From positions 124,001 through 188,000 of the forward strand of contig ML978144.1 of NCBI GenBank assembly GCA_010015805.1: a DNA stretch of 64,000 nt, written 5' to 3'. The stretch comes from Rhizodiscina lignyota (Eukaryota). Below the pieces are notes generated by a model, which saw only the letters and a program-made list of their open reading frames with translations, did not search any database and had not been told where the DNA came from. Positions within the stretch are counted from its first letter, which is position 1; the number at the start of each line of letters is the position of its first letter. Shown here one piece after another: positions 1 to 64,000 of the stretch. The translations under genes were made by a program, and so were the position numbers.

Positions 1-1588
1 CCTCCTTGCTCTCCTCCTTCTTGCCTCCCTCGTGTCGAAGTCGACGGCGCTTCGGAGCCGGCTGCTCCTCTCCGGGGCTTTGACGGGGTGCATCGCCCTC
101 AGCATCGTGATCGATCTCTGCTCGAGATCTCTTTCGCTGCGAGCGCATGCTGGCCGCCGTCACCTCCACCGGAGAGTGCGCACGCGGGCGCTTCTGCTGC
201 TGCTCAAGTAAGCAATGAAGTCTTGATGATAAAGGGGCTAACCAATCCTTACCCTGGCCCGAACGCCGCCTCCTTCGACCTCCTCTTCCTCCTCATCACG
301 GGGCGCACGGCGACGCTTCAAGGTCGCCAGAGGGACGTCATCGTCGGAGCTGGAGGAGCTGGAGTCGGAGATGACCGGGCGGCGGCGGGGGCGAGGAACA
401 TCGCCATCACCACGAGGTGATGCCCGCCCATAGACATACACCGCCGGAGCGGTGTAGTCCACTTTCTTGTCAAACTGCGCGAGCAGCTTCTTCTTGGTCT
501 TCTCCCACTCCTGCTCCTCCTGCCCCTCCTCCACGTCGGCCTTCTGCAGGTATGGGCTACGCCCAACCTGGAGAGGGTATGCCCGCAAGCTCTGCTTCAT
601 CATCTGCAGGAGCTTGCCCTCTGGCTCCTTCGCCTCGAACGCATCCACCCACCCGCCGTTGACGTGCATCTCCACTTTGGAGCGCACGGTTCGGAGTTTG
701 GCTTGCGAGCCACGGCGGAGCTGTTCATCTGACAGCTTCGGCTCACCAGTTCTGCCCCAGAAGATCTGGAGCAGATACCCTGGTGCGCCGTTGTGGGTGG
801 ATGAGTTCGGGACGGCGCCACCGTACGCCTTTCGCCAACGGATGTTGTTGGCGTCCATTGCGCTCCGCTTCCTCTTGTTGTCTTCTGCCATCGTGTTGGC
901 CTTCTCCTTGTCACTGCCAGTGTTGACTGGTGCCTCAGGGTTTATCCGGTCGATAACATCGTCCACTGAGCAGCAGTTTTGAATCAACATGGCAGTGTAC
1001 CAGCCCTCCTCCTCGCTGCCGATGAGGTTCGGCAGTGGATATGGCACCTCGTTGCCATATCCATCGTCATGGCAGACGACGCGGAGGGGGTTACCAGTTC
1101 GAAGGCTCACCAGATACTTGCCGTCGAGATCCACCAGTAGCTTTGTGGTGGATTTGATCTCTGGCGCGGCAAGCTTGAACATAGACAGAGGAAGGTTTGC
1201 CGCAGTGTAGTCTTGATGCTCCGTGATGAGGTAGGTGCGGTTGTTGCCTTGCCCTGCATGCTGGTTCTTGTGCTCTAAACAGGGAGTTAGGATTGTTTGG
1301 CATCGATATTCGAAAACACCGATGTTACTTACGGATTTGTTCCAGCTCGTTCCATTTGGCAAGGACTTCCGGATAGTTCTTGTACAGCTTGCACACGTCC
1401 TTCTCTATGTTTGTCGGGATTGGATCATCCTTCTTGTCCACAAGAGCGAAGCTATGTGCGCGTTAGTGGAGTTCTCTCAAATTTCTGACTTCCTTTGGAA
1501 GGACTTACGAGTGTCCCAAGCCGCGAAGGTCATGGGTAATGTGTGTTTTCTCTGTCGCGGCGTCGCGCGTTGTTCTTGTTCTACCCAT
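1..1588 (-). CDS. Uncharacterised family paralogue A (multi-exon, 3' end runs off the window)
   Basis: ATG at 1588 (MGRTRTTRDAA...). Two GTAAGT...CTAAC...TAG introns join it in frame to ORF 238..1362, which has the family core YTAANLP...LVDLDGKYLVSLRTG...LPNLIGSEEEGW...DVIDR...RWRKAYGG. A third intron (GTAAGG near 250) leads into an exon that stays open to position 1. The tail is basic (KRRR, KRPR) and acidic. Confidence 0.8.
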
Positions 1589-1645
1589 GTTTCTGGTGTT
1601 TCTGATGTTTGTTGCTGGGCGGGTTTAAGAGTTCTGGGGTTTTCG

Positions 1646-1731
1646 GGAGAGGAGGATATGGAATGAGAAGAGGATGCTTGGTGTCGGTGGAGAGGAGAAT
1701 GTAGAATGAGGAGAGGATGCTTGGTGTCGGT
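1646..1731. repeat. 43-bp direct tandem duplication in the 5' region of paralogue A
   Basis: ggagaggaggatatggaatgagaagaggatgcttggtgtcggt is followed directly by ggagaggagaatgtagaatgaggagaggatgcttggtgtcggt. Confidence 0.9.
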
Positions 1732-4700
1732 GGTGAAGCTGGCAGTCGAAGCTGAGAAGTTGTTGTTTTTGTCAGGTTGACTGAGTGTGGTGTGGGATTG
1801 TGCTTTTGGAACAAGCTCAAGAAAACTCTGCAGAGCTTAGGAAAATTTTGCTGAGCTTGCCGGTGTTGTAGCTATGTCGTCAAGGTGGCACAATGCCAAA
1901 AGTTTAATGCGCAGGGGCCAAGTGTTAAGAGGTGTCAAGAGCTGTCTGGTGTCAAGTGTGGATCATGAGACGCCACAATTGGTGGATCAAGAGCGTGATG
2001 GTTCTGCGAACGATTTGGAGAGTTTGAGAAAGCAGAAGAAGACAATCGGGTTGGACACTCAGTGATTTATTTTGGCTATTCAATGGTGGCTATCTATTGT
2101 TGTTGCTATTGAAGAGACGCGATCTATTGTTGTTTTTCTCGGATGGTGGCCATATGATGGTCGCATGCACCGCGAATCTCACTGGATGACGGAAACTCTC
2201 AATAATGTCGCGGGAATCAGCTTAATCGAAGCCAAATTCGCAGCCTAGGACTTGGAGTTTCCCTTTCAACGATATCACGCAGCTGAAGTACCATATACGC
2301 AAGATTCCAGCGCAGCAACACGTCTCGGTGGTAGATTATCAGAATCAAAATAGCGGAGCGGACAGACTCTCTATAGTCATCACGTGTAGAATTCTTTGGG
2401 CGATACTAGGCGATAAAGACATTAGGAAATCAGAATACGTATCCTTGTGGCTGCTAACCTGTAATTACTACACTATAGACGACGACAAAATTTGTGGGTC
2501 GAATAGTCGTCCATCAGATTAGATTTACTTATCAAAGTAATATGATGACTTTGAATGGCTTAGCGTTTCTTCTGATGCATCCCAGATCGGCTTAGTGGTT
2601 CATCCACTCGACTTCAACAATCTCTTTGTTATTTCAATCATTATTGTTGTGCAGGTGAGCTCTCTTCTTTTGTCAATGTAGAGCTAATAATACTAAACCT
2701 ACAGATCAGATTCATATCAAAACCTACCGCCTACAAGTGTCCCAAATTTAGCCACATCCTTGCCTATCGCGCTAGCTTTGCATACAACAGGAAAGAGTAC
2801 TCGACATCGAGGAGATATATAACATACTCGGTAGAGATGGAGCTCAAAGGCTATGGCTTGATCCTGTTATAAAGACAGTGATCGTTGCTCGGAATTTTGC
2901 TAGTCGGATAGATGCTTGTATCCATCTTTGCTGCGAGTTGGAAGGACAAAGGCTGAGATCCCTGTGGATCTACCTAGTGTATTATACTACTAAAGAGGTT
3001 CCTCTAACAGGTAGTTAAGGATATATCAACTCTATGCTGCCCATTTGAGTCAACCTGCATCAGCGTGGATCAATACATGAACCGCAGTAATTTGACACGT
3101 CAATTGCCGAGTCTCCTCACCAATCAGGGCATTATCCTTTAGACAGCGATATCGATGCGCGCACGACGTATGCCGACTCAGAGGGTCTCCGAGCCATACT
3201 CGGAGCTTTGCACAGCTCGGGCGGTATTTCAATGAAGGGTTTTCGTGCGATTCGAAGCACCACAACTCAGAGTCGCATGTAGTTGGCTTACCTGACTTTT
3301 TTGGTTGGACTTGTGAGCGATCTTCACCTTGCGGAACGCTCTGCGTAACAACCTTGATAACGATCGCTTGGGTGTATAACGATCACCTGTCATCGGCAGG
3401 GTAACGTCTGCGTCAAACCGTAATCTGAATGGGCGTGTCACTGGATTACATGGTACAATTGAAGAGCCGACCCATGTTCGCCACCGCAGTTCACCCTGAC
3501 CTGTTCATGAAAGCAGCGGGCCAAACCAGATGATCATTGACTCGTGTGACGGTCCGGTTCTGGGCATTGTTCATGCTCGGTGCGATAACAAGCATGAAGA
3601 GCCTCCACAGCCTTGTATATCTGCATCGGAAGTAATCCTCTCTCCATCCTCGATTTTTGGGGGTTCCAAAGGCTTAACGCTCGGACTGAGATAGCAATAC
3701 ATTCTGCTTTTCCTCTTCTCGTCCTGGTCCTGTTGTTCTAAGTGATAGCTCTCCTCACGCACGCCGTCAGGCAAACCGACCCCATGAAACAAACAGCCCA
3801 TATACAAACATGTCCGACCCTTTAACGCACTTTAAGCTGTAACAAAATGGAAACACCCAGTTCCCGCCTAAATCACCGCGACGTGTTTAAGTTTCCAAAA
3901 TGTCGGGCATTGCGCTGAATGCCAATCCTTCATCACACGGCAGAGCATTCATCAAACCATCGCGTTCTATCAGCTTGGGATCGACGCAACTTAATCATTA
4001 ATGGAGCAGCGAAGCGCCAGCTGGAGCTATGACATCGATGGTAAATAAAGTAGTGAATTGCTATCTCGAAAGGGACAAGCCTCGTCTTCCTCTAGACTAA
4101 TTGACTCTTTTCGCCTATCAGCCTCGGTAGACTTGGGCGGAAGACACCTGCCAAATGAATGTCGGTGGTCGGCTTTGGTTGTAGGCAAATTGCGCTGTGG
4201 TGATTCTGTTGACCTTGCCCACAAAGACACCTCACATCTGCTCTGAGCTAATGCTGAGCGACCAGTGATCAACACACGACACCAAACTCCCTCTTCTCCT
4301 TCTTGAAATCAATAATTACGCATCCCTCGAGATCGCGAGCTTCAAGAACTTGACCAAGACTGGTGGTTCTACGGGCGGGGTCTAGAACAATCTCCAGGTC
4401 AGAGTTTCTCCATAATGTCTTGATAATGTCTATCACATACTGGGCGGAGCAGCAACGCAAAGGCCGACGAGCCACATGAGGATAGTAGCAGTCTTCATGG
4501 TGAATACCGAGTCGAATCAGGAAAGCTTTGTTTTCAAGAGATAACTCGATCGATAAAGGGGAAATAGATGAGTTCGATAGCTCTGATGAAGCAACTGACT
4601 GTACTATGAACTTGACTGTAGTCTTGATTATTGAATACACGAGAATCGTCGAGGTTTATATACACCTTGGTTAGAGCGCCTGCTAATTAAACTGCTTCTC

Positions 4701-5816
4701 GTGAATTTGGAACACTGATATGACATCTAAAAGTATCTCATGGGACCCAACTCGGCACTGGATATCTTACTTCACAGCCCAGCGATAGGATAGCATCTTC
4801 ACACAGTGCTGCGCATCATTAGCCTTATAGAGATAAAGGTAAGGGTGTCCTCTGGCAATATCGACATGGATTTCACCCCCGACCTCGAGCTGAAGTGTAT
4901 ACAGCCGTCGACAACGTGTCCTACCGCCTTCTCAGCACCACCAGCACCAGCACCAATACCAGTACTAGTCCTTCGTTATTCACCCCCTCGCCTCGCCTCA
5001 TACACGCTAGGATACGTATACGCCACCAACGACCGCAGACCGACGTCCTATAGCTGAATAGCTAACGACAGCTAGCTATAGTTAGTACGACCTTAATTAG
5101 CCTGTCTGGCTAGCCTCCTTAAAACTATCTATACATAAGCAAAAATCTTTCATCTTATTATACTGTGGTTGTTAGCACTAGAGATAGGATTCTTGATATG
5201 TCTGGGCAAGATTATCACGACGGGAAAGATACATCGGATGGAAAGGTTTAGAGAGTTACAGAAGGAACCAACGTTAATTAGACTAGAAGAGGACATTGCT
5301 ATGCTTGTAGCCTGCTTTTCTCTGCTATGAAGCCAAACCAGCCGCCTGCAGTGTGTATTAGTCAGCTAGAGCCCCCACTTGACTTGAGCCAGCGATGGCC
5401 TAAAAGAGCATATGAAATTTGTCTCCTCCCCGTCCAGTTAGCACTAGGCCTGACTTGGGCAGTGCTGTTGAGTCCAAATTACCGGATTTGAGGCTGTTTA
5501 CGAGGGCCGCCTCGTTTAAGCCCATGTGAAGGCCTAATCAGTACAATATATATATTACTTCACGCTAGTACGAGGCCTTTCATTGGCTCCTTGCTCATAT
5601 GCATCGGTTTTGGTCCGGTGAGACGACAACCTTATATCAAACTAGACACCGATAGATTTTAGAACGTAACGAATTCGACGAACACTCAGTATATGAAACA
5701 TCATTGTGGCAGCAATCATTATAATCGCAACGTGGCCGTCTCGAGATTTGAGTGTTGGATTCGACGTGCAAGCAACGACTGTTGCGTCTTAACGGAGAGC
5801 GATATCGATCAAGACT

Positions 5817-6611
5817 ATGGTGCATTCTGCCGATGTACGCTACGCGCGGCTTGAGGACAAAGACTCGGTCAATGAAGACTCGCTGCCCTTTCAGAATCTC
5901 AATCCCCCGAGGAGAGCGCAGTTGCAACAATTGTCACCATACTTCATCATATACTTGTCGCTTTCAAGCATCATCATTATTATCCTGCTAGCCATGCTGC
6001 TTGCCCGAGTCAGCAGGGAGTCGAGAGAGTGTTCGAATTCGAGGCCTTTCAAGACTCCGCTGGGAAGACATTTGGAACTAATGTCTGTTTCTCATCATTA
6101 TGATGAGCTCTGGAAAGATGTTGAAGGGAATTCCAGCGAGATTAATATACCCGATTCAAGCGGCAACAATGCTATGGGAGCAATAGCCATGTAAGTTCTA
6201 TTGCAAGCTCGCGCTACGCGAGAATCGCACTGTTCTAATGGACGACAGGTTTCATCAACTTCATTGTCTCGGAGCATTTCGTCGTATCGTTCAAATGGCT
6301 CGCGTGGAAAACATCACTGGTTATGACATCGAATACGATCGACACTGGCCACACTGTTTCGATTACATGAGGATGGTGAGTTTGTTATCACAAAACTTCA
6401 CCTGAGATTTATTCTTACATCATTATTCTGTTACAAGACTATTCTGTGTTGGGCAGACGATACAGTTGAAAGATATTCTTACGATTTGAACGGAGAGCGA
6501 ACTGATTTCATCGATGGAGCATTTGATCTCAGGCAGTGTGGCAACAACCGAAAGTTGATTGACAAGGTACAGGCTGGTGGAAAAATAGTACATACGAAAC
6601 CGTTTCCCTGA
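5817..6611 (+). CDS. UstYa-like / DUF3328 oxidase (fungal RiPP/cyclic-peptide tailoring family)
   Basis: Three exons: 5817-6190, 6249-6375 and 6438-6611. The product has an N-terminal TM helix (YFIIYLSLSSIIIIILLAMLL), then the two HxxHC motifs MFHQLHCL and HWPHCFDYMR, then ILCWADDTVE...DG...RQC, the typical DUF3328 architecture. Confidence 0.9.
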
Positions 6612-7055
6612 GAAGTCGAACATTTTGGCACAACATCAATTCTAGCAATCGTTTTGAATCTGGGGCCTTCCATATCGCGCGATTTGACTGGACGGCCGGG
6701 TTATAGTCTGAGTGAAGGAGCTTGAAACTTGAGCTGTAGGACAAGGCACAACTCACGCGACGCTACCAGGGCCGAGATCGGTCAAGCAAAGCGTGTATGG
6801 AACGACAAGTCACTGTGACTGTTCTACAATTATTGTAATGGCCCGTCGGGACTTCAAGTTGTCATCATATTATTTGATGCGACCCGTTCCGCCAATCGGC
6901 TATCCAATTGTCCGCCGGCCACCAGGTTGCACTTTCGCAAGCCTAACCCTTTGTAGATAAAGAGACAGACATTTATCCCCATACGTCCTCACGCACTTTT
7001 CTCGACTGATACAAGGTCGATATATTCCGATCACAACTCAATAAGAAAGATCAGG

Positions 7056-8003
7056 ATGACAGCCACACCACAACTGCGTGTCCTTTTCTTCGACGTCTTT
7101 GGGACATGTGTAGCCCAGAGGACGCCAGTAGCGGACGAGCTATGGAGAGCAGCTCGAGAGGCGCTGGAGTCGGATGAGTCGTCGATTAGTAGTGAAGTCC
7201 GAACCAAGGCGACGAAGATGGTATGCCCCAGCTGGTTGAGCACTGCCGTAAAATATAAATTAATTTCTTTCGCAGTCATACGACCAGTGGTTCGAGTTCG
7301 GAGGGGTCGGTAGCTAACGAAATGACATTATCGCCAATTTAAGTGCTAACAGGAGCAGGAATGGAATAATGAGGGCGACAAATTCGTTCGCGGTAGTATC
7401 GCAAAACACGGCACCGTAGACTGGAGAGCAGTCGACAAGCATCGTATTGAATTACTGCCTAAACTCCTCGCACACCGCGGCCTGGTCATTCCACGCGAAG
7501 ATGCCAGCACCTCAGAGCTCCAAGTCGGTGAGGGTTCGCTCTGGAACGAGTCGCAACTCAAACATCTCGGCCTCGTCTGGCACCGTCTAAGCCCATGGCC
7601 CGACACCTCCCGTGGTTTGGATTTGCTTAATAGGCAATTCTCTACCGTAACCCTTAGCAACTCTTACAATGACTTGCTAGAACACCTGGTAGCGCATAGC
7701 AGCATCCCATTTACACGTATTTGCTCCGCCGACATGTTCCAATCCTTCAAGCCGAACCCCAAGGTATATCTCGGAGCGGCAGAGAAGATGGGCGTAAAGC
7801 CCGAGGAGTGTGGGCTTGTGGCCGCGCATCTAAGTGATTTGAAAGGTGCGAAAGCGTGCGGATTCTATACAATATATGTTGAGAGACCGTTGGAGGAAAA
7901 AAACCCAGAGTTGCGAGAGGAAAATATTCCAGATATATGGATTAAAGAGGATGAGGATGGCTTTGTTACTCTCACTGAGCGTTTAGGAATACAAGTTGAT
8001 TAA
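7056..8003 (+). CDS. HAD-superfamily hydrolase (haloacid dehalogenase type II-like)
   Basis: Motifs LFFDVFGT, WHRLSPWPD, TLSN, KPNPKVYLGA and LVAAHLSDLKGAKACG. Introns at ~7221-7275 and ~7306-7352. Confidence 0.9.
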
Positions 8004-8199
8004 ATGATTGTCGACAAATATTCCAATAGCTTCTAAATCATTCTTCTAGACCTTGCGGCCTTTCATTCCGAAGACCACAAATTTGATGTTGTGGTTTCTC
8101 CGGTGAATAGACTGGCCGGCTCAGGCTTCGTCAGGGATGTCAAATGCTGGCATCTATATCTATTGGCGTAACCATTGCGCTGAAAGTGCGACGGAAGAC

Positions 8200-8950
8200 C
8201 AATTGTGATTACGACCACAGACGGCCCAAGCCTGCCTCAAACGGAGCAACGAGACTCCACCCTCTGTGCGGCAATCTCATCTCATTCGCGCCGCTGGGGC
8301 TCTCTGATTCTGACGCAATCTCATCCTCTTCAACCTGTCTTTCCATCATCACTGCTTCTGGGGCTATCGCTGGCTCTCGCACTTCCATCCGTGCCACCTT
8401 CGTCTTTGGCTCTGGCTCGCCTGTTTCTGGCGGACTCTTGCGCTTCCGACCGCGCTTCCCTTTGCCTTCAGCTTCTTTGGCAGCTTCTTGCTTAGCACGC
8501 TTCTATCTTGCCTCCTGAAGGTCCTTAAAACTCATGACCTTCTCCTTTCCCAGTATAGTGACTTTGTTGACCGTCGAACCTTCGATTCGTCATTCGATTT
8601 GATAAAGAATCCGACTTGTTTGTGCTGGCTTTGTTACAGCACTTTCAGCCGGAATTGGTGAATTTCTGTAGATACCTGTCTAGGCTCTGTTTGCTAGTGT
8701 TATCAAGCGCGTGAGCAAACTTCCTGATGATAAAGTCTTGGAGCGACATAAGTGCCTCTACCGACACTGGCGTCGCAGGGGTTTTCGGTACTTCATCTTG
8801 CGGACAAGACGGCACCTTCACCTTGTCGGCTTTTGGAATGGTTAATTTAGGAGGAGGGGGAGGCTTAGAGGTGTCCTTAACTACTCTCTCTGGCCCCAGT
8901 CCACGTTTGGCAAATCCTGCGAGGACAGAAGACAGCGCTCCTAGCAACAG
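8200..8950 (-). mobile_element. Degenerate pogo/Fot1-type DDE DNA transposon remnant (transposase C-terminal part)
   Basis: The minus strand reads TPATPVSVEALMSLQDFI...HALDNTSKQSL.RYLQKF...VRRSTKSL/ILGKEKVMSFKDLQEAR*KRAKQEAAKEAEGKGKRGRKRKSP...EPKTKVARM. This is the characteristic C-terminal tail of fungal pogo-like transposases, here with stops and a frameshift. No TIRs were identified. Confidence 0.75.
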
Positions 8951-10120
8951 CAGCGATAAACTGAAGACCGAGAGATACATTATGATCAGCAAGAGGCTGA
9001 GCTAAATAACTTGAACGATTCAGCGATCGGGCAGGCAGTTTGGATCGGTCTCGGGACTTCCAGCACAATGAGTTTTGCCAAATCTACCTCCTCATCCTTA
9101 AGTATGCCGTCTAGTATCGAGACCGCCGCCGCTTGAATGACGGAATCGCCATTTTCATCGAGTAACACTCACAAAATTTCCGGTCTCCAGATTCTTGAAG
9201 CTGTTCCTGGCGAGAGAAATCTGCAGCGCCAAGTTGAGTGGTGGCCGTATGAGATGGCGGGGTTAACATTCCGCTTGAGCGACTCATGCGGCGAAATTGT
9301 CACTGAGCTGACGACGATGGCGCAATGACGCGTATTAGTTCCTGCAAAGAACCTTGACCGAGATGGTTAAGCATTAGTTCAAATTGGTCCGGACGGCATG
9401 TAGGAGGTGCAATGTGCTGGGTAAGCAAGGCAAGCTAAGTTGAAGCATCGACAACCCGACGCTGCCAGAGTGGATCCGGCTCATATTCACGTTTTGGCAT
9501 ACTAGTTTTAATGCATTACCGGGAGATATTGGACCCCATAGAGCTGGGAGGCGGCGTAAGTAACGCCTAACTGGCATACATTTGAAAAAGGGAATCCCAT
9601 TCAGCTACGTATTCAGTGGGACTTATTACACGCTATAGCGAGGCATTTTCACTATTAGTGACCGTCGTCCACCACCTTACCATGATATTAAGGTCGTGAG
9701 CTCTCCGTAGAGTGACTCGTCATTCACATAGGGAGCATTTGTTCATAGGCACTTGGTGATTGTGAACCTTTGTATTCGTCGACGCTATGTGCGGACCGTC
9801 ATCCTTTTCCCATTGATTAAAAGAAGTAAAGAAGAAGAAGAAACACTCGTTCAGAGGCCGCAGATTGGCTATACAAGAGTAGAACATCGCAGTCTACCCT
9901 TTAGGCAGGTGTACGCTTTCCAACAGTATGCAGAAAAGCCATACAACCAAGCGGCATCAAGTGTTCAACAAGAATGTAAAGAGGTACTGCAGTGCCCAGT
10001 TTGCCACTGTAATATGGGACCTGCACGAAACAGAAACAATTGCAAGAAGCTGTCCCCAGAATTTTGTCGTCGCAGGAAGTGCATAGTTGGAAGAATCGCC
10101 GGTGTGCGCTCTTTTCGCGT

Positions 10121-11925
10121 CTATATGTAGAGACCAGGTGCCTGAAGCGCGAGGTGCTGACCACAGAGGCGCACAGATGACTAGTCCTCGGCATTAGCAA
10201 TAGCCTTTTTATATTTATAGCAAAGGAGTATACACACCGCGAAGACAGAGGAGTTTCCAGGGAGAATAAAGGGCACTTGAGTGTTGCCCAGAGCCAGGTA
10301 TTCGTTCCAGTAGTGGTTATGGATGAACCTGATCATAGTGTCGATGGCGTCCTGCGGAGAAATGAGGCCGTCGTAGAGCAGGCCGTTAACGTAACGCACA
10401 ATGCTGACGAACCATTGCACAGGATTGGCAACTACGAACTCGAGATAGTAGACAGTCTCGAGGCGAGGGTAGTTGCCGTTTAGAGCTCCAGCTTGCTGGG
10501 CAGGGAGCATGAGAGCGTTTCCATGAGGGAACTGAGCGGCAGCAGCTTGCTGAGCCGGGAGCTGAGCCGGGACAGTGGCAGGAGGGTATGCGGAATGATG
10601 AGCGTGCGCCAGGGGCTGGTACTGGATGGAATTTTCAGCCCGAGGCAGCGTAAGTTGCTGCGACGGATGGACTGGAGGTGCGTAGGAGTAGCTCTCGCTA
10701 CCATCATCATCCTCGGTCCAATCTTCGCCTTCTTCGGTCTCATTCTCGTCTTCTTCAGTTTCATCATCATCGTTCTGTTGGTGCACAACCTGCGATCCGA
10801 GGGCATAGTGGGGGAGAGGAGGCATATGGAAGTGCCAGCCCTGCAAGGCATAGAAGCGCCTGATGACTGATTCCAGCCGGACACTTGGCATCCTGGCAGA
10901 CTGCAAATCGGCAACAGGATACACAATGGTGCCTCCTGGCTGGCGAATGGCACTCCCATCGATGCTGATGTTCCATACGGTGTTCTGAAGAGAATTAGCT
11001 TATTGTAAAGGTACTTCGATGATCAACTACTCACGTGGAACACTTTGCGCCAGTTGAACTGTCCCTCAGAATCGACCAGCTTCATGAGCGTTGTGTGGAC
11101 CGTCTGATTGCCTCTGCCACGCCTCTCACGGAAGCACCTGGCATTTGGATGAAATCCAGCAGCGAGCCTACGCCAGCGCCAGTCCTTATTGCCTAGGGAG
11201 CGTCGCAACTTCTCCGTATCATCCTTAAGATCCTGGTCATTGTATGGTGGGACCACTTCGTACTGCTTGAGAGGCATGATTCGGTCTATGCAGTCGCGGA
11301 TGTCTGGACCAAACTGGACGAACACTGCCAGACGCCAGCCCTCGACGACAGAAGCGATTGAGTGAGGCAGGAATTCGCCGAAATCCTTGAGGCAGCGTCC
11401 CGTACGAATGCTCTTCATGAAGTTGCCGAGAGGGTCACGGAGGAAGTACTTCTCATCACTTTGGGAGAGGTCTGGGACGCGGATGAAGTTCATGATGTAG
11501 GGAAGCTTGAGCTGGGAGACATCTTTGATCGCCGGTGCGGCGGTAGTCACGTCGTGTGGCTCCCGTCCACTCAATGGAGGATCGGCTATACACAAACTGA
11601 TCAGTATACAAGTGTTTATGTGTCTCTCCGTTCCAAGACAGGACTATGCAAACACTTACTCCAGGCAAGCTCCGGCTTGGTGCGTGAGAAGTAGGCACCT
11701 GTGTCTTTGTAGATCGACACATCTACATCTCCAGCTGGAATATCATCGACTATGTTCTTGACAGGCTTCCAGACGAGCTGTTTGGAGTAACATAGCATAG
11801 GACACAAGCATTAGAATCTTGGTGACACTTACATTGAGTCCGTCAATGCATTTGGTCACATTATTGCGATGCGGTGAGTAGCATATCGCCACAAAGCCCA
11901 CGGGGACTTCGTGGATGTTTGCCAT
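10121..11925 (-). CDS. Uncharacterised family paralogue B (multi-exon)
   Basis: ATG at 11925 (MANIHEVPV...). GTAAGT/GTGAGT introns join ORFs 11616-11807, 11023-11595 and 10181-10924. The core reads VSQLKLP...LRDPLGNFMKSIRTGRCL...LPHSIASVVEGW...DCIDR...RWRR...NTVWNISIDGSAIRQP, followed by an acidic tract and a Q/P-rich region. The last exon and stop are uncertain. Confidence 0.78.
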
Positions 11926-13384
11926 GACTGCGGCAGAGGTGTGTGCGTGTGTACTGTGTAGAGAAAGAGGACTGAAAGGTTTGCAAATGAAAATGAAGAT
12001 AAAGAACGACTGATTATTCAGCACGTCCAATGTGTTAAACTAGACTGCAACACCGACACCTTGGGAGCACTTTGTGACAGTCCTACGGCTTGCTTCACCC
12101 CTGCAGGAGCATTACCATAGGCAACGCTCAGCAGCCCTCAATGTCTGTGATAGTAGCCCGTAGTAAAGTTGATCGAATGAGCCCCCTATCATCCGTTGAA
12201 ATTCGATTTCTTAGCAGACCTTACCTGGAGTAGAGATTCCAAAATGAAGCCACCCTAGATCTATACTTAGCTCTCTCTTAGAACCGTGTAGAACATCAGC
12301 CCTGAATCTGCCAGAGAGCGATCCTGCCGTCTCCGATGTCGTGACTTGAGTTCCGGTTGACCAGACACCCAAGCGACAATCAGTGACATATAGGTGTATA
12401 GAGCAGACCCTAACCGCCTACACGGTCGATCTCCTTGATCCGGAGACCAGAATGTGCCACAGCCAGGAGCATCAGACCTCGCCAGGGAAGCTTGTTCACA
12501 TGCCCGCCAATGAGGACCGACAAGGTGACTCAGGATGGGCTTTGGGCCCGCTTTTTGCCAGCCACGTCCGCTGTCTCCAACACCATGGCGACGATCTCCA
12601 ACGGCTAAGTCCGTTAAGCCTTCTTGCCCTTGCCGCCAACCTCCTCCTACTGTGGCACGTGCGGAGAGCCAGGGAGTGTGCAAACTGCCGGCGCTAGGGG
12701 CAAGGACCACCTTCTCAGAGTATATATACTCACCTTTCTTCGACCTTCCTCCTCTTTTCTTCTTCAGTTCTCTTTGCCTTTTGGCTTAGATCAAACGAAG
12801 ATTTTGTTCTTCACAGTTTAATCTCTGTGACAAGACTACGGTCTTTTCCTTGATTATTCTACTATTTGGAACCGGGTCGGTTTCCTCTGTGCTTGCACAT
12901 GTTTCCTGCCACAGTGTCGCCGGTATTGCACTCTCTCCGGCTGACGCGAACCTTTTTACGCTTCTTTCATTGATTCTCCCACCTCGTGTGGGAGGTTGAC
13001 GAAGAAAGCCTTTGATCAATTTGCTCTGATGTCTCTCGTGCTGCTTGATGAATGTGTACTATGCTGTGCCTAGATGATCTTTCGTGACGCCGGTACTGTT
13101 GTTGCGACACGTCGACTTTGGTGAAGTAATGATACTGTAGGAAGGTGGAAAACTCAGTGGTGATCTTAGGAAAGAGGTGAGGCGTTGGAAATACGCATAC
13201 GTAGTAGTGGTAGTAGCAGCAGTAGCAGCGAACTCTAGTCTCAATCTGCATATTGTGATCCAGAAAATGAAGCCGTCGTAGCTTTCCAGCGGCCCAGCCG
13301 CATATGCTGAGTGAATTGTGATGTTGCTGTCGTCGCCATTGTGAGCCGGTGGTTGGTGGGCAGTCGTCCACAAAGTACACGCTC

Positions 13385-13810
13385 ATTTGTCCACCTCCCA
13401 CAACAGCGCCTTCGAATTCTCTTTGAAGACTATAGGGGATGCTTTCGCATGCTGATGTCTCCTCTTTTAAGCCATAACATCTCGTGTAGATGTGGTGGAA
13501 CAGTGGAATTGGCTGGCAGAGCAGAAGCCGCTGAGCCTCCGTCCAGTGTCGCCATTTACGCTTCCACCTCACACAACAGCGCGTTTGAATTAGTCTTTAA
13601 TATTTCAGGCGATGATTTCGCATCCCTCGAGGGCCCTTTTGACGGCATCACAACATGTACCCGTGGTGGTTGAATGGTGGGCTTGCTCGAGGGGAGCGAG
13701 CGCTCAACTGACTCGACGGCCCAGATCTTAGCCATCGCCCTCCACAACGGCGCCTTCGAGCCATCCTTTAAAATTCCATACGAGGATTTCGCACCCTCCG
13801 ATGTCCATTT
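13385..13810 (+). repeat. Three degenerate ~172-bp tandem units (probable relic of a repeat-protein gene)
   Basis: cacaac(a/g)gcgc(c/g)tt(c/t)ga cores start at 13399, 13572 and 13743. They translate HNSAFEFSLKTIGDAFA, HNSAFELVFNISGDDFA and HNGAFEPSFKIPYEDFA, with stops and frameshifts between them. Confidence 0.7.
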
Positions 13811-14339
13811 CTACAACATTATAGTCCCCATAAAGGTCAGGGAGTGGTAGAGCTGCGAGTGGTATGTCCGAGCGAGCTTATTGCTAGACACAACCATCGA
13901 CCCCAGGTACCACAAATTGTAGCTATAGAAGTGCAGGAAACCCGAGATACACTCCTAGCTAGAAATGTATCAATAGACAGTGATTCCTGTGAGAAATATT
14001 AGCATGCCATGCTGAAGAGTTCCCTAAACTTGTCCTCTGTGACGCCATTCACCACCCCCCTCCCCAAAACAAAGCGGATGGCTCCGACCTTCCGCCTTTT
14101 TGTGACATCCGCCACACAACTGAACACCACCACCACAATTATAAACCTACGTTAGGGTTCTTTTCCTTCCTTTGTTAACCTCACTCACCTACTTGACCCT
14201 TTCAACCATACACAACCAAAAGACGGCCTCGTCCAGAGATCCAAGACCACGAAGTCCTGCAGGGCTTCTCCACCAGCCCAACAGTGCCGTACAGGGCGAG
14301 GAACAAGAAAACCACAAGAGAAGTCCAAGGGCTTTACAA

Positions 14340-16277
14340 ATGGCTTCTTCATCCGCCTCCAATCCGAGCAATGCACCGCCAAGGCCAGAGAGCGACGTTG
14401 ACAATCACACCTCGAGCACTCATGCCTTCGGTGCCTTGGACACGGGCGCATTAGGAGTCGAGTGGTGGGAGTGGAAAATCAAGGACTACAACTCTCTGGA
14501 GACGACGCATCCAGATCCTAATTACCACACATACCATATGAATCTCCTCCGCGAGTCTTTAGGCCTTCCTCTTAAGCCGGACCACTTTTATGACCCCTTC
14601 GGCGACCCCGAAGAGCTCGAACGCATTTACGAATACGCCGATAACCCGGGCGCATCACCGCCAGGGGACATCCAGACCGAGCCAAGAACGGGCAACGGAA
14701 TAGGCCCTAGGATGTCTAGGATGCCGCCAAGTGGAAAGATCATGTGGGCATACGAGAAGTATGCTGATCCTGCCAACGGGGACCTCGATGAGCTACGACA
14801 ACCGAAGCTTGTGTACGTCGACGAAGAGGGAGAGGAGTGGGAAGAAGAAAGTGAGGATGAGGAGGAAGAAGAAGATGATGGCTTTCTTGGAGAAGAGTTG
14901 GACGGCATAGGCTTAGAGGTGACAGACGATGAAGCGTACGAGACGCTCGACGAAGAGTGTGAGGAGGACAGTACAAGTGATGAATACGAGAGTGAGAGCA
15001 GTGAGGACAAGAAGCCACAAAAGAAAAAGCGTCGGACAACTCATTCCCCAGCCAACTTCTCACAAACTCGACGAGCAGTGGTCGGCTCCACGCGAGCAGT
15101 GGCCGGCTCCACGCGAGCAGCTCTTGCGAGAGCTCCTCTGTCCTCCTCCGCAGTTCCATCAAATCCTCAAGCTCAGAGCGGGAATGCGCATCTTCTGACG
15201 ACTGATATCCTAACGCCGCAAGAGTATCAAAACCGCATCAACCAGGGGGACACTCCTGAGGCGACGGAGGTCCTGGCTGGCCTAGGGGAGTTCTGGTTGC
15301 CGGTCGAGAGTCCAGATGAAGAGCCTGGTCCGGTCGACCTGGTTGCTGATTTTGGCCTCCGAGCAGACGAGCTAAGAGCCATCACGAATCGCCCGTACCC
15401 CTTCCCACACAAGCGGAGCGTTATCCAGGATCGCACGCTGTACATCAGCGGTTTGGACCAGGTCACAGAGGACAATCTCCCACCATTCATGGCTGATATC
15501 GTGGTGGACAAGGTGCAGGCGCCATACCTAAGAGACTCACACGGCAACTACCTGAAGAGCGTGCGGACCGGCCAATGCTTTCGGAACTTTGGCAACCTGG
15601 TGCCCAACGGGATCTCCAGTGTCGATGCTGGCGCCTTTTTCGCTCTCTTTGAGCACCTGGGGGCTACCTTCACCAGCGATATTATGTCCCGCGTGAATCT
15701 GACTGTATATCTTGGGGGGTCGCCCGTCAATAAATGGCGCAACAAGGCCGAGCGGTGGAGGTGCAGCTATGGAGGACTCGGTCCCAATCTGAAGTCCAAA
15801 GGCAAGAAGCCGAGCGAGAAGGCCAACGGAACGATGGACCGGCTCAAGGACAACGCAGCCCGTACCCTTCACCGCGTCGCGTGGGATGTCCATCCGGATG
15901 GTCGCCACATGCGCCAGCCACGTCCAGCCAAGATGCAAAACATGGCGGCCTCGAACTACCAGGGCCTGTGGTATGATGTGCCACCTGCTCGCGAGGTGGA
16001 CGGTGTCTTGCTCACCGTCACCAAAAATACCACAAAGTACCTGCCAAAGCTGAGCAGCTACCTGCAAGCCCATCCCAATGCCCGTGTTCTCGGTGGTGCT
16101 AGAGCTGCTGCTGCTGCTGCTGCTGCTGCTGCGGTGTCGGAGCCTGATGACGCTGAGATGGCCGAAGACGAAGACGAAACGGAGGAGGACCTTGGTGAAG
16201 AGGGTACTGATGAAGAGGGCGAGGTAATTGATGAGGCTGAGGAGGGCCCTGGCGAACAGAGCGTCTACGGCCTATGA
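14340..16277 (+). CDS. Uncharacterised family paralogue C (apparently intronless)
   Basis: Long ORF with first ATG at 14340. It has acidic tracts and an NLS-like KKKRR. The core reads VTEDNLPP...YLRDSHGNYLKSVRTGQCF...VPNGISS...G...DIMSR...RWRCSYGG...VAWDVHPDGRHMRQP. A (GCT)n poly-Ala run lies near 16103-16130. Confidence 0.85.
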   Translation: MASSSASNPSNAPPRPESDVDNHTSSTHAFGALDTGALGVEWWEWKIKDYNSLETTHPDPNYHTYHMNLLRESLGLPLKPDHFYDPFGDPEELERIYEYADNPGASPPGDIQTEPRTGNGIGPRMSRMPPSGKIMWAYEKYADPANGDLDELRQPKLVYVDEEGEEWEEESEDEEEEEDDGFLGEELDGIGLEVTDDEAYETLDEECEEDSTSDEYESESSEDKKPQKKKRRTTHSPANFSQTRRAVVGSTRAVAGSTRAALARAPLSSSAVPSNPQAQSGNAHLLTTDILTPQEYQNRINQGDTPEATEVLAGLGEFWLPVESPDEEPGPVDLVADFGLRADELRAITNRPYPFPHKRSVIQDRTLYISGLDQVTEDNLPPFMADIVVDKVQAPYLRDSHGNYLKSVRTGQCFRNFGNLVPNGISSVDAGAFFALFEHLGATFTSDIMSRVNLTVYLGGSPVNKWRNKAERWRCSYGGLGPNLKSKGKKPSEKANGTMDRLKDNAARTLHRVAWDVHPDGRHMRQPRPAKMQNMAASNYQGLWYDVPPAREVDGVLLTVTKNTTKYLPKLSSYLQAHPNARVLGGARAAAAAAAAAAVSEPDDAEMAEDEDETEEDLGEEGTDEEGEVIDEAEEGPGEQSVYGL

Positions 16278-18508
16278 AGGGTGGTGGTGGTGGAGAAGTT
16301 GGTAAGTGCCGATCATCGGGCGTTACGCAGCCTCAACACTGACTTTAGACGGGCAGAGCGAGCTAGTAAGAGGGCTGGCTAGAAGGGTAGACTGTATCCT
16401 CGGACGTCTTACGACCTTTGTGGATGCGCTTTCTTTGTTGTTGCAGTTGGATCTTTGTGCTCTGGGTGCTGCAGGGCGTGGGTGAATCACCCTCCCAGGA
16501 CAGGAAGCACTCCTTCCATTGTCGGCTGGCTTCTCGAGGCGTCTTCTCACTGTTCTTGTAGCTTTCGCATTGGGATAGATATTTGCAGTATCTGATGTAG
16601 TTGCGCATCTCGAAAGAGGTCTTCTCAATCCTCCGGAGAGTGTGGCGCTGTGGAGAAAGTGACGGGAATCTTGGCAACGGTGCAGCAAACGGCTCCACAG
16701 AAACCTTAATCCGACCTCACCTTACCCCTTTCCCCTTCTCTTTGTCATACACCATCGATAGCGTCGCCCACTTCGCTGTTTGCAGTACAAGCATCCTTAG
16801 TCGCTAGTCTCCCACTTATCTTGCACATTCTACAACTACCTACAGCGATATTCTCTTCTACGGGCCAATGCGATCGAGAGCCCAATGACCGCCTTCCAAC
16901 GGCATGGTGTCCCATCGGGGCCCTAACATCCTTCCACATCGCAAGTACACTATCTTTGTTTGTAGTAATTCATGGCCAACCCAATCGACCCTACTCTCCG
17001 TATCAGCACGGGGATTGCCGATATGCTTAACGGGAAGCGCGACCCCGGACGCTAATACAGAGATTGGAGAATATACTCAGCTGGATCTTGGCACAAATTG
17101 TTCAACAGAGCTGCCCTGGACACTTTTGGCCAGATCCTTGTGAAGTATAAAGTTTGCGACAGCCTTGTGCATACGGCAGCTATCGCATTGACTGACGATG
17201 ACCTGGCTCCCTCCTTCGAATCACAGCATTCAACATCAGCTCGACCGCCTGGGATTCACATCACGTGTGGAGAAATTTATACTATCGACACTGTGCATGA
17301 CGAACATTGCTACAAAGGACTATTAACAGTGACCGTTCAACTTCAGAGGTCCAGGGCGCGCAAGTCACGTCTCGGTTGTTCATGATAGCCAATGACAAGT
17401 CGCCAAAGACATTCTACGGAAGAGCTACTTGAGCAGGAGCACACTACCAGCTCAGTGACGGATGGGACCGCGGCTGGGGGGGCGGTGGGTAGGAATCACA
17501 TGAGCGCCGCCGTTTGAAATACCGGTAGCAAGTGGAGGAGGATGTGAAGAGGAAAGAAGATAACAAGATTGATGGAAGCTTGAACGGCACATTGGACGGA
17601 TCTAGATGAACTTACGCCAACATGCGCTTTGGTCTCTCGGAATTGTCTAGATGGCATAATCTCTTTCAGGGTCGACAGTTCAACTTGCCATGTCGTCTCC
17701 CCAAACACGACTGCACTATGTGGAGTTATTGCATTTGCACTGATACAGTCGTTCAATCTATAGTCGTGGCCTTACGATATAAAAATCTCCTCTCACTACC
17801 AATCACTCTGTAGCGCCAGAGAGTCGTCCATCCGCTACCCACGAACTCCTTGATCGCGCTTGAGAATTAGCGCTGCCAGCGAACGATCACAATTCCTTGC
17901 TTTATCATAAAATCTCATTGAGGACGACGGGGATTCTCACAGCATTCCCTCTACGTCGATCGCCGACTTTGACGAGGTATGGGGCAGAAAGAGCAGCTTT
18001 TGTATTCATTTTTGTATCTAGTTTCGGAGGTCTCGTGTGATGAACGCGGTCTCGCCAAGTGACCAGCAACAGAAAATTCGGGGGCTGGAAGATTTCAGTT
18101 ATTCTTTTGGTATCAATGCTGCACTGAATGATACTTTTTCTATTGAAGGGTCCGTGTCCTTCAATGATAATGTTAACCTCAATAGGGGATTCAACTGAAA
18201 CGCCAAGACAAGATACTCCTGACCGCCGAAACGAACAACAATAACAATGTCATTGTTCGAAACAAAGCCATTGTACATAATATTTAGGGCTACATGTTTT
18301 TGATTAATCGGAAATGTATAGTGAATAGTGAATACATGTTGGTATTGGTCAAGTTACACCTTTCACCTCACCCTATATTTTCCACTACAAGTCCGTGTAC
18401 AGACCAGAAATCTCTCATTCTCCACTCAGAATCTCCATCTGTTCAAGCCACTGTCGTCCAGGACTTGTAACATAGCACAAGCTTATCGTCTATTACGAAT
18501 CCCACAAC

Positions 18509-19777
18509 ATGGCTACCTCTCAAACTCAGCAACCGGCATCAACCCCTAAGGTTTACGTCGAGCAGCACGGTGGCACGCGCGGCATAGCCGGCAACGTTAC
18601 ATCTTTCCTTGCCGTTGACGAGTTCGTGACGATCAACAATTTACCTCCCCAGGCTGCGGTGTACGAAATGCGTTCTCTGGAGCAGCGCGCTCGCTCGCTT
18701 GGGTCTGCAGTGTGGAAAGGCACGACAAATCCTGTCACGAAGGAGCCGTTCAAAGCTGGACTTTGCCCTGGTTCGATATCCTCCGAGATTGAAGGATACA
18801 TGATCCATCTCTACCAGCTCAGAGGATTCGATCTTGCCGAAATCATCGGTCGCATACCCGTTGAGGCGTGGAGCAAAGGCCGCAAGGCACGACCGCCTAT
18901 AAGTGTCATGAAAGGCAATCTGTCCATGCGCGCTCAGCGATATCGTACGAGAGTCGGCGTCTTGGATCACTTCCCCGGAGATCTCAGAAAATATACGACA
19001 GAGAAGAAGGGATTCAAGGAAGACATGGCGAAGATCAGCCGTCTAAACGACTTACAGTTACTCTATGGAGTACATTGGGACATTCATAGCAATGGGTCGA
19101 TGTCTCAGCCCTACTTTGGCTCGCGACGTGGCGAGGGCATACCGCTCGGATTTAACCCTCCCAGGTATGCATTGCCAGAGCCAAAGGAGGTGAGCGATCG
19201 TGTGCGGAAGCTCCTCGAATCTTCGGGCCGTCGCGTGCCTACTCTGGCAGATCTCCCTGTCATTCATGCACAGATATCTTGGACTGGCCCACCGTACAAC
19301 CCAAGGCCTCAGGCACAGCCTAATCTACCCGCACCAACATCGCATCCGGCAAGACAATCCCATCCGCCCATGCCTCACAACGTAAACGACAATCGTGGCT
19401 TCACAAGCTCTGACAACAAATCAATGTCAAAGGATGAATTCTTCGCCCTCTTCGACAATGTCCCGAACAAGAAGCGAGCGCGGGATGAGCCCGTTGAGGA
19501 GGACGACTCGGACGAGGCAAACCCGTCCCACAAGCGCACCAAAGTCAGCGTTCCTACTTCAACGCCTGGCGAAGCAACTGCGAAACCTCAGGAGACTTCT
19601 GGAGGCCTTCCTAATGACACAATTAGCTCAGACTCAGTGGCGATTCCAAATCAGGACACTCTCCTTCTTGATCCGGCACTGGACGACATCTTCGAGAAGT
19701 GGGAAAAGGAGGCTAAGCTTGCGGAGGAGCTCGACAAGGCTAATGGATTCAAGGCGGTCTGGATGTTTTTGCTGTGA
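18509..19777 (+). CDS. Uncharacterised family paralogue D (intronless)
   Basis: 422-aa ORF. The core reads VTINNLPP...CPGSISSEIEGY...RGFDLAEIIGR...NLSMRAQRYR...LLYGVHWDIHSNGSMSQP...EVSDRVRKLLESSGRRVPTL. Bipartite NLS-like KKRAR...HKRTK. Confidence 0.85.
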   Translation: MATSQTQQPASTPKVYVEQHGGTRGIAGNVTSFLAVDEFVTINNLPPQAAVYEMRSLEQRARSLGSAVWKGTTNPVTKEPFKAGLCPGSISSEIEGYMIHLYQLRGFDLAEIIGRIPVEAWSKGRKARPPISVMKGNLSMRAQRYRTRVGVLDHFPGDLRKYTTEKKGFKEDMAKISRLNDLQLLYGVHWDIHSNGSMSQPYFGSRRGEGIPLGFNPPRYALPEPKEVSDRVRKLLESSGRRVPTLADLPVIHAQISWTGPPYNPRPQAQPNLPAPTSHPARQSHPPMPHNVNDNRGFTSSDNKSMSKDEFFALFDNVPNKKRARDEPVEEDDSDEANPSHKRTKVSVPTSTPGEATAKPQETSGGLPNDTISSDSVAIPNQDTLLLDPALDDIFEKWEKEAKLAEELDKANGFKAVWMFLL

Positions 19778-20766
19778 TATTACAGATTGGTTCATTCCTT
19801 GTGCTGAACATCTTTCTGTGCGATGACCCCCCGCCGCGAGGCTCCTCTTTGAAAGTTCTCAATCGGTTTGGTGCGAGGTTTCAGTTCGTTTGACATGGCC
19901 AGCATACGGCGTAACGGAAAAAATATTCAATCGACGCTGCTTTCGCAGCGTTTCATTAATGATTGCTCAAAATGTACGTACTTGATTCTTGAATTCGAAT
20001 TCATTCTATGGCGTTAGACTTCTCTTCGCGTTTCAGTATGTAGCAGTTTGAAGCCTTTAATATTTTGCTTGAGCAAGGTTCGACATGCTAATATGCCTTC
20101 CAACACCGTGAATCTATTTGATGTATGTCATCCCAGTCAAGAATCTGGACCTACCTCTGGAAACAAGCTCTCTGGTGTGCGTCTCGTTTGTCGCAGAGAA
20201 CAGGTCTAAATGCCGTTTCCTCCACGGAAACATACACTGGCCTCGGCAAGACAAGCTACTCCAGGTCGAGTTATTGGAGCTGATGTTGAGAGAAGCTTTT
20301 GCGTAACAATAGCTACACAACGGAGGTGGTCACATGCATTTTAGCTACATAAGATGTATCTGACGTTGTTTTGAAAAGATGGCTAGATGTGAATTTGACG
20401 CTCTGCTGCTGCTGAACACCTGCAAGGGCTGTAGCATACTCAAATCCAGCGCCTTTTTGATCCTGTCACTAGTACGAGCTCAGCAGCATACAGTAAACAG
20501 ACGTAATTCGTAATTATACGCACGTTGGCGCAAGCAAAGCGATCAGATTGCACCTCCGAATAGATGGCATAGCTCAGGCCTAAATGTAGCGCTGATATGG
20601 TCGAAAATGATGGCGGGGCAACAAGTGATTGATCTCTATCTGCAACAACACAAAATGTTGCTAGTGCCGGTGAAGTTTGACTGACTATGATTTCCTCTCT
20701 TGAATAGCGTTGTAAGTATTGTACATTACAATACAACGCCTGGCTCAACTTGCTTATGTGTAGAGC

Positions 20767-21314
20767 ATGAGTAGCGAGGACGTCTCCGCTGGAGCTACTC
20801 CCGGATGGCCTGTGCCGCAAGTTTTCCCAAAATGATTATAGCTCCTTGTCGACAATACTGACATCAGTACGTCAACTCTGCATAATCTTAGTATCTCATC
20901 AAGTGCATCCACTTCAAAATACAAGCAACAGAGTCTCAAATTCAACATCCAACCGTATAAAATAACAACCCCCAACAACCCCAACAACCCCATCAATACC
21001 AAACCACAGGATGCGAAGACTAGTTGGGTGCTGTGGCCTCAAAAGGGCTTAAGCAGAGAATATCAGGCAGATCTCGAGGCTAAAATCCAAGCTGTTCTTG
21101 ACGTCGGGATCAAGTTAGAAAAATGCGTCATCTTCCCTGAGGAAGAGGGGATCAGATATTGGGCGGCATCTGCCACGCGAGAGCAAGCCGAGAAAGTCAA
21201 ATCACTACCAAATGTTTGTCATCGCCGGTATTTGCATTAAGCAGTCTAAGTTCTGACGTGTGTTATCAGATGCTTACCCTCGAAGAGGAGTGCGAGGTCG
21301 GTTCCTTCGATTAA
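20767..21314 (+). CDS. Small ~146-aa protein with a C-terminal region resembling a subtilase propeptide / peptidase inhibitor I9 domain
   Basis: Exons 20767-20816, 20868-21213 and 21270-21314 total 441 nt in frame. The first intron is GC-AG (GCAAGT...CTGAC.ATCAG) and removes two in-frame stops. WVLWP...LEAKIQ...GIRYWAASATREQAEKVKSLPN.LTLEEE resembles I9-like prodomains (family call by eye). Confidence 0.55.
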
Positions 21315-22455
21315 CGACAAGCAGTGCCCACCCCATCAGTCACTCTCTTCAACGTATTGCTGGCTGCTTGTTCGATGCTACTGGGGTTTTCAACCTGAGG
21401 ACTCACCTGGGCCCTCATACACTTTTCAGACGGGTACAGCAGCCTACTCTACATGTGCTAGATGAGTTTCTGGTCATATGTCGCGGACACGTTCCTCGTA
21501 CAAGCGACATAGCGAGTTAAACATCATGATTTGGCTGTGGAGAAGATTGGATACAAAATGCCGGTGGCCTGGATTCAAGGAGTGTATATACAAAGAAGGA
21601 ACTGTCAGACTGCATATAGTTGTGACAACACGTCGATAGTGGCTCTTATCGAAGACTCAGTCCATAGCATTCTGGTACTCAACTCAGAGTCTTTTACCAG
21701 ATCAAGCCAACAGTCAAGGATGAGGCTACCTTTGGCGCGTCTGGGGAAAATGACGATCATTTCAGCGACGCGCGACGCAAGCGCACGACAGGCCTGTTTG
21801 AAGTGATGCAATTGCCTTTCAGCCCCAGCAACGCGGGCCCTCGAGGACAACTTCTTCAGTCCTCCACGAGCATTTCCTTAGGGAAAGACCAGTCCCCTGC
21901 TTTAGCGGTAGTGGACGAGCCAGAGCTTTTGACATTACTGCCCGCAAAGAGAGTGAGATCGCCAGGTGCCCAACTAGATTGAGGGAGGCAGGATAGCAGC
22001 GGTAATGTCTCTACTGCATTCAGCGCTGTGTCGCCCAGACATGCCAAGATGGTGAGTGAGTAAGGGAAATCAAATGCTCCGAGAGTTTGCGCCTAACGTG
22101 CGAGGAACCCGAAGTGAGGTGTGCTGGGTGATTAGACATCGGATATCATCAATGTCGCTCTCCTCGGCCCGTTGGTTTGGCCCAGCCATAGCAGGAACGC
22201 CCAGTTATAGCTCAGGGTAAATAACCGTAATCTCAGGTTCAAAAGACGAAATAGACTTTAGTGAGGTCTGCTTCAAACACAGTGTCTCTCGTGAAAGTTG
22301 GGGTTTCAATCAGGATATAAGTGCAAAACATACATCTCATGTCCCCTCACGTTTCTTCTGCACAACCCCCAAAAAATTGAAACTTGTAGGGCTTATAATA
22401 TATCTAAAAAAAATAGAGAACTAGTAGAAAAAAAATTATAAAATAAAAAAACAAA

Positions 22456-22591
22456 GAATAGGTCCGATCCCCCTGGGGGTCGATCCTATTCCCCAGACCT
22501 GACAGCTCTGGCCGGTGGGCCGCGGGAGGTGTGCAGGAGGAGCAAGTACAGCTCAGTTGAAGTCGGGGCTAACCCCTTGAGCCATACTGCC
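22456..22591 (-). ncRNA. GC-rich structured RNA candidate with a tRNA-like head (possible Pol III transcript or tRNA-derived element)
   Basis: A 136-nt GC island inside very AT-rich flanks. The minus strand starts GGCAGTATGGCTCAAGGGGTTAG (A-box-like), has a B-box-like GGATCGACCCC and several hairpins, and ends before a T-run. There is no complete tRNA cloverleaf. Confidence 0.45.
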
Positions 22592-22918
22592 TTTTCGATA
22601 GGTACTTAAAATTTGAATTTTGTATATATGTGTAAAACAACAATAAGAAACTTGTACCGCCAACGACGCGTTCTGCCTTAAAGTTAGCGCCCGTTAAATC
22701 CATTAGCCCCAGGATATTAAATTTATTATAACAGTTCATGCATTATAGAATGCAGGTTACCCTCTCACAATAGGCATAATACATAGACACAGACAATAGC
22801 CAAATGGACTCACAATGAGTCGCCACCCGGCCCAAGCTCCTTACACCCAGCCTCTCCAATCCTATTCAAAACTCCTCTATTCTACAGCTCTTAACCTTCC
22901 GTCTTTCCCAACTTCCGA

Positions 22919-23108
22919 CCATTACAGATCTTGATCAATTTTCTCTGCACGCCTTAACCATTATCAACCGAACCAATTCTCTCTCAAGCTCTTGACGATT
23001 ACCGACACCGATCACTCTTCCTTCCTGCTCTTGACCCGTACCGACCTCGACGAATTCTCTCTCAAGCTCCCGATCATTACCAATCTCGACCAGCTTTCCC
23101 TCAATTAG
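22919..23108. repeat. Five-unit ~39-bp minisatellite just upstream of paralogue E
   Basis: Units start at 22919, 22958, 22996, 23035 and 23074. Approximate consensus ccattaccgacctcgaccaattctctctcaagctcttga. Confidence 0.8.
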
Positions 23109-23132
23109 ATTACAAAGCTATCCAAAGTCAAG

Positions 23133-24313
23133 ATGGCCAAGTCAGTCGAGATGGCAAAATCAGTCAAGGCGGCAAAGTCAACGAAAAAGACACATGAGCA
23201 CCGATCTGCGTACAAGCAGTCAACGCTCTCGGGCAGGATTACTCGTCCAAGCAAGAAGACCAAAGGGCACCAGAAGGAGAAGAAAGCCCGTCGGCTGCGC
23301 AACAACGTTTTGAGTAGCTACAGTAAGCCAAACTCCACCGCTCTTGATCGCAACCATGTTACGAGACATTCTCCATAGCTGTTCCTCAAGGACGCGGGTC
23401 GAACAAGACAGAGTTCCTTCCAAGAGATCGAGACTTCAGTATCGACAATCTGCCTGTGCAGTTCGCAAGCCTGCGACCAAAGAAGATGGAGGGCCATGAC
23501 ACTACAGACTTCCCTCACGGCGGCGCTTACGATATGAGCTCCCGTCCAGGCAAAGAACATGAGCCTCTAAGGCCACTTCCAATCCCGCGACGCATTTGGT
23601 CAGAAGTGCAGGGCGAGTGGTTGCTCCTGTACCAGCTTTACGGAGCAGAGATGGCGGATTTCCTGGATCGTTGGAATCCCGACCAGCCGTTGCCCACGCG
23701 CAACAGGCTGAATATGCTCATGCAGCGCGTTCGCGAGCGCATCCTCATCATGGCGCCGACGGAGAGGAAAGAAGAGGTGCCGAAGAAGGACCTCGACGTC
23801 ATCAAAGGGCTCTACTTCGTCGCCCCCCACGACTTCGACGAGCAGCTCCTGCGCTCCACGAGCTGGAATCTCAGCGGTCCGATGGCCGACCGGAAGATGC
23901 AGCGACGCCGCCCAGCCGAGCTGGGCATCCATGTCAGCAAGGACGAAGAGAACTACAACGGAGAGAGGGTCGAGGCTCCTCCGTTGGAAGAGCTGAGCGA
24001 GAACATGAAGAAGATTGTCGAGAAGGCCGGCTTCACCGTCCCTACGGTGGAGGGCTTCAAGCGCGGGGTGGTCTTCAACGCCCCTGGTCGGCAGATCTTC
24101 TTCTCGTCAGACTCTCAGCGGAAGCACCATAGCGGGTGCAGACCCGGCCTTGTCGACATGGAGGAGGCAGAAGGCGTGGAGGAGGACGACGACCGTTCGC
24201 AGACGGTGGAGATGGAAGTGGAGGAGAAGGAAGAGCTGGAGTACGTGGAGTACCACTCCACGTACAACGAGGCAGAAGGATACGTCTCGTGGAAGGAATG
24301 GTGGGAGGTGTGA
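23133..24313 (+). CDS. Uncharacterised family paralogue E
   Basis: A Lys-rich exon 1 (23133-23322) and a phase-1 intron 23323-23378 lead into TVPQGRG...DFSIDNLP...LPIPRRIWSEVQGEWLLLY...GAEMADFLDRW...NRLNMLMQRVR...FDEQLLRSTSWNLSG. The tail is acidic. Confidence 0.85.
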
Positions 24314-25486
24314 ATGCCTCTGGAGAGGGTCGCTGTTGGTCTTGGGGGCGTTTGGGTTGGCGCAAATTGTCGCGCACAGGTCAGGTGACCGCGCTTTGTT
24401 CTACTTCAAACGGATTGATTGGATGCAGTATGGGGCAGCTAGTTCTTATTTTGACTTGGGAAATCAAAAGTTTATTGCTTTAACATTGCCCTTTGTGCTC
24501 TATGATAGTCGTTCCGAGGCTCTGAAGCTGAGAGGCGAAATTGATTTGGTCCTGGTCTATCCTACTCTAGGCCGGTTTGGGCTTAGCTCCGAGTTCTCTC
24601 CATTGCCGAGTGGCCCCCTATCCTTTGTATAATCTTCTTTTATTTCTAGAAAGATACAATGAAGTTTTGTTTTAATCTAGTGTCCTTCGTACAGTTTCAA
24701 TAACTCATTCGTTTGCTTGGATTATCACAGAATCATGCCGAAAATTAGAGAAGCCCAATCCAACCTCCAGCACTGAACCAGGGCTACGAAATTTGTTGCG
24801 GCCTTGACCCTTATTCCCTTAGTACAGCTAGTTTTCAACAGCTAGGAGCCATTCCAAATGTAGTTGACTCTGAGCAGACTGGACTTCAAATGCTACTGCT
24901 TCTAACCTCGAGAGGGATAAAAACGCTGTCAGCTTCCAGGATGTCGCCATAGCAATGATGTGACGTACAGTTACTCAGTTTGCTCGGTGATGGAGCCTTT
25001 CTTTTTCCTCAAGCATTAGTAGTAGGTTGATATGCGTGTAAATCATCTTGAACAGCATAGTGGCCTTGCAACATGTAGATTGAGAGATGATAGTTAATCC
25101 GCACAAGATATCGAATAGCCGTCCATTTTTCTACAAAGATGTACAAGCTGCAATGCTCGTATATACACACACACACGAATCATCACAGGGACAGGATCTC
25201 GTCCCAAATGTACTCGTGAAGTGTGATTCCAAGGAACACATGTAGACACCAGTGTGCTTGGGAAGACCTTCAAACTTCACATCTTCTCGGTGCACCTCAC
25301 AGAGCTGTATTGTCCGAAGGCTTTAGGGAGTTATTTTTCATCACAGCAATTCCTCCACAATCATAAACCCCCTTCTCTCCGATCTTGGCAAACTAGGTGT
25401 CCAGCCTCCTTTCAAATTGTGTCTCCACTGAATATCCTGTTGAGTCCAACAACAACATCGATCTTTCAGAGTCCGCGATTCCCAAC

Positions 25487-27482
25487 ATGGCGACTACCGA
25501 TACGGCGCCATTCGATCCTAGCCCACTGTCTTCCACACTTGCGGCACCATTTCAGGTCGGTTCGACGAAGGGGCCCACGGCTGTTGTGCCGAGTGGCATG
25601 GATTCGCAGGCTTCGCCGGACGAATATGGTAAGTGGTATGCTGTTAAAACGATCCTGCAATAAAGTAGCTAAGTGTGATATAGTGGTGCCCCAAGGGACC
25701 GGAGAAGACCATACCTCATTCATGGCCAAGTATCAAGACTTCAGCGACGATAATCTTCCGCCCGAGTTGGCATGGATCATCGAGAGCCGCCCTGAAAACC
25801 ATCCTCACCGATTCACACCTCTGAAAGCTTTTACCCCGATGGGCACTCCGATTGGTACACATGCGTCAACGACAGAAGGCGTCCCTTCGAAGAGGCTTCC
25901 AATTCCAGAGCGCATCTATTCCAAAGCCTCCGAAGCATGGATCATTCTCTTCATGACCCAGGGAGCTGATCTGAAGGATATTATGGCCAGGTGGCATCCT
26001 AGCATCCCCAAAGCGCGTGTGGGGACCTTGAGCCAGCAGTTACAGCGCTGGCGGATAAAGGCCCTGATTCTGGCCAACAACTCGCGACCCGATTCGAAGC
26101 AGTCGAGAGACATCATCCGAAAACTCCATCAAATCGATCCTGATAATTTCGATGAACTTCTGTTACGAGGTGTTAGCTGGAAGCTGAGTGGGTCCATGGA
26201 GCAACGAAAGATGACGCAGAGGACATCCGCAGAACTAGACCACCCGCCGTCAAGTGTGCCGAACTATCGCGGAAAAGCGTATGATGCTCCGCCGCTCGCA
26301 GAGGTGTCGGGAAAACTTAGGAAAGTTGTTAAGGCAGCTGGTTTCAATATTCCCACAGTTGTCGGATTCTTAGACGGACAAAAGGTGAACCCGAGAGTCG
26401 TGTCCCAGGGCAACCTGAGCCCTTCAACTCCACAGAGTGGCGTTCTGCAAACAAGCGTTGTAAGCGCTGCGGTAAACATCAACAAATTCAAGGCGCTGAC
26501 GCATTTTCAGGCAAAATCCACGCTACCGAACCAATCATCATCCCCAATATCTGCGCAGGAGGTCGAAAATTTCCTGGGTTCGCCTCAAGCAATTGCAGAC
26601 GACAGCCCACATTCGAATGGCAGCTTTGCGCTACCACACGTCCAGGAGGAGGATTTGGAAAAGATTAGCGCGACCTTGGTGAGTGCTCTAGCCAACGCGA
26701 ACTCTGAACCTAGGAGCTATGGCCATTATAGTCAACAACACCCCCCGTCGACCAATGAAAATGCTCCTCTGTTCGCGAGCCAGGATGGAAATGAAACTTA
26801 CGATAGCCTTCCTCTCCCTGGAGCACATATTTTTGCTCATTTAAACCCCACACCTGCTATTGTAGTCGAACAAGCGTCACCGGAACCTCCTCAAAACAAT
26901 ACACTGAGCCCACCGCTCTGGGGTGGAGTGATGCCTGGACGAGAAGTCCCTCGACCAGTTGGTAAGCGAATGGCAGAGGAAATGGAGGGCGCGACGCATG
27001 CGCTTGGAAGCTATTCCAAGTATCAGAAGGTAGTAGCCACAAGCATCAGGGCTCACGGAATGTTATTGACAATCAGGCAGGGGGTCGATTCAAACCGCCA
27101 CAGAGCTGCGCACATTCCAGAGATAGAAGAGCCGGCACAAGCGGACTTGGAGTCGATGATAATGAACTTCCACAACCGACCTCGACTTGTGCCGAAATCA
27201 CGCATCGTCGCAGTACCCCAAGACGCCTCATCACCTGTTTCAGACGCACCGCAACATAGCGATGTCGACGCGATGAGTCTCCCAGTTATGCCTCCATTAC
27301 CAACCGAAGATGACGAACTACTACCGATCAACCCGGAGCTTGCGCCACAAGAGTTGGAATGGGAATACATGCGTGAGGGTATCGATATTCGTTCAGAAGA
27401 CATAATTGGTTTTAGCTTTGATAACTGTCCGGGGGATGATTGTGAGGATGTCAGAGAAGAGATTGATGACTCTTCAGACTGA
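25487..27482 (+). CDS. Uncharacterised family paralogue F (closest relative of E)
   Basis: ATG at 25487 and a phase-1 intron 25629-25683 lead into VVPQGTG...DFSDDNLPP...LPIPERIYS...GADLKDIMARW...QRWR...FDELLLRGVSWKLSG...AGFNIPTVVGF. The tail is long and low-complexity, with a possible further intron near 27030-27080. Confidence 0.85.
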
Positions 27483-28650
27483 AGAAAGGTGGATTATGGG
27501 ACATGGAGATCCACGCTAGAGAAAGCAATTGCGACTTTGATTTAGTTCGAAGGGCTCGCGGAGGACAGTCGGGAGGACAGTGGAGAGGACAGTTCCGAGG
27601 ATCAAAATGGAGTAAAGCAGTGATAAGGCTGAAATCGTTTCAATGATGTATTTGGTAGAGGTCGCTGGATGGTTCCATAGGACATTGCGATGCAGTTGCC
27701 ATTCCAAAGCTTGTACGCTAATTTTATGACGGGACTGTTTCTTTTCTCCTTAGCTCGCATCAAGGCGAGTGCGTCAAAGCAAATCAGATGTGAAAACAAA
27801 ATGATTGGCCTCTTCGGATTTTCGTCGCTTCGTGTATTTAGAACGGCCAACCAAATCGGCGACCCATCCGTGAGGTATTGCCTCACTTTGAACCACCTGG
27901 TATTTGGGCTACAATGAACACAACTGTTGCAGTGGAAACAATGCGGAAGATTCCGACGTTGAGCAATCTGCTGCCGTTTGTTGAGGCTTTTGGGAAATTA
28001 GGCAGTCGTTTCAAGAGTTTATCCAGCCCTCTCTGATACCCCGAGATGTGAATTCGAACGACAGGAGCTTTGCAGCGAAGTAGGAGACCTCACTGTTCGA
28101 CAGCCTTCTAACTGAGACTAAATTCTTTGGGAACGGCCTTTTTGCTGATATTGTCATCCAACCAGTGCCCATGGTAGCTTGATGTAATCGTAGACACCTA
28201 TCATATTCCGACTTTGAGGGGCACAATAGCATCCATTAGTGACATCAATAGGCTTAGCCAGAGCAGGGGTGTCCCTCAAAGTAGATAGAGACTCGGCTAG
28301 TCATGTGGCAGGGCGTTGAATAGGTGTTCGGATGTGAAACCTACATTGATGGGAGTCCGAGCTTGTGTATTGTCCCTTTTGTGCTATTGAAGGCCATTCT
28401 CCAGCCACCACCAATCTGCAAACCATCAGCTCCAACAAATTCGATAAATCTTCCGCACAAATCTTGCAGTGCCTGGATCAGAAAACATTTTGTCGTACTG
28501 GAAATTCCTTCCTTCACGTCCTAGAAACATTCCCAAGCACTCGATCACACTCGACACAGCAACTTTCCAACACCCGCGGTGCTGGTCACCATTATCAGAC
28601 AGAAATCACCAAAGCAACACCTCTTTCTTCTTCCCAAGCCGACAGAAGCA

Positions 28651-30617
28651 ATGTCGACTGCAACCATGCCAGGAAGCTCCCAGCGTAACACTCTTTCTTG
28701 GATCACATCGTAGGTCTCCCCTTCCTCATCTCCACGAGACACAGGCAATCCACGCCATCGTTATCAGTCAATAGAGTGCAAGCGCTGATATGTTTCCAGC
28801 TATGGCGAAATAATCACACCCCCCGCAGCGTCGACATACAGCGAGCGAGCTGTCAATGCTACCGGAAATTATCGTTGCCAACCCATACGTATCGGCCAAG
28901 AGCATGCTGACTTTGGATATTTGAAATGGCGCACCCACGGTCCAGATGGTGATGATGCGCGTGCGGCCCTTCTTGGTATCAGTACGCCCGAAGACTTAAT
29001 CCGTGCCTTTGTGATGAACCCAAGCCGACAAGATCTCGATAATATCTTCATGGACTGGGTCCCCGGTCGCCTCGAAGGCTCTCGACAGACAGACGAAGGC
29101 CGCGTACCGTTGAATGCACGATCCCATATCACATACATGGAGGCTCGGAGGGAAAGACTTGGACTGCAGCCTCTCGACTTGGCCCAGCAGCCGTTCACTT
29201 GGGCAGGTTCAGATCGAGATTGGTATATGCGACCAGGTGCCGATGCAAGTGTCTTGCATGCTAAGCGGACTCGTGATGACAATGGCTCCACAACCGTCCA
29301 AGACATCGAGTCAAGGCCAGAATGGAATGGCCGGACCCTCTTCAAAGGAAAACAAGGCGGCCCAAAAATGAAGAGACAGATTGGCCTGAAAGTCCAAGGT
29401 GGATCTCATCAGCCATCAGTGGACTATCTTCAGCTCTCACAGCGAACTGTCATACCAGGTGGACCGTTTGCGTATAGTAAGTCTTGAAAGTCGATTAGTT
29501 CTAATAGAAGCTGATGGTGGCAGTCGATCCTCCGCGACAAGGATACCTTGAAGGTTCGGACGGCGAGCCTCAACCAGACAACGAAAACGTTACGTCGTTC
29601 CATCCCGGTCTGGCCAATATGAGCTGGAGGAACCTGCCAGAGATCATGTACCGATGGCAGCCAACCGACAGAGACACACACCCAGAAGGATCAGAGCCAC
29701 CGCAGATGGAGGACGCAGACGGCCGGCCTATGTTCGATCTAGCGGATCCTAACCATCCAGTGCCCATATTGGATTATCCTTTCCTGCCACATCGTATCTC
29801 GACCGCTGTCACTGGCGAGTGGCTCGAAGTACTTTTCAGACTGAGTGGCGCGCGTATGCCATACAACCAAATACTGGCTCGAATGCCCACACATGTCGTA
29901 CGCCCGACACCCAATTCCATGCAGATGGCGCGGAGCCGAGTAAGAGAGGGAGAGCTGTATCAGTCGACCTGGTGGGCTGACAGACAAAAGTCGGCGAAAC
30001 TCATGGCGGATATTCTTCAAGCAGCCTCAGGTGGGGATCCAGGCATCGCTGATCGGATAGTCAAGACAAATTCGACTCGTGGGATAACTCCGGGACTCAT
30101 TGATCCGGCAAGGCCGAGAGGAGCGGATAACTGGAAACCTTTCACCGGTGAATTCTTGGCCCGGCAAGATGCAAAGAAAGTCTCGCAGTTGAAGAAACCG
30201 TATGAGCGTATCACCAGAGCCGAAACCGCAGAGGGCGGGCGACGAAAGACAAGAGGGCAAACTCGAGCTGCGCTTGAGCTCGTGAATGAAGATAAAGGCG
30301 CTTGGCAAGGCGCGACGAAGAAGCGCAAGCGAGACGAGCCACACAGCGAAAGAAACGCTGCCCACATCGGTGAGGCGAGCACGTCGGGAAGCCCAGAAGG
30401 TGGCAAGGGGAGTGAAGAGCAGAACGGAGACGGCGGCATGAAGGATTGGGGCGTCAAACGCCGTAAATTGAAGATGATCCGGAAACCGTGGCTGGCTCCG
30501 CTCGTGGACGAGTCCGACTCGGACAACGGCGACTTCGATACCCTCGAAGGGATCGCAAAGGTCCGTAGGTCGGGCCTGTACGGTAGTCGGCGAAGATACC
30601 GCTCCTATCGATCGTAG
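28651..30617 (+). CDS. Uncharacterised family paralogue G (most canonical-looking member)
   Basis: Exons 28651-28709, 28800-29476 and 29524-30617 join in frame. The core reads MSWRNLPEIMY...DADGRP...ILDYPFLPHRISTAVTGEWLE...YNQILARMP...NSMQMARSRVR...W...NSTRGITPGLIDP. NLS-like KKRKR and KRRK. Confidence 0.85.
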
Positions 30618-30768
30618 AGCAGACGTCTATGCCAACGAGCGACCAAGACCAGGGCCTCCTCCTCCGTCATCATCTTTCGATGATGATATGGGGGAGCGAG
30701 GCCTGATGGTGCTCAATGGATCTGCGAGTTGAAGAGGTTCGTCAACGGACCTCGTTGCCCAAGTTGGC

Positions 30769-31833
30769 CGCTCGTTGGCGTAGAAAGTCTGCTCCACGGT
30801 CGAGAAGAGCGTGGTCTTCGCCCTCCGATTTACGGATCTTTGTGACCACGTCGAGTTCGGGCTCGTCAACAAGCGCAGCCAACCATGGATTTCCCATCAT
30901 CCTTCAATTTACGGTGTTTGTTTTCTTTTCTTTTTCTTTTCTTGCTTCTCGAGATAGACGGACGGTCGACGGACGTCGACGGATAAGAAATTCGGAGGAT
31001 TTTCGGCCTTGGCATGGGCCGCCCATTTCCGCCCTCAGGCGGTGTCATTTGGAGTTTGGAGTTTTTCTGGACTGTTTCTGTGCTTTGTTTACTTGTTTTT
31101 CTCGCCTTTTGCTTTGCGCGCCATACCGTAGAAATCGCAATAGACAGCGGGACTGTCTTCAAGCTTCTGCTCTTCCAATCATGGCGACGACAACAGTATT
31201 CCTCCAAACCGACCATCTTTGTCACCAAAGATGCCTTGACTCTAATTTGGATTGTGACCATGGTTGTCTCAAAGAGCTGTTGTTGTTAAACAGCCAATCC
31301 TGTCCAGCTCATGGCTATCCCTCTTTCCATGTCGTTGTCCTGTTCTCTCAGAGCTGTTTATCTTAGTATTCTTTAAAAAGCCAGTTACTCAGATGCGTAT
31401 TTGTCGAGTACAATATACTTCAAGCAGCAAGCAGAACTGGACTTGGGCCTTACGGCAACAGTAAGCTCTCGGGATCGGTTCCGACATCTTATGTCGAATG
31501 ATAGATGGATCCTGCGGTAATCAGTGTGCATGAAAACCTGCTGATGGATTGGGTTCAGCCTTCGGTAACTGGTTGGGAAGTAGCAGAAGATGTCGCTCAT
31601 CAGTTGCCCAAACTGATGTGTTCATAAGGAAGGATTGAATTTGATGCATTAAAAATTCTCTGTGTGTTTCCTCCGCTCCTTGTTTCCCACCACCACTGGT
31701 AGCCTGACTCGTGTCGGCTCAAACTATCCGGACGTAGCTCAAGTATGACAGTGGGTAGTCTCGGGTTCCCGATGGGCGTGGCAAGCACGGAGCACAAATA
31801 ATTTCTACTCGCTAATACAATTGAGTACATCAA
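30769..31833 (-). pseudogene. Decayed inverted (tail-to-tail) copy of the 3' part of paralogue G
   Basis: The reverse complement of 30769-30919 aligns to 30456-30641. Further minus-strand fragments match G: RLPTVILELRPDSL..HESGYQWWWETR vs RMPTHVVRPTPNSM..EGELYQSTWWADR, QLMSDIF vs KLMADIL, and TPPEGG..KKRKR..KHRKLK vs TAEGG..KKRKR..KRRKLK. It carries many stops and frameshifts. Confidence 0.7.
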
Positions 31834-32573
31834 TGAAAGTACAATTTCATATTTATTAACCAGTATCTAATGAAATTGTAGAGTTTCGAGGAAAATGATA
31901 TATCGTGATTGAAGATACTACCGTGACCATGGGCGGCAACGTAGCTAATCAGCATCTGTAGTTACAGCACTTATTTGTATTTTTCACGCGTGGTACCACT
32001 TACAACTCTCTACGAACACGTGGGCCACATTACACACACACCACTGCAGGCGTGATACTCATGGTGACAGAAGCCTCACTTTCGCAGGGCGTTGACGGGT
32101 CAGGAGTGGTCCACCACTATGGGAAGCCGCCGATATTCGGCCCAGCTGGTTACGGTGCAGTCCCAAAGGCTATGGCGGACGCGTATTCCATCTACGGATC
32201 TATACGCAAGTCGACACAACTCAGTCGCGAAAATCAGGTATTCGTGAATTTGATTCCAGATGCATACAAAGACGGCCACCGAGTGTACGGAGGATTGCTA
32301 CTATTTCCTCGTATCTAGAGACTAGTAGCGTTCGCAATGGTAGCCTCACTCTCGAGGCTGGCTGAATTGGTAGTCGCCGGGTAAGCTTAAATGGTAAAGA
32401 GGAAGTAGCTTATACATTTCAAGGTAATTGAGACTATTCTAGAAAGCTTAGTCATGCATTCATTAAAGTATATATAACCAGCGCATACGGTTGAGAAACT
32501 CGTACGCTTCGTTGGCGGCACCGTGGCTATTCAGCGTTTTGCAAGTTGCGCCCAACATTTCGTCACGCTCTGC

Positions 32574-34030
32574 TCATCCAGTAACCATGGGCCCAAGTTG
32601 CCGTAGTACACGCTTCGGGCGCTGGACAAACGTCAGTATCGAAGGGAAGAGTAAGAGCGCGGTGCAACGAGAGAAGCAGAATAACCTACCTGCTTAGTAT
32701 CCACTACCAGCACACCTTCCTCTGCCTTTCCCAGCTGTCCGAAGACTCTAATATCACCTTGCCGCACTCGCACTACTGTGCTGCTTCCTGCATAGCGCGC
32801 ATTGTCCTCAACTCCGCATCGATTGGCGAAGATCATAGTCACCTCCTCCATCCCTCGATTAACGGGCCAGAAGCGGTCCATCCAGTATGCGAAAGTGTTC
32901 ATGTCTGGCTTGTTAGGATCCAGGGCGAGCTCATCTGGTGATAGGTTAGTGAGCCATGCCATACTGAGGACGATGGTTGGCGCTTTTGCGGAAAGAGCGG
33001 CGGTGGCAAATTCGTATTTTGTGTAGTCGATGAACTTGTACGGGTTTATGTCCATGCATATGCCATGATGAATTTGTCCCAGTGGTGTGCCCAGGTCTAC
33101 TGAGCGGAAAGGATTCTCCTTTATGAGACACTTCTCTGCTATGAGAGTTTTGAAATCACGTCCAAGAGAGCCACTAATAGCCTCAGATGCGTTGGAAGGC
33201 GACTTATCTAGAGGGGTCACAGTGTCTCCATTCGACGGTGGACAAATCTCTGTCTCTGGATCGACCAGTGCTGTCATTGCTGCGAGTTCGGAACGCTCCT
33301 GTGCCTCGGCAGCAACCGCAAGATAGACAGGCGTTGTAACTGATGGTAAACTGATCGGGATGCCGGGACCTTCGTCTGCCCAGGATTCGTCGGTGTAATA
33401 GAGGAAGCACTTGCGGTAGTGATATATTACTTCGCCCTGCGGGTTCACTGTGACTGTTGAATTGTACCGTTTCGGTACCGGGAGATGTGATCGTGCAAAC
33501 GAATTGTGTAGCAGCGTCGAATGCCTGGCTGCTAGTAGTTTGAATTTCTCATAATCAATGCGTGGTTCGGGAAGCGCCGATAAGACATCCTTAAGCTCTT
33601 GAAGTTGCACGTCGGTGAGACATGATATGTCTACATCGCGCAGAATATTCTCCATGATCGGGGCATGGCAGAGATCACCAAGTTTCTCGGAGGCGCGAAG
33701 CGTCATTTCGTGCGCATAGACAACGGTTTCCGGATAGCCAACAGTAACGTGACAATTGTATCTATTTGCTGTTCTAATTGCCCATTTGGTCGAAGGCCCA
33801 CTGGCGGTAGGTTCCAGGAACGGTTGGATATGCTGGAGACTGGGGAAATTGTAGCCCGAGAATGCCATCTCGGGGAGGATAAGCCAGTCTATCCCTCCAC
33901 CGCGGAACTCTCCAGAACCCTCCAGCAATTCCTCCGCTCTTCTCATGTTCTCTTTGACCTCGCCCAGAGAAGGATTAAACTGAAGGCAGGCGACCTTCCC
34001 GCCCTCACGCAGTCCACTTCCGAACTCCAT
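32574..34030 (-). CDS. NTA1: Protein N-terminal Asn/Gln amidase (nitrilase/carbon-nitrogen hydrolase family), NTA1-like
   Basis: Motifs ACLQFNP, LILPEMAFSGYNFPSL, YRKCFLYYTDESWA, GICMDINPYKF, LSMAWL and FANRCGVE..YAGSS provide the E-K-C triad. A terminal intron near 32622-32690 gives ...RPKRVLRQLGPMVTG*. Confidence 0.9.
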
Positions 34031-34548
34031 GTCGTATCATAAGAGCCGGGTGGGGGAGCAGCTTTTTCAAGGAAACAAGGCAAAAGTGTGAGAAAATTCT
34101 TGATGAACGGGCACCCCGATACACCTCGACACTAAGTACGAACTCAGAGATTTGGCAAGAGGAGCAGCATCGCTTTAGAGATTGTACGCGAACCCACAGC
34201 AACTAGGATGCGCTGCGTTACACTGCAGCCTGAATAGTACGAAGGAGGAAGGTGAGATACCTTATGTGAAAGCGTGAGTGGAAGCAGCTTTTCATTACGA
34301 AAATAGTGACATGTCCGCTAAGGAGTGATGAAGTTGACACGCAGTGGGTGTCAAAGTCCAGACTCTTGGCGTTGCATTTGGAGGGAAGGGTGCTCCGAAC
34401 CAAATGCAAATGCACCCACCATCGTATTGCATTGCGAGCCTGTCCGAAATCCTAGAAATCATAGAAATCCTCGGCCAGCAGCTACACAACGCCGCAGTTG
34501 GTCCAATGGCGAGCTATATGGATCGGTAGCAGTTCCAGAACCGCCTCA

Positions 34549-37193
34549 ATGGCCGGCCGACGCCTTCTTGACGCTGCGAAGCTCTTCTCCGCTGGCAGAG
34601 CTATTGCGAAGCAGCACATCGCCCTCCGCCAATCCCAGTTCGATGTCTACACCAAAACCTCCACTCTTGCAAAGGCCGCAAAGTCTCAGACAGACCGAGT
34701 CACTTTGACTGCCCAAGCGGCAATTGCGCTTGCAAAGCGATTCAATGAGCCCGCGCCGCCCAAGGCATACGATTCTCCAACCGAACGATGGAGAGGTGGC
34801 GACGATACAATACCGAGAGCGGAGACTGTTGCTCCTGGCGAGAGTGGTTCACAGGAGAATGCGGCTGCAGAAGGTCTAAACCAAGACCATCATTATAAGA
34901 GGGACGTGAACAACGCTGCTGTCGAGCCTGTGCCACAGCAAGAGCTTGAAGTAACGCAGAAGAAGGCAGCGAAAGATGCACTACCAGATGGGACGATTCC
35001 TCCTTCAAAGCAGGATCTCAGCGCCTCGGCGCCCTCGGAAGAGGTTCTCAAGTCGAGGGATACATCAGCGCATGATCTGTCGCCAGAAGAGGCCAGACGA
35101 CTGCAGCGGCAAGCTGAAGACCAAATACCTCGCATCTTCGCGGCAGACCATGTTGGCAAAGAGACGATTGAGAATAAGGAGCTCAATCGCGAGACTCTGT
35201 CTGAGCGCATCAAGGATACAACCACAGCCTATTCTTCGCTCCCTCGCCAGAAGATACCCAAGAATACCGGAGACACTCAGGCTGGTGACGAGCATGTTGA
35301 CACTGGGCGCATCAACCAGGATGTCTACTACACAGCGCAGGGAAGGCAGGAGCAGGAGCCGATCCCGTCGAGAGAGACCATACCGCAGCAGGATGAAATG
35401 CTAGAAGGGATCAATACAGATGTATTCCACAGCCCCAGGATAGCTTCAATGCTAACCGGAAACCAAAAGAAGGGCTATGGCTTGGATCTCCGCGCTGCAA
35501 GCCGCACACCTGTTGATCACTCAAAGATAGCAGAGGGCCATGACCAAGATACGTTCAACGTGCGCTTGTCGGAACAGGACACGGCGAAGCCACCACGCGA
35601 GCAGGTGGCTCAACAATCGCATCTTGAACCATCAGAGAAGGAAATGCGGGACTTGGCTGCAGATATTGCTAAGGATGCGGAGTCGTCTGCAGCATCGTCC
35701 GAACAGAATGTAAACTCCTACACAGCAGACATAACGTGTCTTTGCTGATCCACTAACAGCGCGTGCGTAGACAACCCCAGACTCAGCTGCAATCGCTTCG
35801 TCCTCTACCCCCTATCATATGCGCGAATCTCGTGTGCCATCGTCTCGATTCGGTCGTTTCTGGCAGTTCAGTGGTCTCGCGACAAACATGGCACTCGGCG
35901 CAGTCGGAGAAGGATTTCGGCGTATCGCTGGAGCTGGTGCAGGTGCAGGTAGCTCTCTGATACTCAGCCCAGGCAACCTGGAAAGATTGGTAACAAAGTT
36001 ATCGCGAATGAGAGGAGCAGCATTGAAACTGGGACAGATGATAAGTTTTCAGGGTTGGTCTATGGTTGAGCATACCCAAATGATTTCTGCTAACTGAATG
36101 ACTAGACCTCAAAATGCTACCACCAGCCATCCATGAAGTCTTACAACGCGTCCAAGATTCTGCGGATTACATGCCCGCCTCTCAACGTGACCGCGTCCTC
36201 TCATCCAATCTTGGCTCATCCTGGCGCAAGCTCTTCTCAGTTTTTGATGAAGTCCCAATAGCTGCTGCATCTATCGGCCAAGTGCACAGAGCAGTCCTTG
36301 CTGCTACTGGCGAAGAAATTGCAGTGAAAGTACAGTACCCTGGCGTAGCCACATCCATCGATTCCGACCTCTCGAACCTTTCCTTGCTGCTTACAGCATC
36401 GCGGTTGCTTCCGAAAGGCTTGTTCTTGGATAAGACAATCGCCAACGCACGAGTAGAGTTGGCATGGGAGACGGACTACGACCGCGAAGCCGAAGCATGC
36501 ACCCGCTTCCGGGACCTTCTCGCCTCTGACAAGGCATTCGCGGTACCGCGCATCATCCCTGAAGCCTCAGGAAAGGAAGTCTTGACCGCTGAGCTGATGC
36601 ACGGTATCGGGGTCACCAAACTGAAAGGCCTTAGCCAGGACACTCGAGACTGGATAGGCACACAGATCCTGCGGCTATGTCTGCGCGAAATGACCGAGTT
36701 CAAGTTCATGCAGACAGATCCGAATTGGACTAATTTCTTATACAACGACAAAACGAAGAAGCTGGAGCTCCTTGACTTCGGCGCATCACGAGAATATCCC
36801 GATAAATTCCTCACACCTTATATACAAACTCTCATCGCTGCGTCGAGGTCGGACCACGACACTATCCGCAGCCTCTCTATACAACTAGGCTATCTCACGG
36901 GCTCGGAATCCAACGCCATGGCGAAAGCGCATGTTGAAAGCGTAATGACCCTAGCAGAACCATTTTCGCGCTCTGCACCAGAAGTGTATGATTTCCAGGA
37001 CCAGACGATCACGGATAGGGTACGTAGCCAGATCCCGCTGATGGTTAGAGAGAGGTTGGCGCCGCCGCCAGAAGAGACGTATAGCTTGCATCGGAAGCTT
37101 AGTGGCGCATTTTTGCTGTGCGCAAGGTTGGGAAGTCGGGTTAGATGTAGGGAGTTGTTCGAGAATGCGGTCGGAAAGTGGGAGGGTAGATAG
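34549..37193 (+). CDS. COQ8: Mitochondrial ABC1/COQ8 atypical kinase
   Basis: RESRVPSSRFGR, KLSRMRGAALKLGQMISFQ (KxGQ), PIAAASIGQVH, VKVQYPGV, MQTDPNWTNFLY, LLDFGA and PPPEETYSLHRKLSG. Introns at ~35710-35770 and ~36053-36105. Confidence 0.95.
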
Positions 37194-37603
37194 GGCTATC
37201 TGTGACATCTGTAGGCAAAACCTAATGACTGTAGGAATATGTATCATAGCACGGAATAGACAAAAGCGAGCTTTCTCCTTCGAAGCGACTGCATCTGTCT
37301 AGGCAGAAAAACACATTCACGTCACGTGATCCTCTCCCTCATCCACATGAAGAAGACAGACTCTGCAATTGGGGTTGGAAGGCAAAGATGCTCAAGGAAG
37401 CCCATATTTGATCCTATGCAGTATCCCTAATATGCTCGCGCCTCGAGTGGTCGCGCCAGAGTGCCTCCATCCCGCTTCCACCGTTTGAACCATTTGTATC
37501 CGTCACAGCCTCAAATCATCCATCACCCATCGCAATCGGAAACGCAGAAAATGCATCGCAAAGGTTGAGCGTCGTCAAGAAGTGAGGGAGGGAGCGAGAG
37601 AAT

Positions 37604-37929
37604 TTAGATGCCGATTCTGGTCTTGCGCCAATGTCGCCTCTTTGCGTTGTATCTATTATCACCGAAACGTTAGCCGCATTCCACCGTTTCCCTTCCGCAT
37701 GAGTCCTCGCTCAACTGATCCAACATGCCATCCGAGAACAATTGTGAGCCCGTACCTGATCGTGTTGCCGGTTCTAAGGCGAATCCATTGCGGAATTGGT
37801 CTGTTCTGCTTCTGGGCCTTGGCCAGCTTCTGCTTCGTGCGGAAGGACTTGTGGGACTATCGCGACTTTGTCAGTACTGCTGTCGATTCGATCAAGGCTT
37901 GCTCAAGCGCAGGTGAGACTTACAGGCAT
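37604..37929 (-). CDS. RPL39: 60S ribosomal protein L39 (eL39)
   Basis: Three exons (37929-37924, 37856-37756, 37652-37604) give [51 protein letters not shown]. It is missed by the ORF track. Confidence 0.97.
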
Positions 37930-38799
37930 TGTGACTGATGCCTTGCGATGCGGGATATGTGGTGTCGTTGATGTTTCGATTGAAGTGTGCTCGCTTAAGG
38001 GCGCTCAAACGAATTTGAAGATGCCAAGAAGTGGAGTGTGCGCTTATGTCAGCCAACGCCAAGCCATATCCTTTCCAAGCCCAACCCCAAGTCTACAGCT
38101 CCTGAGAACAGGAACAGGGACAATATCGATTTATTGTTTCTTTGGCAATTCTTAATCGAATATATCGATCATGAGACCTTTCAAATTTCAGTGCACATGA
38201 AGATCATCGACCTGGACTCGCAGGACGCGGCAGTCCTTTCACCAAGACTCCAGCCACTCGTATTGGGTTTCTCTAAAGAGGGTATCACGACTAAATCTAC
38301 TGTTCGATAGACGTCATCTCGTTGTTAAAGAGCTGGCTAGCGAGGAGCATGTGGTACTTAGTCACTTCAGGCAGTCTCTTATCAGTTAACGATGTTACGA
38401 AGGACTTTCATTCAGTATTATTTCAACGCTAATGCTACGATACGTTGCCTCTATATAAAAGTTGAGATCGAAGTCCAGATCGCCTCCCAAGTATGTGTAC
38501 CAGCGCTCATCCCGAACCAGCGGGACGCCCATGAGACATTCGTGAGCCGTTAGATATGTGCGCCATGCTAAGGGACTAACCAAATTGTACGAGTCCAGAT
38601 GTGTCGAAGAAGCAACGCTAATCGTAATGTCATGAGGATTGACGCTCTCGCGAGCTGTTGTAAGATCTATGTCGGAATTATTGATGGCCGTATTCACACC
38701 GGAGCAGTATCGAATCCCGAGCCGATTTTGCGACCATCAAAATCAGAATCCAGGCGCCTTTGTGCCAACGTCTCTCTCTGCAACGCCGTTCTCCGGCTA

Positions 38800-39522
38800 C
38801 TATTCCTTGTAGCGATAGTCTGGCACGCTGCTCCGGCTCCTCCTCCCTCCATCCACCTCCCTCAGCGCCCGTCTTGAATCCTGACTCCTCTCCTTTCTCT
38901 TCGCATACTCGCGTCCGCCAACGCCACCCAATATCAAACCCCCTATTGTACCCAGACCAGGGAAAATCGCATCGCCGATGATCGCGCCGCCGCCCGCGCC
39001 CAGGAACGTGTCCATGTCCTTGTGCGAACCGCGATGGTGCTGCCTGTGCTTTCGCTCGTCGGTGTATCCCCTATCGCGTGAGAATCCCCGGTCGCGGGAC
39101 GAGTGTGAGTGCCCACGCTCGCGGGAGCGGGAGCGCGACCTTGAGCGCGAGGGGGAGTCTGACTCGTCAGAGTCATAGTCGTCATGGTGATGGTGATGAT
39201 GTCTGTGTTCGGCTGGAGGAGAGGAATAGGAGCGAGCAGGCTTCAGTGGACTGCCATCGTAACCTTGGCCTGGCGGTCGCAGCTGTTGCGAGCTGTTTGG
39301 AGGAGGAGTGAAGTATGGCTTCTGCCCTTGCTGCGAGCTGGGTCGCTGTTGAGGCGAACCGCTATATGGCCCCGGTGAGTATGGGGGTGGCGCGGAGGAG
39401 GGAGCGAAGGAAGGAGGTCGTTGCTGAGGCTGCTGGTAGGGAGTGGGTCGCTGTTGAGGATACGACGGTGCTGGTCCTTGGGACGCAGAGGAGAAACTGT
39501 TGTAGTATTCTTGCGCAGCCAT
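38800..39522 (-). CDS. Pro/Gln- and Ser/Arg-rich protein with a C-terminal glycine-zipper 2TM-like segment
   Basis: MAAQEYYN start, PQ-rich region, poly-His, RS repeats, then FLGAGGGAIIGDAIFPGLGTIGGLILGGVGG. Confidence 0.8.
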   Translation of the reverse strand: MAAQEYYNSFSSASQGPAPSYPQQRPTPYQQPQQRPPSFAPSSAPPPYSPGPYSGSPQQRPSSQQGQKPYFTPPPNSSQQLRPPGQGYDGSPLKPARSYSSPPAEHRHHHHHHDDYDSDESDSPSRSRSRSRSRERGHSHSSRDRGFSRDRGYTDERKHRQHHRGSHKDMDTFLGAGGGAIIGDAIFPGLGTIGGLILGGVGGREYAKRKERSQDSRRALREVDGGRRSRSSVPDYRYKE

Positions 39523-40559
39523 TCTTGCCGTCAATTCGAGTGCGGTGATGTCTCAGAGAGCGGACGTGAGTGTGGAGAGGATGACGGCCTTTTGAATGTG
39601 CGCGATGGGCTGAAAAGTACCCCGCTTACGTCACGCCCGACCGAGTGTAGGCGCATGATGGAGATGCAAGATGTGATGTGGTGGCAAAGCGTTAAAGTTA
39701 GAAAACAGTCACCAAGCCTACCAGGCGGTCAGCAGCCCTGACAAGACCTGACCAGAAGGGCTCCGGTGACCACTCGGTTGCTTCGGCAGGGCAGCGCTGG
39801 GTGCGAGTGGGTACGATGAATCCGCCGAATCTACGCGAGACGCACCGCTAAGGCACATCAGCTGCCATCACGTAAGTGATGTGCATGCATGACCTCGAAA
39901 ATTCCGGACGGAGGAACAGTTTTTCTTCATCTGGTCCGTCGTCTTAATACAGATTGCCCTTCCAACGTCACTGCTATGCCTTGCTCCAGGCCATCGCTTC
40001 CCGAACGGCGATGAATCATGAACCGTGGCCTGGATTGAAGGGCCGGTCAGTTCAATTGCTCCGCTGCCACAATGTCCAGACTTCAGAGCTTTTGTTCGAT
40101 TGCCTAGCGGATCCACTCGGCGTGCAGCAGCTCCATTTTGATTATCAAGTTCTCTCGCAATTGGATAATTACTCACTAAGCGTCCCGAGCCCTGGGCTTT
40201 AGTTTGATGCTTCTGGATCCTTCTGATGATACTCCGTACGGTGGTCAACGGCTTCGAGCCCACGACTGTCTTCACGGAAGTGTTTCCACTTCCGGCTGAG
40301 TATTCATTCGACATCGTATATACTATAGGTGAAAATTTGAATTTCCTGACTCTCTTTTTCCAAGGCATATTCGAGGAGTGCCTTACGTAGGTAGCCTTCG
40401 CTGGCGATCACGTGGAGGTACAGCATAGGGGACAAGTATATCATTTTGGCAACTGTTCTTTTTCCTCCGTTCTGGATTCCTCGGTCAATCAATTCTCTTT
40501 CTGTCTTAAACTTCCTCATTCTAAATTTTAGGATAACTTACACAGACAGCGTCATATTT

Positions 40560-40912
40560 ATGTCGACTACCTCGAGCAAACCCATGTTCCGCTTCCTCAA
40601 CCACGGTGCAGAGCTTCGAGAGCGCATCTACGAGTCCAATCCGGGAAATGGAGCTCTTGGGGACTCGGATGACAATCAAGTTTGTAGTTGCGCAACATTT
40701 TCAAGACAGAACGAGGCAACGTACTGGCGCATAGTGATAGTCCGTCTATGCCGGGACTACTAACGCCTAGCCAGAAAGTCACATTTGGAATAGACTTAAG
40801 GCCTGGAGTATGCTCATATTGGTTAAGCTGGTACGGTGGTTTGAGGAAGTGGGGAAAGAGGACGACAGCGAAGTTGAGAGTGGCGAGAAGGGCGGCGATG
40901 TTATCGTTGTGA
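40560..40912 (+). pseudogene. Probable degraded F-box/2EXR-like hypothetical gene fragment
   Basis: MSTTSSKPMFRFLNHGAELRERIYE resembles the N-terminal FRLLDLPxExRxxIYE motif of the neighbouring gene. The frame is then lost. Confidence 0.4.
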
Positions 40913-41399
40913 AAAGCTTGGAAGCAGCCTAGTGAAAATGGAGAGCTTGTTGAAAGTACTTTGGAGCATTAAATCGGTGGTGTTGTTGAGAGTAGACGTA
41001 TGCGTCTGTGATAATTGCTTTGTTATGGCTCAACGTATGGTATTGGAAGCTGCAATGAATATTCTTTCCGAATCAATACAGGTTACAATCATTAAGTGAA
41101 TTGTCTTCGCGACTGCTGCCTAAAGCATGTTGAATGCAGCTTTTAGAGACGTCATTATTGCTCATTGGCCAGAGCTTTACCACTCCCAATCTTAACCTTT
41201 CCTTCCAACTGCGGCATGGTTCTTTTCTCTTTACAACCTACACAACATTGCAGTATTGCGCAACTTCAAACCTTTCGCACAGCAATTCAGATTTTAGCAA
41301 GTATAATCTTTTCCTCGTGTGAATTATGTTTAACCAGCTCCACTTACCTGCTATCAAGCTCGCCGACCTGTTACGCTCTCTTCTGAGCGCCAGGCCGGC

Positions 41400-42104
41400 A
41401 TGGGTAACTCACAGTCAAAGGTCACGCCGTTCAGGCTCCTCGATCTGCCTGTCGAAGTCCGCCTGGGCATCTACGAGTTCGACCTCTACAATCACCTCGA
41501 GAGCGTCAATCACAATTATATTCATGAATTTCTCTACGAAGATGTTGTTATTGCCCGCATGGGCTGTGAGAAGCAGCCGCCTATCACAAGTGTCTGTCGA
41601 CAGCTCCGCTCTGAGGCCCTTCCGCTATATTATAGCAAGACCAAGTTCTGGGTCCCAATCCTCGCCCGCAACTTGGTTACGTATCCGTATCTTGACGATT
41701 CTGATCGCTGGTTTTCGAGAATTGGTCCGCAGAACCGTTCGATGCTCCGACACATATCGATGCCGGTGCGATTCGACCTTGCGTCCATATTCAATTTTGG
41801 AGACTGGGACCCACCTGTGGTGTTGATTGCGAAGCTTTCCGAGTCGCAAATTACAATCACCATCGCAAGCGAGTACAGGTTACTGCCAGGGTTTAAGGCG
41901 GAGTACCGGCGCACGGTCGAATATTTCGTACGCGAAGTCCAGTTCCAGAAAACTGCTTTCGACGGAAACGACCTCATCGCCCTAACAAAGCATCTTCGCT
42001 GTTCTTGGCCAGATCTCGAAACATGGGTCAATATCAGCACACACATGTCACTGATGGAGGAGGTCACGCTTTCAATAACATTGAAGTCTGAAGTGCTCCA
42101 GTGA
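41400..42104 (+). CDS. Hypothetical protein with an F-box-like/2EXR-like N-terminus
   Basis: PFRLLDLPVEVRLGIYEF...QPPITSVCRQLRSEALPLYYS...WFSRIG, a widespread Pezizomycotina motif set. Confidence 0.8.
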   Translation: MGNSQSKVTPFRLLDLPVEVRLGIYEFDLYNHLESVNHNYIHEFLYEDVVIARMGCEKQPPITSVCRQLRSEALPLYYSKTKFWVPILARNLVTYPYLDDSDRWFSRIGPQNRSMLRHISMPVRFDLASIFNFGDWDPPVVLIAKLSESQITITIASEYRLLPGFKAEYRRTVEYFVREVQFQKTAFDGNDLIALTKHLRCSWPDLETWVNISTHMSLMEEVTLSITLKSEVLQ

Positions 42105-42594
42105 ACAAGATTATTCGAGGAGTTATCGAAAGCAAAGAAACGAGGCAGCGAAGTAAATGGACCTGATTAGATTGCTTGAGGAACACAAGAAGAAGAATAA
42201 GAATGAGGTGACTGGCACGACTCGGATTACAGGATATGCCTGACAGAAATTGTCTCAAAGATGGGTGCAGTGGTGATACAAAGGCACATGGGAACTCGGA
42301 AAGCGAAGGCGAGAGGATTTGCTACCGGTGCCAATGAAGACACCAGCCTAACGAGGGCTCTACTTCTGGCCCATTAGTGAAGTTGGCTTAGAAAGGAATA
42401 ACATACGAATCAGGTCCTTTCCAAACACATCAAGTGAGAGTTGACGCATTGTGCTCATGATCTATCATCTCCAGTAAACCGTGACTGACGCGCCTACCGG
42501 TAACCGTGCTGCTAGCGCTACTGAGTAACTTGACGTATTGTTTAGCGTCCTTCTCTACTGAAGAGGCCTCGAGTATCATTCCCTTCCTCCAACT

Positions 42595-45500
42595 TCAAGC
42601 GTATTGCAACCGACTCTTTGTCCACCCGGGCTGCAGCCCTAATTTCGACCCGTCCCTTGGAATATCATATCCCGTAGTGTACTTCGCATACGCAAACAAC
42701 TCTACGCTCTCCAACTTCGCCCCAGCAGAGCTCATACTCCACAAGCTCACGGCAATCCTGTTCTTCCCATTCAAATTGATAATGCCGGGCGGAATCGGGA
42801 ACCGCGTCTGCGGCCCAATATGCGGTACATACTTTCCAAACTGATATCCATTCACAAACAACTGTACACTTGCCACTGTCCCGTTGGCCGCGTCAAACTC
42901 GATACCCAGGGGGACGTCAAGGTCGGTGTCGATGTCGAGCGAAACATCTGCGATATACCAGTTCACGCCAGCACCAGAGACGCCATCAACAGGACTTCCG
43001 GATCTCCACTTGCTCGCATCAAACCCAGGAAGGTGCCAGCCGAGCCGTTCGCCGTACAGACCACCTTCGTTGAGCGGCCCGCGCATCGGGTCGATGTATG
43101 CTTGATCGCCGCCTGCCTGGCCTTGAATCTTCCAGCTCGTGAAGTTCAGCGTGGTATTACCATCGTACAGCCAGGCACCCAGGATCCCGCGCGGGTTTTC
43201 GGCGCCTGCGGGACCTGTTGAGGTTTCGTCGTGCCCATGGTCTGCGCTAAATTAGTAAAATTGTATCAGAATCTAATGAGCAAGGGACTTACAATCCGTG
43301 ACAACGGTCAAAACGTTGTCCGTGCTGTAAAGAGTTGCCTTGGAGAAATCTAGCAATACCCAGTTTGCGTTCACTGTTGCATTGCCGGCGTAACCTCCAA
43401 CAAATTCACCATTCAGCCACGCGCTCCAGCCAGCAGCAGTGCCTCCCTGAACAGTAATGTTGGCAGCAGTAGGGTTCTTGCCATTAAATCTCCCTCGATA
43501 GATCTTGATGCCACTGTAGTATCCATAATCGGAACTGAACAACACTGGAAGAGTAAGCGGCGCGACAGGAGACTTGGTGGTAGTATGGTTTGCAGTGGTC
43601 CATTTGGAGTCGTCATACGATCTCTGTTTCTCCGGGAGAGAATCGGCAACTTTCCACTGCAGCTCTGGAAGCTTTACGTTCCGGGCCTGGGCGCCAGGGA
43701 GCGATGCCGTGAGCGAGCCGTAGGGAGTCTTCTTTGTACTGAGATGCTTCCCATTCCAAGAAATTGTGTTTGCGCTGCCGCCAGCGTACACTTCGATGGT
43801 TGTGTCGTTCTGGTTGTCGCCGACAACAGAAACGATGTCGCCCTGCACTGATGCACTGCGGACGAGGTAAGGACCAATGGCAAAGATTTGCTCGTCAGGC
43901 TGGACGTTGGGATCTGTTGTCGTAGCGGGTGCGTAGAAATCATAAGCTGTGGCTTTCTCAAGCATATATACCGTAACTCCATTTGAGAACGTAACGACTG
44001 ATTGGCCTGATGGCTGAACATAAGTGCTGCAAGGAGGATTAGCTATCATAATAGGACTACTGTGGATAAACTCACTATCGCGTGAACGCCTCCTTGGAAG
44101 CTTTTGTCCCCTTGAAGGATGCACTTGCGCCGTATGTCTTGTACGAAACGGATCCTTTAGATGATTTGAAAGCAAACTCGCCGGTCTCGCCTTCGTTCAA
44201 GTAGAAGACGACGACAGTCTGTTTGCCGAAGATTCCGTAGGTCAAGATCTCCGCTGACGAGTAGAGTAAGGTTGAACTTCCAATGGCAAAGTCTGATACA
44301 ATGATCCGACTCTGACGGCCTTGAAGCTCTATTTTTGGGACAGTCACGTTCCCGGCAGAAGTAACTAAGGTGATTGCGAACGTGGTCGTGTCTCGCGTCT
44401 CAGAGTTGGTATGATCAGCAAAATAGAACCCAGCATGTGTATCTGGATTTCGGAGAACGAAAGTGTAAACCGCAGTAGTATCGACTGCATTCCCAGATCC
44501 GTTACTTTCCATGTACGTCTTTCGTAGCCCAGTCGAGACTCTCGTAAAAAGCCCAACGAGCTTCATCTGTCGGAACTTGTCGCGAATCTCTCGTGTCTCT
44601 CGGAGTGGTGCATCGTAATCATAGCTCGTAAATACCACAGGCGCAGCGCTGTGGCCCCAGTTGGTGCCACCGTACGTCATGTACAGATTGAAGAGCGTAA
44701 CGCGCTGACCAAGAAGGGTCTTGTAGAACACATCGGCGTACTCGGGAGCCAAATAAGTTCCAACGCACTGATCGAAGAACGGGCCTCCCCAGGGTTCAAA
44801 CCATCCGCCAGCATATTCTGGGATGAATTCAGGCTGCGTGAACGAGTAGTTCTGGAACCATTGGTAGAATGTACGAATGACATCGAAGCCCACGTCCGGT
44901 TCGAGACAAGACAGACCGCCAGGATACGAATCGAGGCCGTAGACATTGACAGCTCCTCCGACATCCTCGAAGTCAGTGCTCCAGCTCTCCGATCGCATGC
45001 CTTTCTCGTTGGAGAAAAAGGGCACGACAATCCCGGTGTCTCTCCAGGCTTGCTCGATCTGCTCCATGTATACAACCAAAGTGTTGTCAGGCGAATGATC
45101 GGTCTCTTGGAGCTCATTTTCGATCTGATTCATGATGACAGGGCCTCCGTTTGTGATCTGATTCTTTTCCAAGACTGCGCCGATTGCCTTTATCCACGGA
45201 AGCCAAGCTTGGTGGTAAGTCTCGTCGGATGTTCTCAATTTACCTGCCGAGCCATCGCTCCCCCACAATGCAATGCCACCAGCGTTGGTCTCAGCATTGC
45301 AGTACGGTCCTGGTCGTGTGAGGACGTAGAGCCCTGCCTCCTTCGCATAGTCGAGAACTTTCTGGATATTCTTGCCTCCTGTCTCAAGATCATACACGTC
45401 CGGAGATGGTGAGTGATAGGACCAGAAGAAATAGATGCTGTATTCTGAATCAGCAATCGGAAGCAATGTAATCGACTCGGGACATACCTGATTGCATTCA

Positions 45501-45726
45501 TGCCATTAGCTTTGATCTTTTGAAAAACGTCTAGCCACAGCTCTGGCACAGGGAGTCGCTGGTAGTGAAACTCGCCGGATACAACGAAGACACGCTCATT
45601 CTTGACAATCAAGCTGTACTCGTCCCATTGCACAACATCAGTCAACCCTGTGCTGTTAGCTGCGAGCGCCGCAGTGGTACAACATAGCCAGAGAGAAATA
45701 ATATGAAGGAACGGAGAGAGAAACAT
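42595..45726 (-). CDS. Secreted GH35 beta-galactosidase (lacB-type)
   Basis: Signal peptide, then VQWDEYSL...SGEFHYQRLPVPELWLDVFQKIKANG, RPGPYCNAETNAGG, QIENE, GLDSYP, PEYAGGWF, LYMTYGGTNWG, TSYDYDAPL and RGPLNEGGLYGERLGWHLPG. Introns near 45440-45490, 44030-44080 and 43240-43290. Confidence 0.95.
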
Positions 45727-46613
45727 CGTGAAAATGCGGGACGAGAGGTCGAAGCTGCACTCTTACCGTGATGTCAGCCATCAGCGCTTCTTATGAGTTG
45801 CGTATGTGTTCCAAGGCACGTCGTCCGCATCTCTGGATATTCCGCCAATACGAGGCACATCATTTAGAGCACTGTTCGATTGGGAAGATCAAGAATATGC
45901 AGGTACGATATGCACAAGAACGTGAGATGCTTCGGTGGCAGATGCGCCGACAAACTATATTTTAGAACAGCGACCTTTGGGCAAAGCTAGTGGATTGCAT
46001 CCAGGGTAACAGGCTGTTTTCTCGCGCGGAAAAATTGTGTGAACGCCAGAGCGGGGTCTGAAGAGATCGACGCTCGTCGGCTTCCCGTTTCTATCTTGAC
46101 GAGCCTCATCCTCGAATGACGAATTTAGCATGCTGGAGGCCATTCACCCGAATGCTGGCGGAGTAGATTTGCTGTTTCGATGGCAGACGCGCGAAATTGA
46201 CACGCTGCTAAAATTGGAATGCGATCTAACCTCATTTGGGCTAACGCGTAGACACGCGAGCATTTCGGAAGCTCATCTTCCTGTCTCCATCTGCACTGAT
46301 GAGAGCGCAATCAATAAAGCGCAGTTTGAACTTGCCGAACCCATAGACGACGTTGCTGAAGCATTGCAAGGCTTTTGTTGCTTTGAACAGGAATTCTATG
46401 AATCCGACGTCGCTGTTCATGAATGAGTGGATGGCCGAGGTCGGAGTCGCGGATCCTCTCCGACCGGACGCTTTGTATCTCACGCGCTGCTCATATTGAC
46501 TCTGTACTTCTTCAGCATTGATTGAGCTAGGATTGGTTCAGAGCAGGCCGCTTCTGCTCTTACCTCATGTTCGCTGTTGAGCTCAATTGATTCCATTCTC
46601 AAAGCTGTTCAGC

Positions 46614-47903
46614 ATGCAAAGTCTATTATCCTCCTCATCTAGTTCTGTCGCTTCAATGCAGTCATTTCAATTTGCCCTCTGTCGATCATCTTCTCAGAAA
46701 GTATATCAGCGCTTCTCACAGCTTATCTATCATGGCATTCGATACTCAAGTACAACAGCGAAAACGCAACCCTTAAAAGGCATCACGGTGGTCGCAATTG
46801 AGCAAGCAGTCGCCGCTCCATTCTGTACACGCCAACTTGCCGATCTCGGTGCGCGCGTTATCAAGATCGAACGACCAGGTCAAGGAGATTTCAATCGGCA
46901 CCACGACGACCGTGTCAATGGGCTCTGCTCGCATTTCGTATGGACCAACCGCTCAAAGGAGAGTCTGGCACTGGATTTGAAGAAACCTGAAGACTTGTCA
47001 ATTCTCAAGCAACTGATCGAGCGAAGAGCGGATGTTGTGGTGCAAAATCTTGCTCCTGGAGCAACCGCACGAATGGGGCTGTCGTACGAGCAGTTAAGCA
47101 AAACAAAGCCCAGCATCATCGTTTGCGATATCTCCGGCTACGGCTCCGATGGCTCTTACAGAGACAAGAAAGCCTATGATCTGCTCATCCAGAGCGAGGC
47201 TGGTTTCCTCTCAGTGACCGGATCCCCTGGCCATCCGGCCAAGGCTGGATGCAGCATTTCGGATATTGCGGCGGGCATGTATGGACTCACCAACATTTTG
47301 ACGGCGCTCTTCCATAGAGCAAATACTGGGAAAGGCTGCCATATCGACGTCTCGATGCTGGAGAGCACAGTCGAGTGGATGAGTTTTCCAATGTACTACG
47401 CTTTTAACGGCGCACCGGCACCGGCGATGGCAGGCGCTGCCCACGCCAGCATATATCCATACGGACCCTTCGTTGCTGGAGACAACAAATCTGTGATGTT
47501 GGGTATGCAGAATGACCGCGAATGGGTGTCGTTCTGTGAGCATGCGCTCGAACAGCCTTCTTTGGCAAGAGATCCGAGATTCGACACCACAGCTCTACGA
47601 TCAGCGAATCGAGATTTGCTCAAGCAAATCATTGAGCAAGCATTTGCGAAGCTTTCTGTAGAAGAAGTTGTTGCCAGGCTCGACAAGGCAAAGATTGCAA
47701 ATGCGAAGGTGAACACAATGGCGGATATCTGGGCTCACCCGCAGCTTAAAGAGAGGCAACGGTGGAAAGAAGTCGATTCAGCTGTTGGCGCAATACCTGC
47801 ATTGATTCCACCGGGCCTGCCGGAGAGCTTTGAGGCGAGGATGGATCCGATTCCAACGGTTGGCCAGCATAACGAAAAGATACTTGCAGAACTCAAGGAG
47901 TGA
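46614..47903 (+). CDS. Family III (CaiB/BaiF) CoA-transferase, probably mitochondrial
   Basis: PLKGITVVAIEQAVAAPFCTRQLADLGARVIKIERP, NRSKESLALDLK, ADVVVQNLAPGA, KKAYDLLIQSEAG and SISDIAAGMY (catalytic Asp). The presequence is Ser/Arg-rich. An alternative ATG lies at 46656. Confidence 0.92.
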   Translation: MQSLLSSSSSSVASMQSFQFALCRSSSQKVYQRFSQLIYHGIRYSSTTAKTQPLKGITVVAIEQAVAAPFCTRQLADLGARVIKIERPGQGDFNRHHDDRVNGLCSHFVWTNRSKESLALDLKKPEDLSILKQLIERRADVVVQNLAPGATARMGLSYEQLSKTKPSIIVCDISGYGSDGSYRDKKAYDLLIQSEAGFLSVTGSPGHPAKAGCSISDIAAGMYGLTNILTALFHRANTGKGCHIDVSMLESTVEWMSFPMYYAFNGAPAPAMAGAAHASIYPYGPFVAGDNKSVMLGMQNDREWVSFCEHALEQPSLARDPRFDTTALRSANRDLLKQIIEQAFAKLSVEEVVARLDKAKIANAKVNTMADIWAHPQLKERQRWKEVDSAVGAIPALIPPGLPESFEARMDPIPTVGQHNEKILAELKE

Positions 47904-48182
47904 AAATGACGTTCAAAACGATTCTACTTACTAGCATAGACGGCGCTCCTATGATACCATTGTATCTCACACACAATTCAACGCCTCATCATCCACATAG
48001 CTCACACATCCTTCGATTTGGACTAATGAGAGGGAACTATGAATTTGGATTACTGAACATGAAATATCGAAGCTTAGAGGTCAGATTTTGGCTTTATTCA
48101 TTAGCCTCGTGCGGATTCTGGGTGCTCTCACCGAGGAGAGGCACTTTGAGGCCCAATGTAGAAAAATGGTAGCATATGCATC

Positions 48183-49121
48183 TCATTCTGGTACAGTTAA
48201 CCTAATCTTCAGCAATTCTTTGTCAACTACCAACTCCTTCATGGACATAAACTCTTCCATATCCCATGTGGCATCGACATACCGACCCGCAAGCCATTCG
48301 CGTCTCTCTGCCGTCAGCCATACAATCGTGTCGGCAGGCAACTCATCGGTGTCCATTAGATAATGCTGAATCACCTCCGGAAGCTTGAGACTCATGTCGC
48401 TCACAATGGCTCCAGGATGCACTGCGTAGCTTAGCAGTCCTTTGTCACCATAGTCGTTAACCAACAACTCGGTCGTGCGGATGTTGACGAACTTAGTTAA
48501 GCAGTATCCACTGCATCCTGACGCTGGATGGAATGCTGTCGAAGAACAAAGATTGATCAGCGTCTTCGTCGGAGATTTGAAGAGCAATGGCAGGAAAGAG
48601 CGCGTGACGAGAAATGTGCCCTTGACGTTGACTTCCCACCCTTGCCACCAGTCGTCCGGGTCAAAATCTCCATGCAGTGCATATGCTGGTAGATATCCAG
48701 CATTATTGATGAGAATATCGAGGTGTCCGTACTTCTCGCCAAAGGATTTCGCGGCCGCTTCCACAGCCTTCCTATCTGTGATGTCGAGGCTTTCGGCGAA
48801 GACTTCTGGTACTTGTTTACCGGACTGTTTAGCGGCATCTTTGATCTCCTTTTCCAGATTCGAGATATCGGAGCGGGCACATACGCCGATGACCTTCGCG
48901 CCTGCTTTGGCATAGGAGAGAGCAATTGCTCGACCAATGGCTTTTGACGCGCCAGTAATAAAGACACGATGAGACGAGTGGTCAATATTTGCTGGGTTGA
49001 TGAGCGGGTATGTGTCGTTGTGTTTTTCGCGGGTGAAGCTCCATGCGCTCTCTTTCATGAATTTGGGAACCAAGGAGTTGAAGGACTCCACATCATGATA
49101 TTGATAACCTGCTGCTGGCAT
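48183..49121 (-). CDS. Short-chain dehydrogenase/reductase
   Basis: VFITGASKAIGRAIA, DILINNAG, W.VNVKG, Y-x3-K (YCLTK), HPG and DTDELPADTIVWL...WLAGRY. Likely ATG at 49121. Confidence 0.9.
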   Translation of the reverse strand: MPAAGYQYHDVESFNSLVPKFMKESAWSFTREKHNDTYPLINPANIDHSSHRVFITGASKAIGRAIALSYAKAGAKVIGVCARSDISNLEKEIKDAAKQSGKQVPEVFAESLDITDRKAVEAAAKSFGEKYGHLDILINNAGYLPAYALHGDFDPDDWWQGWEVNVKGTFLVTRSFLPLLFKSPTKTLINLCSSTAFHPASGCSGYCLTKFVNIRTTELLVNDYGDKGLLSYAVHPGAIVSDMSLKLPEVIQHYLMDTDELPADTIVWLTAERREWLAGRYVDATWDMEEFMSMKELVVDKELLKIRLTVPE

Positions 49122-49321
49122 GGTGGATAACAATTTCCGAAGTCTTCGTACTCCAAAAACAGCCAGATGTTGAAGTACAAAATGGATACTCGAAAATTTC
49201 TTGAGCCAACATAAATCTCTGGGCCTCACAGAGTTGCAAAAGGGCGGGGAACCTTGGGTAAATAGACTCTCAAACATACATCTGGTAAGGATTCTGGGAA
49301 TTTAGCTAACTCGATTGTCGT

Positions 49322-49343
49322 GGCGTATTCGGGGCGTATTCGG
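49322..49343. promoter_or_regulatory. Direct repeat GGCGTATTCGG x2 (CGG-N8-CGG), candidate Zn2Cys6 binding site
   Basis: A perfect 11-bp tandem containing CGG triplets, ~200 bp upstream of the SDR start and next to a Zn2Cys6 gene. Confidence 0.35.
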
Positions 49344-50146
49344 GGGAATCTTCCCTTCATGCTGACCACCAGTATCAGAGTAGGATTTCAATTACGTTAC
49401 TCGGTTGCAAGCCACATTTCAGTCCAAACCCAAAGCTCCAGCAAAGTGTCAGAGAGAGGATACTCTTGCACGGAAGCTCTCTTGATTTGCACTTTAAAGC
49501 CGTTGGAGTGGATATTGAAGATGAGCCCCACAGCGGAGCGGCCGCATGCGCACCATCGACAAGGATTACGATATGTCACTCTTGGCTTATACAAACTGTA
49601 GCTAGAATCAAGCTCCCGTTGATCATTCCCGACAGTAATATGGGCTACTACTCATTTGGTACATTTCAGAGTTTATCCTGGAAGCTGCCTTTTGTATTGG
49701 GGTACCGTGTACTTCGTACATACACACATGTACAAGACAGTGAAGACACTATTTTAACCAACGTTCGATGACATACCAATGTTCGCCTTTCGTGGTGACT
49801 TTGTGGTAGCAATAAGAAACTATACGGTTATATCCTCTCCAAGGTAAGTACAATCACTTATTCTTTATTGGGTCCGTGCATTAATGCTGATTTCGGGAGA
49901 CATTGCTGGAACCGTTGACGGCATATCGCAGATGACAGGGTGCTTATATTACACTCTCATTTTATAGTAGGATGACACTATGCTGGCATTATCTTGCTAA
50001 TGAACTGAATATGGGAGCTGAATTGCTCGGGCAATGCTTTGAAATCAAGGAAATCATGTGTCTCTATTCTGCAGAGCATGCCGACGATAGACGGATGATT
50101 CTCGCTCATGCACAAAAGGTGCAGCGTCGTTTTAGTTACTGAATAA

Positions 50147-51812
50147 TTATAATCTAATACTTGCGATCTTCTCGAGGAGCGTATCATTGGCTACTTCGCC
50201 TACACGCACAGCCCGGTCTCTAATCCACGTTTGCTGATCGTGTGAGGTGCCAGCAACAGCGAAGGCCTCCACCATTACATGAAACGGAAAAGTAAGATAG
50301 CTCAAAATGCTAGCCCTCATACCCTTTTCTGCTTTGGCATGGTTTTCGATGACCAGTTCTCCATCTCCATCCACAGAGCCGTCGAGAGAGATTTTGTTAA
50401 CGCAGTAAGGTATGCTCGCGCAGATATCGGCAATTAGATCCTGCATGCTCTTTGTGACAATCCGAATCGATAAGTCAACTTCATGTTGATGGTGGTCCTC
50501 AAGCAGACGGAGTAACTTAACGATAACAATTTTCAGAAGGATCCGTACACTTCGATATCGATTCCAGATTGCGGTGTGACCAAGACTTGAATACGTGTGA
50601 ATATCGCTTGTATAAGACGTGCCTGGAAATAACTCGCGGTCGACTTCGAAGGTTTTGTAACGCCAATCATGTGAGAGGCGGATCGTCCAGAGGAACATCT
50701 CGCTATCGAGACGGTTCGCTTGGTCGAGCAGCTGTCCGAGAGGATCCTGCGATGTACTGGGAATGCCATAGCTCGTTAAAGGTGTTTGTGCCTCCCGTTG
50801 GAGCCTGGCAACAGATACCATGAATCTGTCCAGCTCCAGTGACAGCCCGGACTCCCCAAACACCACGCCATCCTCTAACCATTTTGGTAAGCCTGTACTC
50901 CGGAGAAGCGCGCTTCGGATGACTTGTCGTCGAACAAGCTTGTCGAGGTTTAGGTTACGCTGTTCTGTCGAAAGCAGCTGTTGGCGGGCCTTCAACACTG
51001 CAGTCGCTCCATCATGGTGACAGAATGCTCTATTCATATGTTGAAAGAGTTCGACTCTGCTTTTTGTCTTGTCTTCAAATCCAGAATTTATGTTCTGATT
51101 CTGATCAGCCGGGATCATACGAGTAGAGTATGATGAATTACTTACTTCGTAAAAGCTGAGGATCATAGTTGCCAGCAACGTCTCATCGGAACAAGACTCG
51201 ACTGGGTCTTGAAGCGACCGCTTAATCATATTTACTGCTTGAATATACATAAATGTTGATGCCTTTGATGCGGCCAGAATGTCTCTTGCTTTGCCAAAGG
51301 CGGAGTAAGATGTTGCGAGCATTGCCAAGTAAAATGCTGAATCCTTTTGGGCATGAGTCCATGTCAGTGGTAAGTACTTCATATGTTCCTGAGCAGCTTC
51401 AATGACTTCAACGGGAGGAATGACATGGTGATGAAAGTAGTATGCAATGGCTTGATCCTCCCACGATGTCGTCAAAGAGTGGGTAAGCCCCTGGGATCCG
51501 TCATTTAATGATACAGAGCTAAACTTGAAGCCCGTCCTTTTTTTGGCCGTCGATTTGGGTTCTCTGAGAACCCTCCTCTGGCGTGATGGCGAAGACGTCG
51601 TCTTTGGGCCCAAATTCTCCAGTACGAAAGCAAACTTCGGCTCTTTTTGTTCTGAAATGAAGCATATGCGATTTGCGCGTTGGCATTGGCCACAATTTGG
51701 GCGTGCTCCATCGCACTGGTGATAGTTAGTGCTGTCACTTGCAGGCCAGGGGCTTACGTACCTTCACACGCCGCTTTCTGCAGGTCTCACAGCCGTCACC
51801 CCAAGCCATCAT
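50147..51812 (-). CDS. Zn(II)2Cys6 transcription factor
   Basis: The spliced N-terminus MMAWGDGCETCRKRRVK|CDGARPNCGQCQRANRIC gives C-x2-C-x6-C-x6-C-x2-C-x6-C. It continues into ORF 50147-51613 (H.DGA.A.L..R; WNRYRSVRI; ICASIPY). Confidence 0.92.
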
Positions 51813-52123
51813 CTATGCATTGTTCGAGCATCCCAATGAAGAAGGAATTGGGTACTTTTCCGTGTGGATGTTCATGTTTGAGATTATTTCGTTAGTTTGA
51901 CTCCCTTCTCGGCGATAACACAAAATCCGCCGATCCCCGTGACGTGTGTGGCTGAAACATTTCCTGAACCTCCGCCACAAACTTCAGGTCGTAATCGTTG
52001 CAAATTTTCTAGTCTTCATCTCCATATACATTATCACTTATAACATTGAGGCAACAATAGACCATTCCTCGACATACAGCTCCAATTTACAATCTATGCT
52101 TGCGTCAACTGTATTAACGTCCC

Positions 52124-53347
52124 CTAAAAGTGCCCAACTACAGATTTCGGCTTGTACGGCTCCTCGAGATACTTCATCTCCTCGTCGGACAAGACTCTTT
52201 CCTTCAGACCGCAGGCCTCGTCAATTCTTCTCACTGAACTGAATCCAACGATCGGGATGGTCCCTTTCTGAATCACCCAGCCGAGCGCGACTTGGCTCAT
52301 GGTCCACCCTTTATCCTTACTTACCTTCTCGACTCGGTCGATGATTTCATTATCAGCATCACTTCTACCTGCAAAAGACGGGCCCATGCCTCCTTTCGAG
52401 CGGGTAGTCTCCTCCCCTCGTGGACGTGCCAATAACCCAGCAGACAGAGGACCGTATGGGATCAGGCCCACGCCTGTCTCTTTGCAGAATTTGATCTACC
52501 GCGCTGGTTAGCCTTTATCATTGAAAGCAGAAATAATCAGCGCACCATTTCTCTCTCCTCTTCTCTGTATCGTAAATTGTATGAGTTCTGCATGCTGACA
52601 AACTTGGTCCATCCATTTTTCTCCGCTACGAACTGCAGAGTCGCGAATTGATATGTCCACATGGAGCTTGCTCCAATATATCGGACCTTTCCACTCTGGA
52701 TGAGATCATGCAGCGCTTTCATTATCTCTTCCGGCTTGACAGATGAATCGTAGCGATGAATCTGGAGGACATCGATGTAGTCCGTCTCAAGGCGCTTCAA
52801 CGATGCTTCGACGGCATTGAAGATGGCCGCCCTCGACAATCCTGGAAAGTCCATCAGTCCTTGATACTAGTTCTTGGCAGTTTGTGTGGTTACTGACCGC
52901 TCTGGTTAACGTAATCCTTGCTATTTCCAATGCCGGGAACCATCGCCGCATTTGTGGCTGTCTCTTCGCCAACTGCCAAGAAACATTTGGTCATCAGGAT
53001 CACCTTATGGCGGGGTATCCCAAACGTTTTAATTGCTTTTGCGAGGATCTTTTCGCTTCGACCGTTTGAGTATGCATTGGCCGTATCCCATGTGTTCAGT
53101 CCTTCCCCCAGTCAGTCTGAGGATAGGGAGTCAGAGAAGCTGTCGCACCTTTATCCCAAGCGGCTTTCAGCACCTGCAGTGCCTCCTTCTCATCGATCAC
53201 CCAGTCCGCCCACTGCTTGCTACCAAGGGACATTGCACCCAGAACTGGTACTGAGACTCTTAATCCGGATTCACCGAGTTGGGCATATGAAACTTTCGTC
53301 TCATCAAAGCTTGCTTGAAGAGCTGCTGGCAGGTTTCGGCCGGCCAT
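52124..53347 (-). CDS. Aldo-keto reductase (aryl-alcohol dehydrogenase-like)
   Basis: [78 protein letters not shown] and [12 protein letters not shown]. Two introns. Confidence 0.93.
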
Positions 53348-54480
53348 TATTCGAGAAAATATGAGATAGTTTCGCGATTTTTGTACTTTTGACTTTGTAT
53401 TCCGATGCTGAGGAATTGATGAAATCTGGCTGGCTTTGGCCTTGCGCTTGAGGGCTTAAATATTTGAATGATCAACCAGTTGTGTTTCTCTCCGTCGTTC
53501 GTATTTCGCCATCCCCGTTACATTATTTCACCATTAATCATGTATTTCTAAGGTTTATGGCTTTGTTCCGCGCTTTCAATTCTCCACACTGACAAGATTT
53601 AGACCGAATCTCCATGCGCTTCCTGTTATGGCAAGTATCTCTCCGGATTGAGCAACGATCATCAGGACGGCGTTAAGAATCGCAATTGGCCTAGGCCCAA
53701 TTTAGAAAGTATAGCGTCCATATTAGGCGAAGCGCCCGGAAGGAATGTTTCAGGCGACCCTGGAACCCTTTTAAAAGCCCGTAACCCTCAGAAATGGAGC
53801 TCTCGGAAGGACATGAACGGAAACGGAGGGCAGATATCTCTTCTCGTGACCTTGACGTCTTCGAGGAGATGGCCTGCAGTCCCTCTGCAGGACACTGATT
53901 CGATCTGCCCAGTACGTAGTGTCATTAGGAACCCGCCATACCGGCCTGTCGCGGACGAGGCAATTTGCTATCCTCACTGGAGCCTATCCCTCTCTGGACC
54001 AGGAGCACATGGGTTCGAGACTGTATTTTGCGAAGGTATCTTTATCAAAAGGGCTGCAGAAAGGGAGCACTTCGTTGGGCTTTTTGTTCGCAAACCATCA
54101 GTTTCGCGATCTCGCTTCTTAATTCGGGCCGTATGCGAGGCATGAAGCGATACCGGCTCCCGCAGCCTGCCAAACAATATGCGAAATCCAAATATTCGCG
54201 GATTGGGTGACCTTGTCCGTTTGAACGGGAACAGCGGTCTCCCTGACATGGTATATGGCTGGATAAGTTACTATGTGGGCAATCATCATCGTGGTTTTTA
54301 CAGCCGAAGTCGTTGAAGAACGCCTTTCAAGGTTGGCATCCGCCGGTCGCTCCAATTGCTCCAAAGGAAAATTCGCCCTCCAAGGTTCCATAATCCGAAA
54401 CTTTATAAACGGCTTTAAATACTGGAGTGCTATCTCATTCATTTAATGCGAACGTTTCTAGAGCGTTCATTCAGTCAAGC

Positions 54481-55627
54481 ATGGCTTCTGCCGCTAAAGT
54501 TGCTCTAATTACTGGTGGAGGTAACAAATCCCTCTAACCGATTTGGTTTCTCCTGTACAACCACTGAACCAATCTCACAGCCTCTGGAATCGGTCTTGCA
54601 GTCGTTGTCAGGCTCTTAGAATCTGGCTGGAACTGTACCATCCTCGACTTTAATCTTCAGCATCTTGAAGAAGCCAAACAAAAGCTGGGACCGCAGGTAC
54701 TCTTTATCAAATGCAATGTCGCCAATTATGATGAGCAGTCCCGTGCCTTCGTACAAAGCTGGGAGAAATGGAGGAGGCTAGACTTTGGTACGCAAGATTT
54801 TAACACGACTTTTGCTTCTGTCCACTGACAATTGACAGTCTTTGCAAATGCGGTACGTTGCCCTTAAGATACGTTGCCCTTAAGCACTACGTGACAATTC
54901 TTCTGTTCCAACTGCCCATTTGGCTTCATTCTTACAGTTCGCAGGGAATTGGCGATCGTATCGATTGGCTGCAGCCCGCAAAAGAGCTTCCTAATGGCTC
55001 TCCCGAAAAGCCAGATATGATGGTAGTCGACATTTGTCTTACAGGTGCAGCCTACTCGAGCTATCTCGGTTTACATTATTTTCGAAAGTATTCATCTCCT
55101 GGCGGGAAAATTGTCTTTACAAGCAGCCAGGCTGGGCTATATCCTCATGGGCGCGGAACAATGTACACAGCGGCCAAGCACGCCGTAAGTGGATATCATC
55201 TCAAGACTCGCTACAAAGATTCATTGAATGCTTATCTTCTTTACATCAGATCGTTGGTCTCACTCGGTCAATGGGAAAACGTCTCGGGAGTGACACCATA
55301 CCTATCACAGCGAACTGCGTCTGCCCAGGAGCCGTTATAACCAACATCAGAGCCGATGCCGTCAATCAGGCGACGCCACCGGAGCACGAAACACCAATCT
55401 CAACTGTTGTTCGAGCTGTCGAACAGTGTCTTGAGGACGACTCCTTCCAAGGTCGAGTACTAGAATGTAGCGGGGGGAACATACATAACGTTCCCATCCG
55501 CGAGTATCCCGATGAAACCACGAAGGCTCTTTGGTCTGGAGGTCACCGGGACAAGATAGATCAAGAGCTTTTAGCAAAACAGATGGCGGAAAAGAGGGCG
55601 ATCATAGCGAGGAATTTGGTGCATTGA
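54481..55627 (+). CDS. Short-chain dehydrogenase/reductase (15-hydroxyprostaglandin dehydrogenase-like subgroup)
   Basis: MASAAKVALITGG|ASGIG, KCNV, WRRLDF|VFANA|GI, GGKIVFTSSQAGLYP, YTAAKHA and NCVCPG. Four introns. Confidence 0.9.
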
Positions 55628-56145
55628 AGTCGTACTTTGTCCCGAGTTTGAGGCAATCGGATACCGAATTCGAGATCAAGCATGGAAGAGCCTTCTTTAA
55701 TTCTGTTCCTAACTCATATGATAATATATTTGAATTCAAGCATTAAGATCGTGCCCATTTGCCCAGTTTATATGATTGAGATCGTAAAATGGAGAGAGTC
55801 AATTGCTCCAAACCACAGAACTTGAAAACTTAACATTCAGCACCTGAAACTGGAAACAGCGCATAACCAGTCACTCCTTTACTGAACTTAGAAGTGGTTA
55901 GCCCTCAGTTTAATAGTACTGTCATGTCTGGAAGGTTGCAATTACATGTGTATACAATCTGGCTTTAAACATTCTGGAGGAACCGAGGCACAAAACCCCG
56001 CAGAATACTTGCTCTACTTGAATCCTTCTGTTCTCACGCGACCTCCAATTTGACTTGAAGTCACAAATTGTACAATCACCAGCAAGGAAAAGAAAATTTG
56101 CACTGCAAGCTTCAATTGCGCCTTGTATTCCAGTGCTGAACAACA

Positions 56146-56928
56146 ATGCCGTATCTTGATCGCTCAGGCGTGAAGCTTTACTACTCGGTCCATGGGAGCG
56201 GCACCCCTCTCATTCTCACACATGGATACTCCTCAACCTCAGACATGTGGCAAGGCCAGGTAGAAGCTCTTTCAAAGCAGTTCAAACTCATCATCTGGGA
56301 CATGCGAGGACATGGGAAATCCGACTATCCCGACGATCAGTCCCAATACAGCGAGGCCCACACGGTTGCAGACATAGAGGCGATCCTGAACGAAGTTTGT
56401 GGCTCTCGCCAGGCCATCGTCGGCGGTTTGTCTCTGGGTGGATACACATCTCTGGCCTTCTACCAGGTACATCCTGAACGTGTCAAGGCGTTGCTAATTA
56501 TCGATACCGGCCCTGGATTCAAGAAAGATGCAGCACGAGACGGATGGAACAAGACCGCACATGAGACTGCGCGACGTCTTGAAAGCGAGGGTCTCGCTTC
56601 TCTCCAAACTGCCAGTGCGGAGCGAAGGCTTGTTACACATCGAAATGCGAAAGGACTGGCGCTGGCGGCCAGAGGGATGCTTACGCAGCGTAACGCTTCG
56701 GTCATCAACTCGCTATCAGACATCAAGGTTCCGTCGATAGTCATAGTTGGCGCGGACGACAAGCCATTCTTAGCAGCCTCGGACTATATGGCGAAGAAGA
56801 TCCCCGGTTGCAAAAAGGTTGTGGTGCCGAATGCTGGGCATGCTGTGAATATTGATCAGCCCGAAGGTTTCTTAAAAGCTCTTATGCCCTTTCTAAATGA
56901 TGTGGAATCTCCAAAAGCTCGATTGTAA
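56146..56928 (+). CDS. Alpha/beta-fold hydrolase, intronless, bacterial-type (enol-lactonase/MhpC-like fold)
   Basis: PLILTHGY, WDMRGHGKS, nucleophile elbow GLSLGG, IVGADD and AGHAVNIDQP. Confidence 0.92.
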   Translation: MPYLDRSGVKLYYSVHGSGTPLILTHGYSSTSDMWQGQVEALSKQFKLIIWDMRGHGKSDYPDDQSQYSEAHTVADIEAILNEVCGSRQAIVGGLSLGGYTSLAFYQVHPERVKALLIIDTGPGFKKDAARDGWNKTAHETARRLESEGLASLQTASAERRLVTHRNAKGLALAARGMLTQRNASVINSLSDIKVPSIVIVGADDKPFLAASDYMAKKIPGCKKVVVPNAGHAVNIDQPEGFLKALMPFLNDVESPKARL

Positions 56929-58368
56929 GAGAAAGAAATTAGAAGAAAATCAATAAAGAATTGCGAGCTGTTTTTTGTAACTTTCCCAATCCGGTAATAA
57001 CCCCCGAAGCTGCCATGACAGGTTCTATAATCCAAAAAGTTGTGGATTCATTGAATCATGTGTTATAATGTCCATATGCAAAGTTTCCAGGAGGAATTCC
57101 AAGTTTGTACGTATCCCAAGATTACTTAACTGACCAGGCTGGCTATCGATCGTAAACAGACACGATTCTTGGTGGCAACGCCTTCGTACACTTCGTCAAA
57201 TTGTTGATGTTGTTCCCACCGAGCAAACTCAGCCTGACGTAGTCGCGAGAGAAATACTCGTTCCACTCGGCTTGGTTTTCGAAGTCAAGCTACCGGTGAA
57301 GCACCGGTGACGCGCATATTCAAGGTCTCGTATCTGCCCAATGTGGTCAACGGTGACAGTGGAGAGTTGTATTGGAGCAGCGAGTAGCTCATGGGCTTTT
57401 ACAAGCTATGCTGTAGTCCGTTTGCGTACTTCTGGATATCCCAAGCATGGTTGGGTCTTGGAAGAAGGTTACGGAAGCCATGTAAGGACAAAACCGGAGG
57501 AGAGCCAGAGCGGATTGCAACAGTGCCAGAGGAATTTGCAGGGAATTTGACGTGTGAAGGAGACCTTGATCTCCATGTCAAGAAGCAGGGTGATTGCCAT
57601 TAGCCGAATTGCAGATTTGCAATAAATACCACATATTTCAGTCCACTGCATTCCATAAACGATTCTTTTCCGATCCACAGTCAATTTCCTTGCGCTTTGA
57701 AATGAGCGGTATTCGTGTAAAGTGTTTGTAGTCATGCGGCGCGTACACGGTTGTCGTTATACACAATCTATTCGAAATACTGCTGGTAAGACACAATTCC
57801 ACCATTTGGGCATGAATAGTTTGAGTGTAATGTTGTACAAGCCGCTAAGCGCCATATCGTACCTATTGAAAGAACACCTTCCAAGCCATTTGGAAACTTT
57901 GTGGCTGGGATCGAGGTCCGTGCTTTCTGTCACAGTTCCTTCTATTGACGTGCGCAACCGAATGGGCGAATCTAACACTATTCCCAGCTTACTATTGGTC
58001 GGGAGATCTTTCTCTTCGGGATATCTCATTGTCATGAGGTAAAAGTGATCGTGTTTGCATTGTCTCGAGGAACGTGAAATCGCTCCGTCAGCCGTGTGTC
58101 TATCAGAAAGTGTTACTGGTGGTCATAAATTCTCGACCTTCATAGCAGGTTCTTCAACTTCTTACATCCTCGTGCTCCCGACATCCTGACCGAGCAACTC
58201 TTCAATCGAACCACACTCTTGGCAATTTAACTCTTTCACCCTACTCATCACCTTATTTCCACCAAAAGCCTTTGTGCGAACGGTACGCCTCGCTGTCCCT
58301 AATAGAATAATCATTATCTTCGTAGTCTGTATGCTGACGCAGTCTCTAACCATAGTAAAATCCGCAAG

Positions 58369-60909
58369 ATGTCTAGGAAGAACAACAAGAATAAGAGCCG
58401 CGCTCGTCGCGACAAGAAGAATGCTTCATCGCCTGAGGGCAGCGCCAATTCGTATGTCACACACACCTACCACGTCGCGAACTGTTTGATGCTTACATAT
58501 ATTCTCCAGGACAAACAATCATGCCCTCCCTCTTGCTGCTGAAAACACTACTGGTCAAGCCGCTTCTGTGGATGTTGAGGGCGCTCCTTCATCTTCACTA
58601 AACAGCGACACACAAAGCCATCATCGTGTCGTCTCCGATAGCAGCACCTTGGTGAACACATCTACTCCTGACACTACGCCAAAGAAGAACAGCTCTTCTA
58701 GCACTGGTACATCGTAAGCAAGAACTGATCAGTTGTGCACTTACTTTTCAAATCCTTGCTAATCATTTATAGGCCTGATGGTCGGACATCCCCAGAGTCT
58801 CCCAAGCCTCGCAAGACCCTAGCGCAGTACAAAGCTGAGCGTGCGGCAAAGCTGAATCCTTCACTCAAGCCAAAGGACAACGTAGACCTTAGCGACGAGG
58901 CCAAGGCCTTTTACGTCAACGCCCGCATCGCCGAGCTTCTTCAGGTTGCGCAGAGTTCGACCGAAGAGAACGAGAGCAGCCAGGACAAGCCCACCAAGGA
59001 CCAGAAGGAGGAGAATCTTGCACACCAGAACGAGGTTGTTGAGGAGGCTGCAGAAGTAACTGCAGAGGTCGAGAAGGCTAGCATCAAGGCGGTACTTGAA
59101 CAGATCGACTTTGCACCGGCGAATATTGATCATCAGCCCCAGCGTCGCTTGTCCAAGGGCAAATCATCCCCAGCTGGTAGTCCTCGCCGCACGAAATCGA
59201 CAGCCTCAATGGAAGATGTTGATATTCCCACATTTACTCCAAAGATCGACATGGACTTCACTACTTCTTTCAAAGGCGTCGAAGAGCAGCCGGCGTCCAA
59301 CGATACCAACTCTTCACCGCTTTCTTCCCGTATCGGTAGTCCGAAGATTAGTACTGCGCTGGAGTCTGCAGTTATCCAATCCTTGAAGGGCAAGCTTCAG
59401 GAACCTCGTCGCATGACGATTTCCGACCAGAAACGCCTCATCAATCCTCCTGAGAAGTTTGCTGACTTGGAGGCGGAGGCAGCAAACGGCGCAGACATTT
59501 CGTGCATACGTTGGGTACGTGCATTCTGCGCGCCTTGGGAGTGCGCTTGGGTTCGAACCGAAATCCCAGAGAAAGTACAGGATCGGATGCTCTTGAAAGA
59601 TCTCCCGGTACGCTTCTTAGGGTATTCCCCTGTTACGGGATACGTTGATTACTCAAAAGAGGGCTTGAAGGATGGGAAGAAGAAGCTGAGAGCCTCGACG
59701 ACAAGCGCTTCCAGGAAGGATAGCACAAGCTCGAGCTCGGCGAGCGACTGCACAGAATCCGATGATTCTCAGTCACCGGACATTACTCAGCTACCAGATG
59801 CTTCTCACTCGTCAGATGCCTCGCATTCGGCAGATGCTCTTCACTCACCAAATGGTTCTCACTCGCTGGAAGCTCCTGAGGATGAGACTATTCCAGAGAC
59901 CATACACAACATTGATGATCCCACGGGCGTAACTGACATCCCGGAACCGCCACCGAAGGCCGAGCTTGCGGTTCATTGCCCAGTTCCAGAGAAGGGTTTG
60001 GGCGCAGTACAAGATGAGGTCTCTAACGAGAACGGGGTATCTAAAGAGCAACAAGGTGGTCAGGAGCAGGAGATTTCGAATGAACAAGATATTCCGTCGA
60101 ACGAGGAAGCTTTGAAGGAAGCCGAAATTCCGAACGATGAGGCCCAGAGCGACGAAAATTCGAACGATGACCACCAACTTTCGAACGACAAGATCGAAAA
60201 GACCAACCTCCCTCCTTTCGTACCCAATGTTGGCGACCAGCTTTGTTGCTGCGCCAGCTGTATCATGGGGCTACCAAACGAGCACGATCCTTGCACCACC
60301 ATTACTGACAATGGCGTCCAACAAGCTTGGAACACCTACGACATGCACTTTGGCCAACCCAAGAGCCATCATAATGTTGAGAATAGCGCTGCAGCTGAGA
60401 CACCGGTCGTGATCGAGAAGGCGGGTGCAGTCCAGGAAGAAGCCACAGACCAACAGTCGCTGGACGCTCATAACTCCAATGACGAGGGTGGAGTTGAAGA
60501 AGACCTTACTCCTGGTGTCGGAAGCGCCGAAGGAACCGCAGTCATTCGCAGTGACTCTGCTCCTCTTGCAACAGAGGGTACAGTCGAAGAATTGGTCCAT
60601 ACCAATGTTCCGGTCGATTCCATCGCAAACGATCCATCTCCTTTCAATGCCGTGGATCATGCCTACTCCGCTTCTTCCGATAGCGAGACCGAGCATGAAG
60701 AATGTGAAAGCATCAAACAGACAATGGCTGCCGCTTCAATCTCCGGTGAGGAGACGCGGAACATCGGCTCCGCTACTGTGCTAGAATTGATCGATAACAT
60801 TGATCAAGAGATCTATCACCATTCGGAAGCTGCAAAGTACCATCTCGCTGCGGTTGAGGCTCTACAAAAGAAGCGTGCTGCGATATTGTCGACAAGCGGG
60901 GCTCGATAG
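58369..60909 (+). CDS. Large acidic, low-complexity hypothetical protein
   Basis: ATG at 58369 (MSRKNNKNKSRARR). Introns at ~58452-58509 and ~58714-58772 join it to the 724-aa ORF. It has a small ordered core (CIRWVRAFCAPWECAWVR), a CCCASC cluster and DASHS repeats. Confidence 0.75.
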
Positions 60910-61812
60910 AGACTGGAGGTTCGTCTCGGCTGGCAATCCATTTCGGGTTTGGCGTTGGCGTTGGTACTTGGGTCTCCTCATAAATTGACTTTTTTTTTTC
61001 CTTTTTTCCTTTTTCCTTTTTTCCTTTTCAAAAATGACTGCTGGTGCTCGTTTCGTTTCGAGGGTGATGGGAGGTTGATAGACTAGGGGTTTAATAAATC
61101 GGGTGGCTGGTTTAATTTCGCTTAGCATCGTAACAAAAAGGATAATATCCCAACCTTGAGTGAAAACTTCTCCAATAACCTTACTCCGCACTCCGCCTAT
61201 GAGAAATGCAAAGAGCGTGAGAGCCCTCCGCGTCTCCAGCGATGTGGCGAGTGCGAGGATAGCTGGAGCAATTTGAGGGCTCACACCTACCCAAGTCTCC
61301 CTTCAAAGCACGTGGTATTCAACACATTTTCATTCTTGTCGGGTGTTGAGAGGCTACCCCTTAGCCTTGATACATCAGATGCACAATCTCTTTGATTAAG
61401 AGAGATCATGTTCACTGAAGCTATGCGATCTTAACATTTACTGCCTAAAGCATCTTGAATCGGACTTTCGGAGAGGCTCTCACCGAGCTTGAGGAGCGGA
61501 ACTTGATTTTGCTGCACCATTTCCTTCTCTGTCATGGCACATCTGTTCCTCACCCTTGCGATATTCTACATTGATCAAGGCCAAGGAGCCGGTTAGGCAA
61601 CAAACGGAGACTCTTGCCACTAACATATCGCAAAGATGGCTTCTATCGTGGCAGTTGACAGCATGTGCTTACTTCTAATGTCTGCTAATATGACATTGAC
61701 AGATTAAAACGTTTGCAACTGAGGTGGGCTATATTATTGTCATCATACGATTCAGCAAAGGCAGAAAGAAAGTTATCTGCCTACTAATAAGCTTTTGACC
61801 GGGGCCAATGCC

Positions 61813-62340
61813 TGGGTCAGACAATACGTTAGCCGACTCGCCCAAACGGCCAGTACTTAAAGCCACCCTATTCTGATGAATAGCGCGTATTCGAATAAGG
61901 ATTTCTCTTCTTTTACACAGTGTGGTGTGAGAGGATTCCGAGACACGCTGCCGCAGGCGGCTTCGGCCATCTCCAACCAAAACACCAAACTTTCTGGCCC
62001 CGGCCGTCTCCAACTATAAAACCATCCATTTTCATCAATCACATAGGCTTCGGCCGTGTTTTCTCCCTGACAAACCTCGCCAACAGTAACCACCTTCCAG
62101 GGTCTTACGCGATGAGCTTCAGTCCATCCTCAATCGTCACTCCATCCTTGCAATCCTCATTGGCTTCTCCACACAACTGCGGCGAGAAGCTCCCTGTCAT
62201 TGCGAGAGCAATGAAGAACCAAGTTTTCGGTTATCGCGTGGAGCTTTTCCGTGTGTCGTGGAAGGGATTGGGTCAGACAATACGTTAGTCGGCTGAGCCA
62301 AACAGCAGACATCCACTGCTATCCCATTCTTATGAACGTC
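61813..62340 (+). repeat. Dispersed direct duplication (~65 bp, exact 20-bp core), probably a gene relic
   Basis: tgggtcagacaatacgttag occurs at 61813 and 62269. The copies translate WVRQYVSRLAQTAST*SHPILMN and WVRQYVSRLSQTADIHCYPILMN. Confidence 0.7.
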
Positions 62341-62968
62341 GGGTTCTTATGGACAGCGTACGAGAATCACAGGAGACGCTAGAAAAGGCTGCATCCCTGG
62401 AAGAGGCAAGTGGGTGACAAAATAGTTGAGTCATGGTTGCAATATATCGAACAGCGAGGATGTATATCCTCAGTAGCTACTATATATTATAGATACTGAA
62501 GCTGCGCGTTTTGGACAAATGCGCGCTGGCGTATATTTAATGGAGCTTCCAGAGATGCTCTCGCTCCCCCTGAACAATGAAATTGCTTCTTACTGCAGCC
62601 TTTCAGTTAAGCGGGAGAGGAATCGATCTGCAATCTGTGGGGTACTCCAGACCTTGTTGCGCCACGACTGCAGCCAAGGCAACATGCAGCAGAACGCCAA
62701 TCAGGCAGCTCAACTTGCATCAGGAGCATCTCCTTGCAGAAACCGCATGGGGACATATGCGGCCAATTCGTATTGATGACTGGTTGGTAGCACAGATGCC
62801 CTTTTGCGCTCAGTATATCCGATGAGGTTACACTGGGATCGGCATATTCAGCTTTAGGCAGGTTGCTGCGGAGTAGAGTAAGGTCGTTTCAGCTACTAAT
62901 TAAATCTTTCTACAGCGCAATAATCGGGTTCACGTTTTGTCCCAGTGGCCCGATCTCGTTCATCAGCT

Positions 62969-64000
62969 ATGGAGAAGCATATCAAGGCCTCCGCGAGTAC
63001 ATTCGACGTCACAGTACCACGATTGGAGATCGTGGACAGCCAGGTTCGAGACACTGAGCAAAATGCGCAGCTCTATCGACAGATTGATTGGCATATCATG
63101 CCGCTCATGTTCCTCTGCTATTTTCTGCAGTTCCTCGACAAGGTCGTTCTCAACTATGCCAACATCATGGGCCTGACCACATCGCTGCACATGGATACCA
63201 ATCAATTCTCCTGGCTAGCATCAGCATTCTTCATCGCATATGCGGTAGCCGAGTTTCCGCAGGGCTACTTGCTCCAGAAGTTTCCAATCAGTAAGATCCT
63301 TGGGGTGAACGTCTTTCTCTGGGGCATCACACTCTGCTGCACAGCCGCTGCGAAGAGCTTTGCTAGTATTGCAGCACTGGGGGTCCTTCTCGGATGTTTT
63401 GAAGCCATCATTTCACCTGCACTAATCATGATCACTTCGCAATGGTACACGAAGAGAATGGGAACGCCTCGAGTGGGTATCTGGTATTGCGGTCTCGACG
63501 CCGGACAGATCATTGGAGGTCTGATATCGTTTGGTGCACAGCATGGCGATGCCACTGCGTCTTTTTCTGGCTGGCGTATCATGTTTGTGGCTGTCGGGGC
63601 GTTTAACATTCTTGTTGCTGTGGCGGTCATCCTCTTCTTGCCGAACAACGTGGACTCCGCCAGTTTTCTGTCAGAGGATGAGAAAGTTGCTATCCACGAC
63701 CTCTTGATACTCGATCAGGGTGGCAACGGCAAGAAGGTCTTCAAGTTTTGGTCCCTGTGGGAGACCGCCGCGGATCTACAAGTGTGGCTTCTCTTTATCC
63801 TTACTATCCTAATCGCGATTCCAAGCGGTGTCATCACCACATTCTCCGCCGTCCTCATCAAGGGCTTCGGTTACACAGCGAAACAGTCAGCTCTTCTCAA
63901 TATGCCCTCGGGTGCCGTCAGTATCTTTGCAACACTTATCTGCACGTTCGCAATTCTGAAGAACTTCCCGCGGTGGTTAGGAATTTGCGTCTTGATGGCG
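62969..64000 (+). CDS. MFS transporter, allantoate permease (Dal5/ACS) family, truncated by the window end
   Basis: RQIDWHIMPLMFLCYFLQFLDKVVLNYANIMGL, FSWLASAFFIAY..AEFPQGYLLQKFP, LLGCFEA..SPAL..ITSQWY and GWRIMF. The frame is open to 64000. Confidence 0.93.
   Translation, partial: MEKHIKASASTFDVTVPRLEIVDSQVRDTEQNAQLYRQIDWHIMPLMFLCYFLQFLDKVVLNYANIMGLTTSLHMDTNQFSWLASAFFIAYAVAEFPQGYLLQKFPISKILGVNVFLWGITLCCTAAAKSFASIAALGVLLGCFEAIISPALIMITSQWYTKRMGTPRVGIWYCGLDAGQIIGGLISFGAQHGDATASFSGWRIMFVAVGAFNILVAVAVILFLPNNVDSASFLSEDEKVAIHDLLILDQGGNGKKVFKFWSLWETAADLQVWLLFILTILIAIPSGVITTFSAVLIKGFGYTAKQSALLNMPSGAVSIFATLICTFAILKNFPRWLGICVLMA

What the first reader, a model, noticed from the sequence alone, without database searches (positions are those of the whole stretch)
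1..31833. Array of seven highly divergent paralogues (plus one dead copy) of an uncharacterised, probably nuclear protein family
Seen: seven genes that each look like unrelated hypotheticals share one collinear ~150-aa core. They are A (<1-1588 -), B (10121-11925 -), C (14340-16277 +), D (18509-19777 +), E (23133-24313 +), F (25487-27482 +) and G (28651-30617 +). Block 1: YTAANLP / VSQLKLP / VTEDNLP / VTINNLP / FSIDNLP / FSDDNLP / MSWRNLP. Block 2: LPNLIGSEEEGW / LPHSIASVVEGW / VPNGISSVDAGA / CPGSISSEIEGY / IPRRIWSEVQGEW / IPERIYSKASEAW / LPHRISTAVTGEW. Block 3: DVIDR / DCIDR / DIMSR / EIIGR / DFLDR / DIMAR / QILAR. Block 4: RWR / RWR / RWR / RYR / RVR / RWR / RVR. A later W...QP motif occurs in B, C and D. 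Outside the core the proteins are disordered, with acidic tracts and NLS-like basic clusters. Inference: this is a locally expanded, fast-diverging family of nuclear proteins in a TE- and pseudogene-rich island. That pattern is typical of genes in conflict or recognition (allorecognition, meiotic drive, genome defence, chromatin targeting). I recognise no named Pfam domain or function.
Basis: partly seen in the sequence, partly recalled or inferred. Interest (0 to 1): 0.88.

Follow-up and report, generated by a model that had tools for sequence, protein, structure and literature searches.

The report
Conserved array of undescribed fungal proteins
Seven neighbouring genes of the fungus Rhizodiscina lignyota are ancient copies of one undescribed protein family whose folded core resembles nothing solved so far, and similar gene arrays occur in other fungi.

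Summary
The core observation holds. All seven ORFs carry the four motif blocks. A profile built only from 141 relatives in other organisms finds exactly these seven ORFs in the window (E 1e-40 to 4e-21) and no eighth copy. The "dead copy" and the "TE- and pseudogene-rich island" were not confirmed.

The family is small: 210 of 1.84 billion cluster representatives match. Every member that carries an organism name is a Pezizomycotina fungus, annotated only as "hypothetical". There is no Pfam match and no PDB sequence match.

The seven copies are not a recent local burst. A single-clade tree is rejected (AU p 1.5e-5), and most copies have closer relatives elsewhere. A metagenome contig whose nearest named relatives are Eurotiomycetes carries three different subfamilies in tandem.

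Best reading (about 0.45): old, linked paralogues of a new nuclear nucleic-acid- or chromatin-binding domain. The conflict or allorecognition reading has no support here.

The parts
1..1588 (-). Gene A. It runs off the left end of the window. The family core is at 598-1245.
   Evidence: The public model P0006 (625 aa) maps to 1588..2, and residues after 473 lie outside the window. The core comes from the external HMM at E 4.2e-21.
10124..11925 (-). Gene B. The core is at 11113-11565 and continues after an intron, with the W...QP strand at 10937-10975.
   Evidence: The public model P0007 (522 aa) was mapped onto the window. External HMM E 1.3e-25. Motif position.
14340..16277 (+). Gene C, a single exon of 645 aa. 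The core is at 15426-16058, preceded by a long acidic tract and a KKKRR cluster.
   Evidence: The ORF is identical to the public model P0004. External HMM E 9.2e-35. Composition.
18509..19777 (+). Gene D. The core is at 18590-19252.
   Evidence: The ORF equals residues 1-422 of the public model P0005. External HMM E 2.1e-31.
23133..24313 (+). Gene E. The core is at 23399-24055.
   Evidence: The public model P0002 (374 aa) was mapped onto the window. External HMM E 1.1e-40.
25487..27482 (+). Gene F. The core is at 25704-26363. The stretch folded was 25695-26369.
   Evidence: The public model P0003 = KAF2092616.1. External HMM E 1.9e-35. AF2 pLDDT 87.2, pTM 0.82.
25917..26072 (+). Central three-helix unit of F (model residues 75-126: helices 80-88, 93-98 and 109-123). 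The third helix carries the invariant R118 and R120.
28666..30617 (+). Gene G. The core is at 29574-30116. The stretch folded was 29574-30170. G belongs to the other, larger half of the family tree.
   Evidence: The public model P0009 was mapped onto the window. External HMM E 1.5e-30. AF2 pLDDT 85.9, pTM 0.79. Tree.

Best explanation
The region holds seven old paralogues of an undescribed protein family. Every member that carries an organism name comes from Pezizomycotina fungi.

Each protein has one globular, mostly basic domain set in long disordered acidic or basic tails. About 165 aa of the domain are shared by all members, and about 220 aa in the A-F type. The predicted domain has three parts. 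An N-terminal arm (D.T.F.P...NLP) packs onto a helical body. The centre is a three-helix unit: P..I[ST]S..EGW helix, D...R helix, then a variable loop and a long R..R.R helix. A helical hairpin follows, and in A-F a small beta-sheet as well.

I infer that the proteins are nuclear and that the arginine-rich three-helix face binds nucleic acid or chromatin, with the tails serving as effector or NLS regions.

The array arose by ancient tandem duplications. The physical order A,B,C | D,E,F | G mirrors the tree. It has been kept in linkage rather than produced by a recent burst.

Shown here: family membership, the confident shared fold prediction, the lack of any known relative, the age of the paralogues, and the recurrence of arrays. 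Inferred: nuclear location, nucleic-acid binding, and any joint function of the array.
For: Family and array.
- An external HMM finds exactly the seven ORFs. Pairwise BLASTP links them all.
- The profile search gives 210 hits at E <= 1e-3, 31 at E <= 1e-10 and 8 at E <= 1e-30 among 1.84e9 representatives. Of the 150 listed, 7 are the window's own gene models. Two (P0012, P0017) are repeat proteins with 14-15 matched stretches; I dropped them as false positives.

Fold.
- F core: pLDDT 87.2, pTM 0.82, from 84 sequences. G core: pLDDT 85.9, pTM 0.79, from 90 sequences. F and G are 19-22% identical.
- Both models show the same order of elements. F has helices 23-26, 80-88, 93-98, 109-123, 135-147 and 149-158. 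G has helices 23-26, 81-90, 97-101, 113-128, 137-152 and 156-165, plus one extra short helix at 32-35.

Hints of binding.
- The most conserved family columns are P64 (100% of 145 rows), T7 (98% of 116), P22 (95%), R92 (95%), D88 (94%), R116 (85%) and R114 (82%), in profile numbering. No conserved H, C or K set typical of an enzyme is seen.
- The median pI of 148 cores is 9.1, and 72% are above 8.
- K[KR]x[KR] clusters occur in 5 of 7 window proteins. The tails are 11-23% D+E and 30-43% S/P/G/Q/N/T.

Age and linkage.
- B pairs with P0013 (97*), A with P0019 and P0067 (97*), D with P0014 (98*), C with P0008, P0010 and P0016 (94), and G with P0036 (94), next to P0029 from Candelina. A, B and C share a 10-row group (93) and D, E and F a 6-row group (86).
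- Holding the seven copies as one clade is rejected (AU p 1.46e-5).
- L001 has three members on one strand within 8.3 kb. Each is nearest to a different subclade: P0073/P0056 (Paecilomyces), P0110 (Thermoascus, 68% identity) and P0053 (Uncinocarpus).
- Pseudovirgaria P0022 and P0034 have consecutive accessions and lie on one contig. Chaenotheca P0039 and P0062 lie on a contig of the same length, with locus tags 000233 and 000245.
Against: - The loop between the second and third helix is 10-11 residues long in F and G and much longer in A. A classical HTH has a tight turn there.
- Two of the seven window cores are acidic: E has pI 6.0 and G 5.4. G was measured on the public model, which lacks 17 residues.
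- F and B have no K[KR]x[KR] cluster.
- No Pfam DNA-binding family matches any of 84 members, even at E <= 10.
- There is no expression, localisation or binding data. The seven upstream regions share no motif beyond chance.
- The tree is a quick LG+G4 search on 144 columns and came with long-branch warnings. I ran the AU test after I had seen the free tree.
Confidence: 0.45

Rival explanations
1. The domain is a protein- or histone-binding module rather than a nucleic-acid binder, as SANT- or Clr5-type three-helix modules in silencing factors are. The proteins would act as chromatin or transcription cofactors, or as scaffolds.
For: The ESM Atlas feature search on the F core put Clr5 (PF14420) clusters first, at 0.85 and 0.84 with 171 and 167 shared features, and all ten best named hits were of one family. 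The conserved hydrophobic or aromatic positions W74, M/I93 and F/W/Y115 lie 19 and 22 residues apart. From memory, that resembles Myb/SANT spacing. The acidic cores of E and G fit a non-DNA partner better.
Against: The same Atlas search on the C core gave no usable hit. By the tool's own figures a score of 0.85 is only a lead. No member matched the Clr5 or Myb/SANT Pfam models: 0 of 84 at E <= 10, 0 of 7 and 0 of 79. No SANT or Myb chain is among the listed structural rows.
Confidence: 0.25
2. The array would be a fast-evolving, locally expanded family engaged in genetic conflict or recognition, such as allorecognition, meiotic drive or genome defence.
For: The paralogues are very divergent (19-40% core identity). 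The family is small and multi-copy: 210 representatives in 1.84e9 proteins, with arrays in several genomes.
Against: A single clade of the seven copies is rejected, and most copies have closer relatives from other sources. The three genes of the L001 array belong to three different old subclades. No HET, NACHT, NB-ARC, transposase or other conflict-linked Pfam domain occurs in the family or the intergenic ORFs. There are no repeats and no AT-rich blocks; GC is 0.46-0.56 per 2 kb. No population data were available, so presence/absence polymorphism and positive selection remain untested.
Confidence: 0.1
3. The family derives from, or travels with, a mobile element. It could be a stand-alone DNA-binding arm of a recombinase or transposase, or cargo of a giant element.
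Against: All these matches are at noise level. No recombinase, transposase or reverse-transcriptase domain and no terminal repeat lies in the 64-kb window or in L001. The copies are old and divergent, not near-identical. The flanks are housekeeping genes.
Confidence: 0.08
4. The domain is an enzyme of a new fold.
For: A confident globular fold has near-invariant polar residues: T7, D88, R92, R114 and R116.
Against: The conserved set is dominated by Pro, Arg, Thr and Asp, without a conserved His, Cys, Lys or Ser triad or a metal-binding pattern. Long disordered tails with NLS-like clusters are unusual for metabolic enzymes. No enzyme family matched by sequence or fold.
Confidence: 0.07

Closest known systems
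Helix-turn-helix DNA-binding domains (phage repressors, ParB/KorB, StbA, resolvase and TetR N-terminal domains)
   Same: A three-helix unit (F residues 75-126) superposes on them over 38-51 residues at rmsd 2.0-2.8 A. Its long third helix carries conserved arginines. Most cores are basic.
Clr5 domain (PF14420), an N-terminal module of fission-yeast Clr5 and of many ascomycete proteins
   Same: Both are ascomycete-specific small helical modules. Clr5 clusters were the nearest named clusters to the F core by language-model features (0.85).
   Different: No member reaches the Pfam model even at E <= 10 (0 of 84). The C core gave no Atlas hit. This domain is three to four times longer. What Clr5 does is recalled from memory. 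I saw five papers that hold the term only as a search listing and did not read them.
Myb/SANT three-helix repeats
   Same: Three helices are built on spaced hydrophobic or aromatic positions: W74, M/I93 and F/W/Y115. The R-[WFY]-R in helix 3 recalls the basic-Trp motif of Myb recognition helices (recalled, not tested).
   Different: There is no Pfam Myb or SANT hit and no such chain in the structural lists. The loop lengths differ. The only PDB sequence hit, to the ISWI HAND-SANT-SLIDE fragment, is not significant (E 0.4) and, by recalled domain limits, lies mostly in its spacer region.
Conserved arrays of paralogous regulators (for example Hox clusters or tandem transcription-factor arrays)
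   Same: Distinct old paralogues are kept next to one another, and gene order mirrors the tree.
   Different: No regulatory function, co-expression or collinearity has been shown. The comparison is by analogy only.

Membership tests
Clr5 (PF14420) | A match to the Pfam Clr5 model at or near its gathering score | tested here: not met
   0 of 7 window proteins at E <= 1. 0 of 79 top relatives at E <= 0.001. 0 of 84 members at E <= 10.
Clr5 (PF14420) | Remote similarity by profile-profile comparison or by features | tested here: inconclusive
   The F core is nearest to Clr5 clusters at 0.85, but the C core gave no usable hit. I had no Clr5 alignment or model, so hhalign could not be run.
Myb/SANT | A match to the Pfam Myb or SANT models | tested here: not met
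   No such family is listed for any member.
Myb/SANT | Three helices with regularly spaced aromatic core residues, and structural superposition on solved repeats | tested here: inconclusive
   The spacing W74 - 19 - M/I93 - 22 - F/W/Y115 is similar. No Myb or SANT chain is among the rows listed, which does not exclude one.
Classical helix-turn-helix | Two helices joined by a tight turn of 3-4 residues, the second being the recognition helix, with structural similarity to solved HTH domains | tested here: inconclusive
Fungal allorecognition or NLR-type genes (HET, NACHT, NB-ARC and similar) | Presence of a HET, NACHT or NB-ARC domain, or of repeat domains | tested here: not met
   None is present in the seven proteins or in 79 relatives.
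Fungal allorecognition or NLR-type genes (HET, NACHT, NB-ARC and similar) | High polymorphism or presence/absence variation between strains | not testable with these tools
   Only one DNA run holds the stretch, and no fungal population data are held.
Transposable element or giant mobile element | A transposase, recombinase or reverse-transcriptase gene, terminal repeats, or near-identical copies | tested here: not met
   0 transposon Pfam families in 92 intergenic ORFs and none among the larger ORFs of the rest of the window. No inverted or long direct repeats. The copies are 19-40% identical.

The most novel reading that the evidence does not exclude
The core is a new DNA- or chromatin-binding fold, seen so far only in Pezizomycotina fungi. 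Its distinct subfamilies have been kept as multigene arrays since before the fungal classes that carry them separated: seven genes in the Dothideomycete Rhizodiscina and three in a contig whose nearest named relatives are Eurotiomycetes. On this reading the paralogues work as a set, co-regulated or as hetero-oligomers, in a developmental or chromatin programme that is not yet recognised.
Probability: 0.3. Interest if true: 0.75.

Novelty: new variant of a known kind. Interest (0 to 1): 0.6.

Why it matters
Fungal-specific regulator folds such as velvet, WOPR and APSES each opened a field once they were recognised (this comparison is recalled, not tested here). This family has a confidently predicted domain with no Pfam model and no structural neighbour. 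It also has an unusual genomic habit: distinct old paralogues stay side by side in at least two genomes that fall in different parts of the family tree.

If the domain binds DNA or chromatin, it adds a new regulator class in Pezizomycotina fungi. Species of the genera Aspergillus, Paecilomyces and Botryosphaeria carry it. It would also offer a rare fungal case of a conserved paralogue cluster, in which the reasons for linkage can be studied.

If the domain does not bind DNA or chromatin, it is still a well-defined candidate for a new Pfam family and for structure determination.

Tried and rejected
- Whole genome of the window: not held.
- Pfam on the seven proteins, on 79 relatives and on 84 members at E <= 10: nothing relevant. 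The only hits were a sub-threshold Ribosomal_60s match on C's Ala/acidic tail, a sub-threshold BET match in P0038, and bacterial repeat domains in the false positives P0012 and P0017.
- PDB by sequence: A2 gave only AMBP at E 0.29. A3 gave only ISWI at E 0.4. Both were rejected as chance.
- Foldseek against PDB for both models and against BFVD for F: no match at E <= 0.001.
- The search for homologous proteins: the F core in 'near' mode gave one hit, P0001. A3 in 'longer' mode searched 911-2600 aa and found none. A2 in 'longer' mode returned only the window's own proteins.
A closer set, A5, worked. Searching the full record behind L001 failed because it is not held, so the array there may be longer than three genes.
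- RNA evidence: no RNA holder is listed, only one DNA run.
- Shared upstream motif in the 700 bp before the seven starts: the best 7-mers occur in 5 of 7 regions and the best 8-mer in 4 of 7. Those are the commonest outcomes in 200 random control sets.
- Homodimer test of the F core: verdict 'no answer'. The alignment was not used and the fold was uncertain in that run.
- Earlier notes of this scan: none for this genome or sequence.
- Literature: 'Clr5 domain' returned 5 papers (listing only). 'Rhizodiscina lignyota' returned 11 papers, 10 of them listed; by title and abstract start, none concerns this family. Nine locus tags and accessions of family members returned 0 papers. Supplements were not opened.
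- Dead copy: looked for and not found.
Full report
**Source and layout.** The window is a stretch of a 228,971-bp contig of Rhizodiscina lignyota (Dothideomycetes, Aulographales). Gene F equals KAF2092616.1, 'hypothetical protein NA57DRAFT_62328'. Their spans agree with the public gene models when these are mapped back (P0006=A, P0007=B, P0004=C, P0005=D, P0002=E, P0003=F, P0009=G).

**The observation.** Every quoted motif is present. The seven Block-1 strings were found by exact search. Blocks 2-4 were read in the translations. The W...QP motif is in C, D and, after an intron, B.

The similarity is far beyond chance:
- In all-against-all BLASTP at a proteome-sized search space, 11 of 21 pairs gave a hit. 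Nine of these, at E <= 2.4e-4, connect all seven.
- A profile built only from 141 relatives that are not encoded in the window scores the seven ORFs at E 1e-40 to 4e-21. It scores nothing else among 1,651 six-frame ORFs of the whole 64 kb.

Two side claims fail:
- No eighth 'dead' copy could be found by either HMM or by tblastn with 148 family cores. The isolated 'FDSDNLPP' at 2349-2329(-) has nothing of the family after it.
- The region is not rich in transposons or pseudogenes. Of 92 intergenic ORFs scanned, two hit Pfam (a UstYa-like gene and a HAD hydrolase) and none hit a transposon family. There are no inverted or long direct repeats. GC stays at 0.46-0.56 per 2 kb.

**The family.** A profile of the seven cores, searched against 1.84 billion cluster representatives, gave 210 proteins at E <= 1e-3, 31 at E <= 1e-10 and 8 at E <= 1e-30.
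- Of the 150 listed, seven are the window's own models. Two are repeat-rich proteins with bacterial domains, which I dropped as false positives.
- 38 of the 150 cover the whole 216-position profile, and 90 cover only the N-terminal part, ending between positions 115 and 189.
- No Pfam family matches the window proteins, 79 relatives or 84 members at E <= 10. No PDB chain matches by sequence.
- I looked up 30 clusters; 15 carry an organism name, and all 15 are Pezizomycotina annotated only as hypothetical or predicted proteins.
  - Placed in Dothideomycetes: Rhizodiscina, Lepidopterella, Pseudovirgaria (two proteins), Botryosphaeria, Zopfia, Aulographum, and Viridothelium/Trypethelium.
  - Placed in Eurotiomycetes: Aspergillus nanangensis, Thermoascus crustaceus, Uncinocarpus reesii and Paecilomyces variotii.
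  - Candelariomycetes: Candelina. Coniocybomycetes: Chaenotheca (two proteins).
  - The classes of four species were checked; the rest are recalled.
- The other 15 clusters are unnamed assembly or metagenome records (one of them, P0004, is the window's own gene C).
- Searches for nine locus tags or accessions found no paper.

**The fold.**
- AlphaFold2 on the F core with 84 aligned sequences gave pLDDT 87.2 and pTM 0.82.
- On the G core, the most distant paralogue (19-22% identity to F), with 90 sequences it gave pLDDT 85.9 and pTM 0.79.
- Both models start with an extended N-terminal arm and a short helix just after the NLP motif.
- Three helices follow (F 80-88, 93-98, 109-123; G 81-90, 97-101, 113-128), then a helical hairpin (F 135-147, 149-158; G 137-152, 156-165). 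G has one extra short helix (32-35) between the first helix and the three-helix unit.
- F adds three strands, which hold the W...Q motif, and a last helix.

Of the residues invariant in the seven copies, D95 (conserved in at least 90% of the 84 sequences of A3) lies in helix 2, R99 follows it directly, and R118 and R120 lie in helix 3. P71 and I74 lead into helix 1.

Neither model has a structural neighbour:
- Foldseek found nothing at E <= 0.001 in PDB or BFVD.
- The weak rows for F almost all align residues 75-126 to helix-turn-helix DNA-binders.
- The C-terminal half was hardly sampled by these rows and could not be folded alone, so I make no claim about it by itself.

**Function (inferred).** In favour of nucleic-acid or chromatin binding in the nucleus:
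- The cores are basic: median pI 9.1 for 148 cores, with 72% above 8.
- The conserved residues are Arg, Asp, Thr and Pro rather than a catalytic set.
- The arginine-bearing long helix is the third helix of the only unit that resembles DNA-binders.
- The tails are acidic or low-complexity, and 5 of 7 proteins have K[KR]x[KR] clusters.

Against it:
- The structural resemblance is at noise level.
- The loop between helix 2 and helix 3 is long and variable.
- The cores of E and G are acidic, and F and B lack the basic clusters.
- No DNA-binding Pfam family is hit.

A language-model feature search put Clr5 clusters nearest to F (0.85) but gave nothing for C. That is a lead only.

**History of the array.** In a tree of 136 cores, A, B and C fall in one group and D, E and F in another, matching their order on the chromosome. 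G lies in the other, larger half of the tree.
- B, A, D, C and G each pair with proteins from other sources. Three of those pairings have SH-aLRT of 97-98.
- Only E and F are each other's nearest relatives.
- Forcing the seven into one clade costs 235.5 log-likelihood units (AU p 1.46e-5).
- Caveats: it was a quick search on 144 columns, long-branch warnings were issued, and I ran the test after seeing the tree.

The copies therefore predate the separation of the organisms that carry their closest relatives. G groups with a protein from Candelina, a different class.

**Arrays elsewhere.** A 335-kb metagenome contig (L001; L002 and L003 gave the same ORFs and scores and count as one observation) carries three family genes on one strand within 8.3 kb.
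- Each is nearest to a different subclade, with best named relatives in Paecilomyces, Thermoascus (68% identity) and Uncinocarpus.
- They sit between a sugar transporter and glutathione synthetase.
- Pseudovirgaria has two members with consecutive accessions.
- Chaenotheca has two members twelve locus tags apart, on a contig of the same length.
- A D-like protein and an E-like protein from an unnamed assembly both list a 24,760-bp contig.

Linked arrays of distinct subfamilies are thus a recurring trait of the family.

**Verdict.** This is not a fast local expansion in a repeat-rich island, and nothing ties it to conflict or recognition.

It is an undescribed family, seen so far only in Pezizomycotina fungi, with a confidently predicted domain that has no known relative. 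It is organised in old, conserved paralogue arrays. My committed mechanism is nuclear nucleic-acid or chromatin binding through the arginine-rich three-helix face, at a confidence of about 0.45. I rate it 'new variant of a known kind' because I judge it about even odds (my estimate, not a computed value) that the central unit belongs to the broad helix-turn-helix-like world. If it does not, the domain is new outright.

Noticed in passing
window 29940-29990 (+): The public gene model of G (P0009) splices out 17 residues (VREGELYQSTWWADRQK) that are in frame in the continuous ORF. These residues align with the family's conserved R.R helix and the following W. The annotated intron is probably wrong.
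   Followed up: partly
window 20887-21216 (+) and 32070-32315 (+): The public models of D and G each attach a last exon across a gap of about 1.1 kb and 1.5 kb respectively. Neither added piece hits Pfam. They may be mis-joined separate small genes.
   Followed up: no
window 22972-23102: Three tandem copies of a 39-bp unit (62-74% identity to the first copy) lie just upstream of the start of gene E at 23133.
   Followed up: no
window 1646-1731: A 43-nt tandem duplication (91% identity) lies just upstream of the start of gene A at 1588.
   Followed up: no
window 5817-6402 (+) and 7350-8000 (+): Two genes outside the family lie between A and B. One is UstYa-like (PF11807, E 3e-8), with an N-terminal hydrophobic segment in the ORF before it. 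The other is a HAD-type hydrolase (E 5.5e-8).
   Followed up: no
window 2329-2349 (-): An isolated 'FDSDNLPP' resembles Block 1 but has no other family motif around it. It is most likely chance.
   Followed up: yes
L001 18699-20573 (+): A large ORF with DUF7607 (E 4e-35) lies 3 kb downstream of the three-gene array in the metagenome contig. Glutathione synthetase lies between them on the other strand.
   Followed up: no
window 32633-64000: The right half of the window holds ordinary genes: CN hydrolase, ABC1 kinase, a GH35 beta-galactosidase split over several ORFs, CoA-transferase III, a short-chain dehydrogenase, a fungal transcription-factor domain protein, an alpha/beta hydrolase and an MFS transporter.
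   Followed up: no
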